Shown in pieces: positions 1 through 64,000 of a DNA stretch of 64,000 bases. The notes below the pieces were generated by a model. It was not told where the DNA came from. It searched no databases and saw only the letters and a program-made list of their open reading frames with translations. Within the stretch, counting starts at the first letter, position 1, and the number at the start of each line of letters is the position of its first letter. Source of the stretch: Promethearchaeota archaeon (GTDB lineage: Archaea; Asgardarchaeota; Lokiarchaeia; Sigyniarchaeales; SOKP01); assembly GCA_048937405.1 (NCBI GenBank), contig JBHLNF010000003.1, positions 128,001 through 192,000 on the forward strand. Direction: 5' to 3'. A program made the translations under genes and the position numbers.

Positions 1-3000
1 ATATTTAAAGATGTAGGTCAATTTAATGGAGCCCCTGTCGAGGTGTTCATTAACGGATTTGAATACGGTACAGCAGTTTCAAACGGCACTCATTATGTTG
101 TTTTGTTCGGTCAGGAAAATAATGAGGACACGCTTCTTGCATATTCAAAATCACTGATAAGCGATTACATACATTCAACTATCAATCCGCTATCTCACGT
201 TAGCTGGGAGTTTTCAAATGATGATCTATTTGGTGTTATTCAACATGTGCTTGTCGATCAACCAATCACAATAGTAAATCCACTTACTTATAATGCAACA
301 GCGATAATGCAGTTAGATACTATTTATGATCAAACATTTAGGATGGCAAAATATGTCAGACCTGGTAAAGAGGCATATTATTGCAATGCTACTACAGGTG
401 AGTTATTATATCTTGATCTGGGTTATGATTATATGATTTTACAGGATGGGACGGTTAAATTTCCAGATGGGTCATTTATCTTTGATTTATATGAGAACCA
501 TTCAAGTGAAGTACAGGACGGTTTTATTTATTTCGAGTACAGTGCCTCTGATGTATATGATCAACTAACGCTCTCCAATGCTGAAGGTTTGTTCATTAAT
601 TTTACCATGCCAGATTTATATTACAATCACACCACAATTGATACACTTACTGTTCGATTAAACGACTTTTCTGGAAAGTCATTTGCAAAAATATTTTACG
701 ACATCGATCTTCGAGAATTTTTCCAAGAGGATGTAAAAAGCAAATATGAACAAACGATATTCGGTCTGAGTAAAATGATGACAATACCGTTGTACATCGA
801 TTTCAGAGAATTTATTCTTTCAAACACTGACGCAATGTTTGACATGAGTCTAATAGAATCTATTTCATTTGAAATTGTTGATTCTGCTCGATGGCCAGGA
901 TCCTTCATGAAAACGTACGAAGAAGAAGGATATACCGTGTTGAATCTACCGTATCAGAGAGTTGGAATACAGGATATTAAGTTGTATAATTTAATCAGTG
1001 ATAATGTAGATGATCAAGACGGGTTTGTGACCTCAGAAATAGAAGTACGATGTCCAGAGTATCATGACATATTTGCAACAGACACATTTAATATTGCTAA
1101 GATGAATGTAGAATTTACAGATGTTTCGGTAATATGTGACGGAGTGAATATCAATTACTATAACAGATCAATAGATGTAGAATTTTCTGATAGAATTGAA
1201 TTGTATATGCATTATGATTCAACATCTGGTGTAATTCCGTTGTATGACTTGGTTAATTTACCAATATATTTAGTGAATGCAAGTAATGTAGATCAGGCAT
1301 TCTCCTTTGACAGTCTTCATCATATTACAAAAGAAGATGTGAATGCTCCCGATGGATTTTATTCCGATTATTATTATGCAAAATTTGCCGTTCCGAAAGA
1401 ACTTGGAGAGTATAACTTAACCTTTAATTCACTAGGTACTCCTATGCATAATCTTATCATCGGTGGAATATCAGAGGTCGCAATGTGGAGTTTTGGTGAG
1501 AATGATACGGCATTCGACTTGATCGGTGACAAAGACGGTATGATTGTCGGAGCAACACAGGTCGATGGAAAGGTTGGTCGTGCATTATATTTCGAAAATT
1601 CAAATGATGATCATGTTGAAATACAGCCAGTGTTTGATGATTACCAAGACTATTTCACATTTGCTGCTTGGGTAAATGCAGAAAGTTTATCTACATATCA
1701 TTCATTATTCGGAGAGTATACTGGACAATATGCAAGAAATCACATTTATATCGGTACGAATGGTGAAGTCGTATTTGATCACAACCTACCGGCTGGAGGA
1801 GAAGCGACAAGTATCAACAATTTGATTACAATAGGATCGTGGATACATGTAGCCGTGGTGAAAGATAATGATACTGTGTACTTTTATAAGAACGGCGAGC
1901 AATTTGGTAGCGGTGTATCTCACGCTGAGAAGTATACATCAGGGAACCCCACAATATCAGGATTAGGAGGTAGGTATGACGGGGGGTGGGATTATGGGTT
2001 TGACGGAACACTTGATGACATACGACTTTATAGTAGATCTCTATCTGAAGATCATATAAAGTTCTTGTATCATAATGGCTATGGTAGATCTCAGCGATTA
2101 AATACACTAGTGCAATTTTCAGTAAACGTTACTCAAGAATCATTAAATGAGGAGCCGATCTATCTTGAAAATGATAGATATGAACTTGAATACGGAGAAT
2201 CATTAATACTTAGTGGAGCAGTGTTAGATAACGATATATATATAATAGAGGATGAAGTGCACGAATACAACTATCAGGAAGCATTAGGAGACGGAACCAC
2301 AACTAGCACCACAACTCACACACTTGATATCATCGCACCGTTCGGAGATGACTCATTCATTGATAAAAATGAATTTGCTATCTATTATATATCAGATACA
2401 TTAGAAAAACTTCCGTTGTACGTGAAAATGGATGGAAAGCTATTCATTGATACAGAAATTATATCTATCGAAAAGCTTCCAGAAATAGTGTATGTTAACG
2501 ATAAATATGTCCTTAATATACACTGGGAAACAAATCCAATAACAGGTTGTCATATTAATTATAATACTATGTTGTTGATTTCATATAAAATGATTAGAGG
2601 ACATCCAATTACCCCGATGTCGTACAGCTCTGAAGATGCATACGGACATGATAAGAAAGAAAATTTACATGAGATACCATTTGCTCGATATGATATAATT
2701 ACCGATAGTTGGATAACAAAAGATGACTATACAGAATCATTCTTTATTGATAAACAATTTATTGTAGAAGGAAATGTTACGGTTAATTCTGTGCTTATTG
2801 AAGGTCCGACCTATTTTGATGGTCAAGAGATCAAACTGGGTATTATTGGAATTGATAATGTGTATGTGAATAAGAGTAACGCTGATGTGTATGTACAACT
2901 TGATCCTCAAAACTATACATGGTTTATAGATGCAAGTGGCAGACTTAATGTTACATACTTGAATTTTGAAACTGGTGATGTGTGGTTTGTTGAGTACTGC

Positions 3001-6000
3001 TCTTATTATCCTTTGGAATTATCACACTCCTTGAAAAAATCATCATCTTACTTAACTAGTATTATGATTCATTCGAGTAATGACACTTCTCAATATCATA
3101 CTTTTACAACTAGTGAATATATAAATGCAACAGATGGATATGCTATTTACTTATTAGATCTGTATAACACGGCATTCTCTCTGGGTTTTGATATCGGTGA
3201 TGAAATAGTAGTTAAGTACCACGCCCCATTAACGAGAAAGGTTGATCTTTCATGTCAAGTACTGTTATTATTACAGGATAACAATAGCAATTATAGACCG
3301 ATTGATATGATACAAATTGACAGTTATGGGATGTTTAAATATGATCAACAATTTACCAATGATGGTCCTCTTTCATTACCGTTAAATAGTAAAACACTAG
3401 TGAATTTGAAGCTTGCCTATTTACCGCTACAGGTATATAATACTTCAGCCGGCGAATTAGTGAATATTAGTTATTCAGATCCGACTGTAGGAAGTATTTA
3501 TCCATATAAATCTAGTAGTAAATGGGTAAAAAGTTTTAAAATCATGACGATCCAAGATCAAGTGAAATTAGAGTTCGTCGATTTTGAGTTACAGCCAATA
3601 GTAGTGAACCAAAAATTCATAGAAGAACGTGATTATAAGTTCACCTATAACCCATTATATGCTTTAGAAGAAGGGGAAGAATATACAGCATTAAATCTTG
3701 ATGTAATGACACGAGAGGACTACACCTTTACCTTTAAATTGACAAATTCAGAGGATAAGCCTATTAATAATTCTATAGTATGGTTACATATTGGATTTAT
3801 GCCGAAGAGTGTCTCCGGATTCATTGACGACGGTCTAGAAATAGAGGAATTAGGAGGAATTTCACCGTATTATGAAATTTTAGGCACTGAAATAGGTACA
3901 ACAAAGGGACCCGGAATGGGTCCGAATAATATGTTCGGAAGACCATTAACATATGAAGTTGAATATAAGTCATTGAACAGAAGTGCCTACGGTCCATATA
4001 TATGGACATTTGGTACGACAGATGTATTTGGCAAGGTGTCGTTTGATCTATCGTTTGATAATGAATATTTATCTGACTTTTCTACAATATTTGGAACGGT
4101 CTCGGGAATAAAATCATTAGACGATATTTCACTTTATATAAGAGCATTTACAACAGAGTTCAGATGGCAAGATTTCATCATTCATTCACCCGAGCAGTAT
4201 ATCTGTTCACAAAACGGAATCATCTTTAATTCTAGTAGCAATATTTTACGTGAATATGATCTAATGCAACTCAAGTTCCAAGACAGTACATATGCAGAAG
4301 GGGTTATTGAGTTGCACAAAAAGGATATTGCATTAGGGTGTTCTGATCGTATTTCCTATGATCTTCCCTATACTGATGAGTTTCAAAGTGCCCAACTTGA
4401 AAATCTTCGCTTATTTGTATACGTTACAGAGGCAAATGTAATTGGAGGTAACATCGGCACGACAGTTGAATCATTAGATGGGCTTCATGAGGTACTTGAG
4501 TTGGAACCAACTCCTGTAAATGTACTCGCACAAAATTACAGCTATTATGCTTTACTTCAGATACTCGATCCTGCAGGAAACAATGTAAAGCAAGCCTACT
4601 TGCCAATACAACCAAGCGGTGATGGTGGATATATAGAAATTGCAAATTGGACTATGGAAGAAATTCTAAACACGGCGGGACCTGGTGTTTCAACGATACA
4701 AATTCAAGTTCAAGAAACAGAGTATTATAAGGCTTCTCCTGTAGTACGAGTCCCCCTAGAAATTAGACCCCCCAACTGGCTTCGTTTTGGGGAGAAAAAT
4801 ATGCAGATCGATCTGATTGATCCATTTATCGCCTCTTGGGGTTCTGCATTTGATGGAAGTGGGTTGATGCCATTTGAGAGCAATTATCCGCATCTGATTG
4901 GCACACTGTGGATTGATCCACACTTTGAAAACGGAGAAGAACTTTCTATAGAAGATTATATTGAGATAGGATTGACCTGCACCTCCTTTAATGAATCTGG
5001 AGGGATAAGCGGTGTCACTGATTTACGAGAACCCATCATGTTTCGTCCAGGTAATTATGAAGGATTCTTAACGTTTGATGTGGGATTAGGTCCAGAAGAT
5101 GCATTTTTGATGGGAACCGAGTGCATGCTGAATTTAACATTCGATATTGATTATATTGAACAAGAGGTATATAACGAAAGTAGAGATATCAATATCTATC
5201 TGCTTGATCTCCGAATGGTCAATAATCCATCAGCGAATAACCCAAATATTATCTGGTCACTATATGAAGATAAATTCAAAGATATCGCATTTCCAGTAAA
5301 AAATGAGTTATTAAGTATATCAACAGAAACTGGAATACTTTTATTGGGTGGAATTTCTGGTACAGAAGCATACGGAGTTGAAGAGTACTTCCTCTATGAT
5401 CCAGATCAGGTTACCTATGCAACGGATCCTGAAAATCCACAATTATCATTACTTGGGTTAGATAACGTAGAACCTCTTGCTGTTATAGGCACAAATGGTA
5501 CCGAAACAAATTATATTTTTGTAAAAAACGTTGATTGGCAAGAAGGAACGACTATGACCGAGATCGAATTTCTGGGAAATGATGTTCCAAATAACGATTC
5601 AGAATTCAAGGTGATCTATCAGTATAACTTTGATTTCGGTTCGAACTATTTCGGAAACGTAACACTTGGAGCTTCAAACAATGTTAGTAAGAGTTATATA
5701 GAATTTGATTTAACTGGAGGATTTTTACCAAGTAGTGAAGACAGTAGATCTTCCATGTTTGTAAGGTATTTTGACAACTTTGTTGGTAATAATATTGATA
5801 AAAATTTCAATTTAACCTATACTATTGAAAATGCAGATCTATCGGATTTTGTCATTTATAATGAAGAGGAATTGAACGCTTCATTTACAGGAGTCATAAA
5901 GAAGATTGACAACGGAGCGTTACAAATTGAACTTACTGATATTCCTGCTAATGGTCAAAAATTCAACGTGTCATATGGCATCCGATCTCAGTACGAATTA

Positions 6001-9000
6001 AGCTACGGCTTCCAGAAATTTAATAAGTCTTACAGTGATTCGGTTCGGTTGATTCACAATGATGAAGAGCACCAGGATTCAATATTAGATACTCAGGAAA
6101 TTCCATTGATCACTACCAAATTGAATGAACCTTCCTTATATGTGTCAATGGACCCCTCGGATGAAGAAACTATTCTAGAATTATATAACCTACTTATAGC
6201 CTATAATCCTGAATTAAACTTTACTATAGTACTTGATCCGATAGTTGTAAATCAGATAGAAGCATTTAACAATGATTTTAATACACTTAGTGTCGAGTTT
6301 TATTATGTAAAACATGATATGGGAGTCTATTATTCAGATTATATTGAAATTCCGTTGAATTATAGTGAATTTGTATTAGATCTTGAAGAAGATGGTAGTT
6401 ATCGGATTAATTATAATAAAGATCTGTTTGGACTATATTCTGATTTTGGAGTTTCGTCAATGGATATATATATTTCAATTTCACAGGTGAGCGAGGGATG
6501 TAATTTCATTCCATATGTAATCATTGAAGATTTTGATTATCTCAGTGATGATCATTTTATAGAAATGTATGATAGAATACCAAGAGACAGTAATAATAAT
6601 ATAGATGTAAAGGCAGTCATTGGAACTCCTCATTATTTCCAAATATTTACCGAGCCTTTACGAACAAGTACCTTGTATAATGTATCATCTCCTTTCGATC
6701 TTTTAGAAAACTCTATAGTAACTGTCGGATTGACTGATCTACCACATTCTAGCTTAGTCTCACTGAATAATTATGAGTTTTCTTATTTAGGATCATCAAC
6801 ACCAATTGTTGTTAATGATGATGATTTCAACATGATTACTAACCTTGGATTATTTACTAATACTTATAATATTGAAGACTCTATTGTTCAGGATGGATTT
6901 GTCGATCTTTATTATGGTTCAGGAACAGAAGTGGACGGGTCAAAAGAGTATGATATTAAGATGAACATGTGGCCGTTGAACGATGTTATTGACTATACAT
7001 CAAATGTTTCTAATCAAATTATTGAATCATGGGAAAACTCATTGAACTTTACTTCCCAATTCTTAACTACTGATGAAATCACAGTATCAGGAACGGTTCT
7101 ATATCATCAGATATTTAACTTGGTTTCGGATGATACAGTAATCGGGGAAAATGAAATAAATGCCCTATTTGACGGTTATGATGTACCACATGCGATGCTT
7201 GGATTACGCCTTCCAGATGATATACAAATTGCATATGTCGGAACGGTTGGCAAACCATATGATTATTACCTATCTGTACAAGGTTTCCCTATCGGAAATC
7301 ATAAAACGAGCCACTGTATAAACTTGACAACTGGAGTTATCGACTCATTTGCATACAGTGAGAGTGTGATGATAGAAGATGATCACTATTCTATTGAATA
7401 TTTAGATAATGGAAGTAAGTATATCTTAATCTATGTAAGTAATTCTTCATTATATGCTGAAAATGATGAAATAATTGTAGATTATTGGGCATATCATACA
7501 TTTACAGAAGGAATCGATTACGAGATTCATGAAGATCCTGATGATCCCTATATGTCCGCGATCACTTGGAACCTTGAATATAATAATGTAAATGACTTTA
7601 AGATGCACCCTGATTTATCTACACAAACATCCTATACCATTGAATTCTCTGCTTTAGAATGGAAAGATGCAGGTGATAATTACGTATTACAACATAGTGA
7701 TGAATTTATTTTTCAACCATTAACCAAGACAAATATCTCTCTGTTATATGAAAAAGGAGATACCGAAAAAATGTTTAACATCCTCTATTATGTGCCCTTA
7801 GAGCGGTTCCCAGCACCCGACTTATTCACTTCTGTTGCTGTGAAGATATGGGATGGGAATGATATAAATTCATTGCAACTTTATTCTAATTTTAGAGCTG
7901 AATATATCCTTTCAGATACAGATTGCAACTGGATGTACTATCTAAATTTTACTGAAGTACAAAAAGATATTTCGATTGAACATCAAGGATTTGAAATATA
8001 CCCAGATACATCGGTATTAATAGAGGTGCAATTCAATTCTACTGTCATAAAATATCCATTGACATATACCCCATTTAACTACGATTATATAGAATCAACT
8101 CACGAAGTATACAACATTAACATCACAGTGGGAGAACTCGGCACCTATACCTCAAATGTGGATTCATTCTTTGATAAATATGTTATTCAGATCAAAGATA
8201 ACTATATCTACTTAAATGATACTGAAATAGATCCTCATACTAAGATCACCGTTAAGTATCGCCATAAATTACAGCCAGGGTTGCTTGATCGTAAGCATTT
8301 AGTAACTGTAACATATCCGTGGACAAATACTTTTACCACAATCGCAAGTGATATCACTTCTGTGGAAGACCTAGACACCGCCACATCATATAGAGAGAAA
8401 TACAGGAAATTATCGGGAAGCTCAATTATCGCACCCTTTGATTACTCCTTATCACTAGATGATATTTATACCCTTTATTTGAGTTATCGGTTGAATCAAC
8501 GGGACATCATTGAAGAAACATTTACATTTGAACCAGCAAAAGTGTGTAAAGATGGTACATATAATTATACCTATATGGATCACGGTATTGATAAGTATAT
8601 GGATGATGTCGTCATAGATGGGCAGCATTCAATCACTATCTATTATTATGATGAATGGGGACGTATCCAAACAGTAGAGGAAGAATGCTATACTGTAGAT
8701 TCGGTCAATAATATAATAACAATGCTACCAAGCGGTAGTAAGAATCCAATTCTCCAGAATGCTGTCCCTGAATTTTACGTATCATATCTTCCCGAAGGAA
8801 ATGATAAGAAATTCGAGAATTACGAATTTACCTACGACCCAAATAGAGAATTAAAAGATACCATTGAGGTGAGTAATTGGGAAGTCATCAATGGAAAAAG
8901 ATTAGATACAATTCCTATCTTTGAAGCACCGTATTTCATGGATGAGAGTGTAAGTACTCATGAAAATATAGTATGTTATGCTACACAATTAATGTCGTAT

Positions 9001-12000
9001 ATCAATACAACAACAAAATTACGATTTAATTTAAATGATGAACTTTTTGGATATGATACCGATCTTTTGGCAGATATACAGTCTGGACAGATTACCAACC
9101 TGCACATACGGACAGGTATTAGTAATTACGAGAGTATCGAGAGTCTTACTGTTCGACTCTTTAATACTACTCAACAAATTGAATCTGATCAAGTTTTCAC
9201 CATTGAAGAGCTTCTTAAGAGTAATTTCGTCATTAATATAGTATTACCATCCTACCACCATAATTTACAATACATTGAATTTGATGCGACTTTTACGGAA
9301 CGAGGTGAGTATTCAAGTGATAATGATAAAGGTATTACTCGTGTTGAATATATTGAATGGGATGAGCAATTAACTACTGTGGGTTCAAACGGATATAAGG
9401 TGATGGAATATGTACTTGGGTATGATCTTATAGAAAATACAAATATCTATCTTTACAATGATGTGTTACAATACCTCAAACTTCCTGATGGAATTTCTTT
9501 TGAATACACTCTCAAAGTGGATGCCTTTGAAAACATAATGTATGTCTTAGAAATTCCCGATGTGTATGTTAACCCAGATGATTCTAGTGAGAATCGCACC
9601 TTTGCAGATGGGGACATGCTTATTTTACGTTATAGCTCTCCCCCTAAAAAAGAAATTGGAATTGCAGTGGGTACGATGTACTTTGAAAAGGAGCAGTATG
9701 AGATGTCTATCCCAATCGCTGAAGTAATGTTGATTAATGCTTCGAATACCTTTAGTTATGATGAATTTATAAGTCCCTACTATTACAACATTCCTCTAGA
9801 AGTAACGCCGTTTGATACCGAATTTTCCAATTCTTTTAAGGCGGTTGCAATTGAGTTGGATATCTCAACATTAGCGGCATATAATGTGAGCAATGCTATC
9901 GAGTTTTCGAATATCATATTTTCTGTACCCGATCCTTCATATGAATTAACTATTGATCAAGTGGTTATTACTAGGAAAGATCATGGAAGATCAGACCATG
10001 AATATGTTGAACAGAACATCTGGAGATATACAGAGCTAGAAATGTTTGAGTCAGACGTAGATCCCAGTGATGATGTGTACAATCCAACATTTACTGAAAC
10101 ACCGATATTTTACAATGATGGCGGTGATAAATGGTTAAAGTATCTGGCGTTGTATGACGGTGCCGCTACATATTATGCGGGATTACCAGAAGGACAAGAT
10201 CAAGATCAATATCAATTACACTGGTCTCAACAATACAGTAATTTCACCTGGAATCCATCATTTGATAAATTTAAAGAGATATTTGGCATGCAGTATGAAT
10301 TACCTATGAGTATTGAACCAAATAGCTCTTTATATCTTGCCTACTGTACAAACACATCGTGGATGGAACCAATATATTTGGATTATAGTAATATAGACCT
10401 GAATTCTATTGCAGTAGTGTATGAGGGCGATACCTTTTCATTAGAGAATCGGTATTATTATTCTGAATTAGACAGAAATCTTACGGAACGACTGTACTAT
10501 GATTATGAAGTAGATCAGTTTTACAGCGATTCATTTACTGTATACAATACAGTGTCAACATATACCCATGAGTTCGATCTTGGCAATTTTACCCTTGAAA
10601 ATGATTTCATTAATGTGAGTGTGTATAGTATAAAAGGAATATATGCAAATTTCACTGATGTTACAATAGAAAATGATACAATCAACTATGAGGTGTACTT
10701 TGATAAGGCTGCAAACAATATTACCATTATAGACAAAATATCTGGAGATGGGGTCTTAAACCAGTTTGATCTAATTACCGTCATATTAAACTTTTCATAT
10801 GGACCTATTTCTACAAGCTCAAGCATCGAACTTTCGCACATGTTTAACAATTCTTATTTATCAGATCCTACGGCATCATTTTATGATTTACTTTCAATAT
10901 CATTTGAATATGTTGATGATCTTGAATTCGTGTTATTTAATGAGGATTACAGAACTATTACTACCTCAAATACTTTGTTTACTTCGATTGATTTTACAAG
11001 AAGTAGTGAGTTGGGTATAGATAAAAAACTCAATGGGTATGATACAAGCGTGTTCCTGAACTTTAAGATATTTTATGATCCATATAATGTGATTTATGAA
11101 GCGGATTTAGACGCTGATGGGAACATAGATTATCTACAAGAAATAGATATAAACAAAGATGGAATCACGGATATTAGAAAATTCGGAATCCAAGATGGGG
11201 AGTATCCTGAAGACATCATATGGCATACTATCATTCAAAATTATAAGACGCATGAATCATATGTTGATAAGCAAAAACAATCGAAAGCAACGAAATGGTT
11301 CGATCTAAATGATGATAGTTATTCTGAAATAGACTGGGGAGATCCAGGTATCTGGGCAATGATTTCACTAGCGATAGCTGGAATAGCCTTGTCTGGAGGG
11401 GCAACAGCTGCACTTGTTATCCCACCGATTGCAGGGGAGATCATGGTTTCAAGAGTAGATTACTGGGCAAAGAAATCAATAACACACGAAATGACTCAGC
11501 ACTATGATGTAAATACTGTATATCAAAGTGTAATAGTAGATGAAAATAAAGATGGGTATGCAGATACGGAAGTTACTTACGAACATATTGATACAGTAGT
11601 AAATTACGAATCAATAGACATTGAAACAACAATCATTGCTGCTAAACCTTATGGTTGGACAACGTATCTCTTGGATTATGTAGAGAGAAGTTTTAAGGAA
11701 TTTTTTGTAGGAGAAATAGAAGATAATGTGTTTAATGAAGAATTAACAGAAGAAATATTGAGTGATAAATCACTTGCAGTGCAGAAGTACGGAAGCACAG
11801 GAGAAACCTTGTTTAATACATTTGGAAAGGTTTCAAAAAACACAACTGTACTATACCGAGAAGAACGTATACGAGAAACAATTACTATTACGGATTGGGA
11901 GCAAGGAAAAATTAAAGAAACAAGGATTTACACAAACGATTTTGATGACCACATTACAAATTACGAAACATTTACGATAAAAGATCTCTACTCAGGGAAC

Positions 12001-15000
12001 ACACAGGTGGTAGAACTTGAGACTCACAGAATTCCAGATGAAGTGTCTATTGAAAAGAAGCATATTGATGATATTACTTGGGAAAATGATAAAATACCAG
12101 AGCAGTTCGATACAAAGATCACGATATTAGAAGACGGAACAACAGAAAGGAAAAACATCAATGAGAAACAACTCACGATCATTATTCCAAACAGGTTCAG
12201 TCTGTATAACGATATCTACAAGGGTAAATATAATAAGGATTTAGTTAAAAATGACACATTTACAATAACTGGAGTGGTTATTAAACCTATCGATGGGCAG
12301 GTGTATTACACTTCTGATATAGATCTGTATAAGGCTGGAATGGCCCAAACACAAGGATTCTATCTATATTACGATAGCGATGAAAACGGTTTTTATGAAA
12401 CCGTGTATGTACTCGATGAAGATCCGACGAATGATGGATCATATATAGTAATAGCAATCGGTTATAATTATGACGGAAGCCACGAATTTTCACCATATAA
12501 TCAGAAAACCGTTCGTACCTATGTAGAAAAAGATGATGAATTGGCAAGAAAGCCTTCCTTCAAAATAGGGTTCAGAAGGTACTCTTTCTCAAGGATTATG
12601 AGAGATGACAATCTATTTTTGAGTGATAATGATGGATTAGAAGCAAAAGATATGATATTTGAAATTTACCGATTGACATCATATAAAGGTTCAAATCCAG
12701 AGTTCTTTTATGAAGTCAAACAACGAGAGTACAGTCGAACAACAAACATTTTCGATAAATCATACTGGTCTGATGTAGCTGAACAGGTATTTATGTCAAC
12801 TGCAGCTGGCACTATCTCGGTGGTTGTTGGGGCAGCGGTGTTCGGATGGATAACGGGTGCTACATTAGGTTTTGGCGTTGCAGCTGGTAAGGTGGCACAA
12901 GAATTAGCTTCAATGCTTACCTACTTTGCGGTATATTCGATAATGAGTAAATATTTCATGGATGTCAAAGAATGGAAGAGCAGGCATCAAGAACGTGCCG
13001 TTACATTCTATCTTGAGGGATCTGAAATCAATAAACCGAAGTATCTAAATGACCGTACGAAATACGATGATATAGACGAGGATAGTCAAGCGGCTGCGGT
13101 AAAAGGTCATCCAGGCGGATACTATACATTAGTACGGGGTGGTCAGTTAGGATCAGAGTATCTTGCAGAAGCTGTAGTATCACCGAAAAATTCACGAAGA
13201 ACTAATGAAGGGCTAATTAATTACTATACCTATGGAGCTTGGACAAATGATCCATTTGTCTATGTTGGATTGAACTACGATGAGCAAAACTTAGATTATC
13301 TGCTACTTACTAGTGAATTATACTCCTACAATGATGAAGAGTATTACTCATATCGTGTTGGCCCAGGATTTGTAAGCATTCAGGATGGAAAAGAATATAA
13401 TGAGTATAAATACAATACTCTCGGATATTTAGAAAAAGCAATTGCAGAAGAAACAAATGGAGCGTTAAATGCAATTCTTCCTACGTGTGTAGGCGGAAGA
13501 CCAGAATATCTATTCATTGATAAAAATTCTGATTTGTATCAACTTGTGCTTCCGCAATCTCATTTATATCAATCCCTTGTTGTGAATCCTAATGTCTATG
13601 ATAATAATAATTTTGCGAACGGCATTCTTGATGTGGATATTGACCCGTCTGGCATAAAAGGAATAAATCCTTATGAAATGACTGTTATCGAACAACTCTT
13701 ATATAGTGCGAAGATACCGTTACATAACTTTAATTATGAAATAGTTAGTACCGTATTATATATACGGGATAAGAATGGTAATCCTAAAGCTGATGTAGAA
13801 CTAACCCAAGAAGTTGATTATTTGATTGATGAAGGTTCTCTTTATCTTTTAGCTCCCATTTACGAACTTCTTGCGCGAGATTCCAAGTTTGAAGAGTATA
13901 TGAATGCAAGAGCATCTGGATATTACTTCTCAATAAGTATTGAATTCAAACGGATAATACCAGATGATTCAGATGAAGATCACAAGATAGCATTGCAACA
14001 GGCAACATCCTATATTATCATGGAGTATTTCAACCAGTATGAATTTGCAACAACCACAGCTCGAATGACTGCAGAACTTGGATATACAGTACGTCTCACT
14101 GAAGTATCAACCGCCTTATCAGTAGTTGCAATGTATCTGAGTAAAGGATTAACCAAAGGTTTAGAAGAAAAATTCCTTGCAAAATCAACACTAACGGCCT
14201 CACAAACAGTGTCTAAGGCACTAACAGTAAAGAATCTATTACTTACCATGTTAAAAGAATCATTATCAGAAGTAATAGAAGAAACGATCTGGGATGCATA
14301 TATTGAACAATGGGTTAAAAATTACATTGAAGAAACGGGTGGAACAGCACAAATGGAATTCTGGTTATCTTCTATTTTAACCTCATTGAGGGAAACAGCG
14401 TTCGGTGCTGGTGATATATACAGGGGAATCCGTCAGGAGGTCCAATTACAGACCCAAATAAAGGCGTTTTCTCAACTTGATCCAACTCTACAGAATTTCA
14501 TGAGCGAGTTACGTCTACAAAATCCTGGTATCAGTGATAAACAATTGCGTATACAATATAGAGCTGATTTTGCTCAACTCCTCGCTGAAGAACAGCAAAA
14601 ACAAACCCAAAATAACAATCAAAAAGCACAAAATAAGAGAAGTTATAAAGAAGTCTTACGTAAAATTCCAACAGCACTGTTAAAAGGTATAATGGGTGCG
14701 ATGTTTATTTTCAACCTTGATGCATATGTAAAAACTTTCATCGGAGTTCTTGGCACTTCGGTGACATTAACCCCGATAAAAAATTACATGACTAAACAGC
14801 ATCAAAAACGAATAAATCCAGGATTATCTCTTGATGAGAAGCATCCAGTTAATGATATTGATCTAAATAAGCCAGCATCTCTTATCTTCGACCTAGAAGG
14901 TCGTCAAAAATTAATGACAGATAGAGATCTTGTCCTTCTTTCCTATTCGGCAAAGTTGCTTGATCCAAAAGCAATGGTCGATAGACAATTCGATAAAAGT

Positions 15001-18000
15001 TATAATACACTACAACTGGAATATAAACCAACTGCACAAACAGTCACTAGTAATACATACCAATTAGAAAAAGCAAGACAAGGATTACTAATTCAAAAGA
15101 AATTATATGATACAGGTAAAACTGGAAGAATCGAAGAAACGACTCTAGATGTTGAAGAGGCTTATCGTGTATCACAACAAGTTGTTGATGTAGAAGTTAT
15201 AATTGATGATGTTCAAATGAATGTATTTACGCCACAATTATACTCAAGAGAAGCAATATATTTATATTTATGGAGTCAAACAAGAGATCCTACTATAGTC
15301 TCTCTTCCTAGAAGGGCCAGTATTGAAGCCTTAAAACAAAATATTATCCGTAAGTTTAATCTTAATTTAGCTACCAGGACAGATTCACTCGATTCAATAA
15401 CCGTCTCCAATGATTTTGTAGTAGTTGATTTTGACATTAATCGAGTATATGATATAGATAATTTTGCGACTGTGGGGGAAATAATTGATGCCCATCCAAA
15501 TTTCAGAATTATGAGGACTATAAATCTTGAACCAAATACCCCTATTACAACTGTACGCGATTTTAGAGAAATTGAATATTATTCTTCAACACAAAGAAGT
15601 GGTACATATTTAAGATTTGGAGAAATTAATCCAGATGATAACACACTTTCCCCTATAGAATCATTACCAGAAACCCAAGCGGGAAGAAGAACTGCAGACG
15701 TACTTGAACATAGAGGTGGAGGAAATGAATTTATAAGACGCTTAATTAGAAAGATCACTGGCGGTATAAGAGGAATTTTTAAAGGTACTGAAACAACCCA
15801 GAGAGTTCTTAATCAACCCGAACTACCTCTATTCGTAACTGAATTACAACGGGCGTCTGATGATATCCTGTATTTTAACCCTAATACCCCAAATACTGAT
15901 CGTCAAGTTACTATTCGACAACAACTCGATTTTGTAAGAGATTTCATTAGAGATGAACTTGTTATAGTATTACGAGAAAGATTAGAGCTACTTGGAGTTG
16001 CATCTGAGGTACACTCGAATGATATGATTGAAAAAGTCACAGAAATTATACTTCAGATATATGATGAATTTTACATACATCAATACGAAGCACATCAACA
16101 ACTTCTTGGAAGTGATCAGAGAAATCTTAACCTACTTGATAAAGAAGTACGGTTAAATTGGGAACGTGTAATACAGAATAACTTACTAGCTTATATAATT
16201 GACTACTTCCCAGCAGAAAATGGTGTTTTAATCAGGAATTTTAATTCAAGAGATCAAAATTTGCACAGGAATATTTTTGTATCGGTTTTGGATAAATTAG
16301 AAGATATTAATGATAGGAAGGAAATCATTGATCGACGACGTTTATTTTGTATGTCAGTTATAGAGAGTATGCTGATTTCAAACGATATTGAAAGAATAAA
16401 TAACGATCCAGCTGGAGCAGAAATAACTCGGTTCCTTGGACCTACGGCTAGAGGGAGGAATAGAGCGTTTTCTGAGCTTTTTTTCGCTTTATTTGGAAAA
16501 TTCAGTTCAGATACCGAGATCAACACAGGTGCTTTACAGGAAACTCATGATTTCATGTATTTGTTACCAAAAATTATTCTAGGGTTGTTTTTCGAACATG
16601 TGGGAGGAAATATACAAGATATTAACTATGAATATTCCTATAACAAATTTAGTTATGCTGATGCAACCTCTATTTTCAACTTAGTTAGGGAATTATTTAA
16701 CGGAGGTAGTCTTCTTCATGCTGAAGGAGATATACGAGCGGAAGATGTGTTTTCAGATCATATGTTTACATTGATTAATTCACACTTTAAACATCAGATT
16801 ATTAATATAATCTCTAAGAATCTTCAAGATGGAGGTCATGCTAGAACTCGAATGGATCTCATTGAAAGTGACTTATGGAAGGCTCTTAATTCAATTAAAA
16901 ATCTCGCTGGGACAGATAAATTAGAAATGGATAAAATATTAGCAAAAATAGTAATTGATATGCAGGCACTTAGAGGAATGGACAGTACAGGGAGAGAGAA
17001 TACTGAATTCAGTACAGTAGAATCCCTTTTAAGACACAGATTTAATGATGTTTCTGCTAAATCTATAATCAGATCAACAGAGTGGAGAAATCAAATTAAT
17101 ACTAATAGTAAGTCAGATATTTCTGAGATATATTCACAAAGATGGATACATTCACGAATATTAGGAATCGCTAGTAATATTATATATGAGGGTGGGATAT
17201 TTCATGCCGACCGTTATGCTGCTATATATGATCTGCTAACCAGCACTCGAGAAATTATAAGTCAAACTGGCACTCTTAATACTAATCCATGGCGAGAAAG
17301 ACGTGGAGGTACCTTGTATAGAGTTAGACCATTGGGAACCTGGACACCAGGCACAATTTATCAAAATAATCAAATTGAAGTACTTATTGAAATATCACCA
17401 ACCAACAAATTCGAAATAACTATCAACTTCCTTGAAGATGGTGGGAATGTTGGGAAAAATCTTGAACGTGGGGATACTTTCCTACAACAATCTGGGTATT
17501 GGATTTCATCTTGTCTTAATTTCGTTGAAAATATATTGGTTACTCCAACTAGTATTGCTAATTATCTTAGATTATTAAGAAATGATTTTGAAGATCGTTT
17601 AGGGACATCATATCTTCATTGGGATGAAACTGGGGAATATACAACAGGATTAAATCTGGTTGCTGGGTGGAATAGTGGAGTGTTAATTGAGGGTAATTTG
17701 AATATAAACAATATACCTAATAGTATAGATACAAGTAATGCTGAATTTGATCCCATTAGTGGTAATCTTATTGGATCTTACATTCCAATGTCCCGAGAAT
17801 TAGATGACAATACTATCCAATATGGCTTATTGCGTGTAGAACAGGATAGTGATGGAGTCTACTGGCATATTCATCCCTCAAATACTCTTGTGGGTACAGA
17901 TTGGGCTCCAATTTTGATAGAGAGAGAAGATGGATATATTCCGTTTTTTGTTCAGGTTGAATTAAATGTAAGAGAAAGAAAAGTCACTTATTTAGGATTT

Positions 18001-20304
18001 AGTAACAATCGATTAGATAGTTCTGGTTTCTCTTTTGATAGCGATTGGTTCATGTCAACAGATCCAGAAATACAAGCGGCATTAGAAGAAGCTATGTCAA
18101 GTGGAGGGTTTACAGAATATACATTATATTTTTCATGGCATGGAAATGAAATAACTGGATGGTCGATACATACGAATATAGAGAATATGTATTTAGCTTA
18201 TGGTCATTATAGAGACTCTTATAATAGATTTAAAAATGTAAGAAGAAGTAGGCAAGATCCCTATCAGGATCCCGGATTATTTGAGCTTAAAAGATTAATT
18301 GAGTATGAAAGATATCTACGATATGGCGAAATAGCTCGAGTAGGTGTACAAGCGGAAATAAATAAGGATGGAACTATATATTTTACTGATTCAACACTCC
18401 AAAAGGAAAACACGAAGTTGATATTTAAAATGGCAGAAGATCAGTTAATCACAGCCACAACAACAGAGATTTCCGAAATAAGGAACTATTTCTCATTGAT
18501 AAATGCTTATTATTTTGGAGCTTCTGATCCACCAATAAATATTATACATGCAGATGACGTTGACATTTATTTAAGCGCACTTGAACAATCAGCAAAAAAG
18601 ATCCTTGGTGATACAAAAACAGCGGAATTGATGAATTCCATATTTTTCAATGAAATGAGGGACGGTCAATTACGATTTAACAACAAACAGATGCTGAAGA
18701 ATTGGGCAAAGGGTATGTTGCTGTTATTACAAAACTATTATAATGATCCAAATAGAGAAGTAATTCTACGTCTTGAAGGATTACTTAACCACTTTGAATT
18801 GAATAGTTTAACATTCACGGATAGTAATGAACTCTTTCAAGAGTCAGATAAAAACACTTTTCAAAAATTACAAACATTGCTTTGGACAATATTTGGACCA
18901 TATACTTACTTAAAGATGCTAACAGGTGGAATAACATTTAAAGATGGCAAAACACGATATTGGAATTTACCATTTTATGATTTTCTGCTTGCGATTAATC
19001 ATAACCGTTTAGGATTTATTCATCGTGGAACTTCGAGGTTGGAGAATCAACTAGTATTAAAACGTGGAAATCCAGGAATGGATTCAACTACTTTTACATA
19101 TCAAGATTATTTGACCTGGATTTTCGAATTTTATACGATACATCCATCCATTTGTATTAAAATTGCAGATAATACTGGTAAAATTATCGAGAATGAACAT
19201 TGGATAACTCCAATCCCTACTTTACCAATGGTAATGATATCTGAAGAACTTTCAAGGATCCAACATGATGTTAGCATATTTCAAGAAAGTGCTGATCCCA
19301 CAATAAGAATACAGAGTATTACGACACTATCGCAGAATTTTATACTTTTGGATTCTGTTATATACAGAATAATTACTGATCTCACTTATGATACTGATCA
19401 AAATAATCGTATTTCTACTCTTAAAAGTGGTATTTTTAATCCATCGCTTTATGTTGATAGATATAAAAGTGGTGATTATTGGGAAATAGATAAAGATATT
19501 ATATTTAAAGGACCAAAAATATATCATAATGGATTTAATTATTTTGTCCTTGGACAACAAGATAAAACGGGGATGTCATATTGCCACTATACAGCTATTA
19601 TGAATGGGTTAGTAACCTCATTAGTACGAAATGGAGGGGCTATTCGTTGGCTAGAAAAACTATACATTGATAATGCTTTTATCGATGGTATTCCTATCTT
19701 AGCAGAGCATTTTCCAACAAAAACTGAATTTATTAATGCATTACACAATGAGAAAACCAGACAAGAAGTTTGGGATTTAATAATTGAATATATAACTCTT
19801 TATAACAAGCCACCTATAGAAAAATTTAATTTAGATGCTTTTGGTATGTCTCTTAACTTCTTATTTCAAATAAATGAACGATGGGATGATTATAATCTAC
19901 AAGACTTTCCAGATTATGCTCAATATATTCAACTTGGAAAAGGATGGGTAATAAGACCTACAAATGAATTATCACCGATAATAGAAAAAAAATTAATGGA
20001 ACAAGGTATAAAAATAATTAAAAATGAAAAAGATTTAATCTCTGAGATAAAAGAGAGGATAGATAACCAAGAGATTTGGTATATTGATACTTTAGGATTT
20101 AGAATTGGAAAACCAAATGATGGAACTCCAAATGATCAACATGCATTAACTATATTTCATTATCGTGAAGAAGAAGACGGAGTTTGGTTTTTAATTGGAG
20201 ATTCAGATGCACCTTTTCTTCATAATCAAATTCAAGGTCAAGGTGTTTGGGTGAAATCTCATGTAATTTGGAAAACTTTTAATAAAGGTAATACTATAAA
20301 TTAG
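1..20304 (+). CDS. Giant (>6,700 aa) surface/secreted multidomain protein, 5'-truncated by the window; adhesin-like stalk, LamG, Ca-binding loops, hydrophobic hairpins, C-terminal papain-like peptidase
   Basis: Frame 1 is open from base 1 (IFKDVGQFNGAPVE) into the 43..20304 ORF, so GTG43 is probably not the true start. The N-terminal ~3,700 aa are acidic, Tyr/Asn-rich and dense in N-x-S/T sequons; hydrophobic segments at ~11350, ~12790-12945, ~14100 and ~14660-14770. Confidence 0.9.
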   Translation: MFKDVGQFNGAPVEVFINGFEYGTAVSNGTHYVVLFGQENNEDTLLAYSKSLISDYIHSTINPLSHVSWEFSNDDLFGVIQHVLVDQPITIVNPLTYNATAIMQLDTIYDQTFRMAKYVRPGKEAYYCNATTGELLYLDLGYDYMILQDGTVKFPDGSFIFDLYENHSSEVQDGFIYFEYSASDVYDQLTLSNAEGLFINFTMPDLYYNHTTIDTLTVRLNDFSGKSFAKIFYDIDLREFFQEDVKSKYEQTIFGLSKMMTIPLYIDFREFILSNTDAMFDMSLIESISFEIVDSARWPGSFMKTYEEEGYTVLNLPYQRVGIQDIKLYNLISDNVDDQDGFVTSEIEVRCPEYHDIFATDTFNIAKMNVEFTDVSVICDGVNINYYNRSIDVEFSDRIELYMHYDSTSGVIPLYDLVNLPIYLVNASNVDQAFSFDSLHHITKEDVNAPDGFYSDYYYAKFAVPKELGEYNLTFNSLGTPMHNLIIGGISEVAMWSFGENDTAFDLIGDKDGMIVGATQVDGKVGRALYFENSNDDHVEIQPVFDDYQDYFTFAAWVNAESLSTYHSLFGEYTGQYARNHIYIGTNGEVVFDHNLPAGGEATSINNLITIGSWIHVAVVKDNDTVYFYKNGEQFGSGVSHAEKYTSGNPTISGLGGRYDGGWDYGFDGTLDDIRLYSRSLSEDHIKFLYHNGYGRSQRLNTLVQFSVNVTQESLNEEPIYLENDRYELEYGESLILSGAVLDNDIYIIEDEVHEYNYQEALGDGTTTSTTTHTLDIIAPFGDDSFIDKNEFAIYYISDTLEKLPLYVKMDGKLFIDTEIISIEKLPEIVYVNDKYVLNIHWETNPITGCHINYNTMLLISYKMIRGHPITPMSYSSEDAYGHDKKENLHEIPFARYDIITDSWITKDDYTESFFIDKQFIVEGNVTVNSVLIEGPTYFDGQEIKLGIIGIDNVYVNKSNADVYVQLDPQNYTWFIDASGRLNVTYLNFETGDVWFVEYCSYYPLELSHSLKKSSSYLTSIMIHSSNDTSQYHTFTTSEYINATDGYAIYLLDLYNTAFSLGFDIGDEIVVKYHAPLTRKVDLSCQVLLLLQDNNSNYRPIDMIQIDSYGMFKYDQQFTNDGPLSLPLNSKTLVNLKLAYLPLQVYNTSAGELVNISYSDPTVGSIYPYKSSSKWVKSFKIMTIQDQVKLEFVDFELQPIVVNQKFIEERDYKFTYNPLYALEEGEEYTALNLDVMTREDYTFTFKLTNSEDKPINNSIVWLHIGFMPKSVSGFIDDGLEIEELGGISPYYEILGTEIGTTKGPGMGPNNMFGRPLTYEVEYKSLNRSAYGPYIWTFGTTDVFGKVSFDLSFDNEYLSDFSTIFGTVSGIKSLDDISLYIRAFTTEFRWQDFIIHSPEQYICSQNGIIFNSSSNILREYDLMQLKFQDSTYAEGVIELHKKDIALGCSDRISYDLPYTDEFQSAQLENLRLFVYVTEANVIGGNIGTTVESLDGLHEVLELEPTPVNVLAQNYSYYALLQILDPAGNNVKQAYLPIQPSGDGGYIEIANWTMEEILNTAGPGVSTIQIQVQETEYYKASPVVRVPLEIRPPNWLRFGEKNMQIDLIDPFIASWGSAFDGSGLMPFESNYPHLIGTLWIDPHFENGEELSIEDYIEIGLTCTSFNESGGISGVTDLREPIMFRPGNYEGFLTFDVGLGPEDAFLMGTECMLNLTFDIDYIEQEVYNESRDINIYLLDLRMVNNPSANNPNIIWSLYEDKFKDIAFPVKNELLSISTETGILLLGGISGTEAYGVEEYFLYDPDQVTYATDPENPQLSLLGLDNVEPLAVIGTNGTETNYIFVKNVDWQEGTTMTEIEFLGNDVPNNDSEFKVIYQYNFDFGSNYFGNVTLGASNNVSKSYIEFDLTGGFLPSSEDSRSSMFVRYFDNFVGNNIDKNFNLTYTIENADLSDFVIYNEEELNASFTGVIKKIDNGALQIELTDIPANGQKFNVSYGIRSQYELSYGFQKFNKSYSDSVRLIHNDEEHQDSILDTQEIPLITTKLNEPSLYVSMDPSDEETILELYNLLIAYNPELNFTIVLDPIVVNQIEAFNNDFNTLSVEFYYVKHDMGVYYSDYIEIPLNYSEFVLDLEEDGSYRINYNKDLFGLYSDFGVSSMDIYISISQVSEGCNFIPYVIIEDFDYLSDDHFIEMYDRIPRDSNNNIDVKAVIGTPHYFQIFTEPLRTSTLYNVSSPFDLLENSIVTVGLTDLPHSSLVSLNNYEFSYLGSSTPIVVNDDDFNMITNLGLFTNTYNIEDSIVQDGFVDLYYGSGTEVDGSKEYDIKMNMWPLNDVIDYTSNVSNQIIESWENSLNFTSQFLTTDEITVSGTVLYHQIFNLVSDDTVIGENEINALFDGYDVPHAMLGLRLPDDIQIAYVGTVGKPYDYYLSVQGFPIGNHKTSHCINLTTGVIDSFAYSESVMIEDDHYSIEYLDNGSKYILIYVSNSSLYAENDEIIVDYWAYHTFTEGIDYEIHEDPDDPYMSAITWNLEYNNVNDFKMHPDLSTQTSYTIEFSALEWKDAGDNYVLQHSDEFIFQPLTKTNISLLYEKGDTEKMFNILYYVPLERFPAPDLFTSVAVKIWDGNDINSLQLYSNFRAEYILSDTDCNWMYYLNFTEVQKDISIEHQGFEIYPDTSVLIEVQFNSTVIKYPLTYTPFNYDYIESTHEVYNINITVGELGTYTSNVDSFFDKYVIQIKDNYIYLNDTEIDPHTKITVKYRHKLQPGLLDRKHLVTVTYPWTNTFTTIASDITSVEDLDTATSYREKYRKLSGSSIIAPFDYSLSLDDIYTLYLSYRLNQRDIIEETFTFEPAKVCKDGTYNYTYMDHGIDKYMDDVVIDGQHSITIYYYDEWGRIQTVEEECYTVDSVNNIITMLPSGSKNPILQNAVPEFYVSYLPEGNDKKFENYEFTYDPNRELKDTIEVSNWEVINGKRLDTIPIFEAPYFMDESVSTHENIVCYATQLMSYINTTTKLRFNLNDELFGYDTDLLADIQSGQITNLHIRTGISNYESIESLTVRLFNTTQQIESDQVFTIEELLKSNFVINIVLPSYHHNLQYIEFDATFTERGEYSSDNDKGITRVEYIEWDEQLTTVGSNGYKVMEYVLGYDLIENTNIYLYNDVLQYLKLPDGISFEYTLKVDAFENIMYVLEIPDVYVNPDDSSENRTFADGDMLILRYSSPPKKEIGIAVGTMYFEKEQYEMSIPIAEVMLINASNTFSYDEFISPYYYNIPLEVTPFDTEFSNSFKAVAIELDISTLAAYNVSNAIEFSNIIFSVPDPSYELTIDQVVITRKDHGRSDHEYVEQNIWRYTELEMFESDVDPSDDVYNPTFTETPIFYNDGGDKWLKYLALYDGAATYYAGLPEGQDQDQYQLHWSQQYSNFTWNPSFDKFKEIFGMQYELPMSIEPNSSLYLAYCTNTSWMEPIYLDYSNIDLNSIAVVYEGDTFSLENRYYYSELDRNLTERLYYDYEVDQFYSDSFTVYNTVSTYTHEFDLGNFTLENDFINVSVYSIKGIYANFTDVTIENDTINYEVYFDKAANNITIIDKISGDGVLNQFDLITVILNFSYGPISTSSSIELSHMFNNSYLSDPTASFYDLLSISFEYVDDLEFVLFNEDYRTITTSNTLFTSIDFTRSSELGIDKKLNGYDTSVFLNFKIFYDPYNVIYEADLDADGNIDYLQEIDINKDGITDIRKFGIQDGEYPEDIIWHTIIQNYKTHESYVDKQKQSKATKWFDLNDDSYSEIDWGDPGIWAMISLAIAGIALSGGATAALVIPPIAGEIMVSRVDYWAKKSITHEMTQHYDVNTVYQSVIVDENKDGYADTEVTYEHIDTVVNYESIDIETTIIAAKPYGWTTYLLDYVERSFKEFFVGEIEDNVFNEELTEEILSDKSLAVQKYGSTGETLFNTFGKVSKNTTVLYREERIRETITITDWEQGKIKETRIYTNDFDDHITNYETFTIKDLYSGNTQVVELETHRIPDEVSIEKKHIDDITWENDKIPEQFDTKITILEDGTTERKNINEKQLTIIIPNRFSLYNDIYKGKYNKDLVKNDTFTITGVVIKPIDGQVYYTSDIDLYKAGMAQTQGFYLYYDSDENGFYETVYVLDEDPTNDGSYIVIAIGYNYDGSHEFSPYNQKTVRTYVEKDDELARKPSFKIGFRRYSFSRIMRDDNLFLSDNDGLEAKDMIFEIYRLTSYKGSNPEFFYEVKQREYSRTTNIFDKSYWSDVAEQVFMSTAAGTISVVVGAAVFGWITGATLGFGVAAGKVAQELASMLTYFAVYSIMSKYFMDVKEWKSRHQERAVTFYLEGSEINKPKYLNDRTKYDDIDEDSQAAAVKGHPGGYYTLVRGGQLGSEYLAEAVVSPKNSRRTNEGLINYYTYGAWTNDPFVYVGLNYDEQNLDYLLLTSELYSYNDEEYYSYRVGPGFVSIQDGKEYNEYKYNTLGYLEKAIAEETNGALNAILPTCVGGRPEYLFIDKNSDLYQLVLPQSHLYQSLVVNPNVYDNNNFANGILDVDIDPSGIKGINPYEMTVIEQLLYSAKIPLHNFNYEIVSTVLYIRDKNGNPKADVELTQEVDYLIDEGSLYLLAPIYELLARDSKFEEYMNARASGYYFSISIEFKRIIPDDSDEDHKIALQQATSYIIMEYFNQYEFATTTARMTAELGYTVRLTEVSTALSVVAMYLSKGLTKGLEEKFLAKSTLTASQTVSKALTVKNLLLTMLKESLSEVIEETIWDAYIEQWVKNYIEETGGTAQMEFWLSSILTSLRETAFGAGDIYRGIRQEVQLQTQIKAFSQLDPTLQNFMSELRLQNPGISDKQLRIQYRADFAQLLAEEQQKQTQNNNQKAQNKRSYKEVLRKIPTALLKGIMGAMFIFNLDAYVKTFIGVLGTSVTLTPIKNYMTKQHQKRINPGLSLDEKHPVNDIDLNKPASLIFDLEGRQKLMTDRDLVLLSYSAKLLDPKAMVDRQFDKSYNTLQLEYKPTAQTVTSNTYQLEKARQGLLIQKKLYDTGKTGRIEETTLDVEEAYRVSQQVVDVEVIIDDVQMNVFTPQLYSREAIYLYLWSQTRDPTIVSLPRRASIEALKQNIIRKFNLNLATRTDSLDSITVSNDFVVVDFDINRVYDIDNFATVGEIIDAHPNFRIMRTINLEPNTPITTVRDFREIEYYSSTQRSGTYLRFGEINPDDNTLSPIESLPETQAGRRTADVLEHRGGGNEFIRRLIRKITGGIRGIFKGTETTQRVLNQPELPLFVTELQRASDDILYFNPNTPNTDRQVTIRQQLDFVRDFIRDELVIVLRERLELLGVASEVHSNDMIEKVTEIILQIYDEFYIHQYEAHQQLLGSDQRNLNLLDKEVRLNWERVIQNNLLAYIIDYFPAENGVLIRNFNSRDQNLHRNIFVSVLDKLEDINDRKEIIDRRRLFCMSVIESMLISNDIERINNDPAGAEITRFLGPTARGRNRAFSELFFALFGKFSSDTEINTGALQETHDFMYLLPKIILGLFFEHVGGNIQDINYEYSYNKFSYADATSIFNLVRELFNGGSLLHAEGDIRAEDVFSDHMFTLINSHFKHQIINIISKNLQDGGHARTRMDLIESDLWKALNSIKNLAGTDKLEMDKILAKIVIDMQALRGMDSTGRENTEFSTVESLLRHRFNDVSAKSIIRSTEWRNQINTNSKSDISEIYSQRWIHSRILGIASNIIYEGGIFHADRYAAIYDLLTSTREIISQTGTLNTNPWRERRGGTLYRVRPLGTWTPGTIYQNNQIEVLIEISPTNKFEITINFLEDGGNVGKNLERGDTFLQQSGYWISSCLNFVENILVTPTSIANYLRLLRNDFEDRLGTSYLHWDETGEYTTGLNLVAGWNSGVLIEGNLNINNIPNSIDTSNAEFDPISGNLIGSYIPMSRELDDNTIQYGLLRVEQDSDGVYWHIHPSNTLVGTDWAPILIEREDGYIPFFVQVELNVRERKVTYLGFSNNRLDSSGFSFDSDWFMSTDPEIQAALEEAMSSGGFTEYTLYFSWHGNEITGWSIHTNIENMYLAYGHYRDSYNRFKNVRRSRQDPYQDPGLFELKRLIEYERYLRYGEIARVGVQAEINKDGTIYFTDSTLQKENTKLIFKMAEDQLITATTTEISEIRNYFSLINAYYFGASDPPINIIHADDVDIYLSALEQSAKKILGDTKTAELMNSIFFNEMRDGQLRFNNKQMLKNWAKGMLLLLQNYYNDPNREVILRLEGLLNHFELNSLTFTDSNELFQESDKNTFQKLQTLLWTIFGPYTYLKMLTGGITFKDGKTRYWNLPFYDFLLAINHNRLGFIHRGTSRLENQLVLKRGNPGMDSTTFTYQDYLTWIFEFYTIHPSICIKIADNTGKIIENEHWITPIPTLPMVMISEELSRIQHDVSIFQESADPTIRIQSITTLSQNFILLDSVIYRIITDLTYDTDQNNRISTLKSGIFNPSLYVDRYKSGDYWEIDKDIIFKGPKIYHNGFNYFVLGQQDKTGMSYCHYTAIMNGLVTSLVRNGGAIRWLEKLYIDNAFIDGIPILAEHFPTKTEFINALHNEKTRQEVWDLIIEYITLYNKPPIEKFNLDAFGMSLNFLFQINERWDDYNLQDFPDYAQYIQLGKGWVIRPTNELSPIIEKKLMEQGIKIIKNEKDLISEIKERIDNQEIWYIDTLGFRIGKPNDGTPNDQHALTIFHYREEEDGVWFLIGDSDAPFLHNQIQGQGVWVKSHVIWKTFNKGNTIN
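1474..2080 (+). other. LamG / concanavalin-A-like lectin domain within the giant protein
   Basis: Typical motifs: 'VAMWSF', 'GKVGRALYF', 'FTFAAWVN', 'WIHVAVV...FYKNG', 'FDGTLDDIRLYSRSLSEDHIKFLY'. Confidence 0.9.
19531..20304 (+). other. C-terminal papain-fold (peptidase C39-like) cysteine protease domain of the giant protein
   Basis: Q-Q-x7-C at a helix start ('GQQDKTGMSYCHYTAIMNGL'), then 'HALTIFHY' and 'FLIGDSD', matching the Q/C/H/D order of papain-like peptidases. Confidence 0.6.
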
Positions 20305-20364
20305 ATTTTGTAATATTTTTAAATTAATAAATTATTAAATAGAGATTGATATAGTAAAAAAGAA

Positions 20365-21222
20365 ATGCTATTTGTAATTTTCAACATATTATCAAGAGAA
20401 ATTTACTTCAAATCATATTTTGAAAGTCATTACATAGAAGATAATATATCAAAAATTATTAAGATGTTTAACAATCGAGTATATTTAAAAAATGAGGAAA
20501 AATACCAATTAGCTTTTAAAATTAGGGAAAGTGTTGCTTTTGGAGGAATAAGAGCCTATAATGGTGGTAGCTACAACGGTCGTGATATTATTCCATGCAA
20601 ACAAATAAATCTACAGGAAATATTAAATTTTATACATGAGTTATCAGAAATTATTACTGAAGAAGAAATTAATCTCTTAACTACAAATCAATTTAAATTG
20701 ACAAAAGAAATAATTTTACAAAGATTAAATATTAAAAATATTCATAATAAATCTAAAATATTAATTGTTGGAGGGGGAGGTGCAGGGGTAAGTTCCATAA
20801 TGTTTATGAATTACGGTCTTACATTAACAAATAATCTTGGAACAATAATTTATCATGTAACAACAAATATAAATGTGAAGAATGAAAAACTCATGTTTTT
20901 TTTTACTCCATATAGATCTGATTTATATCATCATCAAATTAGTCTTTTTCCTGCATTTTCAAGTATTATTTATGTTGAAGATAGTACAAGAAAAGAAGTT
21001 TTTAATGAATATAATTACATTTTAAAAAAAATAAAAGAAGAAAAGAAAAGGAAAAAAGAAAAACGATTTTTAATTATTGCAAATAAACAAGATTTACCAG
21101 GAGCAATGGAGCCAGAGAAAATCGAAGAAATTACAGGGATAACAACAGTCGGCTTTTCTGCCATTGATCCTGATGCTCCTAAACATTTAGAAAAAATAAT
21201 TTCAGATTTTTTGAAAAAATAG
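20365..21222 (+). CDS. Arf-like small-GTPase-fold protein with N-terminal extension (possibly longin-like); degenerate P-loop
   Basis: 'KILIVGGGGAGVSS' (G1, Lys->Val), 'IIYVEDST', G4 'IIANKQDLPGAM', G5 'FSAI'; no DxxG G3 motif. Confidence 0.75.
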   Translation: MLFVIFNILSREIYFKSYFESHYIEDNISKIIKMFNNRVYLKNEEKYQLAFKIRESVAFGGIRAYNGGSYNGRDIIPCKQINLQEILNFIHELSEIITEEEINLLTTNQFKLTKEIILQRLNIKNIHNKSKILIVGGGGAGVSSIMFMNYGLTLTNNLGTIIYHVTTNINVKNEKLMFFFTPYRSDLYHHQISLFPAFSSIIYVEDSTRKEVFNEYNYILKKIKEEKKRKKEKRFLIIANKQDLPGAMEPEKIEEITGITTVGFSAIDPDAPKHLEKIISDFLKK

Positions 21223-21413
21223 ACACTTTTTATAAATTTTTATTTTATGTATTTTTATGTATTTTTAAATATTCTTGATTACTATTCAAACAAAAATTGC
21301 AATAATTAAAATTCTTTATAATCAGTCTAATGAGTGATTAAATCATAACGACAATAAACTATCCTCCCAAGAAAATATTAGAAAAGAAGGATTATGTATA
21401 CATTATACTATGG

Positions 21414-22289
21414 ATGTTGTACAATAATGAAGGATGTAGATGGTTAGATTTTCGTCAAGAACCGCTTGAAATTCCTACAGTTAGTTTATCTGAACATTTA
21501 AATAAGTTAACACGTAAAGGATTAGTAGAAAAATATACTAAAGGGTATTATAAGATAACACATAAAGGGAAAGAACGTTTTAATGAAGAGAAATTTGATT
21601 TAAATTATTATAATGAATATTATAATTATAGACTTTTGATGACCAAGGTTTTAAGTCCTGATCGAATCTTTGATATTGAGAGTAATGGAGATTCTAAGAC
21701 TGAAAAGATATTAAAATTTTTAGTATTAGGAGAAGCGGGAGTAGGAGTAAGAACCCTATTAAACTCAATATATCTTAAACTTGGTTTCACAGATTATGAT
21801 TATGATCATTATAATTCTTCAGTACATACAGAAATACCAAAAGATTGGGAAGGTTATGATATCGATATTCATGGTTTTGAATTTGAATTTCATTATACGG
21901 AGTATTTAGAAATCAATGAAGATATATACTTACTTGATTATTGGGATTGTGAGAAGGATTATCGTTTTCATAAAATATTTCAGATGTTTAAAGAGAAGGT
22001 TCTTGTGTTGTTTATTTTTGATTTATCACGACCAGGAACTTTTGAATATCATATAAAGTACAATTCATGTCCTTGGTGGAATTTAAGTAAGCCCTCGATT
22101 TTATTAGTTGGAAACAAACTAGACTTAATCAAGGACACAACTACAATTGATCGGAAAAAATATAAGGATTTTGTTGAAAAAGAGGGTTTGAGGAAGTATA
22201 TAGAAATATCAATGAACAATTTTAATGGGTTAATTGAAGAAATATCTAAATTAATTCAAGAGAAAATAGGTAAATCCTTTAAATTTTAG
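21414..22289 (+). CDS. Winged-HTH plus Rab/Ras-like small-GTPase-fold fusion; degenerate P-loop
   Basis: N-terminal wHTH ('SLSEHLNKLTRKGLVEK...YKITHKG'); 'LKFLVLGEAGVGVRT' (Lys->Val), 'YWDCE', 'FIFDLSRPGTF', 'LVGNKLDL', 'EISM'. The frame extends upstream to ATG21330 but with TAA at 21339-21341. Confidence 0.75.
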   Translation: MLYNNEGCRWLDFRQEPLEIPTVSLSEHLNKLTRKGLVEKYTKGYYKITHKGKERFNEEKFDLNYYNEYYNYRLLMTKVLSPDRIFDIESNGDSKTEKILKFLVLGEAGVGVRTLLNSIYLKLGFTDYDYDHYNSSVHTEIPKDWEGYDIDIHGFEFEFHYTEYLEINEDIYLLDYWDCEKDYRFHKIFQMFKEKVLVLFIFDLSRPGTFEYHIKYNSCPWWNLSKPSILLVGNKLDLIKDTTTIDRKKYKDFVEKEGLRKYIEISMNNFNGLIEEISKLIQEKIGKSFKF

Positions 22290-22711
22290 TCTTGTTATGG
22301 AAATCTAGTGAATAAAAGTTCTATATTTAAATCAGTTTTTAATATTTCTTAATCTTATTTTTTTTACTATTTAAATTTAAAATTAATGATATAAAACTAA
22401 AGAGGGTCTTATTAAATGAACAAAAAACTTAATGATCTACATCATTAAACTAAACTAAATCCTTTTTCCGCACCTTTTTTCCGTTTTTCATCCTTTAATA
22501 AAAAATTTAGGAGAAATCAATAAATATTGAAAAATAATTATCAAATTATAATAAAATTGAAAAAAATTTCTTGTTAAGGTCACTTTCTCTGAAAAATGTT
22601 ATGTATAAAGGAAAGACAGAAATAAAATACCCATAATAACGGTTTCAGTAAAATTTATTAGAAAACATATTCTACCTAATAATAGTTTTTGATTCAATTT
22701 ATAAAGAGAGT

Positions 22712-24013
22712 TTGAGAATATTGGCACAAAAAAATATTTATGAATATGATGCTAAAAAGCTTTTAGCAAGCCAATTACCGAAATACTATCCTGAATTTGA
22801 ATATCATAATAAATTGGCTATAGTTCAAAATGAAACTGACTTAAATCAATTGGCTTCAAAAGAGCCTTGGATCAAATCAGAAAAATTAGTTGCAAAACCA
22901 GATCAGTTATTTGGCAAAAGGGGAAAAGCAAATTTACTTTTACTAGATGCTAATTTTGATGAAATGAAAAAATTTTGTCATGAGAATTTAGATAAAGTAT
23001 TCGAAATTGGTAAGGTTAAGGGTGAGTTAAAACGTCTTCTCATTGAACCATTTATACCTCATGAGAAAGAATATTACGTCTCAATAACCTCAGATAGAGA
23101 AAATGATATTATCCACTTTAGCTTTGAGGGAGGTATTTTTATTGAGGAAAACTGGGATAAAGTATATCATATTCCTATCCCACTTGGAACCGATATAAAT
23201 ACATTTGATTTATCAAGTAAGATGCCTAATTTAGGAGATTTAAAAGATGTTTTAATTCCTTTTATTAAGGCATTATTTCAGGTTTTTGTTGATCAAGATT
23301 TTGCTTTTCTTGAAATTAATCCATTTGCGATTACTGGAGACAGGAAAATTGTTCCTTTAGATGTAAAAGCGCGATTAGATGATACAGCAGCCTTTATTCA
23401 CCAAGATACATGGGGAAATCCCGAGAATCCCATTGAGTTTCCAGCGGGATTTGGACAAAAATCATCCATAGAAGAAGATAGAATTAGAGATCTTGATGAA
23501 AAAACAGGAGCGTCATTAAAATTAAAAATTTTGAATAAGGATGGTCGTGTTTGGACAATGGTTGCGGGTGGTGGAGCTTCAGTAATTTACACCGACACAG
23601 TAGTAGATCTAGGTTTAGGAGGAGAATTAGGAAATTATGGAGAATATAGTGGTAATCCTAGTCGTGAACATACAGAAATTTATGCACAAACTATCATTGA
23701 TTTAATTACCGAAAATCCTGATTCGCAAGGAAAACCTAAATATCTTATAATTGGGGGAGGAATAGCTAATTTTACTGATGTTAAAGCAACTTTTGCTGGA
23801 ATAGTTAGTGCGATTAAAAATTCTGTTGACAAATTAAAGAAAGCGAATGTGAAAATTTTTGTTCGACGAGGAGGACCAAATGAAAAACAAGGTCTTGAGA
23901 TGATGGAACAGGTTGGAAAAGAAACAGGAATACCAATTGAAGTCTATGATAGATATACTCACATGACTAGAGTTGTTGAGTTAATAAAAAAAGCAGAAGA
24001 GGGAAAAACATAA
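22712..24013 (+). CDS. aclB: ATP-citrate lyase, ATP-grasp/citrate-binding subunit
   Basis: 'LVAKPDQLFGKRGKA', 'LEINPF', 'GASLKLKILN..GRVWTMVAGGGASVIY', 'GNYGEYSGNP', 'IGGGIANFTDV', 'VRRGGPN'. The start may be TTG22721. Confidence 0.93.
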   Translation: MRILAQKNIYEYDAKKLLASQLPKYYPEFEYHNKLAIVQNETDLNQLASKEPWIKSEKLVAKPDQLFGKRGKANLLLLDANFDEMKKFCHENLDKVFEIGKVKGELKRLLIEPFIPHEKEYYVSITSDRENDIIHFSFEGGIFIEENWDKVYHIPIPLGTDINTFDLSSKMPNLGDLKDVLIPFIKALFQVFVDQDFAFLEINPFAITGDRKIVPLDVKARLDDTAAFIHQDTWGNPENPIEFPAGFGQKSSIEEDRIRDLDEKTGASLKLKILNKDGRVWTMVAGGGASVIYTDTVVDLGLGGELGNYGEYSGNPSREHTEIYAQTIIDLITENPDSQGKPKYLIIGGGIANFTDVKATFAGIVSAIKNSVDKLKKANVKIFVRRGGPNEKQGLEMMEQVGKETGIPIEVYDRYTHMTRVVELIKKAEEGKT

Positions 24014-24031
24014 AGGAGGAATGAAAATATA

Positions 24032-25867
24032 ATGGAAAAATTTGATTTATTTGATAGGAAAACACAAGCAATAATCTATGGTTTTCAACAAGCAGCAATT
24101 CAAAGGATGATAGATTTTGATTACTTATGTAGACGAGAAATACCATCAATTGCAGCAGTAATACGACCTACTCAAGATGCAGCAATAGCTTATCACAAAG
24201 TATTTTGGGGAAGTAAAGAAATCGTTGTCCCTGTTTATAAAACACTTCAAATGGCTATGAAGAAACACCCTAATGCAGATGTAATGATAAATTTTTCTTC
24301 ATTTAGAAGTGCATATCCAACAAGTAAAGAAGCATTAGAATCGGATACAATACGTACGATAGCAATAATTGCAGAAGGAATGCCTGAAAGACAGAGTCGG
24401 TATTTAGTTAAAATTGCTGAAGAAAAAGATAAGATAATAATAGGCCCTGCCACTGTTGGTGGAATTAGGGCAGGAGCTTTCAAAATTGGAAACACTGCAG
24501 GCACAATTGAAAATATAATACTCTCAAAATTATATAGACCTGGTTCAGTAGGATTTGTCAGTAAATCAGGGGGACTTTCCAATGAAATGAATTTTATGAT
24601 TGCCCAGAACACCGATGGTATTCATGAAGGTATTGCTATAGGCGGGGATCGATATCCTGGTTCACGATTAATTGACCACCTTATGAGATATGAAGCTAAT
24701 CCTAATATCAAAATGTTAGTTTCATTAGGAGAAATTGGTGGTAAAGATGAATATGATATCGTTGATGCCCTTAAATCTGGAAAAATTATTAAACCATTAG
24801 TTATTTGGGTAGCGGGAACAGCTGCTAAAATATTACCAAGTGGATTGCAATTTGGACACGCTGGTGCTATGGCAGGAAGTGATATGGAAACCGCGGAAGC
24901 TAAAAATAAAGCTTTAAGGGACGCAGGAGCGATTGTCCCCGATTCATATGAAGACTTAGATAAAAGAATAAGAGAAACGTTTGAAAAACTAAAGCAGGAA
25001 GGAAAAGTAACTCCAATTGAAGAAATTAAACCTCCAGAAATACCAATTGACTTTAATGAAGCAATTAGATTAGGATTAGTTCGAAGACCTAGTGATGTTA
25101 TTGTAACAATTTCTGATGATCGAGGTGATGTGCCCACATTTGCTGGAGTTGGATTAGACACAATAATACGAGAAAATAAAAGTTTAGGATATGTAATTGG
25201 ACTTCTTTGGTTTAAACGAGAATTACCTGAATTTGCTCAACAATTTATTGAAATGGTGGTAAAATTGACAGCTGATCATGGTCCAGCTGTAAGTGGAGCT
25301 CATAATGCTATAATTACTGCTCGAGCAGGAAAAGATCTTATGTCAGCTTTGGCAAGTGGAATTCTGACTATTGGCCCAAGATTTGGAGGCGCAATATCAG
25401 ATGCTGCTAAATATGTAAGAGAAGCTTTACAAAAAGGAATGCAACCACAAGAGTTCGTTAACTATATGAAGGATGTTGTAAATATAAATATTCCAGGAAT
25501 TGGTCATAGAATTAAATCTGTTCAAAATCCTGATATTCGGGTTCAATTACTCAAAGAATTTGTTTTTAATAATTTCAAAAACCATCCTCATTTAGATTTT
25601 GCGTTAGAAGTAGAAAAAATAACCACATCTAAAAGAAATAATTTAATATTGAATGTTGATGGATGTATTGGAATTACTTTTCTAGATTTATTAGAAAATT
25701 TAGACTTCACTCCTGAGGAAATTGAAGATGTTATTTATAGTGAAGCTTTAAATGGACTATTCGTGCTTGGACGGACAATAGGAATGATGGGACATGTTTT
25801 TGACCAAAAACGTCAACGAGCAGGTCTTTATAGGCAGCCTTGGGATGAAATTTTATTTAGTGAATAA
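24032..25867 (+). CDS. aclA: ATP-citrate lyase, CoA-binding/phospho-His/citryl-CoA lyase subunit
   Basis: 'INFSSFRSA', 'IIGPATVGG', 'LYRPGSV..VSKSGG.SNE', 'QFGHAGA' (phospho-His), 'TADHGPAVSGAHN', 'IPGIGHRIKS', 'NLILNVDG'. Confidence 0.95.
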   Translation: MEKFDLFDRKTQAIIYGFQQAAIQRMIDFDYLCRREIPSIAAVIRPTQDAAIAYHKVFWGSKEIVVPVYKTLQMAMKKHPNADVMINFSSFRSAYPTSKEALESDTIRTIAIIAEGMPERQSRYLVKIAEEKDKIIIGPATVGGIRAGAFKIGNTAGTIENIILSKLYRPGSVGFVSKSGGLSNEMNFMIAQNTDGIHEGIAIGGDRYPGSRLIDHLMRYEANPNIKMLVSLGEIGGKDEYDIVDALKSGKIIKPLVIWVAGTAAKILPSGLQFGHAGAMAGSDMETAEAKNKALRDAGAIVPDSYEDLDKRIRETFEKLKQEGKVTPIEEIKPPEIPIDFNEAIRLGLVRRPSDVIVTISDDRGDVPTFAGVGLDTIIRENKSLGYVIGLLWFKRELPEFAQQFIEMVVKLTADHGPAVSGAHNAIITARAGKDLMSALASGILTIGPRFGGAISDAAKYVREALQKGMQPQEFVNYMKDVVNINIPGIGHRIKSVQNPDIRVQLLKEFVFNNFKNHPHLDFALEVEKITTSKRNNLILNVDGCIGITFLDLLENLDFTPEEIEDVIYSEALNGLFVLGRTIGMMGHVFDQKRQRAGLYRQPWDEILFSE

Positions 25868-25937
25868 CTTTAACTTTTTAAATATAAATTTAGCAAATAA
25901 AAAATAAAAAAAAAACAGAAAATAGAGGTTTTATACA

Positions 25938-27131
25938 ATGGGAGAAATGGTTGATAAGGCAAAAGAACACTTCGAAAAACTTGTAAAAGAGCAACTTGAA
26001 CGAGTAGAGCAAATGAAACAAGCAGAAGATTGGATTGATTATTCCAAATTAAAACCAATAATAATTGGTGTAGCTGGTGGAGATGGTATTGGTCCGGAAA
26101 TTACAAGACATGCACAGGCAATCATGGAATTTGTTTTAAAAGAAGAAATTGAAAATGGAAGTGTTGAGATTAGAAATATTGTTGGATTAACAATTGAAAA
26201 TAGAGCTAAACATATGAAGGCTATACCAGATGATGTTCTTGAACAATTAAAGAAATGCCATGTTATATTAAAAGGTCCTACATTAACTCCTCGAAAGGGT
26301 GATCAATGGCCAAATATCGAAAGTGCTAATGTTACAATGAGAAGAGAACTGGATCTATTTGCAAATGTTCGACCAGTTAAAGTTCCAGAATTAGGAATAA
26401 ATTGGATGTTCTTTAGAGAAAATACAGAAGGTGCGTATGTATTAGGTTCTAAAGGAATTAATATTTCAGAGGATCTATCAATAGATTTTAAGGTTATAAC
26501 TAAACAGGGAGCTGATAGAATTATTCGTCTGGCCTTCGATTATGCAGCGAAAAATAATATAAATCGGGTTTCAGTGGTAACTAAAGCAAATGTTGTAAAA
26601 GCGACTGATGGTAGATTCCTTGCTATGGCCGAAGAAATCGCTAAAGAATATCCACAAGTGAAATGGGATGATTGGTATATTGATATTGCCACTGCAAAAT
26701 TAGTTGATCCAGCACGTCAAAAGGATTTCAAGGTTTTTGTTGCTCCAAATCTGTATGGGGATATTATAACTGATGAAGCTGCTCAAATTCAAGGGGGTGT
26801 TGGTACTGCGGGAAGTGCTAACATTGGTAAACGTTATTCAATGTTTGAAGCAATTCATGGTACTGCTCCTAGAATGGTTGAAACAGGACGTACTAAATAT
26901 GCGGATCCTTCGAGTATCATAAAAGCAGCAGCATTGCTAATTAATCATATCGGATTTGTTGAAAAAGCTAAAAAACTCGAAATGGCTTTGGATATATGTG
27001 CTACTTATGAAAGAAAATTGAAAATGACGGGGAGAGATACTGGTTCTACAGGTGAAGAATATGCAAAATATATTATGGAAACTATTCAAGATCCTAATCT
27101 TGAAAAACGTTTTAATGAATATAATAAATAA
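25938..27131 (+). CDS. icd: Isocitrate dehydrogenase (isocitrate/isopropylmalate dehydrogenase family)
   Basis: 'GDGIGPEI', 'LKGP..TP', 'SANVTMRRELDLFANVRP', 'RENTEG.Y', 'TKANVVK', 'PNLYGDIITD', 'FEAIHGTAP'; co-oriented after aclBA. Substrate is inferred from context. Confidence 0.8.
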   Translation: MGEMVDKAKEHFEKLVKEQLERVEQMKQAEDWIDYSKLKPIIIGVAGGDGIGPEITRHAQAIMEFVLKEEIENGSVEIRNIVGLTIENRAKHMKAIPDDVLEQLKKCHVILKGPTLTPRKGDQWPNIESANVTMRRELDLFANVRPVKVPELGINWMFFRENTEGAYVLGSKGINISEDLSIDFKVITKQGADRIIRLAFDYAAKNNINRVSVVTKANVVKATDGRFLAMAEEIAKEYPQVKWDDWYIDIATAKLVDPARQKDFKVFVAPNLYGDIITDEAAQIQGGVGTAGSANIGKRYSMFEAIHGTAPRMVETGRTKYADPSSIIKAAALLINHIGFVEKAKKLEMALDICATYERKLKMTGRDTGSTGEEYAKYIMETIQDPNLEKRFNEYNK

Positions 27132-27158
27132 TTTGAAAGAAGACTTCAAATAGTAAAC

Positions 27159-27177
27159 TTTTTTTTAATTTTTTTTT
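27159..27177 (+). terminator. Oligo-T tract, putative archaeal terminator after icd
   Basis: Two T-runs about 30 nt after the stop codon. Confidence 0.4.
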
Positions 27178-27452
27178 AAATTAATATTTTATATTAATAT
27201 AGAAAAACTTGACTTATAGAATAATAGAGAAAATATAGAATTTAAAAACAATTTCTCTTTAATTTAGTCAGTTTTAATATTATAAATCAAAAATAGATGA
27301 AGAGATCTTAGATTATATTCTTTTCCAATGAAAAAATTAATTATAATTATAGTCCAATCATTCTATTATTACTAAAAGAAGATTTTAAAAAGTATGCAAA
27401 GAATTAATGGTGGTTCATAAAATTTAAATATTTGAAAAATATTTCTTTTTTA

Positions 27453-27474
27453 GACATGTAAAATCTTGACATAT
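27453..27474. promoter_or_regulatory. Putative PadR operator (copy 1)
   Basis: GACATGTAAAATCTTGACATAT (ATGT-N9-ACAT inverted repeat) upstream of padR; near-identical copy at 28140. Confidence 0.7.
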
Positions 27475-27508
27475 ATTAAAATCCTATACAATTTTATCCT
27501 AAATAGTA

Positions 27509-28054
27509 ATGAATAATGAAAAATTTGTTGAGGTTATTGAACATTCAATGAAGAGTGGTTTCATTAGTTTACTTATTTTATTAGCTCTTGAAAAAGAATC
27601 AGCTAATGGTTATAAACTAATGAAAAAAATATCTGAAGACACTTTTGGTGAGTGGCGTCCATCCAATTCAACAATATATCCCTATCTTTCCAATCTTTCT
27701 ACTAAAGGATTAATTGAGTATGACATAAAGAAAACAGGGCAGAGAGAAAGCAAAGAATATTCCCTTACGAAGAAAGGCAGAGAAGTTTTAAAAATGTTAG
27801 TAGAAAAACAGCAAGAAATGAATTTATCATTACTAAGTATGATTACAACTGTTTTGGATGTCGATGACAATTCTATTCTTCTAAAAGACTTTCTTACCCA
27901 ATCCCTACCTTACCAGATCCTTTCTGATAAATCTCATGAGGAAAAAATTGAAATTCTCAATAAACGGATTAAAGTATTAAGTTTTATTTCAGAAATCGTT
28001 AAAAACAGTAAAGCTGGGATGGAAGAAGAATTAGAAAGACTCAAATCAAAATGA
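27509..28054 (+). CDS. PadR-family transcriptional regulator
   Basis: 'LLILLALEKESANGYKLMKKI...WRPSNSTIYPYL..L..KGLI....R..K.YSLTKKG'. Confidence 0.9.
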   Translation: MNNEKFVEVIEHSMKSGFISLLILLALEKESANGYKLMKKISEDTFGEWRPSNSTIYPYLSNLSTKGLIEYDIKKTGQRESKEYSLTKKGREVLKMLVEKQQEMNLSLLSMITTVLDVDDNSILLKDFLTQSLPYQILSDKSHEEKIEILNKRIKVLSFISEIVKNSKAGMEEELERLKSK

Positions 28055-28139
28055 TAATAAGAATCTTAAATTTGTAATTCAGAACTCAGAAAATTTTAAA
28101 GACTAATATTAAAGATTGAATTAAATATACCTAAAATCT

Positions 28140-28161
28140 GACATGTCAAATCACGACATAT
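28140..28161. promoter_or_regulatory. Putative PadR operator (copy 2), adjacent to TATA-like TTTAAATA
   Basis: GACATGTCAAATCACGACATAT; 19/22 identical to copy 1; lies upstream of the ABC permease gene. Confidence 0.7.
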
Positions 28162-28334
28162 TTAAATATTATTAATTCTTATTTTTACTAATAAACTGTT
28201 TGATTTAATAATCTAAAATTCTAATCAATGATTATTTAAATTGAATATATTAAATATACAAAAATAAAGGATGAGAGTTATATCCTTGTTAATACAAAAA
28301 AAAATATAACAAAAAAAAAAGAGAAAAAAAGAAA

Positions 28335-31300
28335 ATGGGCGTAATACTCAAAATAGCATTGCGTAATATGAAAAGACGTAAATTACGATATATTCTAACT
28401 ACAATTACACTTGTGATCAGTGTAGCATTATTTGGAGGTGTTCTGATTGTCTCAGATTCATTTCATCAAATGATGTTAAATACTTTTGATGAACAATTGG
28501 GTACAGCAGACATTTTAATCAGAACAACTAATAGTACTGATAGTTGGTTTGATCCTGATGAAATTGACCTTGAAATCAGAAATGTAGAACATGTTGAATC
28601 AGTAGCTTATAGGATTTCAGGTTATAATATATACGTTAGTTCTATTGATAATGGAACTCAAGCTGATAATGGTATATCCACGGGAATTTATGGTATCAAC
28701 CCTCAAAATAGAGATGAACAGAAATTGGGTGGAACACCATATATCATAGATTCCATCAGTAACGGTGAAACAATCGAAGAACTTCTTGATTACACACATG
28801 AAATAACTGGAGATAAAGTAGTGGTTATTTCAGAATCATTAAAAATTCAATTAGGTGGAAATTTTACTGTAAATAAAAGCATTTGGATCTATCCAAATGA
28901 AGGGGATGAACTGGGACAGGGATATGATCCCAGAAATACAGGGACATGGATCGAATACACTGTTGTAGCTATTATACGTGATACTAGTGAAGCCCGTGAT
29001 TTCGATCCAGAAGGTACATCAACAAGCTCAATGATGGGGCTAGGTCTAGGCCCTGGAATATTTGCTAATATTAATAATACACATGAACTTGTTGATGGTA
29101 CAGAAAATCACACTGGTGAATATACATTAGGTGTGGTGGGTGTTGACAATATATATAGAATTTCTTCTGTGGCAGAAAATATTCAAACTCAATTAACAGA
29201 TCTCGATGATGAAAAAGATTGGGTTGTAAACGACTTGAAATCAGATAGTATTGAACAGATTGACACTTCAATGAGTATCATGCGTACGATGTTTAGTTTA
29301 TTTGGGATAATAGCATTGATCCTATCAATAATTTTAATGATGAATATCTTCAATATTATTAAAAAAGAACAGGAATATGAAACAGGGATGTTTCAGGCAA
29401 TTGGAGCCTCAAAATCTGAAACCTTTAAGATGTTCTTAACCCAAGGTATTGTTATGGGGATAATTGGAACATCAATAGGGACAATGTTTTCTTTTTTGAT
29501 ATCTTACGTAATAATGTCAGTTACATTCCAAAGTTTAACAGAGATTACATCTCAATTTGAAGGAGTAACAATTTCAAATTTTGAAATTATCTTATATCCA
29601 TCAACTCTTATAATTACCTTTATAGTAGGCTTTATATCCTGTGTTCTTGCTTCGCTTTATCCTAGCTGGAAAGCAAGTCGTAAACCTATTATAGAATGCT
29701 TAAATCCTATTGAAGAAAAGTCTAAAAGAGAGAAAAGGCATTATTTGAAAAGAATTGTATTTCTTATTTTAGGAGGATTACTCATTTACTTTGGTATTCT
29801 GCTTATGGATTTTGGCTCTGAATCTACATTTGAAGTTCAATCTAATACAGAAACTCCTGGTGGGGGAAGTATGGTTACTGGTATGTTTGGTCCTATGTTT
29901 ATCTTATTTGGAATGATATGGATAATGGTACTCTGTATTAAACCACTTAATAGAATGTTTACATTTTTCTTTTCTCCCTACCTTCAAAAAACACGATTAT
30001 TAACTGAAAAGAATATACTGAGACATCGAAGGAGAACTGCTTTAACTTTTACATTAATCACTTTAACAACAAGTTTTTTAATTGGTATAAGTGTTATGAT
30101 GGATTCGATGAGATCGGGTATAAATACCACTATTAATGATTTTATGGGTGGTGACATTCGAATTTTTACTTATGGGACTCCTAAAAGTTTTGAAGATGGA
30201 ATAATAAATCAATCTGGAGTTGATGATGCAATGGGGACTACTTTTCAAAATGCACAAATTCAAATGGAAACTGAACTGGTTGGACATAGCATGCTTGATG
30301 ACGATTGGAATAAAACAATAACTATAAATGTCCTAGATACTACGAAAGTTAGGGAACATCTGACTAAATCAATTATAGTTTCCCCCGAGAAAATGACTCT
30401 TGATGAAATGATGGATGAAATTGAAGAGAACAATAATATTATAATTGATGAACAATTTGCTAAAGAATATAACGTTAAAGTAGGAGATCACTTACCTATT
30501 AATTTCTCACTTGGTCTAGATTATGCAAATTTCACAGCATTCCTCTATATGGATGATTATAATGCAAATGAAGTTAGTTTAGTAGTAAATATGAGTGTTG
30601 TTGCTATTGTCAGAAGTATTCAAGGATTTGTAAGTCTAGATCTTTTTGGTATGAGTGAAGGAAAGACTTATAATATGTATATATCTTGGGATGTTTATGA
30701 AGAAATCGCATCAAAAAACTTGCCTGGTGGAGGAACTGACCTTGTTTTCAGGCAAAAAGAGAATACTGGTATTCCTGAGGTAGATAATTTTTTACCAAGT
30801 TGGTTTAACTTTTCAACTGTAGAAACGATCATGAACAGCATTAATGGAATTGATTACTATACAACAAGAATGGATTATTTTACAGCTACATTTAATGGTT
30901 CAGTAGTTGATTCAAAGACTTCAGTTGTTGGTATTCATACAAATTCAAGCGGACGACTAAAATCTGATTCGTATTTTGGAAATAATAGTCTTATAGAACA
31001 ACAATTAGGATATGAAGGATCTACAATGGAAGAATTACTTAATAAAGACGAAAATATATGTGTGGTCGATGAAACCTTTATAAAATATCATCCTTCGGCA
31101 AAAATCGGTGATAATATTAATATATTTTCACAAGATGCTATATATGATCCATATTCACCATGGACTTGGCCATCATTTGAAATTGTTGGAATAATAGAGG
31201 CTCCTACTTTATATAATGCAGAACGCTATAATTGGGATGCTAGTTATGAAACAGCCTTCGATGTTATTGGAACTAATGGTTCGATTTATGTAAATTATGA

Positions 31301-32051
31301 AAAAGCGAGAAATATTATATATGAAGATTATAAGGGATCGAATTATTTTGATGACAATGTAACATCAGTCTTAGTTCACTGTGAACACCCTTCAAACAAT
31401 ACAATTTGTAATTATATGCTTCAACTGAGTCTCCCCCTTTCAGCAAACTGGTCAATTATTGACGTTAAGAGCTTAACACTGTATATGAGAACTAGTGTAT
31501 ATGATTGGTTTGTTTGGATAGAGGATGGTGTAAAAGATGAGGTGGTATTAGAAGAGGCAGCACAATTTATACACGATAGTGGATATCTTATAATATTCTC
31601 CTTCACAAGATCTTTTATAAAATCCACTTTCAACACTTTATTAAATTTAATCGTTTTCATAACCAATGGTTTATTATTCTTATGTATAATTATTGCAATG
31701 ATAGGATTAACACTTCATAGTCTTCTTACAACTATGGCACGTAGGAGAGAAATCGGCATGCTTAGATCTATAGGATTAAGTAGAAAAGCTGTTATACGTT
31801 CAATATCGGGAGAATCATTAATTCTAGCAATCTTAGGTTTATTTGGTGGTATTACTGCAGGTCTAACTCTTGGGTCATTTATGGTGAGTTCAATACCTGG
31901 AGGGGGATTCCTTACTGTAACTTATACAGTTCCATGGTTAACGTTATTTATTTTAGTTTTGGTAGTATTAGTTACAGTAATTCTAAGTTCACGATATCCT
32001 GCAAAATGGGCCGCAAATTTGAATATAATAGATGCAGTCAGAACGAGGTAA
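28335..32051 (+). CDS. FtsX/MacB-family ABC transporter permease (duplicated, large extracellular loops)
   Basis: 'IALRNMKRRKLRYILT' start, two FtsX TM bundles with 'ETGMFQAIGASK' and 'RRREIGMLRSIGLSR', ending 'YPAKWAANLNIIDAVR'. Confidence 0.9.
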   Translation: MGVILKIALRNMKRRKLRYILTTITLVISVALFGGVLIVSDSFHQMMLNTFDEQLGTADILIRTTNSTDSWFDPDEIDLEIRNVEHVESVAYRISGYNIYVSSIDNGTQADNGISTGIYGINPQNRDEQKLGGTPYIIDSISNGETIEELLDYTHEITGDKVVVISESLKIQLGGNFTVNKSIWIYPNEGDELGQGYDPRNTGTWIEYTVVAIIRDTSEARDFDPEGTSTSSMMGLGLGPGIFANINNTHELVDGTENHTGEYTLGVVGVDNIYRISSVAENIQTQLTDLDDEKDWVVNDLKSDSIEQIDTSMSIMRTMFSLFGIIALILSIILMMNIFNIIKKEQEYETGMFQAIGASKSETFKMFLTQGIVMGIIGTSIGTMFSFLISYVIMSVTFQSLTEITSQFEGVTISNFEIILYPSTLIITFIVGFISCVLASLYPSWKASRKPIIECLNPIEEKSKREKRHYLKRIVFLILGGLLIYFGILLMDFGSESTFEVQSNTETPGGGSMVTGMFGPMFILFGMIWIMVLCIKPLNRMFTFFFSPYLQKTRLLTEKNILRHRRRTALTFTLITLTTSFLIGISVMMDSMRSGINTTINDFMGGDIRIFTYGTPKSFEDGIINQSGVDDAMGTTFQNAQIQMETELVGHSMLDDDWNKTITINVLDTTKVREHLTKSIIVSPEKMTLDEMMDEIEENNNIIIDEQFAKEYNVKVGDHLPINFSLGLDYANFTAFLYMDDYNANEVSLVVNMSVVAIVRSIQGFVSLDLFGMSEGKTYNMYISWDVYEEIASKNLPGGGTDLVFRQKENTGIPEVDNFLPSWFNFSTVETIMNSINGIDYYTTRMDYFTATFNGSVVDSKTSVVGIHTNSSGRLKSDSYFGNNSLIEQQLGYEGSTMEELLNKDENICVVDETFIKYHPSAKIGDNINIFSQDAIYDPYSPWTWPSFEIVGIIEAPTLYNAERYNWDASYETAFDVIGTNGSIYVNYEKARNIIYEDYKGSNYFDDNVTSVLVHCEHPSNNTICNYMLQLSLPLSANWSIIDVKSLTLYMRTSVYDWFVWIEDGVKDEVVLEEAAQFIHDSGYLIIFSFTRSFIKSTFNTLLNLIVFITNGLLFLCIIIAMIGLTLHSLLTTMARRREIGMLRSIGLSRKAVIRSISGESLILAILGLFGGITAGLTLGSFMVSSIPGGGFLTVTYTVPWLTLFILVLVVLVTVILSSRYPAKWAANLNIIDAVRTR

Positions 32052-32072
32052 TTTAAATTAAATTGAAAAGAG

Positions 32073-32882
32073 GTGTTAAAAATATCAATTAAAAAGAAAA
32101 AAGTAAGAATGAATAAGGAACAAAGATCTACAGCAAAAGCAGTAAGTATTGATCCTAATATAGTTCTTGAGGTACATGATCTTGTTAAAACTTATACTGT
32201 AGGAAATTCCGTAATAACAGCACTTAAAAAGGTTAACCTTAAAATTAGAAAAGGTGAGTTTCTTGCTGTTGTAGGACCATCAGGTTCAGGGAAAACAACT
32301 TTAATAAATTGTTTAGGTGCTCTCGATTTCCCAGATTCTGGTAAGATCATTTATAATGTGGACGCTAAAGGAATGGGCCTTGATATCACAGAAATGACAA
32401 ATAAGCAACACAAAAAAATGAGATTAAGAAAGATTGGATTAATATTCCAATTCTATAATCTTTTTCCAATCCTAACTGCTTATGAGAATGTTGAGCTTCC
32501 AATGGTAATTGACAAGAAAGATCCTAAATTAAGAAAAGAAAAGGTTAAAAATCTTTTAACAAGAATTGGTCTTGAGAAACGAATGGAACATTTACCAACA
32601 CAAATGTCTGGTGGAGAACAACAGAGAGTTACAATAGCTAGAGCTCTGGTTAACGATCCTCTAATCATTCTTGCTGATGAACCTACTGGTGAATTAGATA
32701 CTGAAACAACTACAAATATCATGAAAATCTTCCTTGATTTAAAGAACGCTGGTGAGTCGATTTTAATGGTTACACATAATATAAGGATAGCAGAAGTAGC
32801 AGATCGGATTATCACTCTTACTGATGGTCAATTTACAGGAGAAAAAGTTGGTGGAAAATCAATTGAAGATATTTACAAATAA
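32073..32882 (+). CDS. ABC transporter ATP-binding protein (LolD/MacB type)
   Basis: GPSGSGKTT, 'IFQFYNL', MSGGEQQRV, 'ILADEPTGELD', 'MVTHN'. The start could be ATG32109. Confidence 0.93.
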   Translation: MLKISIKKKKVRMNKEQRSTAKAVSIDPNIVLEVHDLVKTYTVGNSVITALKKVNLKIRKGEFLAVVGPSGSGKTTLINCLGALDFPDSGKIIYNVDAKGMGLDITEMTNKQHKKMRLRKIGLIFQFYNLFPILTAYENVELPMVIDKKDPKLRKEKVKNLLTRIGLEKRMEHLPTQMSGGEQQRVTIARALVNDPLIILADEPTGELDTETTTNIMKIFLDLKNAGESILMVTHNIRIAEVADRIITLTDGQFTGEKVGGKSIEDIYK

Positions 32883-32901
32883 TACAATAGAGGTTTAAAA
32901 A

Positions 32902-33660
32902 ATGAAAAAATCAAAAAAAAGTAAAGAAACTGTTTCAGTAATTCAAGAAACAAGAAATTATGATTTGAAACCAGATGCAATTATCCAAACATTTGATTTA
33001 ACTAAAATATATAATATTACAGAAGGTATTGAAATAAGAGCATTAAATGGGGTAAGTATTAGTATTAAAAAAGGTGAATTTATATCTGTTATGGGTCCCT
33101 CTGGGTCTGGAAAAACAACACTTTTAAATATGATTGGTGCTCTTGATAATCCTTCGAGTGGTGCCGTATTTATAAATGGGACGAATATCGCTCATATGGA
33201 AGATGAAAAACGCACAGAATTAAGACTTAAAGAGATAGGATTTATTTTTCAATTCTATAATTTAGTACCTGTACTTTCTGCTTATGAAAATGTAGAACTT
33301 CCAATGGTATTTGCAGGGAGACCTAAACAAAAAATAGAAGAAAATGTTAATAAATTTCTAGATCTTGTAGGATTAAGTAATAAAAAGGATCATCTGCCTT
33401 CAGAACTTTCAGGAGGAGAACAGCAGAGAGTTGCAATCGCACGCGCATTATGTAATGAGCCTTCTATTTTAATAGCTGACGAGCCAACAGGCGAACTTGA
33501 TACGAAAATGGGTATGGAAATTGTTAATTTACTTCGAGAACTCAATAAGGAGCTTAATCAATCTATTTTAATGGTTACTCATGATCCTATGATCGGTGCT
33601 CTTGCGGAAAGAATGCTAAAAATGAGAGACGGAAAAATAATCGAGATTATAAGCAAATAA
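32902..33660 (+). CDS. ABC transporter ATP-binding protein (LolD/MacB type), paralog
   Basis: GPSGSGKTT, LSGGEQQRV, 'IADEPTGELD', 'MVTHD'; GAGGT SD-like motif upstream. Confidence 0.93.
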   Translation: MKKSKKSKETVSVIQETRNYDLKPDAIIQTFDLTKIYNITEGIEIRALNGVSISIKKGEFISVMGPSGSGKTTLLNMIGALDNPSSGAVFINGTNIAHMEDEKRTELRLKEIGFIFQFYNLVPVLSAYENVELPMVFAGRPKQKIEENVNKFLDLVGLSNKKDHLPSELSGGEQQRVAIARALCNEPSILIADEPTGELDTKMGMEIVNLLRELNKELNQSILMVTHDPMIGALAERMLKMRDGKIIEIISK

Positions 33661-33838
33661 ATTTAAAATTATTTCTCATGCCATTCAAAAATAATCCGAA
33701 AATCTTTTAATTGTCAAAAAACGACACAAATCCAAATTTGTTTTTTATTTTTTTATTTTCACTTATATTTAAAATTTAATTGTAAACAAGTATTCTAAAT
33801 TATAAATTTAAATCATTTCTTCCTTAACGTGATTTGAA

Positions 33839-35086
33839 ATGCAAGAAAAAATTATTAAGGACAGTATATTAGAAAAGATGACTTTAGAAAATGTCTTCAA
33901 AATTTTTAACAGTAATATTTATCCAATGCTAAAAGATGAAGATATTCAGTTTTGCGAAGAGTTAGAGAATTTTTGTTTAGAACTTCATCCTAAAATTGAT
34001 AAAAGTCAAGATGTTTATAGTTTAATACCAAAACTAGGTAAGTATGGATATATACAGCGTATAAATCAATATAAGGATTTCACACCCTTTGGGATAAAGA
34101 AGGAAGTACTCTTAGCTGCAATAATGTCTCTATGTGATCCTCAATTAGAATTCGCTCGAATAGCAAGTGGAAATCTTTGTGGGAATCCCACCTTTCACTA
34201 TGGGAAAACAGAAGAGATTTTTAAGGTACAAGAAGAACTTATGACAGGGAAAGCAATAGGGAGTATTTGTATAACTGAACCTGATAGAGGATCAGATGCT
34301 GTGAATTTAAATACAACTTGCACTAAAACGGATGATGGAATTATCTTTAATGGTGAAAAAGTTTTTACCACTAATGGTCCTAAATCAAAATACTTTGTTA
34401 GTTATGGTGTTTATGATACTAAAAATCCCAGAGATACTATGGTCCAAGGGATGGTCTCTAGAGATTTTGGAGGTGTAGAAACAAAAAGATTAAAAATTAA
34501 TTCTGTTCCTCGTGTTCATATTGCTCATACTATATTAGATAATGTGAAGGTGCCGATGGAATATATTTTAGGTGATAATGGAAAAGGATATCATAATCTT
34601 TTTGGTGGTTTAGTACCAGAGCGTCTTGGATTAATGGGAAGTGCTCTTGGTAGATGTTGGTCAGCATTAATTTATGGTTTAATTTATACTAATCTCCGAA
34701 AACAATTTGGGAAACCCATTATACAACACCAAGGAGTAGGATTTGGATTTGCTGACCTATTGGCAAAAAATACTGCTGCTGCTTCATTAGCTTTACAAGC
34801 AGCAACAATTTATGATGAGAAAATATTATTTGCTGAGAAACCTTCAAAAGAAGCAGAAAAATGGGTTGCTGGTGTATCTTCTCAAGGAAAGTATTTTGTA
34901 TCAAAACTCTCACATGAAACTTGCTACGAAGTCCAACAACAAATGGGGGGTATTTCTATCACAGATAATACTCCATTAAATGAATTAATGGATGTAAGTA
35001 AAACTGAAGAATTTATTGGTGGAGCAAGAAACATACAATTGTTAATTATCCAGGGTGGACTTCGAAGAATAATGAGCAATCTTTAA
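33839..35086 (+). CDS. Acyl-CoA dehydrogenase family protein
   Basis: 'ICITEPDRGSDA', 'FNGEKVFTTNG', 'RKQFGKPIIQHQGV', 'QQMGG', 'IGGARNIQ'. Confidence 0.9.
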   Translation: MQEKIIKDSILEKMTLENVFKIFNSNIYPMLKDEDIQFCEELENFCLELHPKIDKSQDVYSLIPKLGKYGYIQRINQYKDFTPFGIKKEVLLAAIMSLCDPQLEFARIASGNLCGNPTFHYGKTEEIFKVQEELMTGKAIGSICITEPDRGSDAVNLNTTCTKTDDGIIFNGEKVFTTNGPKSKYFVSYGVYDTKNPRDTMVQGMVSRDFGGVETKRLKINSVPRVHIAHTILDNVKVPMEYILGDNGKGYHNLFGGLVPERLGLMGSALGRCWSALIYGLIYTNLRKQFGKPIIQHQGVGFGFADLLAKNTAAASLALQAATIYDEKILFAEKPSKEAEKWVAGVSSQGKYFVSKLSHETCYEVQQQMGGISITDNTPLNELMDVSKTEEFIGGARNIQLLIIQGGLRRIMSNL

Positions 35087-35612
35087 TTAATAATTTTTTA
35101 TCTTTTTATAATCTAATGATAATTCTCCTATTTTTGAATCATGAGGAAAATTTTTAATGTGAAATAGTAAAATAATTAAATTTCATTGTTATAAAATGAT
35201 ATCATTTAATAGTATCAACAAATGAGTTATCAAATAAGTTAATTATTAGATTTAATATATTTATACTTAAGTTTGCCAAATCACTTAATTTATAGCATAA
35301 TTGAATTATGATAATAATCATTGATGAGTTTATTATTGCTGTTCTTTCTGATAAAGTTGTCAAAAATGAGAGAACATCATATAATTAAATCTAAATATTC
35401 TTATATAAGAATTTTTACACATTAATATATTCTTCAAAATTAAAAAATCTTTATGATAACAAATTTAGAAAATTCTCCGAAATTCTAATTCATATAAGCA
35501 AATAGATATTATTAAAAATAAAAATGACTATATTTTATCACAGGGAATTTTACTATATTTAGTTACTAATAATTCTATTAAATCTATAGAAAGAGAGTTC
35601 TATTACTTTAAG

Positions 35613-35948
35613 ATGTTTTTGATGATTGGGGATATAAAATGTGAATTCAATGAGTCTATTGAAAAATTTAGGTTATTTTCAGAAAAATCCCTCATCGGTA
35701 CAATTATAATCCAGGATGGTATATTTAAGTATTTTGATGAATTAATAGCTGAAATTTTTGGTTGTACGCTAGAGGAAATGAAAAGTTGGGCTCCTCATAA
35801 ATGATTAAGATTTATTTTTCCTAAAGATAAGATCTTATAGCGGAACAAGCGTACAGAAAAAAATCGGTTGATTCAGATATTGTTAATCAGAATATTTAGT
35901 ATAGTACAGAAAGATGAAGGTATTAGATGACTTGATATTTTCTCAAAA
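35613..35948 (+). pseudogene. Decayed N-terminal PAS domain of histidine kinase 1
   Basis: Collinear with the N-terminal PAS of 41428..43335 ('EKSL.G..I.QDG.F.YF', 'SWAP', 'EQA..K', 'N.Q', 'IR*L.IFSK'), but broken by TGA at 35802 and 35928 and by frameshifts near 35830 and 35890. Confidence 0.8.
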
Positions 35949-38288
35949 ATGATAAGTTATGAAGTATGTCTCTCATATTTAGTAATAATTAATGATATTA
36001 GCTATAAGGTAAAAGGTGAGCAAAAAATAAAATCTTCTGAAGAAAAATATCTAAACATTCTCGAGAATATGATGGATGGATATTATGAAACAGATCTTGA
36101 CGGTAAATTGCTTTATGTGAATACTGCATTTTGTAAAATTTTAGGATATTCAAAAGAAGAATTGATAGGAAAGGATAATCAAACATTTTATGATAAACAT
36201 TCACGAGATATTTTGTACAATATATTCTCCCAAGTATATAAAACAAGAACTCCTCGTCCTCCCTCAGGATTAGTTAAATTGATGACACTTAAGAAGAAGC
36301 TTATTTATTTAGAAGGTACAGTTGATTTATTATACGATTCTGAAGGTAATAAGGCCGGATTTTATGGTGTTGTTCGTGATATCACACAAAGGAAAATTGC
36401 TGAGCAAAAATTGAAAGAATCTGAAGAAAAATTCAGAAATATCGCAGATAATTCAGTATTAGGGATAACTATGATACAAGATGGCATATATAAATATTTC
36501 AATAACAGAGTTAATGAAATTAGTGGCTACTCTGCAGAAGATATTAAAAGCTGGGCTCCTAATGAATTTGCTAAAACAATTTATCCTGAAGATCGAGAAT
36601 TTGTAATGACACAAGCACGTAAGAAACAAACAGATGATCCTAATGTTGTCAATCAATACTCACACCGAATAATAAGGAAAGATGGGGAGATCAGATGGCT
36701 TGAAATTCTCTCGAAAACTATAAATTATGAAGGACGTCCAGCAGATTTAGCAATGGTCATTGACATTACTGATAAAATAAAAGCTGAAAGGCAATTAAGA
36801 GATTCAGAGGAAAAATTTTCTAAAGCATTCAATTCAAATATTTTATCTATGAGTATATCATCCTTTGAAGATGGTAAATTCATTGAAGTAAATGATGCTT
36901 TTTTAAAGTTTTTAGGTCGTTCTAGAGAAGAAGTTATTGGTAAAACGACTGATGAGCTAGGCTTATGGGTCAATGAAAAAGTGCGGAAAAGATTTTTAAG
37001 AATTATTGATAAACATGGAAGTCTATTTAATATAGAAACCAAAGATATACCAAGAACAGGAGAACCTAAATATGGATTAGTCTCTTATATTAAAATCATC
37101 CTTAATGAGAAACCCTTTCTTCTTAGTATTCTAAATAACATAACTCCCAGGAAATTAGCTGAGCAGCAATTAAAAGAATCAGAAGAAAAATTTAGATATA
37201 TCGCAGATCATTCATTATTGGGGATAACTATCCTACAAGATGGAGTATTAAAATATTATAATAAAAAAGTTGCTGAAACTTTTGGAGTGTCAGAAGAAGA
37301 GATTAAAAATTGGGGTCCTGGAGAATCATTAAAACTTATACATCCTGATGATCGCGATATTGTAAGGCGACAAGCAATTAAAGTACAAAACGGTGAATTT
37401 GATGATGTATTGAACTATAAATATAGAATAGTAAAGAAGGATGGAAAAATTGGATGGCGTGAAACTTTCTCGAAATCAATAATTTATGAAGGTCACCCAG
37501 CAGCTTTTGGAATTCATATTGATATTACAGAAAAGATCGAAGCTGAAAAGAAGCTAAAAGAATCCAAGGAAAAATATCTTCGAGCATATAATCAGGCAGA
37601 ATTTTATAAAGACCTTTTTATCCATGATATAAATAATACTCTCCAAAGTCTATATTCCTCTATCCAATTAATCGATATGGGCCTTGATGGGATTAGAGAA
37701 AATAATGATACTAGAGAACTCATAGATATTATGGATAGGCAGATCAAAAGAGGGATAAAGTTAATTTCTAATGTTCGTAAATTATCTCAATTGGAAGATC
37801 ATAAGATTTCCATTGAGGAAGTTAATGTCTTTAAGGTTTTAAAGCGATCTATAGAATTTTTAAAGAATTCATTTCAAGATAGGAAAATTAAAATAAAATG
37901 TGATACAATTAATAAGAAGTCCTTATTACTTGGTAATGATTTGCTTCAAGATGTATTCGAGAATATTCTAATCAACTCAGTTAGGCATAATAAAAATGAT
38001 GTTGTAGAAATAATAATAAGAACTTCACAAGTAGATCAGGATGGTACGACCTACTGTAAACTTGAATTTATTGACAATGGCATCGGGATTGAGGATGAGC
38101 GAAAGGAAAGTGTATTAACTCGTGGAGATCCAAATTCTAAAACTACATATGGGATGGGATTGGGTTTATCTTTAGTCAAAAAAATTATCGAGACTTATGG
38201 TGGAAAAATCTGGATTGAAGATAAAGTTAAAGGTGACTATTCTAAGGGAACTAATGTCATTTTATTAGTACAAAAAGGTGGTTATTGA
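35949..38288 (+). CDS. Soluble multi-PAS sensor histidine kinase (HK1; four intact PAS domains)
   Basis: PAS repeats joined by 'LKESEEKF' linkers; H-box 'DLFIHDINN', N-box 'VFENILINSVRH', 'FIDNGIGI', 'GMGLGLSLV'. No TM segment. The start is uncertain because the upstream PAS has decayed. Confidence 0.9.
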   Translation: MISYEVCLSYLVIINDISYKVKGEQKIKSSEEKYLNILENMMDGYYETDLDGKLLYVNTAFCKILGYSKEELIGKDNQTFYDKHSRDILYNIFSQVYKTRTPRPPSGLVKLMTLKKKLIYLEGTVDLLYDSEGNKAGFYGVVRDITQRKIAEQKLKESEEKFRNIADNSVLGITMIQDGIYKYFNNRVNEISGYSAEDIKSWAPNEFAKTIYPEDREFVMTQARKKQTDDPNVVNQYSHRIIRKDGEIRWLEILSKTINYEGRPADLAMVIDITDKIKAERQLRDSEEKFSKAFNSNILSMSISSFEDGKFIEVNDAFLKFLGRSREEVIGKTTDELGLWVNEKVRKRFLRIIDKHGSLFNIETKDIPRTGEPKYGLVSYIKIILNEKPFLLSILNNITPRKLAEQQLKESEEKFRYIADHSLLGITILQDGVLKYYNKKVAETFGVSEEEIKNWGPGESLKLIHPDDRDIVRRQAIKVQNGEFDDVLNYKYRIVKKDGKIGWRETFSKSIIYEGHPAAFGIHIDITEKIEAEKKLKESKEKYLRAYNQAEFYKDLFIHDINNTLQSLYSSIQLIDMGLDGIRENNDTRELIDIMDRQIKRGIKLISNVRKLSQLEDHKISIEEVNVFKVLKRSIEFLKNSFQDRKIKIKCDTINKKSLLLGNDLLQDVFENILINSVRHNKNDVVEIIIRTSQVDQDGTTYCKLEFIDNGIGIEDERKESVLTRGDPNSKTTYGMGLGLSLVKKIIETYGGKIWIEDKVKGDYSKGTNVILLVQKGGY

Positions 38289-38659
38289 TAAATATTTCAA
38301 TTCTAATAGTTGATGATGATACAGATATTTTATTTTTGTATCAAAAAATGATAGAACGTATTGGGTTTGAGGTAATGGGAATAGCTCTTAATGGAGAAGA
38401 AGCTGTACAACTATTTAAATCATTTCAAAGAAAACCTGATATAATTCTGATGGATCATCGGATGCCAAAGAAAAATGGTCTTGAGGCTACAAAAGAGATT
38501 TTAAGTATAAACAATAACTCCAAAATTATTTTTGCGAGTGCGGATAAAAGTGTTGAAAAGGAAGCCCTTTCAGTTGGAGCCATAAGCTTCAAAGAGAAAC
38601 CATTTAGCATGGAAAACCTGAAAAATAATATTCTAAAAGCCATGAATCTAACACAATAA
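38285..38659 (+). CDS. Stand-alone CheY-like response regulator (RR1)
   Basis: 'ILIVDDD', 'PDIILMDHRMP', 'IIFASAD', 'EKPF'; TTG start overlapping the HK1 TGA stop. Confidence 0.92.
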   Translation: MINISILIVDDDTDILFLYQKMIERIGFEVMGIALNGEEAVQLFKSFQRKPDIILMDHRMPKKNGLEATKEILSINNNSKIIFASADKSVEKEALSVGAISFKEKPFSMENLKNNILKAMNLTQ

Positions 38660-39088
38660 CTTCAGATAAATTAGCTTATAGAAATTCTATTTATTTTATC
38701 AACAGTAATTTGATAATATGAAGAGGTATAACATGCTAAATCTTAAAATAAAGGATTTATTTGATCTTACCAAGTTTCTTACTATTTATACCACCTTTAA
38801 TGAGAAAATTATTACAGATATTACTATTCAATGATCTAATCGTGATTAAGAAATTATTGAAACCATAATTATTAATTATTATATTCATGTATTTTTTTGA
38901 CTTTAAAATCTTAAAATTTGTCAATTATTATGATTCTATAAGATTCCTTATTCTTTTGAAATTATAAAATAAAACGATATTCTTAAAAATATATTCTTCT
39001 ATATTTAATTCAGTTAATTTTGCTTTAATTTAGTTACCACATCAAAAGTAAATACAAAGTAAAACAGTAGACTGTTGAGGCTTCTCAG

Positions 39089-40615
39089 ATGATAAATGAT
39101 TCAAATGATGACTTAAATCGATTAATTGAAAACTTTAAGATCATTTCTGAACAGTCTCTCTTTGGGATAATAATAATACAGGATGGTAAATTAAAATATT
39201 TTAATAAGAGAGTATCTGAAACTTCTGGGTATTCAAAAGAAGAGATTGAAAGTTGGGCTCCTAATGATTTTCTTAATACTATCCATCCTGAAGATCGGGA
39301 ATTCGTCGCGGAACAAGCACGTAAAAGGCAATTAGCTGATCCAGATGTTATCGATCAATATAAATATAGAACAATAAGAAAGAACGGAGAGATAGCATGG
39401 ATTGAAATCTTCACGAAAACAGTAAATTATGAAGGTCGTCCAGCCATTTTAGCAATGACTTATAACATTACTGAAAAAGTTAAAGCAGAACAGCAACTTA
39501 AGGAATCAGAAGAAAAATTTTCTAAGGCATTTAATTCTAATGCATTAGCAATGTGTATAACTACTTTTAAAGAAGGTATAGTGATTGAAGCAAACAAAGC
39601 CTTTTTAGATATTTTAGATATTTCTGAGAACGATTTTAAGGGTAAAACAATATTAGAATTAGGCGGATGGGGTTCTGATCAAAGTTGGAGAGAAACTGCA
39701 TTGAAAACTTTAGAGAATAAAGGAATGATTCTTAATTTCGAATCCGAAATTATATCACCTACAGGAACAGGAGAAAGTAAATTTGGTCTATTTTCATTTG
39801 TTAAAATTGAGCTTAATAAAAAGCCTTTTGTTCTTACTATTATAAACGATATTACTCGCTTAAAACTAGCTGAAAGAAAGTTAAAAGACTCAAAGGAGAA
39901 ATATCTTCGAGCATATAATCAGGCAGAATTTTATAAAGATCTCTTTATCCACGATATAAATAATACTCTCCAGAGTCTTTATTCCTCTATCCAATTAATC
40001 GATATGGACTTAGAAGACAGTAGAAAAAATAATAATATTAAAGAACTCATCGATATTGTATATAGACAGATTAATAGAGGTACAAAATTAGTTTCTAATG
40101 TTCGCAAATTATCTCAATTGGAAGAGCATGAAATCTCCATTGAGGAAGTTGAACTATTTGATTTTTTAAATCGATCCATAGAGTTTTTAAAGAATTCATT
40201 TCAAGAGAGGAAAATTCAAATTAATATTGATATAATTAACGAGAAGATCTTAGTAAGAGGTAATGAGTTACTTCAAGATGTATTCGAAAATATTCTTATC
40301 AACTCAGTTAGGCATAATAATAATGATATTGTAGAAATAATAATAAAAACTTCACAAGTAGAACAGGATGGTACGACCTTCTATAAACTTGAATTTATTG
40401 ACAATGGCATCGGGATTGAGGATGAGCGTAAGGAAAGTGTTTTATCTCGGGTATATTCCGATTCAAAAACTACGTATGGAATGGGATTAGGCTTAACATT
40501 AGTTAAAAAAATTATTGAGAATTATGGTGGAAAAATCTGGATTGAAGATAAAGTTGAAGGTGACTATTCTAAAGGAACTAATGTCATTTTATTAATACAA
40601 AAAGGTGGTTCTTAA
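39089..40615 (+). CDS. Soluble PAS histidine kinase (HK2; two PAS domains)
   Basis: Same kinase core motifs as HK1. Confidence 0.92.
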   Translation: MINDSNDDLNRLIENFKIISEQSLFGIIIIQDGKLKYFNKRVSETSGYSKEEIESWAPNDFLNTIHPEDREFVAEQARKRQLADPDVIDQYKYRTIRKNGEIAWIEIFTKTVNYEGRPAILAMTYNITEKVKAEQQLKESEEKFSKAFNSNALAMCITTFKEGIVIEANKAFLDILDISENDFKGKTILELGGWGSDQSWRETALKTLENKGMILNFESEIISPTGTGESKFGLFSFVKIELNKKPFVLTIINDITRLKLAERKLKDSKEKYLRAYNQAEFYKDLFIHDINNTLQSLYSSIQLIDMDLEDSRKNNNIKELIDIVYRQINRGTKLVSNVRKLSQLEEHEISIEEVELFDFLNRSIEFLKNSFQERKIQINIDIINEKILVRGNELLQDVFENILINSVRHNNNDIVEIIIKTSQVEQDGTTFYKLEFIDNGIGIEDERKESVLSRVYSDSKTTYGMGLGLTLVKKIIENYGGKIWIEDKVEGDYSKGTNVILLIQKGGS

Positions 40616-40986
40616 TAACTATTTCAATTCTAATAGTTGATGATGATACAGACATTCTATTTCTGTATCAAAAAATGATAGAACATATTGGTTTTGAGGT
40701 AGTAGGAATAGCTCATAATGGTGAAAAAGCAGTAGAACTGTATAAATCGCTTCAAAGAAAACCTGATATAATTTTGATGGATCATCGGATGCCAAAGAAA
40801 AATGGTGTTGAAGCCACAAAAGAGATCTTAAGCATATGTAATTATACTAGAATTATTTTTACGAGTGCTGATAAAAGTGTTGAAAAGGAAGCCCTTTCAA
40901 TTGGGGCTGTAAGTTTTTTAGAAAAACCCTTTAGTTTGGAAAGATTAAGGATGAGTATTTTAAATGCCACAAATTTAATTCAGTAA
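40612..40986 (+). CDS. Stand-alone response regulator (RR2); ancestral TTG start changed to TTA
   Basis: The frame extends 63 nt upstream of ATG40675 as (L)ITISILIVDDDTDILFLYQKM, matching the N-termini of RR1 and RR3. Confidence 0.8.
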   Translation, partial: LITISILIVDDDTDILFLYQKMIEHIGFEVVGIAHNGEKAVELYKSLQRKPDIILMDHRMPKKNGVEATKEILSICNYTRIIFTSADKSVEKEALSIGAVSFLEKPFSLERLRMSILNATNLIQ

Positions 40987-41008
40987 ATATAATAAAAGAG
41001 AATATTCT

Positions 41009-41083
41009 TTATTTGTTTATATTTTTTATCCCTTGATGATTAGGACAGATTTTTCTACAAATATTACAAGTTAAAAAATAATA
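41009..41083 (-). pseudogene. 3'-end relic of a QueG-like 4Fe-4S protein gene
   Basis: The minus strand reads YYFLTCNICRKICPNHQGIKNINK*, nearly identical to the end of the 43729..44121 relic. Confidence 0.65.
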
Positions 41084-41427
41084 TTAAGTTTTCAACTACA
41101 ATAAATCATCCCAAATCATCATAATGTTCTCATATGAGCTTAAAATTGGTTTTCTTGTTGAAAATACTATAAAAATATGATATGACAAAATTCCTGTTCT
41201 CCAAATCTCTAAGAAGAAAATTTGAATAATTTTTTATTAAACTCAAAGCTGAAAAGTTTTTTCATGAGTTCTATAAAATTCTTGAAAATACCTTCCCTTT
41301 TAATAAATACATATTATTAAAAAGCATTTTTTCTATATTAATCATAATTGATTTTTCCTTATCTATTTACTTTATCTGTTTTAAATCTAGAGGTAAAACT
41401 TTCTAATATATTAAAGTGAATTAGATT

Positions 41428-43335
41428 ATGGGGGATATGAATATTAAATTAAATAAATCTATTGAAAGATTTAAATACATTACAGAAAAATCGTTAATGG
41501 GTATAGCGATCCTGCAGGATGGTGTGTTTAGATATTTTAATGAGAAATTTATTGAAATTAATGGTTATTCTGCAGAGGAAATAAAAAGTTGGGCACCAAA
41601 TGAATTTTCAAAATTTATACATACTGAGGATCGGGCTTTTGTAATGGAACAAGCACGTAAAAAGCAAGTAGGAAACCCCGATGTTCTCAATCAATATAAA
41701 TTCAGAATAATACGAAAAGATGGGAAAATAAGATGGGTTGAAATTTTCTCTAAAACTATAAACTATGAAGGATATCCAGCGGATTTAGTAACAATCAATG
41801 ACATATCCGATAAAATCAATGCAGAAAAAGAATTAAAAGAATCAGAAGAAAAATATCGAAATATTCTTGAAAATATGCTGGAAGGATACTTTGAAACTGA
41901 TCTTCCTGGAAAATTACTTTATGCTAATGCTGAATTTTGTAAAATGTTAGGATTTTCAAAAGAAGAATTGATAGGAAAGGATAATCAAACATTTTATGAT
42001 AAAAAGTCAAGAGAAATTTTATCTGATATATTCAGACAGGTTTATAAAACAGGAATTCCTCGCCCACCATCAGGATTAGTTAAAGTAAGGACAATTAAGA
42101 ATAAACTTATTTATTTTGAGGGAATATTGGATTTATTATATGATTCTGAAGGCAAAAAAATTGGATTTTATGGTCTTGTCCGTGATGTAACAGAAAGGAA
42201 AATTGCCGAACAACAATTAAAAGAATCTGAAGAAAAATTTAGATATCTTGCAGATCATTCATTATTAGGGATAACTATACTACAAGATGGTGTATTTAAA
42301 TATTTTAATAAAAAAGTTGCTGAAACTTTTGGAGTGTCCGAAGAAGAGATTAAAAATTGGGGTCCTGGAGAATCAATAAAATTTATACATCCTGATGATC
42401 GTGACCTTGTAATGCGACAAGCATTTCAAGTACAAAGGGGTGAATGTGATGATGTATTTAACTATAAATATAGAATATTAAAGAAAGATGGAAAAATTGG
42501 ATGGCGTGAATCTTTCTCGAAATCAATAATTTATGAAGGTCGCCCAGCAGGTTTTGGAATTCATATTGATATTACAGAAAAGATCGAAGGTGAGCAGAAA
42601 TTAAAAGAATCTAAGGAAAAATATCTTCGAGCATATAATCAGGCAGAATTTTATAAAGATCTCTTTATCCACGATATAAATAATACTCTCCAGAGTCTTT
42701 ATTCCTCTATCCAATTAATCGATATAGACTTAGAAGACAGTAGAAAAAATAATTCTATTCAAGAACTCATCGATATTATATATAGACAGATTAATAGAGG
42801 TACAAAATTAGTTTCTAATGTTCGTAAATTATCTCAATTGGAAGAGCATGAAAATTCTCTCAGGAAAGTTGATGTTTTTGACGTTTTACATCGATCTATA
42901 AAATTTTTAAAGAATTTATTTCAAGATAGGAACATTCAAATTAAATGTGATACATTTAATAAGAAGATTTTGATACTTGGAAATGATCTCATTCAAGATG
43001 TATTTGAAAATATTTTGATTAACTCAGTTAGACATAATAATAATAGCATTGTAGAAATTATAATTAAAGCCTCAGAGGTAGTACAGAATAAAATTCCTTA
43101 TTATAGACTAGAGTTTATTGACAATGGCATTGGGATTGAGGATGAACGTAAGGAAAATGTGTTAACTCGTGCAGATCCTGATTCTAAAACTACATATGGA
43201 ATGGGATTGGGCTTATCTTTAGTCAAAAAAATTATTGATAATTATGACGGGAAAATCTGGATTGAAGATAAAGTTGAAGGGGACTATTCTAAGGGAACCA
43301 ATGTTATTTTATTAATACAAAAAGGCGATTCTTGA
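41428..43335 (+). CDS. Soluble PAS histidine kinase (HK3; three PAS domains)
   Basis: Same kinase core; PAS modules nearly identical to those in HK1. Confidence 0.92.
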   Translation: MGDMNIKLNKSIERFKYITEKSLMGIAILQDGVFRYFNEKFIEINGYSAEEIKSWAPNEFSKFIHTEDRAFVMEQARKKQVGNPDVLNQYKFRIIRKDGKIRWVEIFSKTINYEGYPADLVTINDISDKINAEKELKESEEKYRNILENMLEGYFETDLPGKLLYANAEFCKMLGFSKEELIGKDNQTFYDKKSREILSDIFRQVYKTGIPRPPSGLVKVRTIKNKLIYFEGILDLLYDSEGKKIGFYGLVRDVTERKIAEQQLKESEEKFRYLADHSLLGITILQDGVFKYFNKKVAETFGVSEEEIKNWGPGESIKFIHPDDRDLVMRQAFQVQRGECDDVFNYKYRILKKDGKIGWRESFSKSIIYEGRPAGFGIHIDITEKIEGEQKLKESKEKYLRAYNQAEFYKDLFIHDINNTLQSLYSSIQLIDIDLEDSRKNNSIQELIDIIYRQINRGTKLVSNVRKLSQLEEHENSLRKVDVFDVLHRSIKFLKNLFQDRNIQIKCDTFNKKILILGNDLIQDVFENILINSVRHNNNSIVEIIIKASEVVQNKIPYYRLEFIDNGIGIEDERKENVLTRADPDSKTTYGMGLGLSLVKKIIDNYDGKIWIEDKVEGDYSKGTNVILLIQKGDS

Positions 43336-43706
43336 TTACCATTTCAATTCTAATAGTTAATGATGATACAGATCTTCTATTTTTGTATCAAAAAATGATA
43401 GAACATATTGGTTTTGAGGTGGTGGGAATAGCTTTTAATGGAGAAAAAGCAGTAGAACTGTATAAATTATTTCAAAGAAAACCTGATATAATTCTGATGG
43501 ATCATCGGATGCCAAAGATAAAGGGTGTTGAGGTCACAAAAGAGATCTTAAATATAAGTAATCACTCTAAAATTATTTTTAAATGCGCAGATAAAAGTGT
43601 TGAAAAGGAAATCCTTTCAATTGGGGCTGTAAGTTCTTTAGAAAAACCCTTTAGTTTGGAAAGATTAAGGAAGAGTATTTTAAATGTTTCAAATTTAACT
43701 CAGTAA
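43332..43706 (+). CDS. Stand-alone response regulator (RR3), degenerate active site
   Basis: 'IVNDD' (D->N) and 'IIFKCAD' instead of 'IIFASAD'; phosphoacceptor 'MDHRMP' and 'EKPF' retained. Confidence 0.85.
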   Translation: MITISILIVNDDTDLLFLYQKMIEHIGFEVVGIAFNGEKAVELYKLFQRKPDIILMDHRMPKIKGVEVTKEILNISNHSKIIFKCADKSVEKEILSIGAVSSLEKPFSLERLRKSILNVSNLTQ

Positions 43707-43728
43707 ATACAATAGAAGAGAATATTCT

Positions 43729-44121
43729 TTATTTGTTTAAGTCTTTTATCCCTTGATGATTAGGACAGATTTTTCTACAAATATTATAGAATAATATCCA
43801 CACCCTGCAAGTAGAAACCGAAATTAAGATTTCTCTGCATCGTATTTGATCAATAGTTATTCCGTCTAAGACATTTTGAGTATGCTCATCAAGGCAAAGT
43901 GAAAATGTTGGAATACACCCCTGATAAGATGTTATTTGATCTACATTTAATACAAGAGAGGTCAGATCTGCACCTATCCATATCATATTTCCATACTTAT
44001 TATTTATAAGAAGGGTATTTTTACCAAGTTCTCATAAGCCATTAAGGATCCCAGCATATTTTAAAGAAATAATACCCCTTCCATGGGTCTTTTCTTCATC
44101 CCAATAACCATAATGATTACC
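43729..44121 (-). pseudogene. Pseudogene fragment of an epoxyqueuosine reductase (QueG)-like cobalamin/4Fe-4S protein
   Basis: Reads 'YWDEEKTHGRGIISLKYAGILNGL*ELGKNTLLINNKYGNMIWIGA...C....LCLD...LDG..IDQ..C...NICRKICP'. TGA at 44032-44034 replaces the Gly of 'AGLGxxGKN'; several Fe-S Cys are lost; the N-terminal half is absent. Confidence 0.7.
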
Positions 44122-44411
44122 GATTCAACTATATTTGCAAATATTATGGTTATTAGAAAATTAAACTGAAAAACATTATATTTAGGTATAATATGAAATT
44201 GTACTATTTTAAAAACCAGAAATACTTAAAATAGACTTTCTTTTCAATAAAGAAAAAATCCCGTAGCATGATCAGAGAACTTAAAAATGAACTCGGTACG
44301 AATTTCATAAAAAAATAAATGTAAAGAATAAGATAATAAAAGATAAAAAAAATTAGAATTTGTAATTATAATTTATTATTTGTAAAATATCTGTATTTAT
44401 CAGTATGATCT

Positions 44412-46118
44412 TCATTTACAATATTTCCCTCTATATTCAAATTTAAACGCACTACCATCAGAACCTATCATATATATATCACCATCTTCATTAACCGTTA
44501 TAGCCGAAGTTGCATCCCAAATTAATGGATGATGGTAATATGTTGTATGTTCAAGTGGAAGATTTGATGCAATTATGCTAATGCATAAATTCTCCATATT
44601 TACTTTAATAAGTTTTCTCATAGACGTATCAACAATGAGTAGATTCCCTCTATAATCCCAAGCAAGACCCTTAGGTTTTCCTGTATATCCACTAAGAAAA
44701 ACTTCTTTAAATCCACTTTTTATATCGATCTTTGTAATTCGCCCAGCAAGTGTTTCAGCCACGTAAATAACTCCATCTTTAATGACTAAATCCACTGGTC
44801 CAGCCAAATTTTCAGCTATAACTATTTTTTCCCCAGATGTAAGGTTAATTCCTATAACTTGTCCTGCACCATACTCTGCTATATATAACATTAGATTTTC
44901 CTCATCTAATTCCATACCAGCGGGACTTGAAAGAGAGTAAGCAACATAGCTCCAATCCTCAGCGATGTTAGGATTGACATTTACCACAATACCATCTATA
45001 AAATCGGCCGTAAAAAGATAATCTCCTAATCCATTTGTCATAGTTATAGGTAGGTGATAACCAGTAGTTGATAACCAAGCATTAGCCCATGTCTTATAGA
45101 GATTACCTTCTTCATCCATCCTTCTTATCATTATAGAATCGCAAAGGTAAATATTTTCATCTTTCACTACAATACTGGCTGCGGAGTTTATTCCCATCGG
45201 GAAGAGCGTAGTATATTCACCACTATCGGTATCAACTTTCCAGATCGTGCAATCGTGATAACTGCTAACATAGAGATTACCATCTGGCCCAAATGCAAGA
45301 TTATCCAGCCCTGGAAGTAATGTTGCCACTGTTTCTATGTTCAAACCATCGGGACTAACTCTTTTAACGGCACCAGTAGCTAATTCTACTGTATAAATAT
45401 ATCCATCAGGACCAATCTTCAGTGCTATAGGTGTGATTATACCCGTAGTCGTAAGATTTGTAACAACACCAGTATCCATATCAACCTCAACAATCCTCCA
45501 TGTACCAAAATCAGGGACAACGAGCTTATTATCCCTAATATCAAATCCTTCTGGTACCGCTAAATCAGCTGTGACTAAAGTTGGTGGAAGTTCACCTTTG
45601 GGGTCTAATTCCCATACACGATTACCCCAAAAACATTCAGTCATAAATAAGCGTCCTGTTTTTTCATCATAGCTGATTCCATTAGGACCACTTAAACCAC
45701 GCGCTATTACTTTTTTCATCCCTTTTGAATCAATCTTATATACTTCTCCAGTTATTGCACTAGTAGCATAGAAATTTCCTTTATCATCGACAGTAATATC
45801 ATCAGGGCAATATACACCATGATAGGGACCTACAAAATTCTTTACAAGAGGAGATCTCCCCCACCTTAGGCTAATTTTAGAAATAGTGTTAGCACTAGTT
45901 TGACATACATAAAGAGCACCATCTTTGTCAAAAATGAGTCCATTGCATCCTCTTAATGGGGTAGATTCGATTAAAGTTAATTCTCTATACATTCTGTCCT
46001 CAACAATTATTCCTCTACGAGAGGATTTAGTTGATGATGAAAAGACGCTAGTGGAAATTATTACTAGACTTGATGTGACTATTGCTAATAATAAAATTAT
46101 TTTTATTTTTTTTTTCAA
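44412..46118 (-). CDS. Secreted double beta-propeller protein (SMP-30/gluconolactonase/NHL-like)
   Basis: N-terminal basic plus hydrophobic signal; repeated 'P.GL/I.FD..G.LYV' blades. Confidence 0.8.
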   Translation of the reverse strand: MKKKIKIILLLAIVTSSLVIISTSVFSSSTKSSRRGIIVEDRMYRELTLIESTPLRGCNGLIFDKDGALYVCQTSANTISKISLRWGRSPLVKNFVGPYHGVYCPDDITVDDKGNFYATSAITGEVYKIDSKGMKKVIARGLSGPNGISYDEKTGRLFMTECFWGNRVWELDPKGELPPTLVTADLAVPEGFDIRDNKLVVPDFGTWRIVEVDMDTGVVTNLTTTGIITPIALKIGPDGYIYTVELATGAVKRVSPDGLNIETVATLLPGLDNLAFGPDGNLYVSSYHDCTIWKVDTDSGEYTTLFPMGINSAASIVVKDENIYLCDSIMIRRMDEEGNLYKTWANAWLSTTGYHLPITMTNGLGDYLFTADFIDGIVVNVNPNIAEDWSYVAYSLSSPAGMELDEENLMLYIAEYGAGQVIGINLTSGEKIVIAENLAGPVDLVIKDGVIYVAETLAGRITKIDIKSGFKEVFLSGYTGKPKGLAWDYRGNLLIVDTSMRKLIKVNMENLCISIIASNLPLEHTTYYHHPLIWDATSAITVNEDGDIYMIGSDGSAFKFEYRGKYCK

Positions 46119-46546
46119 AATTAAATTTCACCTATTCCAAATTTGTTAAAAATTGGCATTAAAAAATTGGACAAATTTATATAAATAACTTTACTTTTTT
46201 CTAAAAATAAATGATAAAAAGTGTAAATTACAGATTTCTTCACAGATAATCTTCAAGATTTTCGTATTGGTGAAATAATTTTTAGGCTAGGTCTCCTGAT
46301 AATTGAACTTTATGATTTAGGTTTTAAAATAAATTTCAATTAATTATTCTTTAGGTTATTAATTAAAGCTTAAATTCGATTAAATTTCTAATTTAAACAA
46401 TTATCATAAATTTTTCTAATGAGATTGAATACTTAATCATTAGTAATGGGTTGATATTCCCATGATTTTATCAAAAACTATTATTACAAATCCCTAATTA
46501 AATTAATATGATAAAAGAAAGAATACTTTGAGAATGGTTTATATCT

Positions 46547-47893
46547 ATGAAGAGAAAGAATGTTATTATTATTGGTGCTCTTGGTTTTGACTTTCACTTA
46601 TTTAACACAGTTTTTAAGGATAACGAAGAATATGACGTTGTTGCATTTACTATTGCGGGAGAACAAAACATAGGTACTACAGAAGAAACCCAAAGAAAAT
46701 TCCCTGCTGAGCTAGCAGGTAGATTATACCCAAATGGAATTCCGATGGTATCGGAAGAGAGATTAGAAGATTTGATAAAAAAATATCAAGTTGATGAAGT
46801 TGTTTTTGCCTATTCTGATGTATCTCATGAAGAAGTGATGCATAAAGCATCGAGAGCACTTGCAGCTGGAGCAAATTATCGCTTAATTTCAGGCAGATTT
46901 ACGCAACTTAAAGCAAATAAACCTGTAGTTGCTATTTGTGCAGTAAGAACTGGATGTGGAAAAAGTCAAGTTTCTAGAGCGACATATAGATATTTGAAGA
47001 GCAAGGGATATAAGGTTGTGGCAATTCGCGAACCAATGCCTTATGGTGATTTAATTCAACAAAATGTCATGAGATTTGAAAAATATGAGGATTTAGATAA
47101 ATACGACTGTACAATTGAAGAACGCGAGGAATATGAACCTTATATTGAACAGGGTTTAATTATTTATTCTGGTGTAAATTATGAAAAAATCATACGTGAA
47201 GCTGAAAAAGAAGCCGATGTGATTATTTTTGATGGTGGAAACAACGAAATTTCATTCTACATCCCTGATCTGTTATTTATTGTGGTAGATCCCTTAAGAC
47301 CAGGGCATGAAGTTTTATATCATCCTGGAGAAGTTAACGTTCGATATGCAGATGCGTTTGTCATTAATAAGATGAATAGTGCGAAAGCTGAAGATGTAAA
47401 GATTGTAGAAGATAATTTAAACGCTCTAAATCCAAATGCTACTAAAATTTTTACAAATTCAATTGTAACAGTTGAGAATAATATTGATCTAAACGGTAAA
47501 AAAGTAATTGTCGTTGAGGACGGTCCTACATTGACTCATGGCAATATGTCTATTGGAGCAGGATTTGTAGCAGCAATCAATAGCGGAGCAGAAATAATCG
47601 ATCCTAGACCTTATTTAACTGGAGCAATGAAATTAGTTTTCGAAGAATTTCCTCACATAACTCAAATCGTTCCAGCAATGGGCTATAATGAACAACAGAT
47701 TAAAGATATGGAAGAAACTTTAAATAAGGCTGAAGCTGAAATTGTTATCGATGGTAGTCCAATAAATCTTGAAAAATTAATAAAATGTAACAAACCAATT
47801 GTACGAGTCAATTACGATATCGAATCAATAAAAAGTCCAACAATAGAGCAAGTACTTGACAAGTTTATTGTTAAATGTCTAAAGAATTCTTAA
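46547..47893 (+). CDS. arcE: Arginine synthetase-like P-loop protein (COG2403 / cDPG synthetase-like family)
   Basis: 'PAELAGRLYPNGIP', 'FAYSDVSHEEVMHKAS', 'AVRTGCGKSQ', 'PMPYGDL', 'TIEEREEYEP', 'DGGNN', 'VEDGPTLTHG', 'PAMGY'; OTC, carbamate kinase and ornithine aminotransferase lie nearby. Confidence 0.75.
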   Translation: MKRKNVIIIGALGFDFHLFNTVFKDNEEYDVVAFTIAGEQNIGTTEETQRKFPAELAGRLYPNGIPMVSEERLEDLIKKYQVDEVVFAYSDVSHEEVMHKASRALAAGANYRLISGRFTQLKANKPVVAICAVRTGCGKSQVSRATYRYLKSKGYKVVAIREPMPYGDLIQQNVMRFEKYEDLDKYDCTIEEREEYEPYIEQGLIIYSGVNYEKIIREAEKEADVIIFDGGNNEISFYIPDLLFIVVDPLRPGHEVLYHPGEVNVRYADAFVINKMNSAKAEDVKIVEDNLNALNPNATKIFTNSIVTVENNIDLNGKKVIVVEDGPTLTHGNMSIGAGFVAAINSGAEIIDPRPYLTGAMKLVFEEFPHITQIVPAMGYNEQQIKDMEETLNKAEAEIVIDGSPINLEKLIKCNKPIVRVNYDIESIKSPTIEQVLDKFIVKCLKNS

Positions 47894-48080
47894 ATAATTA
47901 ATCTAAAATTTTTTTGAGATTAGGCTCTCTGTAAAATTTCTTAATCCTCAATCATATAACATAAAAAAATATTCTTATAAATAAAATCTAATATAATATT
48001 ATTAGCTATATTTATGCTATTTTTATTTTCATCTTTATTAAAAAAAGAGACTGCCTGAATTGTTTTAGGAGATTGTTAAC

Positions 48081-49232
48081 ATGGTATATAATCTAGATGA
48101 ATCTATGGAAACATTTAAAATAATTACAGAACAATCCCTCGTTGGAATAATCATAATACAGGATGGTCTATTTAAATATTTCAATGATAGACTCGTTGAA
48201 ACTACGGGATATTCAGCAGAGGAAATCAAAAGTTGGGCTCCTAATGAATTTGAGAAAACAATTTATCCTGAAGATCGGGAATTTATTATGGAAATGGCAC
48301 GCAAAAAACAAGCGGGTGATCCAAATGTTCCCCATCAATATTCATATAGAGCGATAAGAAAGAATGGAGAAGTCTATTGGGCTGAAGTTTTTTCAAAAAC
48401 TATAAATTATAAAGGGCGTCCAGCAGATTTTTTAATAGGGATTGAGATTACAGATAAAGTCAAAGCAGAACAAAAATTAATAGAAACTAAGGAAAAATAT
48501 CAAAAAGCGTACCATCAAGCAGAATTCTATAAAGATCTATTTATACATGATATAAATAATACTCTTCAGAGTCTTTATTCATCTATCCAATTACTCGATA
48601 TAGACTTAGAGAATATTAAAAAAGATAATGAGATCATAGAACTCATTAATATTATGTACAGACAGGTCAAAAGAGGTGTAAATTTAATCTCTAATGTTCG
48701 TAAACTATCTCAATTGGAAGATCATGAGATTTCAATTAGGGAAATAGATCTCCTTGAATTTTTAAAACGATCTATAGAATTTATAAAGAATTCATTTCAA
48801 GATAAGAAAATTCAAATCAAAATTGATGGATTTAACGAGAAGATCTTGGTAAAAGGTAATGAGTTACTTCAAGATGTATTCGAGAATATTCTTATCAACT
48901 CAGTGAGACATAATAACAATGATATCATAGAAATATTTATTAAAACATCAAGATTAAAAAAGGAAGAGAATGATTACTGCAAAATAGAATTTATTGATAA
49001 CGGAAACGGTATTGAGGACGTTCGGAAAGAAAAAGTCTTAGATCGGGTAGATCTTAATTTGAAAACAACATATGGGATGGGATTAGGGTTATCATTAGTC
49101 AAAAAAATAATTGAGAATTTTGGAGGAAAAATTTGGATTGAGGATAGAGTTAAAAATGATTACTCTAAGGGAACTAATGTAAATTTATTACTGCTAGAGT
49201 TACCTCTTCATAAACAAAATTTTTATAGTTGA
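48081..49232 (+). CDS. Soluble single-PAS histidine kinase (HK4)
   Basis: One PAS domain plus the same 'HDINN' kinase core. Confidence 0.9.
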   Translation: MVYNLDESMETFKIITEQSLVGIIIIQDGLFKYFNDRLVETTGYSAEEIKSWAPNEFEKTIYPEDREFIMEMARKKQAGDPNVPHQYSYRAIRKNGEVYWAEVFSKTINYKGRPADFLIGIEITDKVKAEQKLIETKEKYQKAYHQAEFYKDLFIHDINNTLQSLYSSIQLLDIDLENIKKDNEIIELINIMYRQVKRGVNLISNVRKLSQLEDHEISIREIDLLEFLKRSIEFIKNSFQDKKIQIKIDGFNEKILVKGNELLQDVFENILINSVRHNNNDIIEIFIKTSRLKKEENDYCKIEFIDNGNGIEDVRKEKVLDRVDLNLKTTYGMGLGLSLVKKIIENFGGKIWIEDRVKNDYSKGTNVNLLLLELPLHKQNFYS

Positions 49233-49296
49233 TGATGATACAGACTATATATTTTTGTATCAACTAAAAATGAATTTATCCTTATTGGTTATCTAA
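49210..49296 (+). pseudogene. Relic of a response regulator 5' end behind HK4
   Basis: Reads INKIFIVDDDTDYIFLYQLKM...*, matching the RR1-3 N-terminus 'ISILIVDDDTDILFLYQKM'; similarity then stops. Confidence 0.7.
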
Positions 49297-49421
49297 TACC
49301 AAAGATTAAACTCGATGTGTGCGTTATTTAAATAATATTTAATTCTTAAGGCTCATTAAATCATCTATTGTTTAAAATGATGTTTTTAAATTAGTAATTA
49401 AGACTTAGTAGTGGGAAATTT

Positions 49422-51602
49422 ATGATTCTAGCAGAAATAAAATATGAAATCCAAGAAATCCGAAGAGGGTATGCAAATCGGACTTTATATATCAATCTTA
49501 CTAAAAATGAAATTTCTATAAAGCCTGTTTCTGAAGAAATGAAAGATAAATTTATTGGAGGAAAAGGTTTTGATTTATGGCTTATGTGGAACTCTCTTCC
49601 AAAAGATCGAATTGTAAAATGGGATGATCCTGAGAATGAAATTTGCATCTCTTCAGGTCCATGTGGAGGGAGTATTTTCTATCCTGGTTCTGGGAAATCA
49701 ATTGTAACTTCAATATCTCCTTTAACAGGTATAATTATAGATAGTAACGTAGGTGGTTATTTTGGACCATATCTTAAATTTTCTGGATTTGATGCAATTG
49801 AGATTCAAGGAAAAGCCAAAAACGATATAATCGTATATATTGATGGAATTCAAGGATTAATTCAAATAGAAGAAGTAGAAGATTCAGATGGATACTCAAA
49901 ATATTCACATGAACTCACTCAACAGTTAACAGAGAAATATGCTAAAGAGGATGCAGAAAAAAGACAAATTTCAGTTGTTAGTAGTGGTCCTGCAGCCAAA
50001 CATTCGAAGTGGGGGATGTTAAATTTTTCTTGGTATACGCCATTGCGTAATCATGCTTCTGTTAAGCAAGCAGGGAGAGGTGGAATAGGGACTGTCTTTA
50101 GTAATAAAAAAATAAGAGCACTAGTATGTCGTTCTCCTAAAGTATCAATAAAATCAAACAATCCCGCAGATTTAGAAACCGCCCGAGAATTAGGAAAAAC
50201 TCATAGTAAAGATATTATGGAAGTCGATCCTTCACAGAATGAAATGAGGAGAGTTGGAACTGGTTATTTACCAGAGATAATGAATGTTGTTGATCTACTT
50301 CCAACTGAAAACTTCAGGTACGGCTCTCATAAAGAAATAAAAGATAAAAATATAGCTTATAATCGTGAAGCAATGCGTAAAGTTTATCACATAGGAGAAG
50401 GAACGGATGGATGTTGGATTGGATGCACCATGAGTTGTTCACATTATACAACTGGTCATGAAGTTTTAACAGGTCCTTTTAAAGGTCAAGTAGTAATTGT
50501 AGACGGCCCAGAATATGAAACTATAGCTGGATGTGGATCAAATTGGGGAGTATGGGATGTAAAATGGATTCTTGAAATAAATTTTTATTGCGATACTTAT
50601 GGATTAGACACCATTTCTGTAGGGACTGGCATTGCTTTTGTTATGGAATGCTATGAACAAGGTATTTTAAACAAAGAAATCACGGGAGATCTTGAACTTA
50701 AATTTGGAAATGTTGATGCTGCTTTAGAGTTAATACATCAAATGGCACGAGGAGATGGTTTTGGTGTAATTGTAGGAAAAGGTATCAGGGAAATGAAAAA
50801 ATATTTTGCAGAAAACTATGGTGCTGATCCTCAATTTCTACATGATATTGGAATGGAGCATAAGGGATTAGAATTTTCAGAATATATGACAAAGGAATCA
50901 CTCGCTCAGCAAGGAGGATATGGTTTAGCTCTTAAAGGACCACAACACGACGAAGCATGGTTGATATTTGAGGATATGGTAAGAAACACAATTCCAACAT
51001 TTGAAGATAAAGCTAAAGCGTTACTCTGGTTTCCTTTATTTCGTACGTGGTTTTCTTTAAATGGACTTTGTAAACTCCCTTGGAATGATGCTATTGGTCC
51101 TCAAAATAAAGAGCTTCCAATAAAAGATCCAGAAACAGGTGAGTTACTTCAAGCTCGAGTCCCTTATCATGTTGAATGGTATGCTAAATATTTTTCAGCT
51201 GTTACTGGAAAAAACTCAAATCCAGATGATCTAATCATTATGTCTGAAAGAATATACAATTTTCAGAGAATTTTTAATATACGATTAGGGCAAGGTTTAC
51301 GTGAAGGTGATTCAAATCTTCCCTATAGAGCAATGGGTCCCGTGACACCTTTAGAATATGAAAGTCGTCAAGAAAGATATGATACCCAACTCAAGGAATT
51401 GGGTATTGATATTTCTAATAAGACTACTAAAGAAAAGATTAAAATTCTTAGAAATCATCGTGAAGAACAGTATTTAAAACTTCAAGATGCAGTTTATAAA
51501 GAACGTGGATGGAATGAGAAAGGTTCCCCAACTATTAAAAAAATTAAGGAATTGGGAATTGACTATAAAGATGTCATAAAATTCATAAAACCTCATCAAT
51601 GA
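49422..51602 (+). CDS. aor: Tungsten-dependent aldehyde:ferredoxin oxidoreductase family protein
   Basis: 'FIGGKG', 'SPLTG..DSNVGG.FG..LKFSGFDAI.IQGKA', 'AGRGGIG', 'CWIGCTMSC', 'GPEYET', 'CDTYGLDTIS', 'GLCKLPW', 'FNIRLG', 'YKERGW'. Confidence 0.9.
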   Translation: MILAEIKYEIQEIRRGYANRTLYINLTKNEISIKPVSEEMKDKFIGGKGFDLWLMWNSLPKDRIVKWDDPENEICISSGPCGGSIFYPGSGKSIVTSISPLTGIIIDSNVGGYFGPYLKFSGFDAIEIQGKAKNDIIVYIDGIQGLIQIEEVEDSDGYSKYSHELTQQLTEKYAKEDAEKRQISVVSSGPAAKHSKWGMLNFSWYTPLRNHASVKQAGRGGIGTVFSNKKIRALVCRSPKVSIKSNNPADLETARELGKTHSKDIMEVDPSQNEMRRVGTGYLPEIMNVVDLLPTENFRYGSHKEIKDKNIAYNREAMRKVYHIGEGTDGCWIGCTMSCSHYTTGHEVLTGPFKGQVVIVDGPEYETIAGCGSNWGVWDVKWILEINFYCDTYGLDTISVGTGIAFVMECYEQGILNKEITGDLELKFGNVDAALELIHQMARGDGFGVIVGKGIREMKKYFAENYGADPQFLHDIGMEHKGLEFSEYMTKESLAQQGGYGLALKGPQHDEAWLIFEDMVRNTIPTFEDKAKALLWFPLFRTWFSLNGLCKLPWNDAIGPQNKELPIKDPETGELLQARVPYHVEWYAKYFSAVTGKNSNPDDLIIMSERIYNFQRIFNIRLGQGLREGDSNLPYRAMGPVTPLEYESRQERYDTQLKELGIDISNKTTKEKIKILRNHREEQYLKLQDAVYKERGWNEKGSPTIKKIKELGIDYKDVIKFIKPHQ

Positions 51603-51639
51603 ATAATCTTATTCGTAATTATTTTAGACTTGACTATAA

Positions 51640-53724
51640 ATGGAAAATATACCCTCACATCCTATTTTAGAGATTCCGACCAGAAAAAAGATTTCATTTA
51701 GCTTTGATGGTAAAAAGTTAACTGCATTTGAAGATATGGTTATATCTTCAGCTCTTTTTCTTAACAAAATAAAAATTTTTGGTCATCATGTTAAAGATAA
51801 TAGTCCAATGGGTATTTTTTGTGCTAATGGTCAATGCTCACAATGTAATGTTATTGTTAATGGAATTCCTCAAAAAGCATGTATGACACCTCTAAAAGAT
51901 GATATGGTAATTAAAAGATGTAATGGATTACCGGAGCTACCTGCTATCGACAATCCTGTCATTGTTTCCAATTCTAAAATTTTTGACACTGAAGTACTTG
52001 TAATTGGTGCAGGTCCTGCGGGATTATCAGCTACTAAGATATTAGGAGAAAATAATGTTAAAGTGATTCTAATAGATGACAAAGCTGAACTTGGAGGTAA
52101 ACTGGTGCTCCAAACACATAAATTTTTTGGCTCACAAGAGGATGTTTATGCTGGTAAACGAGGGATACAAATTGCGAAAATTTTAGGTAAATCTATTAAA
52201 GCTTTATCAAGTGTTCAAACATGGTTAAATTCAGTTTGCGTAGCAGTTTTTAGTGATGGTTTAGTTGGATTCTTAAAAGAAAATAAAGAGTATACATTGA
52301 TAGAACCTAGATATTTATTAATTGCTACTGGAGCTAGAGAAAAAATGCTGATTTTCCCAGGAAATACACTACCAGGGGTATATGGTGCTGGTGCTTTTCA
52401 AACATTAATAAATCGTGATTTAGTAAAAGCCGCAGACAAAATATTTATAGTTGGAGGTGGAAATGTAGGACTTATAGCAGGATATCATGCTATTCAAGCG
52501 GGAATAGATGTTATTGGTTTAATTGAAGCATTACCTCAATGTGGAGGTTATAAAGTCCATGAAGACAAACTTAAAAGATTGGGGGTGCCAATCTATACAA
52601 GTCATACAATATTATCTGCTAATGGTAAAAATAATGTAGAATCTATAACCATTGCTCAAATTGATAAAAATTTTAATATTATTTCTGGAACTGAAAAGAC
52701 ATATGCCTGTGATACCATTTTAATTGCCGTAGGTTTGAATCCTGTTGATGAGTTCTTTCAAAAAGCAAAAAAGTTTGGATTTAAAGTTTGTGTGGCAGGT
52801 GATGCTCAAGAAATAGCAGAAGCTTCAGCTGCAATATTTACAGGGAAAATTGAAGCTTTAAAGATTCTTAAAAAAATGGGAATCAATATCTCAGAAAATA
52901 TTAGCAAATTAGAGGATTTTGCTAAAATTATGAAGACTAAACCTCCTCAACCAATTAAATCTGAAATTAAATTTAAAGAAGAGGGAATATACCCTGTTTT
53001 TTATTGTAATCAAGAGATCCCATGTAATCCTTGTACTACGGTATGTGAACAAGAACAAATTGAGACTCTTGATGATTTGATAACACAGTTACCTTATTTT
53101 AAATATGAAAAAGATTGTATTGGATGTGGAAAGTGTGTTGCTGTATGTCCAGGGTTAGCTGTTGTATTAATTGATTATCGCAAAGATCGAAATAATCCAT
53201 TGCTTACTTTTCCATTTGAGTTATCTGAGGAAAAGTTAGAAAAGGGTCAAGAGATAATTGTTGTCAGTAATGAAGTAGAATTAGGAATATTTGAAATTCA
53301 TAGATCCCGAATAATAAAAGAATTTCCTAAAACTCAACTAATCACTGTTAAATTGCCTTCTGAAATTGCTAAAAAGGCAGTAGCAATTAAACTTTCTCAA
53401 ACTAAATTCATTGAACCGATAGATTTATATCAAAACGCTATAACTGATGATGACACAATTGTATGTAGATGTGAACGTGTATCGGTAGGGGAAATTCGAA
53501 AGTGGATACGTTCAGGAGTTAAGGATTTCAATGAACTAAAGGCATTAACCAAAGTAGGAATGGGAGCTTGTGGAGGAAAAACATGTACGCCGCTAATTGA
53601 AAGAATATTTAGAGAAGAGGGTATATCAACTGATGAAATTATACCAGGAACAAAACGTCCTTTATTTATTGAAGTTCCGATGGGTATATTTGCTAATACT
53701 AAAAATAAATATGAGGAACGTTAA
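51640..53724 (+). CDS. Fused 2Fe-2S / FAD-NAD oxidoreductase / 2x4Fe-4S / BFD-like subunit (proline dehydrogenase or sarcosine oxidase alpha-like)
   Basis: 'CANGQCSQC', 'IGAGPAGLSA', 'ATGARE', 'GGGNVG', 'CNQEIPCNPCTTVC', 'CIGCGKCVAVCP', 'CRCE...GMGACGGKTC...RP'. Confidence 0.82.
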   Translation: MENIPSHPILEIPTRKKISFSFDGKKLTAFEDMVISSALFLNKIKIFGHHVKDNSPMGIFCANGQCSQCNVIVNGIPQKACMTPLKDDMVIKRCNGLPELPAIDNPVIVSNSKIFDTEVLVIGAGPAGLSATKILGENNVKVILIDDKAELGGKLVLQTHKFFGSQEDVYAGKRGIQIAKILGKSIKALSSVQTWLNSVCVAVFSDGLVGFLKENKEYTLIEPRYLLIATGAREKMLIFPGNTLPGVYGAGAFQTLINRDLVKAADKIFIVGGGNVGLIAGYHAIQAGIDVIGLIEALPQCGGYKVHEDKLKRLGVPIYTSHTILSANGKNNVESITIAQIDKNFNIISGTEKTYACDTILIAVGLNPVDEFFQKAKKFGFKVCVAGDAQEIAEASAAIFTGKIEALKILKKMGINISENISKLEDFAKIMKTKPPQPIKSEIKFKEEGIYPVFYCNQEIPCNPCTTVCEQEQIETLDDLITQLPYFKYEKDCIGCGKCVAVCPGLAVVLIDYRKDRNNPLLTFPFELSEEKLEKGQEIIVVSNEVELGIFEIHRSRIIKEFPKTQLITVKLPSEIAKKAVAIKLSQTKFIEPIDLYQNAITDDDTIVCRCERVSVGEIRKWIRSGVKDFNELKALTKVGMGACGGKTCTPLIERIFREEGISTDEIIPGTKRPLFIEVPMGIFANTKNKYEER

Positions 53725-54891
53725 ATGGTTGAGTATGATGTAATCATTATAGGCGCAGGCAGTGTTGGTGTTCCAACGGCTTTAGCTACTGCCAATGATG
53801 GGTTAAAAACACTTGTAATTGATTCATTACCCTCTGTAGCACAAGCAGATAATAAGCATGCTATTGGTGGAATTAGAGCTACTCACTCTCATAAGGGAAA
53901 AATATGGTTATGTCAAAGATCAATTGAAATTTTTTCTTCCTGGGAAGAACGATATGGAGATGATATTTGGTGGACTCAGGGAGGTTATACATTTTTAGCA
54001 TTTACTAAAGAACATGAAAATCAGTTAAAGGAAACTGTAAAACTTCAAAAAAGCTATGGATTAAATATTAATTATGTTAATGCTTATAAAATTAAGGATT
54101 TAATACCAGGTATCAATGATGATAATCTATTAGGGGGGACATATAGCCCTGAAGATGGCAATGCTTCCCCTCTATTATCATTACATGCATTTTTTCGAAG
54201 ATCAAAAAATTTAGGAGTAATTTATCAATTCAAGGAAAAAGTTACAGCTATAATAACTAAAAATAATAAAGTAATTGGGATCAAAACTACAAAAAGTCGA
54301 TATAAAACGCAATCAATTATTAATGCAGCAGGCGCTCATGCTAAAGAAATTGGAAATATGGTTGGCATAGATACCCCAGTAGAACCAGAATCACATGAAG
54401 CAGGAATAACAGAACCAGTAAAAAAATTCTTTACTCCAATGGTAGTGGATATTAGGGTTTGTTATGATCCCAAATTTGGAAACTCGAGGAATTATTATTT
54501 CTATCAAAATAAAGAGGGTAAAATACTTTTTTGTATAACTCCTGATCCAAATATTATAGGAATGGATCGTAATGAAACTAGCTCCTTTCTACCTCAGATC
54601 TCCAAAAGAATGATACAACTTCTTCCACGATTAAGGAACATAAAAGTTAGACGAACATGGCGAGGATTATATCCAATGACGTCTGATGGGAATCCAATCA
54701 TAGGAAAAGTAGATGAAATGAAAGGATATATTAATGCTGTTGGAATGTGTGGTCAAGGATTTATGCTGGGACCAGGATTAGGAGAACTTCTTAGTCGTAT
54801 TTTGACAGATAAAAAAACATTGAGAGATAAAGAGATCTTAGAATCTCTCTGCTATAATCGAGATTTCGGTGTAGAAGAAGAATTGAAATAA
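53725..54891 (+). CDS. FAD-dependent amino-acid dehydrogenase (DAO family; proline dehydrogenase/sarcosine oxidase beta-like)
   Basis: 'IIGAGSVG', 'INAAGAHA', 'RTWRGLYPMTSDGNPIIG', 'GMCGQGFMLGP'; abuts the upstream stop (TAAATG). Confidence 0.85.
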   Translation: MVEYDVIIIGAGSVGVPTALATANDGLKTLVIDSLPSVAQADNKHAIGGIRATHSHKGKIWLCQRSIEIFSSWEERYGDDIWWTQGGYTFLAFTKEHENQLKETVKLQKSYGLNINYVNAYKIKDLIPGINDDNLLGGTYSPEDGNASPLLSLHAFFRRSKNLGVIYQFKEKVTAIITKNNKVIGIKTTKSRYKTQSIINAAGAHAKEIGNMVGIDTPVEPESHEAGITEPVKKFFTPMVVDIRVCYDPKFGNSRNYYFYQNKEGKILFCITPDPNIIGMDRNETSSFLPQISKRMIQLLPRLRNIKVRRTWRGLYPMTSDGNPIIGKVDEMKGYINAVGMCGQGFMLGPGLGELLSRILTDKKTLRDKEILESLCYNRDFGVEEELK

Positions 54892-54977
54892 CTATATTAA
54901 AAGAAATAATCTCAACTGATTTATATCTAATATTCCTTTTTAATATTAAATTATCAAAGAAAAATTAAGTTTTTAAA

Positions 54978-55910
54978 ATGGTTCGACATCTATTAAAAGT
55001 CTCTGATTTTTCAAAGAATGAGTGTGAGAAGGTTATTGATAAAGCAATCGAATTAAAGAAAAATTCTAAGAAATTTAATTCAACCTTACAAGGTGAAACA
55101 CTTTTAATGTTTTTTGAAAAACCTTCTTTAAGAACAAGAATTTCATTTGAAACAGGAATGCAGCAATTGGGGGGACATGCAATTTTCTATTCGATTAAAG
55201 ACTCACCTTTAGGTAAAAAAGAAAACATATCAGACACAGCAAAAGTTGCTTCTAGATTTGTAAATATTATTGCTGCTAGAGTTTTTAAGCGACAAGTCAT
55301 AATGGATCTTGCTAAATATGCCGATGTGCCAGTTATAAATATGTTGGATGATTTTGCCCATCCATGCCAAATTTTAGGAGACTTTCAGACCATTAAAGAG
55401 AAGAAAAATAGTTTAACTAACATGAAACTCTCTTATTTTGGTGATGCTTATAACAATGTTACTTATGATTTAATGCGAATCTGTGCGATGTTTGGATGGA
55501 GAATGGTCGTTGCATGCCCTAACGCTCCAGAATATTCACCTGAACAAATAGTTTTAGATGAAGTTTCTAATTTATCTAAAGAAACTGGTGCTGAAATACA
55601 AGTTATTCATGATGCCATGGAAGCTGCTCGAGATTCTGATGTTATATATACCGATAGTTGGATGAGTTATGGAATACCTCAAGAACAAGAAGAAGAACGG
55701 AAAAAGGTTTTTATGCCTTTTCAAGTCACATCCTCAATTATGAGAGTTGCAAAATCAGATGCTATATTCATGAATTGTTTGCCAGCAATGAGAGGTTATG
55801 AACAAACTGCTGATGTTATTGATGGTCCTCAATCAATTGTTTATGATCAAGCAGAAAATAGATTGCATATCCAAAAAGCAATTATGCTCTTTTTACGTGG
55901 CAAAATTTAG
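54978..55910 (+). CDS. arcB: Ornithine carbamoyltransferase (probably catabolic)
   Basis: 'FEKPSLRTRISFE', 'HPCQ', 'YTDSWMSYG', 'FMNCLPA.RG', 'QAENRLH'. Confidence 0.9.
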   Translation: MVRHLLKVSDFSKNECEKVIDKAIELKKNSKKFNSTLQGETLLMFFEKPSLRTRISFETGMQQLGGHAIFYSIKDSPLGKKENISDTAKVASRFVNIIAARVFKRQVIMDLAKYADVPVINMLDDFAHPCQILGDFQTIKEKKNSLTNMKLSYFGDAYNNVTYDLMRICAMFGWRMVVACPNAPEYSPEQIVLDEVSNLSKETGAEIQVIHDAMEAARDSDVIYTDSWMSYGIPQEQEEERKKVFMPFQVTSSIMRVAKSDAIFMNCLPAMRGYEQTADVIDGPQSIVYDQAENRLHIQKAIMLFLRGKI

Positions 55911-56022
55911 ATTTAGATCATGTCTATTAAATATATATATTGGATAATAATATTTTTAACTAGATTATACAAAAATAATTCTTTATGTATCACTATACTT
56001 TAACTTGTTTCAATAAGATAAT

Positions 56023-57579
56023 ATGGGCGAACAAGAATTAGAAAAGAAATTAAAGCCTGAAGAATTAGTTTATGCAGAAAACTTTGTTGAAGAGGGAGAA
56101 TTTGATAAAGCTCTTAAACTTTTAAATATATTTGAAAAAAAAAAAAATATTCTTTATCATGATAAATTATCTTGCTATCATTTAATGGGACAAATATTAA
56201 TATGGAAGGGAAACTATGAAGAAGCTATTAAAATAAGTGAAGAAATGTATAATATATCCCAATTATATAAAGATGAACTCCACTCAATAGATGCTTTAAT
56301 TTTACTCTCTCATATTTATACTTATCAGTATAATGATGATATGGCTCTTGATAAAATTAATCAATCGGAAAATCTATTAGAAAAAGTCTCCAAAGAATCA
56401 TCAGAAATTTTATTAAAAAGAGAAGCTCATTTGTTCTATTGTAAAGGTTTAATTTATTTTCATAAAGGTAATATTGATCAAGCTTTTGAGTATCTAGAAA
56501 GAAGCCTAATTCTGCGAAAAGAACTCGGTAATAAACAAGAAATCGCTGAATCTCTTTATAGTATGGCACGGATTTTAGCTTATAATGGGGAATTTGATCG
56601 AGCTTTTAACATTTTGGAACATAGTTTGACATTCGCAACGGAAAGTAAAAGCATATTTTATATGGGGCTAAACTATAATACTCTTGGGGTAATATATTTA
56701 TGGAAAGGTAAAATTAATCAAAGTCTAAAAAATTTTGAAAAAAGCCTAGCAATTTTCAAGAAAGTTAAAAATAATCTTGTTATTTGTGGTCTTCTCAACA
56801 ATATAAGCGAAGCATATTATTTAAAAGGGAATTTAAATCAAGCTTTAAATTGCTTAGAACATAGTTTATTGTTAGAAAACGATATTGATATTGGACACTT
56901 AAAAATTAATACCCTTGATACAGCAATTCAATTCGCTCTTGAAATTAAAGATACTAATCGGGCTTTAGAATACTTTCATGAATTAGAAAAGATCAATGAT
57001 CAAGAGGATAGTAAAAAAATTAAATTCATATACCTCTATAATAAGGCTTTAATACTGAAATCGAGTTCGTTGTATAGTAATCAAATTAGAGCTAGGGAGA
57101 TATTAAAGAAGATCGTTGAAAAAAAAATCCCACTTCTATTCGAAACTTCAGTTAGGGCCTTGCTTAATTTATGTGATATATTATTAACCGAATTACATGA
57201 GACAACTAACTTGGAATTGTTGGATCAAATTCAAATTTATATTAATCAAATATTGGGTATTGCTCGGAATCAAAAATTATATTGGCTATTGGTAGAATCA
57301 TATTTATTGGAAGTAATTTTAGATTTGATAAAATTAGATTTAAAGAAAGCTCAAAAAACATTAATCGAAGCTCAAAGAATAGCTGAAAAATATGGTATGA
57401 ATCAATTAGTTGGAAAAATATCGATAGAACAGAATAAGTTATACAAACAAAAAAATAGATGGTTTAAATTGAAGGATTCAGATAAAACAATAATAGAACT
57501 TGCAAATTTAATCCCATTAAAGGAACAATTAAGCTATATGCTCAAAAAGCGTGAAATCTTTAAAAAATTTAATATCTAA
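56023..57579 (+). CDS. Tetratricopeptide-repeat protein
   Basis: Repeated 'G.IY..KG..DQA..Y.E.SL.L...' 34-40 aa helical units. Confidence 0.85.
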   Translation: MGEQELEKKLKPEELVYAENFVEEGEFDKALKLLNIFEKKKNILYHDKLSCYHLMGQILIWKGNYEEAIKISEEMYNISQLYKDELHSIDALILLSHIYTYQYNDDMALDKINQSENLLEKVSKESSEILLKREAHLFYCKGLIYFHKGNIDQAFEYLERSLILRKELGNKQEIAESLYSMARILAYNGEFDRAFNILEHSLTFATESKSIFYMGLNYNTLGVIYLWKGKINQSLKNFEKSLAIFKKVKNNLVICGLLNNISEAYYLKGNLNQALNCLEHSLLLENDIDIGHLKINTLDTAIQFALEIKDTNRALEYFHELEKINDQEDSKKIKFIYLYNKALILKSSSLYSNQIRAREILKKIVEKKIPLLFETSVRALLNLCDILLTELHETTNLELLDQIQIYINQILGIARNQKLYWLLVESYLLEVILDLIKLDLKKAQKTLIEAQRIAEKYGMNQLVGKISIEQNKLYKQKNRWFKLKDSDKTIIELANLIPLKEQLSYMLKKREIFKKFNI

Positions 57580-57750
57580 TGATTGCCCATATTCATTTTC
57601 AATTAAACTTTACAAAAGGAAAAAAAATATAGATTTGAAGTATATTGATTTAGGTGTGGTAAATCATGAAACCATTAATCTAGATTAATAGATTCTTCGT
57701 AGTATTTTTTATTTAAAGATTTAACGTACCACTCAGTCTTTCTCATGTAA

Positions 57751-58752
57751 TTAAGTATGAAATAATAATATTCCTTTTTTTTTTTTAATTAATATTGTTG
57801 ATATTGCTATAATTATTCCAATAATAACTATTGAATATCCTGGAATTATTGTTTTTGGTTGCTTACATTCAAAATTATTATCTTTCAAGTTATTCCCTGA
57901 AGTTCCTGATTCGTAATAATTCAGGAAGCTCCCGCAGAAAAGGTTTCCTATTATATTATTATAAGAACTTCCTATTAACCATAATCCTCGATCGATATTA
58001 TTATGACCTTTATTATACAAGATTTGGTTATAATCACTATGTATTTCTAGAAGCATTCCTGTAAAACCATTACTACTTACAATGTTTTCTGATATTGTAT
58101 TATTCACACATCTGGATAAATGTATCCCATATCCTCTTGGTTGGGCTCCATCTTTTCTTATATAGCTATTGTTATTTATTATATTACCAGAAATCGTGTT
58201 TTTAGTACAATCTTTCATAATAATTCCGTTACAACCATTATCAGAGCAATTATTGTTAATGACTGCACCATTACTAACAGTTTCAAGTCGTAATCCTGCA
58301 TCAGTCAGATCAGTTCCACTATTGTAAAAGCTACAGTATCTAAGTGCGAAATATACCTCAGAAAACTTGATCTCAAGACAGTTTCCAACACCATTACCAT
58401 CTATACTAATATTTTCAATTATATAAGGATTGGACCAACTTCCATCACCTCCACCAAACCAATATTGACTCTCAACCCAAGTCCAATTATGAGCTCCAAC
58501 ACCTCCAGCAAGTCCTTCAATAATAAATGGACTCAATTCAAAATAGCTTGAAATTTTCAGCTTTTCATTATTGAAATCATTGAAGAATTCATCATTTCTT
58601 AAATCATTTTTATGAGGTAGTAATATTATTAAAGAAAAACAAATTGAGAGTGTTAGGAATGTGAGGAGTATACCTAAATTTCTGTTTGCTTTCATTATTC
58701 TGATTCTCACTTTTTTTTGATCAAATCGTCTTTTTTTAGTAGATTTCTTCAC
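57751..58752 (-). CDS. Surface protein with right-handed beta-helix (NosD/CASH-like) and Loki-CTERM-like anchor
   Basis: N-terminal TM; 'GDGSWSNPYIIENISI'; 'NNTIS.N.I..N' repeats; C-terminal 'IPGY' + hydrophobic helix + KKKK. Confidence 0.8.
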   Translation of the reverse strand: MKKSTKKRRFDQKKVRIRIMKANRNLGILLTFLTLSICFSLIILLPHKNDLRNDEFFNDFNNEKLKISSYFELSPFIIEGLAGGVGAHNWTWVESQYWFGGGDGSWSNPYIIENISIDGNGVGNCLEIKFSEVYFALRYCSFYNSGTDLTDAGLRLETVSNGAVINNNCSDNGCNGIIMKDCTKNTISGNIINNNSYIRKDGAQPRGYGIHLSRCVNNTISENIVSSNGFTGMLLEIHSDYNQILYNKGHNNIDRGLWLIGSSYNNIIGNLFCGSFLNYYESGTSGNNLKDNNFECKQPKTIIPGYSIVIIGIIIAISTILIKKKKGILLFHT

Positions 58753-58755
58753 ATT

Positions 58756-58794
58756 AAATGATACAGTATGAAGAAAATGGACAAATGATACTGT
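58756..58794. promoter_or_regulatory. Repeat between divergent genes, candidate operator
   Basis: AAATGATACAGT (58756) and AAATGATACTGT (58783), also forming the inverted pair ACAGTAT/ATACTGT. Confidence 0.35.
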
Positions 58795-58923
58795 TCCATT
58801 CTATGTGATATTTGAGACACACTCATATTTAAATGTTACCATCACTATTTAATTTATAAAGAAAATAAAATTACATTAAAACAAAATTAACAATTGTTTT
58901 ATAGTTATTAATTAAAGTTCAAA

Positions 58924-59715
58924 TTGATTATCTTTATGAAAAACAATCAAAATGATAAATTAGAAAGAACTGATAAAAGAAATATTGATAATTTAGATAA
59001 AGGAACGGGAGATTTAACAATTAAACCTAAATTTTATGGAGACCTCTATTTGGGAAAAGATTGGGAATCTTTAATTTCTAAACATACATTACGCTATGAT
59101 CTATGGATATTACTCAATCTATACCAGGAATTAAATGTTAGTCAAATAAGTAAATATATAAAACAAAGCAAATCTACGGTATCAAGAGTTTTAAAAGCTA
59201 TGGAAAGTGATGGTCTTCTAGAATCTAGACGAGGAAAAATAAAAGTAGGAGAACGAGAAAGAATTCCACCAAAATACTATCATATTAACGAATTATATAA
59301 GAAAGAGGAGGAGATCGAAAAAGATATAAAGGAAGTACCTTCAGATCCGCTAAAATTGCATGAATTCTTACTTTCAGAAATTAGAACCTGTCGAAGTGCT
59401 ATATACAATGTTATTAGATTGGTTAATTACTTAAGTGCGGGAATAAATTATCTTGATGATCATTTAGAAGAGATTGGGAAAGCTAAAGAGATCTATGTAA
59501 AGTTATTGTCAGGAATAAATGAACCAGAATTTAACTTTATATTTTTAGATAAAAAAAGATTTAGGAAATTTTATGATCTTCGTTTAGAATATATGTTGAA
59601 ATTAAAAAAATTAATTATGGAACAAGATTTAGACGCAGATAGTGCCTTCATCTATTTTGATTCTTTTTTGCCATTAAAAACTCTTTTAGAATTGTATAAA
59701 AAAGAAAAACTATAA
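58924..59715 (+). CDS. ArsR/MarR-type winged-HTH transcriptional regulator
   Basis: 'LRYDLWILL..YQELNVSQISKYIKQSKSTVSRVLKAMESDGLLES...KYYHI'. The start may be ATG58936. Confidence 0.8.
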   Translation: MIIFMKNNQNDKLERTDKRNIDNLDKGTGDLTIKPKFYGDLYLGKDWESLISKHTLRYDLWILLNLYQELNVSQISKYIKQSKSTVSRVLKAMESDGLLESRRGKIKVGERERIPPKYYHINELYKKEEEIEKDIKEVPSDPLKLHEFLLSEIRTCRSAIYNVIRLVNYLSAGINYLDDHLEEIGKAKEIYVKLLSGINEPEFNFIFLDKKRFRKFYDLRLEYMLKLKKLIMEQDLDADSAFIYFDSFLPLKTLLELYKKEKL

Positions 59716-59833
59716 TTTAATTTTTTTATTGAATGAATGGGGAAATTTATTAAAAAAATTAAATAAGCAGGGGAATTTAATAAATTTATTTTTACTTTAA
59801 ATACGCAGATACTCTCGATGTTCACTTATAAAT

Positions 59834-59946
59834 TGATAATCGCCCTGGGTTTATACGAGTAGGCTTATTTTATCCCAATATACTCGTTCAGAACGAGATG
59901 ATATGACACTTACAGGAGCAAGGAAAACATCTTCCGGGATTAATCA
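59834..59946. ncRNA. Candidate structured non-coding RNA / cis-element
   Basis: GC-richer island in an AT-rich spacer. Pairings: TGATAATC/GATTAATCA (ends), ACGAGTA/TACTCGT, AGATG/CATCT. TTTAAATA lies ~30 nt upstream on +. Confidence 0.35.
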
Positions 59947-60086
59947 GTTAAGATTTCATCTAATAAAAATTTGATATTAGAAATAATAAGAAAGACTCTA
60001 AATTCTCTGAAAAAATTTTAAATATTAAGTTAAATATAATCTATTTTTCATTTACTTTTATATAATTTTACCTAGAGGTCTAATTA

Positions 60087-60998
60087 TTGAAAACATTAAT
60101 TATAGCCCTTGGTGGAAATGCTTTAATAAAATTTGGAGAAGAAGGTACAACTGAGGAACAATTTCGAAATTTGAAGGTACCTATTAGCCAAATTGCAGAA
60201 TTAGCAAAAGAATATAATATTATTATTACACATGGCAATGGTCCACAAGTTGGAAATCTTTTATTACAACAGGAAGCAACTGCATTTGTCTCAAAAAGTC
60301 CACTACAAATATTAGTGGCAGAAACTCAAGGTCAAATTGGATTTATGATTGAAAGTACTTTAGACGAAGAACTCATGAAATTAGGATTGGATGTAGAAAA
60401 GTTCTTCCTTACTGTTTTAACTTATGTAGAAGTTGATCCTAAGGATCCTGCATTTAGAAATCCAACGAAACCAATTGGACCTGCCTATCCAGTACGTACG
60501 AAATTAGGCCAAATCAAAACAGCTAAGGGATGGCGTCGTGTAGTTCCTTCTCCTAATCCAATAAAGATTTACCAATGGCGTGAAATAAAAAAACTTATGG
60601 AACTTGGAAGTTGGATTGTAATAGCATGTGGTGGAGGAGGTATTCCTGTCATAAAAGAGGGGAATAATTTATATGGAGTTGAAGCTGTTATTGATAAGGA
60701 TCTTGCTAGTGCTAAATTAGCAGAACAAATCAAAGCAGATATTTTACTGATAGCAACAGATGTTGAGAAGGTTGCTTTAAATTATATGAAATCTAATGAG
60801 AAATTATTGGATAGACTATTAGTATCAGAAGCAGAACAATATTTAGAAGAAGGACAATTCCCTGCAGGAAGTATGGGTCCAAAAGTGAGAGCTGTAATAA
60901 ATTTTTTAAAGTCTGGAGGGAAGCAAGCTATAATTACTTCTATTAACAAGATAAAAGATGCTCTGAAAGGTAAAGCAGGAACTCACTTTTTTATATAA
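60087..60998 (+). CDS. arcC: Carbamate kinase
   Basis: 'IALGGNAL', 'ITHGNGPQVG', 'DPAFRNPTKPIGP', 'GWRRVVPSP.P', 'GGGGIPV', 'EAVIDKD', 'GSMGPKV'. Confidence 0.95.
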   Translation: MKTLIIALGGNALIKFGEEGTTEEQFRNLKVPISQIAELAKEYNIIITHGNGPQVGNLLLQQEATAFVSKSPLQILVAETQGQIGFMIESTLDEELMKLGLDVEKFFLTVLTYVEVDPKDPAFRNPTKPIGPAYPVRTKLGQIKTAKGWRRVVPSPNPIKIYQWREIKKLMELGSWIVIACGGGGIPVIKEGNNLYGVEAVIDKDLASAKLAEQIKADILLIATDVEKVALNYMKSNEKLLDRLLVSEAEQYLEEGQFPAGSMGPKVRAVINFLKSGGKQAIITSINKIKDALKGKAGTHFFI

Positions 60999-61052
60999 AG
61001 TAATTTATGAATTTATAATACTTCAAAATCTTATAGATAATAATTTTTACAA

Positions 61053-64000: not shown

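Follow-up and report, generated by a model that had tools for sequence, protein, structure and literature searches.

The window analysed here, a 64,000-nt stretch of a Promethearchaeota genome, opens within a giant gene and holds its last third (Table 1). Reading of the contig gave an ORF of 20,619 codons (G000:C13:86445-148304), open throughout with no stop and no N, in which the first residue encoded in the window is residue 13,853. A preliminary description of this DNA had reported an ORF of more than 6,700 aa; 6,767 codons do lie in the window, and the whole ORF is three times larger. Contigs from an independent study are identical to the gene wherever they overlap it and span both the tail junction and the boundary between the stop and the following gene, P0002, which supports the assembly. 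As judged from sequence, the product is a single polypeptide with an N-terminal polytopic membrane anchor and a surface ectodomain. A 445-aa cytoplasmic head and 5–6 membrane helices are followed by an acidic, lectin-rich and sequon-rich ectodomain of ~17,000 aa, a conserved module of ~1,200 aa with hydrophobic helical hairpins and, lastly, an orphan tail of 1,843 aa. The Lys/Arg share goes up toward the tail, which is poor in Cys. A Pfam scan of the whole giant (20,619 aa in tiles) returned only LamG, CBM96, DUF2341, Big_13 and sialidase-like CBM matches. The LamG domain claimed earlier is among them (Laminin_G_3, E 2e-20), and further LamG, CBM96, DUF2341 and sialidase-like CBM matches lie upstream in the ectodomain.

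Table 1. Features of the giant gene and the two genes downstream of it (window coordinates, nt).
Feature	Position	Strand	Basis
Giant gene, last 6,767 codons and stop	1..20304	+	Frame 1 open; upstream pieces L003, L002 in register
LamG / concanavalin-like lectin domain	1600..2061	+	Pfam PF13385 Laminin_G_3, window aa 534-687, E 2e-20
Module start, four D-x-[DN]-x-[DN]-G Ca-loop-like motifs	11104..12390	+	Motif search
First Gly/Ala-rich hydrophobic stretch	11347..11457	+	Giant aa 17,635-17,671; Kyte-Doolittle peak 1.92
Second hydrophobic segment, Gly/Ala-rich, modelled helical hairpin	12781..12957	+	Kyte-Doolittle peak 1.92
Alpha/beta domain of module	13080..13960	+	Model residues 120-412, pLDDT about 85-94
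Third hydrophobic helix (weaker), within 69-residue helix	14077..14151	+	Hydropathy, AlphaFold model
Gln/Asn-rich helical linker	14578..14643	+	Sequence reading
Last conserved hydrophobic segment (weaker), junction	14677..14778	+	Alignment A2; family homology stops just after
Variable tail, 1,843 aa, orphan, without N-x-S/T sequon	14779..20301	+	Family alignment end, sequon count
Candidate C39-like (papain-clan) cysteine peptidase domain	19408..20301	+	Conserved motifs, weak profile scores
P0002, 285-aa pseudo-Arf, 125-aa N-terminal extension	20365..21222	+	Pfam Arf PF00025, E 1.4e-12
P0003, winged-helix and pseudo-Ras	21414..22289	+	Pfam Ras, E 1.4e-7; weak HTH_45 match

The module begins with D-x-[DN]-x-[DN]-G motifs at nt 11104, 11146, 11539 and 12373, and the Ca-binding loops of the preliminary description are thus present at the level of motifs. 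In a seven-member alignment (A2) the Asp and Gly columns of the third motif are invariant. The Gly/Ala-rich hydrophobic stretches that had been described resolve into two strong and two weaker segments, and the Gln-rich stretch corresponds to the linker ahead of the junction. The first hydrophobic stretch (A2 columns 85–122) is shorter or missing in some family members. The second is kept in 7/7 aligned members and was modelled by AlphaFold as a hairpin of two helices of ~42 residues each (2–45 and 51–92, pLDDT 68–88); a structure search with the module model (VIA wide) returned only generic membrane helical hairpins (Z ≤7.2). The alpha/beta domain, which has no significant structural match in pdb, pdb_via_wide or atlas, probably lies outside the cell, since sequons occur there at recurrent positions across family members, 470 to 250 residues ahead of the junction. 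Foldseek of the module model (pLDDT 72) against the PDB gave nothing at E ≤0.001, matches in the ESM Atlas stayed at TM ≤0.22 (normalised by query length), and no structural likeness to known translocation domains was found in pdb, pdb_via_wide or atlas; with a model 701 aa long, missing matches are not proof of a new fold.

The tail matched no Pfam or NCBIfam family over its ~1,840 aa, in line with the ~1,800 aa of unassigned domains described earlier. Its last 1,200 aa gave five weak matches in 1.84 billion proteins and its last 388 aa none in 40 relatives. A 787-aa protein, P0005, is a weak relative of the tail stretch at aa ~6,132–6,356; it lies on 5-kb contigs, the context of which is uninformative. 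At the end of the tail we found a candidate domain resembling a C39-like cysteine peptidase, as suggested by motifs and weak scores. The candidate catalytic residues are Gln-Gln (19555–19560), Cys (19582–19584), His (20140–20142) and Asp (20200–20202 and 20206–20208); the His and both Asp are kept in 3/3 homologues (P0006, P0004 and P0008), the Gln and Cys in the single homologue spanning them. Neighbours of the domain in a protein language model are Peptidase_C39_2 clusters (score 0.83–0.87), and P0008 has a weak match to DUF3335 (E 7.6e-4). The papain-like end claimed previously therefore stands as far as its Gln, Cys, His and Asp are concerned, but Pfam gave no above-threshold peptidase call, and hhalign against C39_2, with the His and Asp in register, reached a weak probability of 12.9% (E 0.0022). 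An AlphaFold model of the last 298 aa from a 4-row alignment was too poor to judge the fold (mean pLDDT 48.8); Foldseek on this model gave nothing significant, and a few papain-family entries at E 1.2–1.7 are noise and were not counted. A single-sequence word-based search found no further homologues of the domain, in a profile search P0006 and P0008 were the only matches apart from two spurious VOC proteins, and nothing above noise came from phmmer or hmmsearch against PDB sequences. P0006 is the only full homologue of the domain in 1.84 billion proteins.

The first of the two downstream genes starts 60 nt past the stop of the giant, at 20365, and is co-oriented with it, as had been noted. Its product, P0002, matches the Arf family at 47.9 bits against a cut-off of 22.3 (PF00025). 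Its G1 reads GGGGAGVSS and its G3 region FFTPY, where same-genus relatives read GVGKTT and WDFAGQ; NKQD is kept. With its G1 and G3 motifs lost, P0002 is predicted to be a pseudo-GTPase. The earlier assignment of both downstream genes to pseudo-GTPases was upheld: they match Arf and Ras, the P-loop Lys is replaced by Val, DxxG is missing and NKxD is retained. The only full-length relative of P0002 (34% identity, E 3e-34) lies two genes 3′ of P0006 and carries the same G1 and G3 losses. At that locus a separate gene of 404 aa encodes the peptidase, and a 158-aa gene lies between it and the pseudo-Arf. Searches of 398 phylum genomes and 1.84 billion proteins gave no other convincing relative of either the C39-like domain or the pseudo-Arf, and the pairing is known from these two loci only. 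The N-terminal part of P0002 had no convincing match in 398 other phylum genomes, with one marginal hit at E 8.8e-4. P0002 is thus a candidate cognate partner of the last domain of the tail. The partner proteins are without signal peptides, and the sequons of P0002 are not depleted (2 observed, 2.4 expected). Co-folding of the last 298 aa with P0002 scored 0.00, which counts neither for nor against. The second gene, P0003, fared less well as a proposed partner, since both of its halves belong to families present in 24/24 same-genus genomes searched and have no specific tie to the tail. P0003 has no match to the L037 gene, and on sequence its membership of the system is doubtful.

The module was found at 32 related loci in GTDB genomes, all assigned to Promethearchaeota bar one contig that is apparently mis-binned, and in 7/40 relatives; in same-genus giants it is 30–39% identical to that of the giant. 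In every homologue, similarity to the giant stops at aa ~18,660–18,813 (blastp end points), and breakpoints between module and tail are sharp in near-identical paralogues of other genomes. Three loci in one MAG (L066, L067 and L070) have modules that are 86–92% identical, with tails that are unrelated or at most 10% identical and first downstream genes that are unrelated to one another. Between L039 and L063 the modules are 91% identical and likeness of the tails is limited to the first ~120 aa. Related tails come with related downstream genes: the tails of L054 and L063 are 55% identical and their partner genes 65%, and those of L041, L060, L042 and L059 have homologous small partners of 126–186 aa. 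LRR-protein genes adjoin many other tails. The preliminary description had asked whether the stalk stays constant whilst the C-termini and the downstream gene vary, and this pattern is seen across the 32 loci. By these comparisons the family exchanges its tail by recombination, along with the neighbouring gene. This swapping is demonstrated for the family; the locus of the giant itself is without a close relative, its best module identity being ~32–38%. Moreover, part of the tail variation represents fast divergence rather than swapping, because some long tails are distantly related (21–27% identity over >1,000 aa). Pfam/NCBIfam scans of 23 tails gave no recognised toxin domain. The junction-proximal 251 aa match only the giant gene and a paralogue on contig C28 in the genome, that is, no orphan tip cassette. 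We found no published description of this giant-protein family.

The tails are almost devoid of N-glycosylation sequons. Across 29 tails (31,266 aa) there are 2 N-x-S/T sequons compared with 228 expected, divided into N-[^P]-S (2 observed, 131 expected) and N-[^P]-T (0 and 97.5). The non-acceptor N-P-[ST] is enriched (19 observed, 7.2 expected), N-x-C is absent (5.4 expected), and three controls, D-x-S/T, Q-x-S/T and the reverse motif, occur as often as expected. In the giant, no sequon occurs from aa 18,801 on (1,819 aa; 16.7 expected), nor anywhere past aa 17,936 (22.9 expected), where the reverse motif occurs 19 times. Its ectodomain has 203 sequons (179 expected) and its head 5 (4.5 expected). 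In the comparison across the family, sequon O/E is 1.39 for ectodomains and about 0.85 for partner genes, set against a median of 0.94 for genome ORFs. Within the family the sequon-free zone starts about the third hydrophobic helix: with one exception, the last ~250 residues ahead of the junction are free of sequons. Genome-wide, the two longest stretches without a sequon belong to the two family members, and the genome encodes an STT3/AglB transferase. These motif counts identify the purge as specific selection against the acceptor site of the glycosylation enzyme. The near-total purge, the enrichment of N-P-S/T and the sequon-rich ectodomains indicate that the tails leave the cell and must stay unglycosylated. 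A cytoplasmic tail with merely 'fading' sequons was rejected, as chance predicts ~23 in the giant and ~228 in the family. Elsewhere in the genome, a secreted LamG protein is sequon-free over 1,265 aa. An unglycosylated state alone does not therefore equate to translocation into a target, and the purge by itself is not proof of delivery into another cell.

The nearest known parallels are polymorphic toxin systems, in which Zhang, de Souza, Anantharaman, Iyer and Aravind (2012) list Tox-PL-C39 domains among the tips (PMC3482391). These likewise have a long delivery part that is conserved, C-terminal regions that recombine at a sharp junction, a neighbouring gene that changes with the tip and, as one described tip type, a C39-related peptidase. 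In the giant family the C-termini are recombined, the first downstream gene, a candidate immunity gene, co-varies with the tail, relatives of P0002 and of the C39-like domain are found close together again, and export is indicated indirectly by the membrane anchor, the sequon-rich ectodomain, the sequon avoidance of the tails and the STT3 in the genome. However, no described toxin, immunity, pre-toxin, RHS/FilH repeat or secretion-signal domain is detectable in the family, its tails are multi-domain and 540–1,850 aa long, its partners are LRR proteins, small proteins or a pseudo-GTPase, and the carrier, which belongs to an archaeon with a single membrane, is held by a membrane domain at its own N-terminus. 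Orphan tip/immunity cassettes, frequent though not obligatory in such systems, are absent from the genome by the 251-aa search. The 2012 survey found classical systems in few archaea only, with their toxin domains falling within bacterial radiations (PMC3482391).

The preliminary description had likened the giant to CdiA, MARTX and the large clostridial toxins. This holds for the layout but not for membership, as none of their domains was detected with Pfam, and we reject the giant as a member of the CdiA or MARTX families. Like CdiA, it would be a cell-bound filament reaching a neighbour, with a putatively toxic tip set off by a junction. In the CdiA/CdiB/CdiI system a cytoplasmic immunity protein, encoded just downstream, shields sister cells from incoming tips. 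Unlike CdiA, the giant lacks a TPS domain, FHA repeats, a VENN motif and a CdiB partner, is 4–6 times longer and has no orphan cassettes in its genome. Its hydrophobic or Gly-rich regions recall MARTX, where such regions flank a string of effector domains thought to cross a self-made pore, and its candidate peptidase would recall a papain-type cysteine peptidase of MARTX tied to Arf and Rab small GTPases: the MCF effector requires host ARF and degrades Rab GTPases (PMC6731672, PMC11194500). In contrast to MARTX, the giant is not released from the cell, and the GTPase-like protein of its locus is encoded by the producer and predicted to be catalytically dead. Pfam scans found no RTX-type repeats, inositol-phosphate (InsP6)-dependent C80 peptidase (CPD) or glucosyltransferase, features of MARTX and the large clostridial toxins. 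Among archaea, the hypervariable Ig-domain module of Thermococcales, with self/non-self recognition among its proposed roles (Makarova et al. 2021, PMC8416519), also joins a large surface protein to variable downstream genes and invites a conflict or self/non-self reading. However, it differs in protein family and architecture; it lacks a giant stalk, and a swappable tail free of sequons has not been reported for it.

Taken together, we think it on balance probable that the giant serves a Lokiarchaeial (Promethearchaeota) cell as a polymorphic protein for effector delivery, which probably depends on contact. The proposal of an Asgard contact-dependent effector system, made in the preliminary description, gains from the tail swapping, the sign of export and the recurrence of peptidase with pseudo-Arf, and is weakened by the lack of a recognised toxin domain. 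We propose that the whole chain past the anchor would be threaded outward, so that the tail meets the glycosylation enzyme yet stays bare, as its later passage into or across another membrane would demand. By its lectin domains the stalk would bind a neighbouring cell, and the hairpin module would insert in the neighbour's membrane and pass the tail through. The last domain of the tail, taken to be a C39-like cysteine peptidase, would act within the recipient by attacking a substrate there or by releasing the tail through cleavage at a Gly-Gly site. P0002, a cytoplasmic pseudo-Arf, would be the cognate binder that protects sister cells, i.e. an immunity protein. The small-GTPase shape of the candidate protector suggests that the peptidase may recognise Arf-like GTPases, as the MARTX effector MCF does in eukaryotic cells. 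Taken as one scheme, that Asgard cells fight or negotiate on contact by pushing a bare multi-domain tail through a self-inserted helical module into their neighbours, tipped in this lineage by an Arf-recognising cysteine peptidase that a dead Arf decoy of the producer neutralises, seems to us rather unlikely.

The polymorphism, co-variation and sequon purge would also be accounted for by recognition of kin or partners instead of a weapon. The giant would bridge to a neighbouring cell, and the variable bare tail, inserted or delivered there, would be read by the variable cytoplasmic partner (LRR protein, small protein or pseudo-Arf) as a signal of identity or attachment, like IdsD/IdsE of Proteus or other self-recognition loci. 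Asgard archaea of this kind live in close physical partnerships, which would suit such a role, as would the LRR partners, typical binding scaffolds, and the scanned tails, in which no toxin domain is recognisable. A self/non-self role has also been proposed for the Thermococcales Ig module (PMC8416519). Nevertheless, the conserved Cys/His/Asp set at the tail end reads more easily as an enzyme, an identity tag would hardly need to be 600–1,850 aa long, and we consider recognition rather unlikely. Quite improbable, in our judgement, is an adhesion receptor anchored at both ends, whose C-terminal hydrophobic segments would be ordinary membrane spans and whose tail would be a platform in the cytoplasm of the same cell for LRR and small-GTPase-like proteins in integrin- or ROCO-like signalling. 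LRR and GTPase are a known signalling pairing, and the Lys/Arg rise and few Cys of the tail would fit, as would partners that lack signal peptides and are neutral in sequon content. However, in a cytoplasmic segment sequons should be about as frequent as chance predicts, which is what the head and genome ORFs show, whereas the tails have 2 for an expected 228 and are enriched in N-P-S/T; swapping between 90%-identical paralogues would also be unexpected for signalling tails.

A slimmer chance still is left to an extracellular working tip that is never delivered and acts on the envelope or polymers of a neighbour, for example as a surface peptidase. In this reading the tail would lack sequons for no other reason than that glycans would disturb its folding, and the downstream genes would be unrelated neighbours. 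The other secreted LamG protein does attest to bare extracellular domains in this genome, and the stalk is rich in carbohydrate-binding modules. Such a tip would leave unexplained why a conserved hydrophobic hairpin module sits directly before the tail, why cytoplasmic partner genes co-vary with tail type and why the peptidase domain is repeatedly paired with a cytoplasmic pseudo-Arf.

Effector delivery, if it is the function of the giant, would bear on several questions. At 20,619 residues the protein is very large for an archaeon; a 2023 survey found few archaeal proteins >10,000 aa, mostly in Asgard archaea, and left them unexplained (10.1101/2023.11.21.568195). For one such Asgard giant we now describe the anatomy, the family and a testable proposal for its function. 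The accepted view of polymorphic toxin-like systems is that archaea have few of them and took those over from bacteria (PMC3482391). The giant family has parts for which no bacterial counterpart was found, and would represent a contact system of native origin in the archaea that are the nearest relatives of eukaryotes so far known and whose way of life relies on physical partnerships. The purge of sequons, with Pro in the remaining N-x-S/T sites, offers a culture-free evolutionary read-out of topology and handling, and the candidate pseudo-Arf partner ties the system to eukaryote-like GTPases, whose roles in Asgard archaea are largely obscure. If the full scheme with the Arf decoy is true, purging of acceptor sites may serve as a general sequence test for exported yet bare proteins in N-glycosylating archaea. 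Moreover, the eukaryote-like small-GTPase machinery of Asgard cells would in that case have been targeted by injected effectors, and defended by decoys, before eukaryotes existed.

The giant gene begins well outside the window, which is G000:C13:128001-192000 in the source genome. Frame 1 is open from base 1 up to the stop codon, no stop interrupts that register in the two 20-kb stretches upstream of the window, and the frame, traced back from the stop, opens at C13:86445, giving 20,619 codons without an N. The open frame of more than 6,700 aa in the preliminary description is therefore real, but covers no more than the final third of the gene. Wherever contigs from an independent study cover this locus, their sequence is identical to it. 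As they span both the junction between the conserved hydrophobic module and the final tail and the boundary between the stop and the next gene (P0002), an assembly artefact can be excluded as the source of the join. Directly downstream of the second following gene (P0003), on the same strand, are genes of unrelated metabolism, namely two ATP-citrate lyase subunits and an isocitrate/isopropylmalate (isocitrate) dehydrogenase, and the giant thus sits among core carbon-metabolism genes rather than in an obvious mobile island.

Features of the giant gene, its surroundings and loci discussed in the text
Feature	Position	Strand	Source
Lys-rich head	N-terminal, ~445 aa		Hydropathy scan
Strong membrane helices, five or six	giant aa 446-680		Hydropathy scan
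Acidic, Lys-poor sequence	~17,000 aa after membrane helices		Hydropathy scan
Gly/Ala-rich hydrophobic stretch	giant aa 17,635-17,671		Hydropathy scan
Gly/Ala-rich hydrophobic stretch	giant aa 18,113-18,171		Hydropathy scan
Weaker hydrophobic stretch	giant aa 18,545-18,569		Hydropathy scan
Weaker hydrophobic stretch	giant aa 18,745-18,778		Hydropathy scan
Final tail	last 1,843 aa of giant		Hydropathy scan
Hairpin, two helices of ~42 residues each	module model		AlphaFold
Alpha/beta domain, confident	module model residues 120-412		AlphaFold
69-residue helix, then more helices up to end	module model		AlphaFold
Gln-Gln...Cys, tail end	window nt 19555-19584	+	
His, tail end	window nt 20140	+	
Asp-x-Asp, tail end	window nt 20200-20208	+	
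Stop codon of giant	window 20302-20304	+	
P0002	window 20365-21222	+	
P0003	window 21414-22289	+	
Winged-helix segment of P0003 (first 58 aa)	window 21414-21590	+	
Carbon-metabolism genes	window 22712-27131	+	
Second family member, source genome (L028)	G000:C28:270451-278751	-	
Leucine-rich-repeat gene at P0006 locus	L037:12717-13931	-	
Tail of L042	L042:7299-10154		
L053 (NJBI01000008.1, Loki_b31)	L053:13700-18508		
Secreted LamG-like protein	G000:C11:26411-30784	-	

The only Pfam matches across the whole giant, searched in tiles, were to lectin-type modules (several LamG, CBM96, DUF2341 and a sialidase-like CBM). Membership of the CdiA, MARTX or clostridial toxin groups was rejected because the defining domains of all three are absent. 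An AlphaFold model of the module, built from 32 sequences, reached a pLDDT of 72 and a pTM of 0.65, and structure searches with it returned no convincing structural relative.

The module (window aa 3700-4900) has matches in 7 relatives as well as in another gene in the source genome, while the last 388 aa of the giant have none in 40 relatives, 24 of them from the same genus. Two same-genus genes, one encoding 12,745 aa and the other no fewer than 11,803 aa, are collinear with the giant between the membrane anchor and aa ~18,800. In all six homologues similarity ends between aa 18,660 and 18,813, to be followed by 760-1,800 unrelated residues. Scanning one genome per GTDB species revealed 32 family loci, all in Promethearchaeota MAGs except one. 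The exception (L043, JAAKFN010000045.1) is a contig of 11.5 kb, filed under a Candidatus Anoxychlamydiales MAG, with a typical family member on it; the contig is probably mis-binned Promethearchaeota DNA. Over 351 pairs, mean identity is 30% in the last 600 module residues and 2% in the tails. In three paralogues from one MAG (L066, L067 and L070) module identity is 86-92%, and their tails either show no relationship or share no more than 10% identity; similarly, the modules of L039 and L063 are 91% identical and their tails resemble each other over the first ~120 residues only. Near-identity between paralogues stops abruptly, at a point differing from pair to pair, which is the mark of recombination, and on these alignments the tails are exchanged in this way. 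Moreover, some long tails show distant kinship (21-27% identity over >1,000 aa), and fast divergence therefore also contributes. The giant's own tail matches one other family tail, over 110 aa, and among 1.84 billion representative proteins there are five weak matches to its last 1,200 aa. The expectation that C-termini vary while the stalk and module are conserved thus holds for the family.

Individual members show further arrangements. L028 has an open frame of 2,767 aa, 22% identity to giant aa 16,653-18,683, its own sequon-free tail (sequon, N-x-S/T, the N-glycosylation acceptor) and no visible N-terminal membrane anchor; a 220-aa gene lies 52 nt downstream, and two intact Rab-like GTPase genes 3-5 kb further. 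At L053 the gene ends 35 aa past the junction and a 1,602-aa ORF, with 0 sequons against 10.3 expected, begins 18 nt later, which may represent a split gene, a frameshift or a separately encoded tail. In the tail of L042 there is a weak, below cut-off ThiS/ubiquitin-like match (tail aa 142-194, E 0.0016).

The preliminary description also anticipated that the downstream gene would change with the C-terminus, and this was borne out. At most family loci the next gene begins 20-125 nt past the stop or converges on it. Homologous proteins of 126-186 aa are encoded behind the related tails of L041, L060, L042 and L059, and L054 and L063, with tails 55% identical, have partners 65% identical; the near-identical modules of L066, L067 and L070 precede three mutually unrelated partners. 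In many loci the neighbour encodes a leucine-rich-repeat protein, the commonest neighbour of family tails.

Behind the giant itself, the two proposed pseudo-GTPases were recovered as an Arf match (P0002, E 1.4e-12) and a Ras match (P0003, E 1.4e-7); in both, Val replaces the P-loop Lys, DxxG is lost and NKxD is intact. Matches to P0002 in 40 relatives were confined to generic, catalytically intact Arf-like domains, and for its N-terminal part a search of 398 other genomes of the phylum gave nothing convincing. The last domain of the tail has one full homologue, P0006, a 404-aa protein from a JGI metagenome with 26% identity that keeps the Gln-Gln, Cys, His and Asp-x-Asp residues; in two fragment homologues the His and both Asp are preserved. 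Downstream of P0006 come a 158-aa gene and, after it, the gene for a 265-aa protein. This protein is a full-length P0002 homologue, N-terminal extension included (34% identity, E 3e-34), and shares the loss of the G1 Lys and DxxG. The last domain and the P0002 family, both rare, therefore co-occur wherever either is known, at two loci only. At the P0006 locus, a gene encoding a 404-aa leucine-rich-repeat protein is convergent with that of the pseudo-Arf. P0003 differs from P0002: both its halves belong to families present in 24/24 same-genus genomes searched. Its winged-helix segment exists in multiple copies across the genus (up to 66% identity), frequently as tandem pairs, and in each of these genomes it stands at the N-terminus of proteins of 630-1,000 aa.

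The last domain is a weak candidate for a C39-like fold. Its nearest language-model clusters are Peptidase_C39_2 (score 0.83-0.87), the fragment homologue P0008 has a sub-threshold DUF3335 match, and hhalign against six C39_2 sequences from related genomes placed the His and Asp in register at a probability of 12.9%.

The tails are also purged of sequons. The last 2,683 aa of the giant contain 0 against 22.9 expected, with the reverse motif occurring 19 times; its ectodomain has 203 (179 expected) and its cytoplasmic head 5 (4.5 expected). Across the family, observed/expected falls from 1.39 in the ectodomain through 0.58 and 0.35 in the first and second halves of the module to 0.01 in the tail. 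Sequons in the second half occupy recurrent positions, and the third hydrophobic helix, ~250 residues ahead of the junction, marks the start of the bare zone.

Motif counts in 29 family tails (31,266 aa)
Motif	Observed	Expected
N-[^P]-S	2	131
N-[^P]-T	0	97.5
N-x-C	0	5.4
N-P-[ST], not an acceptor	19	7.2
D-x-S/T	242	261.5
Q-x-S/T	141	136.6
N-[ST] adjacent	210	235.8

Partner genes are not depleted (~48 observed, 57 expected). For source-genome ORFs of 400 aa or more the median ratio is 0.94, and none of those with at least 8 sequons expected has one or fewer. The giant has the longest sequon-free stretch in this genome, which encodes an STT3/AglB transferase, and its paralogue the second longest. 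The third belongs to a 1,458-aa secreted protein outside the window, which has a membrane/signal segment at its N-terminus, contains LamG-like repeats resembling the giant's stalk and lacks sequons in its first 1,265 aa (12.8 expected); bareness alone is thus no proof of translocation. One member, L040 (SOKP01000267.1, Promethearchaeota E44_bin85), is sequon-poor in the stalk part within its locus (4 observed, 29.8 expected), other members being ~1.4-fold enriched.

Only a segment that is exposed to the transferase can evolve avoidance specific to the acceptor, and we infer that the tails pass to the outside of the cell and have to remain unglycosylated. This purge conflicts with a signalling receptor anchored at two ends, which we consider improbable. 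A tail serving as an extracellular tip that is never delivered would leave the partners unexplained, and to this we give the least credence. The need for bare tails may instead lie in passage through or into another membrane, which we prefer because it would also explain the hairpin module and the cytoplasmic partners. A recognition device would account for the same facts as delivery; we regard it as unlikely, if less so than the other two.

Giant Asgard genes have been counted without explanation (10.1101/2023.11.21.568195; PMC8813620), and archaeal polymorphic toxins are described as rare and bacterial in origin (PMC3482391; PMC6393860). Our literature search found no description of the giant's family, of sequon-purged tails or of the pseudo-GTPase partner. 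The features that define the layout of a polymorphic delivery protein are present at the family level: the carrier is conserved, the tips recombine, the neighbouring gene co-varies and the protein is, judging from sequence, exported. On balance, we lean towards the giant being a polymorphic, probably contact-dependent delivery protein with putative toxin and immunity functions.

Follow-up and report, generated by a model that had tools for sequence, protein, structure and literature searches.

The window, a stretch of 64,000 nucleotides of DNA from a Lokiarchaeia-type Asgard archaeon, carries on its forward strand the 3' part of a giant gene followed by two adjacent genes of small-GTPase fold, here called gene 1 and gene 2 (Table 1). 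A gap of 60 nt separates gene 1 from the end of the giant gene. In the order giant gene, gene 1, gene 2, the three appear to form an island inserted upstream of the conserved aclB-aclA operon; in seven relatives, different genes occupy the place upstream of aclB. A scan for hairpin terminators found none.

Table 1. Features of the locus, numbered from the first nucleotide of the window
Feature	Position	Strand	Extent, evidence or remark
Giant gene, 3' part	1-20304	+	Frame open over 20,619 aa in the genome
Gene 1 ORF	20365-21222	+	285 aa
Gene 1 N-terminal longin domain, residues 1-125	20365-20739	+	AF2 model and VIA-align structure search
Gene 1 Arf-like G domain, residues 127-285, without Lys, switch I Thr and DxxGQ	20743-21222	+	Pfam Arf, E 1.4e-12
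Gene 1 P-loop GGGGAGVSS, residues 136-144	20770-20796	+	Val142 in the Lys column
Gene 1 switch II equivalent FFFTPYRS, residues 178-185	20896-20919	+	Stands where Arf has WDVGGQ; no DxxGQ
Gene 1 NKQD (residues 240-243) to SAI (265-267)	21082-21165	+	NKQD 21082-21093, SAI 21157-21165; alignments
Gene 2 in-frame ATG-AGT-GAT-TAA	21330-21341	+	Stop 24 codons before the annotated ATG
Gene 2 winged helix, 'NYPP...IILWML' family	21342-21590	+	Homologue alignment, Pfam HTH_34
Gene 2 ATG-started ORF	21414-22289	+	291 aa
Gene 2 P-loop GEAGVGVRT, residues 106-114	21729-21755	+	Lys to Val, Mg-binding Thr to Arg
Gene 2, two lineage-specific insertions (about 14 and 10 aa)	21762-21899	+	Alignment with 14 family members
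Gene 2 switch II equivalent WDCEKD, residues 177-182	21942-21959	+	Asp kept; Gly and Gln lost
Gene 2 NKLD, residues 234-237	22113-22124	+	G4 kept
Gene 2 C-terminus, KSFKF-stop	22272-22289	+	Aligned to the relatives' KSYQVKF, first RHH strand; RHH cut off

An earlier note on this DNA had read both P-loops as carrying Val in place of Lys, both switch II motifs as lost and both NKxD motifs as kept. Alignments confirmed all three points. In gene 1, phmmer set 'ggggagvss' opposite 'GLDAAGKTT' of Arf6, which places Val (codon GTA, 20788-20790) in the Lys column. In gene 2, an HMM alignment of the GTPase-fold ORFs of the genome set GEAGVGVRT on the consensus GDAGVGKTS, with Val encoded by GTA at 21747-21749, and WDCEKDY on WDFGGQE. 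The Mg-binding Thr that follows the Lys is also replaced in gene 2 (GVGKTT to GVGVRT), a change that the earlier note had missed. The switch I Thr is absent from gene 1, in which IIYHVTT aligned to Arf TIPTIGFN, and no aligned switch I Thr was seen in gene 2. By sequence, therefore, both proteins are pseudoGTPases, as had been proposed: each is without the P-loop Lys, the switch I Thr and DxxG(Q).

Replacement of the Lys was rare in this genome. The HMM alignment covered 100 GTPase-fold ORFs, with Lys in 95, a gap in four and Val in one, which was gene 2. Gene 1 was not matched by this HMM and was added by hand, giving about 101 ORFs, among which gene 1 and gene 2 were the only Lys-replaced ORFs seen, and they are neighbours. 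Neighbouring pairs made up only 10 of the 5050 possible pairs among 101 ORFs. For two ORFs picked at random the chance of adjacency is thus about 0.2%, a post-hoc figure by which the adjacency of gene 1 and gene 2 exceeds chance. In contigs of three studies the sequence was the same over both P-loops and over the TAA that lies in frame upstream of gene 2, although runs from one of the three may be the source of this assembly. The Lys-less P-loops and the TAA are not an assembly artefact.

Gene 1 and its family

Gene 1 matched Pfam Arf (PF00025) at 47.9 bits, against a cut-off of 22.3, and a weak match to Pfam SRPRB was also seen. Structure searches with the G domain returned Arf1 and Arf6 at E about 1e-9 (Foldseek) and Arf6 at Z 15.7 over 145 residues (VIA). 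Also among the structural neighbours of the G domain were Arf in complex with an MCF-like cysteine-protease effector (6ii6) and Arf6 in complex with cholera toxin A1 (2a5f).

The N-terminal 122 residues had no match in Pfam or NCBIfam, and their fold emerged only when the domain was modelled alone. The AF2 model had a pLDDT of 87.4 and the order b1-b2-a1-b3-b4-b5-a2-a3. When residues 1-125 were compared with 48,161 chains by VIA-align, the best 26 matches were all longin domains or longin-containing subunits of GTPase regulators and adaptors, at Z 8.0-10.1 over 100-120 residues (CPLANE 10.1, MON1A-CCZ1 9.9, BLOC-3 9.7, AP2 9.5, VAMP7 9.3, SRX 8.1). A search of the ESM Atlas was uninformative (best score 0.75, TM at most 0.33). 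Gene 1 thus has the layout of a longin-GTPase fusion: a single polypeptide that opens with a longin fold and continues into an Arf-like G domain. The label 'Arf-like' given to it earlier holds for the G domain; the whole protein is better described as longin plus Arf-like. An N-terminal amphipathic helix and the interswitch toggle are the hallmarks of Arf/ArfR proteins (Vargova et al. 2024). Neither was recognised in gene 1: the N-terminus is occupied by the 125-residue longin domain, and the switch/interswitch region is not conserved and was poorly modelled (pLDDT below 50 at residues 166-174).

Searches with gene 1 recovered 13 full-length homologues of 28-40% identity and a longer homologue, in G036, fused to leucine-rich repeats (LRR). 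The family has at least 14 members and is rare, occurring in 3 of 160 genomes of the class. A scan of genome contigs with the family alignment gave only partial G-domain matches, a metagenome scan gave three short contigs, and a search for longer fused forms of 516-2000 aa found none, which is weak evidence. When the LRR-fused member was counted, the Lys column held Val, Leu or Met in eight members, Thr in one and Lys in five. No member has DxxGQ, and all are without the switch I Thr. Other positions were fixed: G136, G141, N240, Q242, D243 and S265 were invariant across the family, K241 and A266 were at least 90% conserved, and the conserved block that begins with NKQD runs on, mostly invariant, to the C-terminus, where the helix is fixed or almost so. 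GC content within gene 1 was 0.32 in this 3' block versus 0.23 in the 5' part. Reading this step as an exchanged cassette was rejected, since the GC-richer 3' part is the conserved family block, a simpler explanation.

In the tree, the gene 1 family was separated with 100/100 support from the canonical 345-aa longin-Arf proteins, of which this genome holds about six copies (GFSGVGKTT, WDFAGQE, NKQDL). The members with Val, Leu or Met formed a single, deeply diverged clade of eight (support 93/94). From these alignments and trees, the family appears to descend from canonical longin-Arf-like GTPases and to have lost the P-loop Lys once, in the clade of eight. That gene 1 is a pseudoGTPase kept by selection, rather than a gene in decay, is well supported at the sequence level, because the Lys-less clade comprises eight diverged members and motifs are invariant across the family.

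Ancestry and status of gene 2

Gene 2 matched Pfam Ras at 31.7 bits, against a cut-off of 21.6. 'Rab-like', the earlier label, suits the G domain, and the full protein is a winged helix plus a Rab-like domain. The winged helix begins ahead of the annotated gene: residue 1 pairs with about residue 29 of relatives, and the first 24 codons of the domain (21342-21413) lie upstream of the sole ATG/GTG/TTG start. When these codons were included, the E value of Pfam HTH_34 improved from 0.022 to 7e-4 and the match took in positions 5-74 of the 80 in the profile. The motifs NYPP and DY.YIILW are conserved.

The tree placed gene 2 with 14 members of a family in which a Rab-like domain is joined to a ribbon-helix-helix (RHH) domain (the Rab-RHH family), with 100/100 support, and not with 20 Rab paralogues of its own genome. 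The family has a GVGK[TSY] P-loop, no DxxGQ and a C-terminal RHH. It occurs as a single copy in 23 of 54 genomes of the genus, and at four of the five loci examined it lies in conserved synteny beside a gene for a glycyl-radical-type enzyme. In this genome the syntenic slot holds no such gene; gene 2, the genome's only member of the family, lies 170 kb away. Gene 2 resembles the family in its WD-x-x-nonGly switch II, in FDLSRP.TF, NKLDL and IDRKKY..FV.KEGL..YIE, and in a degenerate G5 (EISM) that the entire family shares. It differs from the family in having Val and Arg for the P-loop Lys and Thr, in its two insertions, which lie in the G domain after helix 1 and before strand 2, and in a branch of 1.77 changes per site, compared with 0.02-0.28 in its relatives (about 6-100 times longer). 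It also differs in being without the RHH, no remnant of which was found downstream, in carrying a winged helix at the opposite end, and in lying outside the family's syntenic position.

The earlier note had treated the same substitution in two subfamilies as a shared sign of selection. That idea was not supported: gene 1 inherited a hydrophobic residue that varies among Val, Leu and Met in its clade, and the Val of gene 2 is unique to its own lineage.

An alternative is that gene 2 is a young pseudogene, a relocated Rab-RHH copy undergoing decay. Its Lys-to-Val change would then be functionless, and that it sits beside gene 1 would be a mere accident of a variable island. The length of its branch fits such a history, as does the outcome of a search among 1.8 billion representatives, which found no full-length orthologue. 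So do the loss of both Lys and the Mg-binding Thr, the two insertions, the truncated RHH, and the position of the conserved first helix of the winged helix, which is upstream of the only usable start and behind a TAA fixed across the contigs of the three studies. Evidence against decay came from the reading frame, which is open for 315 codons in DNA of 28% GC. A neutral-decay simulation was used in place of dN/dS because the nearest relatives are 35-44% identical and synonymous sites are saturated. At the observed divergence none of 500 runs remained stop-free, and 7% did so after 10% divergence, in a crude simulation with uniform sites and no indels. The absence of stop-free neutral runs suggests that most of the divergence of gene 2 took place under selection for an open frame. 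In addition, identity to the Rab-RHH family remains 38-44% over the C-terminal half, NKLD is intact, and exchange of the RHH for a winged helix resembles remodelling, not loss. We regard the pseudogene account as possible but somewhat unlikely.

On the sequence evidence, gene 2 may be either remodelled or decaying. The case for a pseudoGTPase is weaker here than for gene 1: the fold is assigned by homology only, and constraint is indicated by the open frame only. The preference for selection over decay expressed in the earlier note stands for gene 1, with its Lys-less clade of eight and fixed motifs. That note had also named GK in close orthologues, together with neutral evolution, as a sign against its reading, and for gene 2 this sign is partly there: its closest relatives all carry GVGK[TSY], its branch is long, and the Mg-binding Thr, the RHH and a usable start for the winged helix have gone. 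The open frame still argues against long neutral decay.

Neighbours of gene 1 and the proposed explanation

Two kinds of neighbour recurred around gene 1 family members. The first was LRR proteins, seen in three contexts: fused in G036, and encoded by a convergent neighbouring gene in G065 and in L042/L043, which are the same sequence. No LRR gene lies beside gene 1 in the window, where the downstream neighbour is gene 2.

The second was a peptidase-like tail. The last ~100 residues of the giant protein form a putative C39/papain-like peptidase tail (H...FLIGDSDAPF). In L042, a gene 1 family member (33% identical) follows, at a distance of 128 nt, an ORF that ends in 92 residues homologous to this tail (34% identity over 92 aa, E 1e-7), and the two tails share the motif H...FLI[AG]DSDAPF, with its His and Asp. 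The comparison covers the His/Asp motif, the contig being cut. The homologous tail of L042/L043 matched Pfam Peptidase_C39_2/DUF3335 at a sub-threshold E of 0.003-0.007, and the giant protein's own tail had no Pfam match at E up to 1. One further match to the tail, 27 aa long at E 0.07, lay on the opposite strand where L044 ends and was set aside. Given the identity of L042 and L043, the peptidase-tail link comprises two loci, that of gene 1 in the window and L042. The last 1000 aa of the giant protein had no homologue in 159 genomes of the class, and no giant gene was found in the two other long contexts of the family, G065 and G036. The co-occurrence with giant genes that the earlier note had asked about was thus absent from the long contexts, and was seen only as a homologous peptidase-like tail at two loci. 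From these few gene neighbourhoods, LRR proteins and the upstream peptidase-like tail are suggested as partners of the gene 1 family. A complex prediction for gene 1 with gene 2 scored 0.00, which is not evidence either way.

By analogy with bacterial toxin domains that need host Arf, the gene 1 family might be dedicated to the upstream cysteine-peptidase tail, as its cofactor, its activator or an immunity-like inhibitor, a specific form of the decoy or immunity role imagined in the earlier note. The 60-nt spacing, the homologous tail with its shared motif ahead of the L042 relative, the weak Peptidase_C39_2/DUF3335 match of that tail and the presence of the 6ii6 and 2a5f complexes among the G-domain structural neighbours are all in keeping with such a role. 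With only two independent loci, no such upstream gene ahead of the G065 and G036 members and no Pfam match for the window's own tail, we consider it unlikely. An extended version is more doubtful still: the gene 1 family would be a self-encoded Arf-like cofactor, locked in one conformation, that switches on or restrains the cysteine-peptidase tail of very large proteins encoded upstream, with LRR proteins as third partner, and gene 2 would be a DNA-binding pseudoGTPase brought into the same island as its regulator. If true, the archaeon would have its own version of the Arf-dependent activation on which some bacterial toxin domains rely.

The explanation that we prefer, and hold to be reasonably probable, is that gene 1 and gene 2 are two real genes of a species-specific island that encode pseudoGTPases of different age and status. 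The gene 1 protein would no longer cycle. Retention of its motifs suggests that it probably still holds guanine nucleotide, or at least keeps the shape of the pocket. It may act as a static adaptor, on which the conserved C-terminal face and the longin platform dock partners, with LRR proteins and the peptidase-like tail of the upstream-encoded protein as candidates. The Rab-RHH parent family of gene 2 is already switch-dead, with its P-loop Lys kept. Gene 2 has left the usual place of that family and evolved at a rate about 6-100 times that of its relatives; the Lys, the Mg-binding Thr and the RHH are gone, and an N-terminal winged helix has been added. Its product may be a nucleotide-free G-fold module on a DNA-binding domain; the gene would either encode a regulator that has been remodelled or be at an early stage of decay.

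That both proteins still function as GTPases despite a non-canonical P-loop, the role of the Lys being supplied otherwise, for example in trans by a partner, is very improbable: NKxD is kept in both and SA in gene 1, and IRGM proteins, which carry GX4GMS, are reported to bind GTP and to regulate IRG proteins by nucleotide-dependent interactions, but both genes are without the switch I Thr, the Gly of DxxG and the catalytic Gln, gene 2 is also without the Mg-binding Ser/Thr, and Irga6 K82A binds GTP without hydrolysing it (PMC2532785). Since IRGM and Irga6-K82A bind GTP, loss of the Lys need not abolish nucleotide binding.

Comparison with known systems

Among prokaryotes, Asgard archaea are the richest in small GTPases of eukaryotic type, with about 100 in this genome, and regulators are rarely encoded beside them. 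The gene 1 family brings unusually concrete candidate partners in the LRR proteins and the peptidase-like tail. Gene 2 and the Rab-RHH family join small-GTPase folds directly to DNA-binding domains, an RHH or a winged helix, and our search found no published description of such an architecture.

Eukaryotic pseudoGTPases were reportedly classified by Stiegler and Boggon in 2020, with CENP-M, the pG domains of p190RhoGAP and Rnd/RhoH as examples. They keep a GTPase fold under selection, have degenerate G motifs and act as scaffolds or constitutive binders. Gene 1 and gene 2 differ from them in being archaeal and in their fusion to longin or winged-helix domains. The gene 1 family, conserved with its guanine-pocket motifs but without its P-loop Lys and both switches, indicates that archaeal relatives of the eukaryotes evolved this pseudoGTPase strategy as well.

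IRGM shares with the two genes a hydrophobic residue in place of the P-loop Lys, and in one gene 1 family member, P0006, this residue even makes the motif GM. Rather than acting as switches, IRGM proteins regulate canonical paralogues, and their loss of the Lys is compatible with nucleotide binding (PMC2532785). They belong to an unrelated family (IRG/p47, of dynamin-like size) and keep their other G motifs, whereas gene 1 and gene 2 are without G2 and G3.

In the SRP receptor, the longin-type SRX of SR-alpha is paired with the Arf-like SR-beta, and both appeared among the structural neighbours of gene 1: SRX (1nrj_A, 2go5, 5ck3) for the longin half and SR-beta (2fh5_B, 1nrj_B) for the G half. 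The receptor differs in consisting of two chains with SR-beta an active GTPase, and no SRP-related context surrounds gene 1. ROCO proteins (LRR-Roc-COR) resemble the gene 1 family in the association with LRRs, fused in G036 and neighbouring in G065 and L042. The G domain of the family is Arf-like, not Roc, the LRR is C-terminal or on a separate convergent gene, and Pfam found no COR domain in the G036 fusion or in gene 1.

Longin-GTPase fusions are known in Lokiarchaeia (Tran et al. 2024, PMC10933270), and the ArfL group of Klinger et al. 2016 is cited both by Tran et al. 2024 and by Vargova et al. 2024. Gene 1 is built like the Lokiarchaeia longin-Arf/Rag fusions, with a longin domain at the N-terminus and, behind it, an Arf-like G domain that carries NKQD. 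Unlike canonical longin-Arf proteins, all members of its family are without the switch I Thr and DxxGQ, most are without the P-loop Lys, and the C-terminal helical extension of the 345-aa proteins is missing. Gene 1 thus appears to extend a theme already known in Asgard archaea, that of longin-fused GTPases, to which a Lys-less, seemingly switch-dead form would be a new addition.

Adjacent P-loop replacements

The two co-oriented open reading frames that an earlier note had described as neighbouring pseudoGTPases were present exactly where it placed them (see table). Gene 1 scored 47.9 bits against Pfam Arf (cut-off 22.3) and gene 2 scored 31.7 bits against Pfam Ras (cut-off 21.6), and the structures of Rab32/38/14 and Sec4 were among the sequence matches of gene 2. 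When gene 1 was aligned with Arf6 by phmmer, GGGGAGVSS fell on GLDAAGKTT and FFFTPYRS on WDVGGQDK; in the GTPase HMM alignment of gene 2, GEAGVGVRT fell on GDAGVGKTS and WDCEKDY on WDFGGQE. The claimed replacement of the P-loop Lys by Val, loss of the canonical DxxG and retention of NKxD (NKQD in gene 1, NKLD in gene 2) were thus borne out in both genes.

An HMM built from 53 small GTPases was used to align 100 GTPase-fold ORFs of the same genome; gene 1 was too divergent to match it and was added to the count by hand. The Lys column held Lys in 95 ORFs, a gap in four and Val in one, gene 2. The only Lys-replaced G-folds seen among about 101 were therefore genes 1 and 2, which are mutual neighbours; neighbouring pairs make up 10 of 5050 possible pairs, a post-hoc P of about 0.002 for adjacency. 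Both genes encode this Val as GTA, which differs from each Lys codon by two substitutions; simple AT drift therefore does not account for the change. Contigs of three studies, one possibly the source of the assembly, covered both P-loops with no differences, and the replacements are therefore not an assembly artefact.

Elsewhere in this genome (contig C7, 892539-893051) and at equivalent places in more than 20 genus genomes, matches to the G domain of a 159-aa Arf-like ORF overran one in-frame TGA. The overrun extended 10-20 residues upstream and crossed the TGA at a matching relative position in many genomes; it may reflect alignment overhang alone.

Coordinates of the genes and loci analysed (L042, a metagenome contig; L049-L059, loci listed for the Rab-like + RHH gene; C13, a contig of the genome under study)
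Feature	Sequence	Position	Strand	Remark
Giant gene, part	window	1-20304	+	part of one 20,619-aa open frame, ending at C13:148301
Gene 1 ORF	window	20365-21222	+	285 aa
ATG-AGT-GAT-TAA, then 24 codons	window	21330-21413	+	NYPP and first helix; in frame with gene 2
Gene 2 ORF	window	21414-22289	+	291 aa
aclB-aclA and one further gene	window	22712-27131		ATP-citrate lyase subunits
ORF with peptidase-like tail	L042	2-451	+	same tail as giant protein
Gene 1 family member	L042	579-1412	+	compact trio on this contig
LRR gene	L042	1462-2421	-	convergent to gene 1 homologue
Rab-like + RHH locus	L058	1351-2118
Rab-like + RHH loci	L049-L059
Rab-like + RHH neighbourhood, own genome	C13	312000-323400

Gene 1, a longin domain and an Arf-like pseudoGTPase

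The full-length AF2 model of gene 1 (16 sequences; pLDDT 79.8, pTM 0.78) showed an N-terminal b-b-a-b-b-b-a-a domain followed by a C-terminal G domain. The G domain matched Arf1/Arf6 (Foldseek E ~1e-9; VIA Z 15.7 over 145 residues), and the Asgard ArfR structures 8oum and 8oul were also in the Foldseek/VIA lists. Modelled alone, the N-terminal 125 residues reached pLDDT 87.4, and their top matches among 48,161 chains were longin-type folds only (Z scores: CPLANE 10.1, MON1A-CCZ1 9.9, BLOC-3 9.7, AP2 9.5, VAMP7 9.3, SRX 8.1), with Roadblock and profilin ranking lower. Gene 1 is a longin domain joined to an Arf-like pseudoGTPase, and it comes from a conserved family. It belongs to the longin-GTPase fusions of Asgard archaea and works like them; this architecture is already known from Lokiarchaeia (Tran et al. 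2024, PMC10933270). By its sequence motifs, gene 1 falls outside the working switches.

Among 5.8 billion proteins, a word-indexed search returned 12 full-length homologues at 28-40% identity and, at greater distance, 345-aa canonical longin-Arf proteins with GVGKTT and WDFAGQEQ. The family is rare in the class and patchily distributed: of 160 genomes, only this one, G036 and G065 have a member, and the G065 homologue is identical to the database protein P0009. G136, G141, N240, Q242, D243, S265 and most of the last 50 residues were invariant in the family, K241 and A266 were at least 90% conserved, and no member had DxxGQ or the switch I Thr. The GC content of gene 1 steps from 0.23 in the 5' part to 0.32 in the last 150 nt, the richer end coinciding with the conserved block from NKQD to the C-terminus. 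Constraint on that block explains the step, and a cassette exchange is not needed.

The family's Lys column held Val in four members, Leu in three, Met in one, Thr in one and Lys in five, G036 included. In a maximum-likelihood tree the family was monophyletic relative to canonical longin-Arf proteins (100/100), and the eight V/L/M members formed one clade (93/94), so Lys was lost once. Terminal branches within this clade measured 0.2-1.3 changes per site. A hydrophobic replacement that outlasted deep divergence, with the guanine-pocket motifs fixed throughout, is, as far as sequence can indicate, the signature of a maintained pseudoGTPase. For gene 1, the earlier proposal of selection rather than decay is upheld by this single Lys-less clade and the conserved motifs.

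Gene 1 family neighbourhoods were read at a few loci: the window, G036, G065 and L042, which has the same sequence as L043. The G036 homologue carries LRRs fused at its C-terminus, and an LRR gene lies tail-to-tail with the homologue both in G065 (477 aa) and in L042. The upstream ORF in L042 ends 128 nt before the gene 1 homologue and has sub-threshold Pfam matches to Peptidase_C39_2 and DUF3335. Its last 92 residues match the extreme C-terminus of the giant protein at 34% identity (E 1e-7), H...FLI[AG]DSDAPF included; the giant protein's own tail had no Pfam match. The suggested association with giant genes fails in its general form, since none lies near the G065 and G036 members and a search of 159 other genomes of the class (E<=1e-10) returned no homologue of the final 1000 residues of the giant protein. 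What stands is narrower: a homologous peptidase-like tail in two loci.

Gene 2 and its Rab-like parent family

Gene 2 had no end-to-end match among 1.8 billion representatives searched exhaustively with HMMER. Its matches fell into two groups, Rab-like proteins 41-43% identical to its C-terminal half and winged-helix proteins of a 'NYPP...DY.YIILWML' family.

The Rab-like parent is a family with a C-terminal ribbon-helix-helix (RHH) domain (Pfam NikA-like E 5e-5, RHH_1 E 0.005), present as one gene each in 23 of 54 genus genomes and 254-317 aa long. Members keep Lys in GA[SPAT]GVGK[TS] and have NKLD; switch II reads WD-x-x then a non-Gly residue, without Gln, and so lacks DxxGQ. The gene adjoins a 786-aa glycyl-radical-type enzyme gene in four of five loci examined. 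That neighbourhood lies 170 kb from gene 2 on the same contig, and its syntenic slot contains no Rab-RHH gene.

In a tree with 20 Rab paralogues of the same genome, gene 2 fell inside the Rab-RHH family (100/100), on a terminal branch of 1.77 compared with 0.02-0.28 for other members. Relative to the family, GVGKTT became GVGVRT, losing both Lys and the Mg-binding Thr, and two insertions were gained after helix 1. Gene 2 ends (KSFKF-stop) where the members begin their RHH domain (KSYQVKF...), and no RHH remnant lies downstream. As a member of this family, gene 2 has either been remodelled or is decaying.

Residue 1 of gene 2 aligns at about residue 29 of the winged-helix family. NYPP and helix 1, absent from the annotated ORF, are encoded in the 24 codons preceding its ATG, and the Pfam HTH_34 match improves when they are included, then spanning profile positions 5-74 of 80. 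None of these codons is ATG, GTG or TTG, and the TAA that precedes them in frame did not vary among contigs from three studies. The cause may be a nonsense mutation, loss of the start codon or initiation at a non-AUG codon. A winged helix with no usable start and the lack of orthologues would suit a recently inactivated pseudogene, which we consider unlikely given the open frame. When the G-domain codons of one orthologue were decayed by neutral AT-biased substitution to the observed 36% identity, the mean was 12.5 stops and none of 500 runs was stop-free; at 10% divergence, 7% were. Selection for an open frame thus acted during most of the divergence of gene 2.

This genome also has the NYPP winged helix as tandem copies, in ORFs of 850 aa and 658 aa (C17:156449-156880 and C22:19088-19510). 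They are 44-47% identical to the domain of gene 2, and their family is the likely source of its acquired winged helix. Relatives such as the database protein P0024 combine two NYPP winged helices with TPR repeats. P0038 (572 aa), with two tandem Rab-like domains, the first degenerate in switch II, followed by a MarR/ArsR-type winged helix, is another fusion of a GTPase fold with a DNA-binding domain.

Genomic setting and relation to known GTPase folds

A single Laminin_G_3 copy was the only Pfam domain in the giant gene's window part. Downstream of the pair, aclB is conserved at 77-93% identity in 38 of 53 genus genomes, and the DNA upstream of it differed in every relative examined. Seven relatives carried unrelated, mutually different genes there, and the giant gene, gene 1 and gene 2 were absent from this place in all seven. 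The block is therefore an insertion specific to this species at a variable site.

Three results are new: the Lys-less gene 1 family that retains NKQD and SA, the association of that family with LRRs and a peptidase-like tail, and the family behind gene 2 that joins a GTPase fold to a DNA-binding domain. A literature search found no paper on a Rab-like G domain combined with RHH. In eukaryotes, dead GTPase folds that serve as scaffolds are well known. Gene 2 belongs to the Rab-RHH family by phylogeny, but three of the family's defining features are lost. Gene 1 differs from Arf/ArfR proper in having neither the amphipathic helix nor the interswitch. The likeness to IRGM proteins lies in the hydrophobic residue replacing the P-loop Lys: IRGM has GX4GMS, and Irga6-K82A bound GTP and did not hydrolyse it (PMC2532785). 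By analogy with these precedents, loss of Lys alone would not exclude nucleotide binding.
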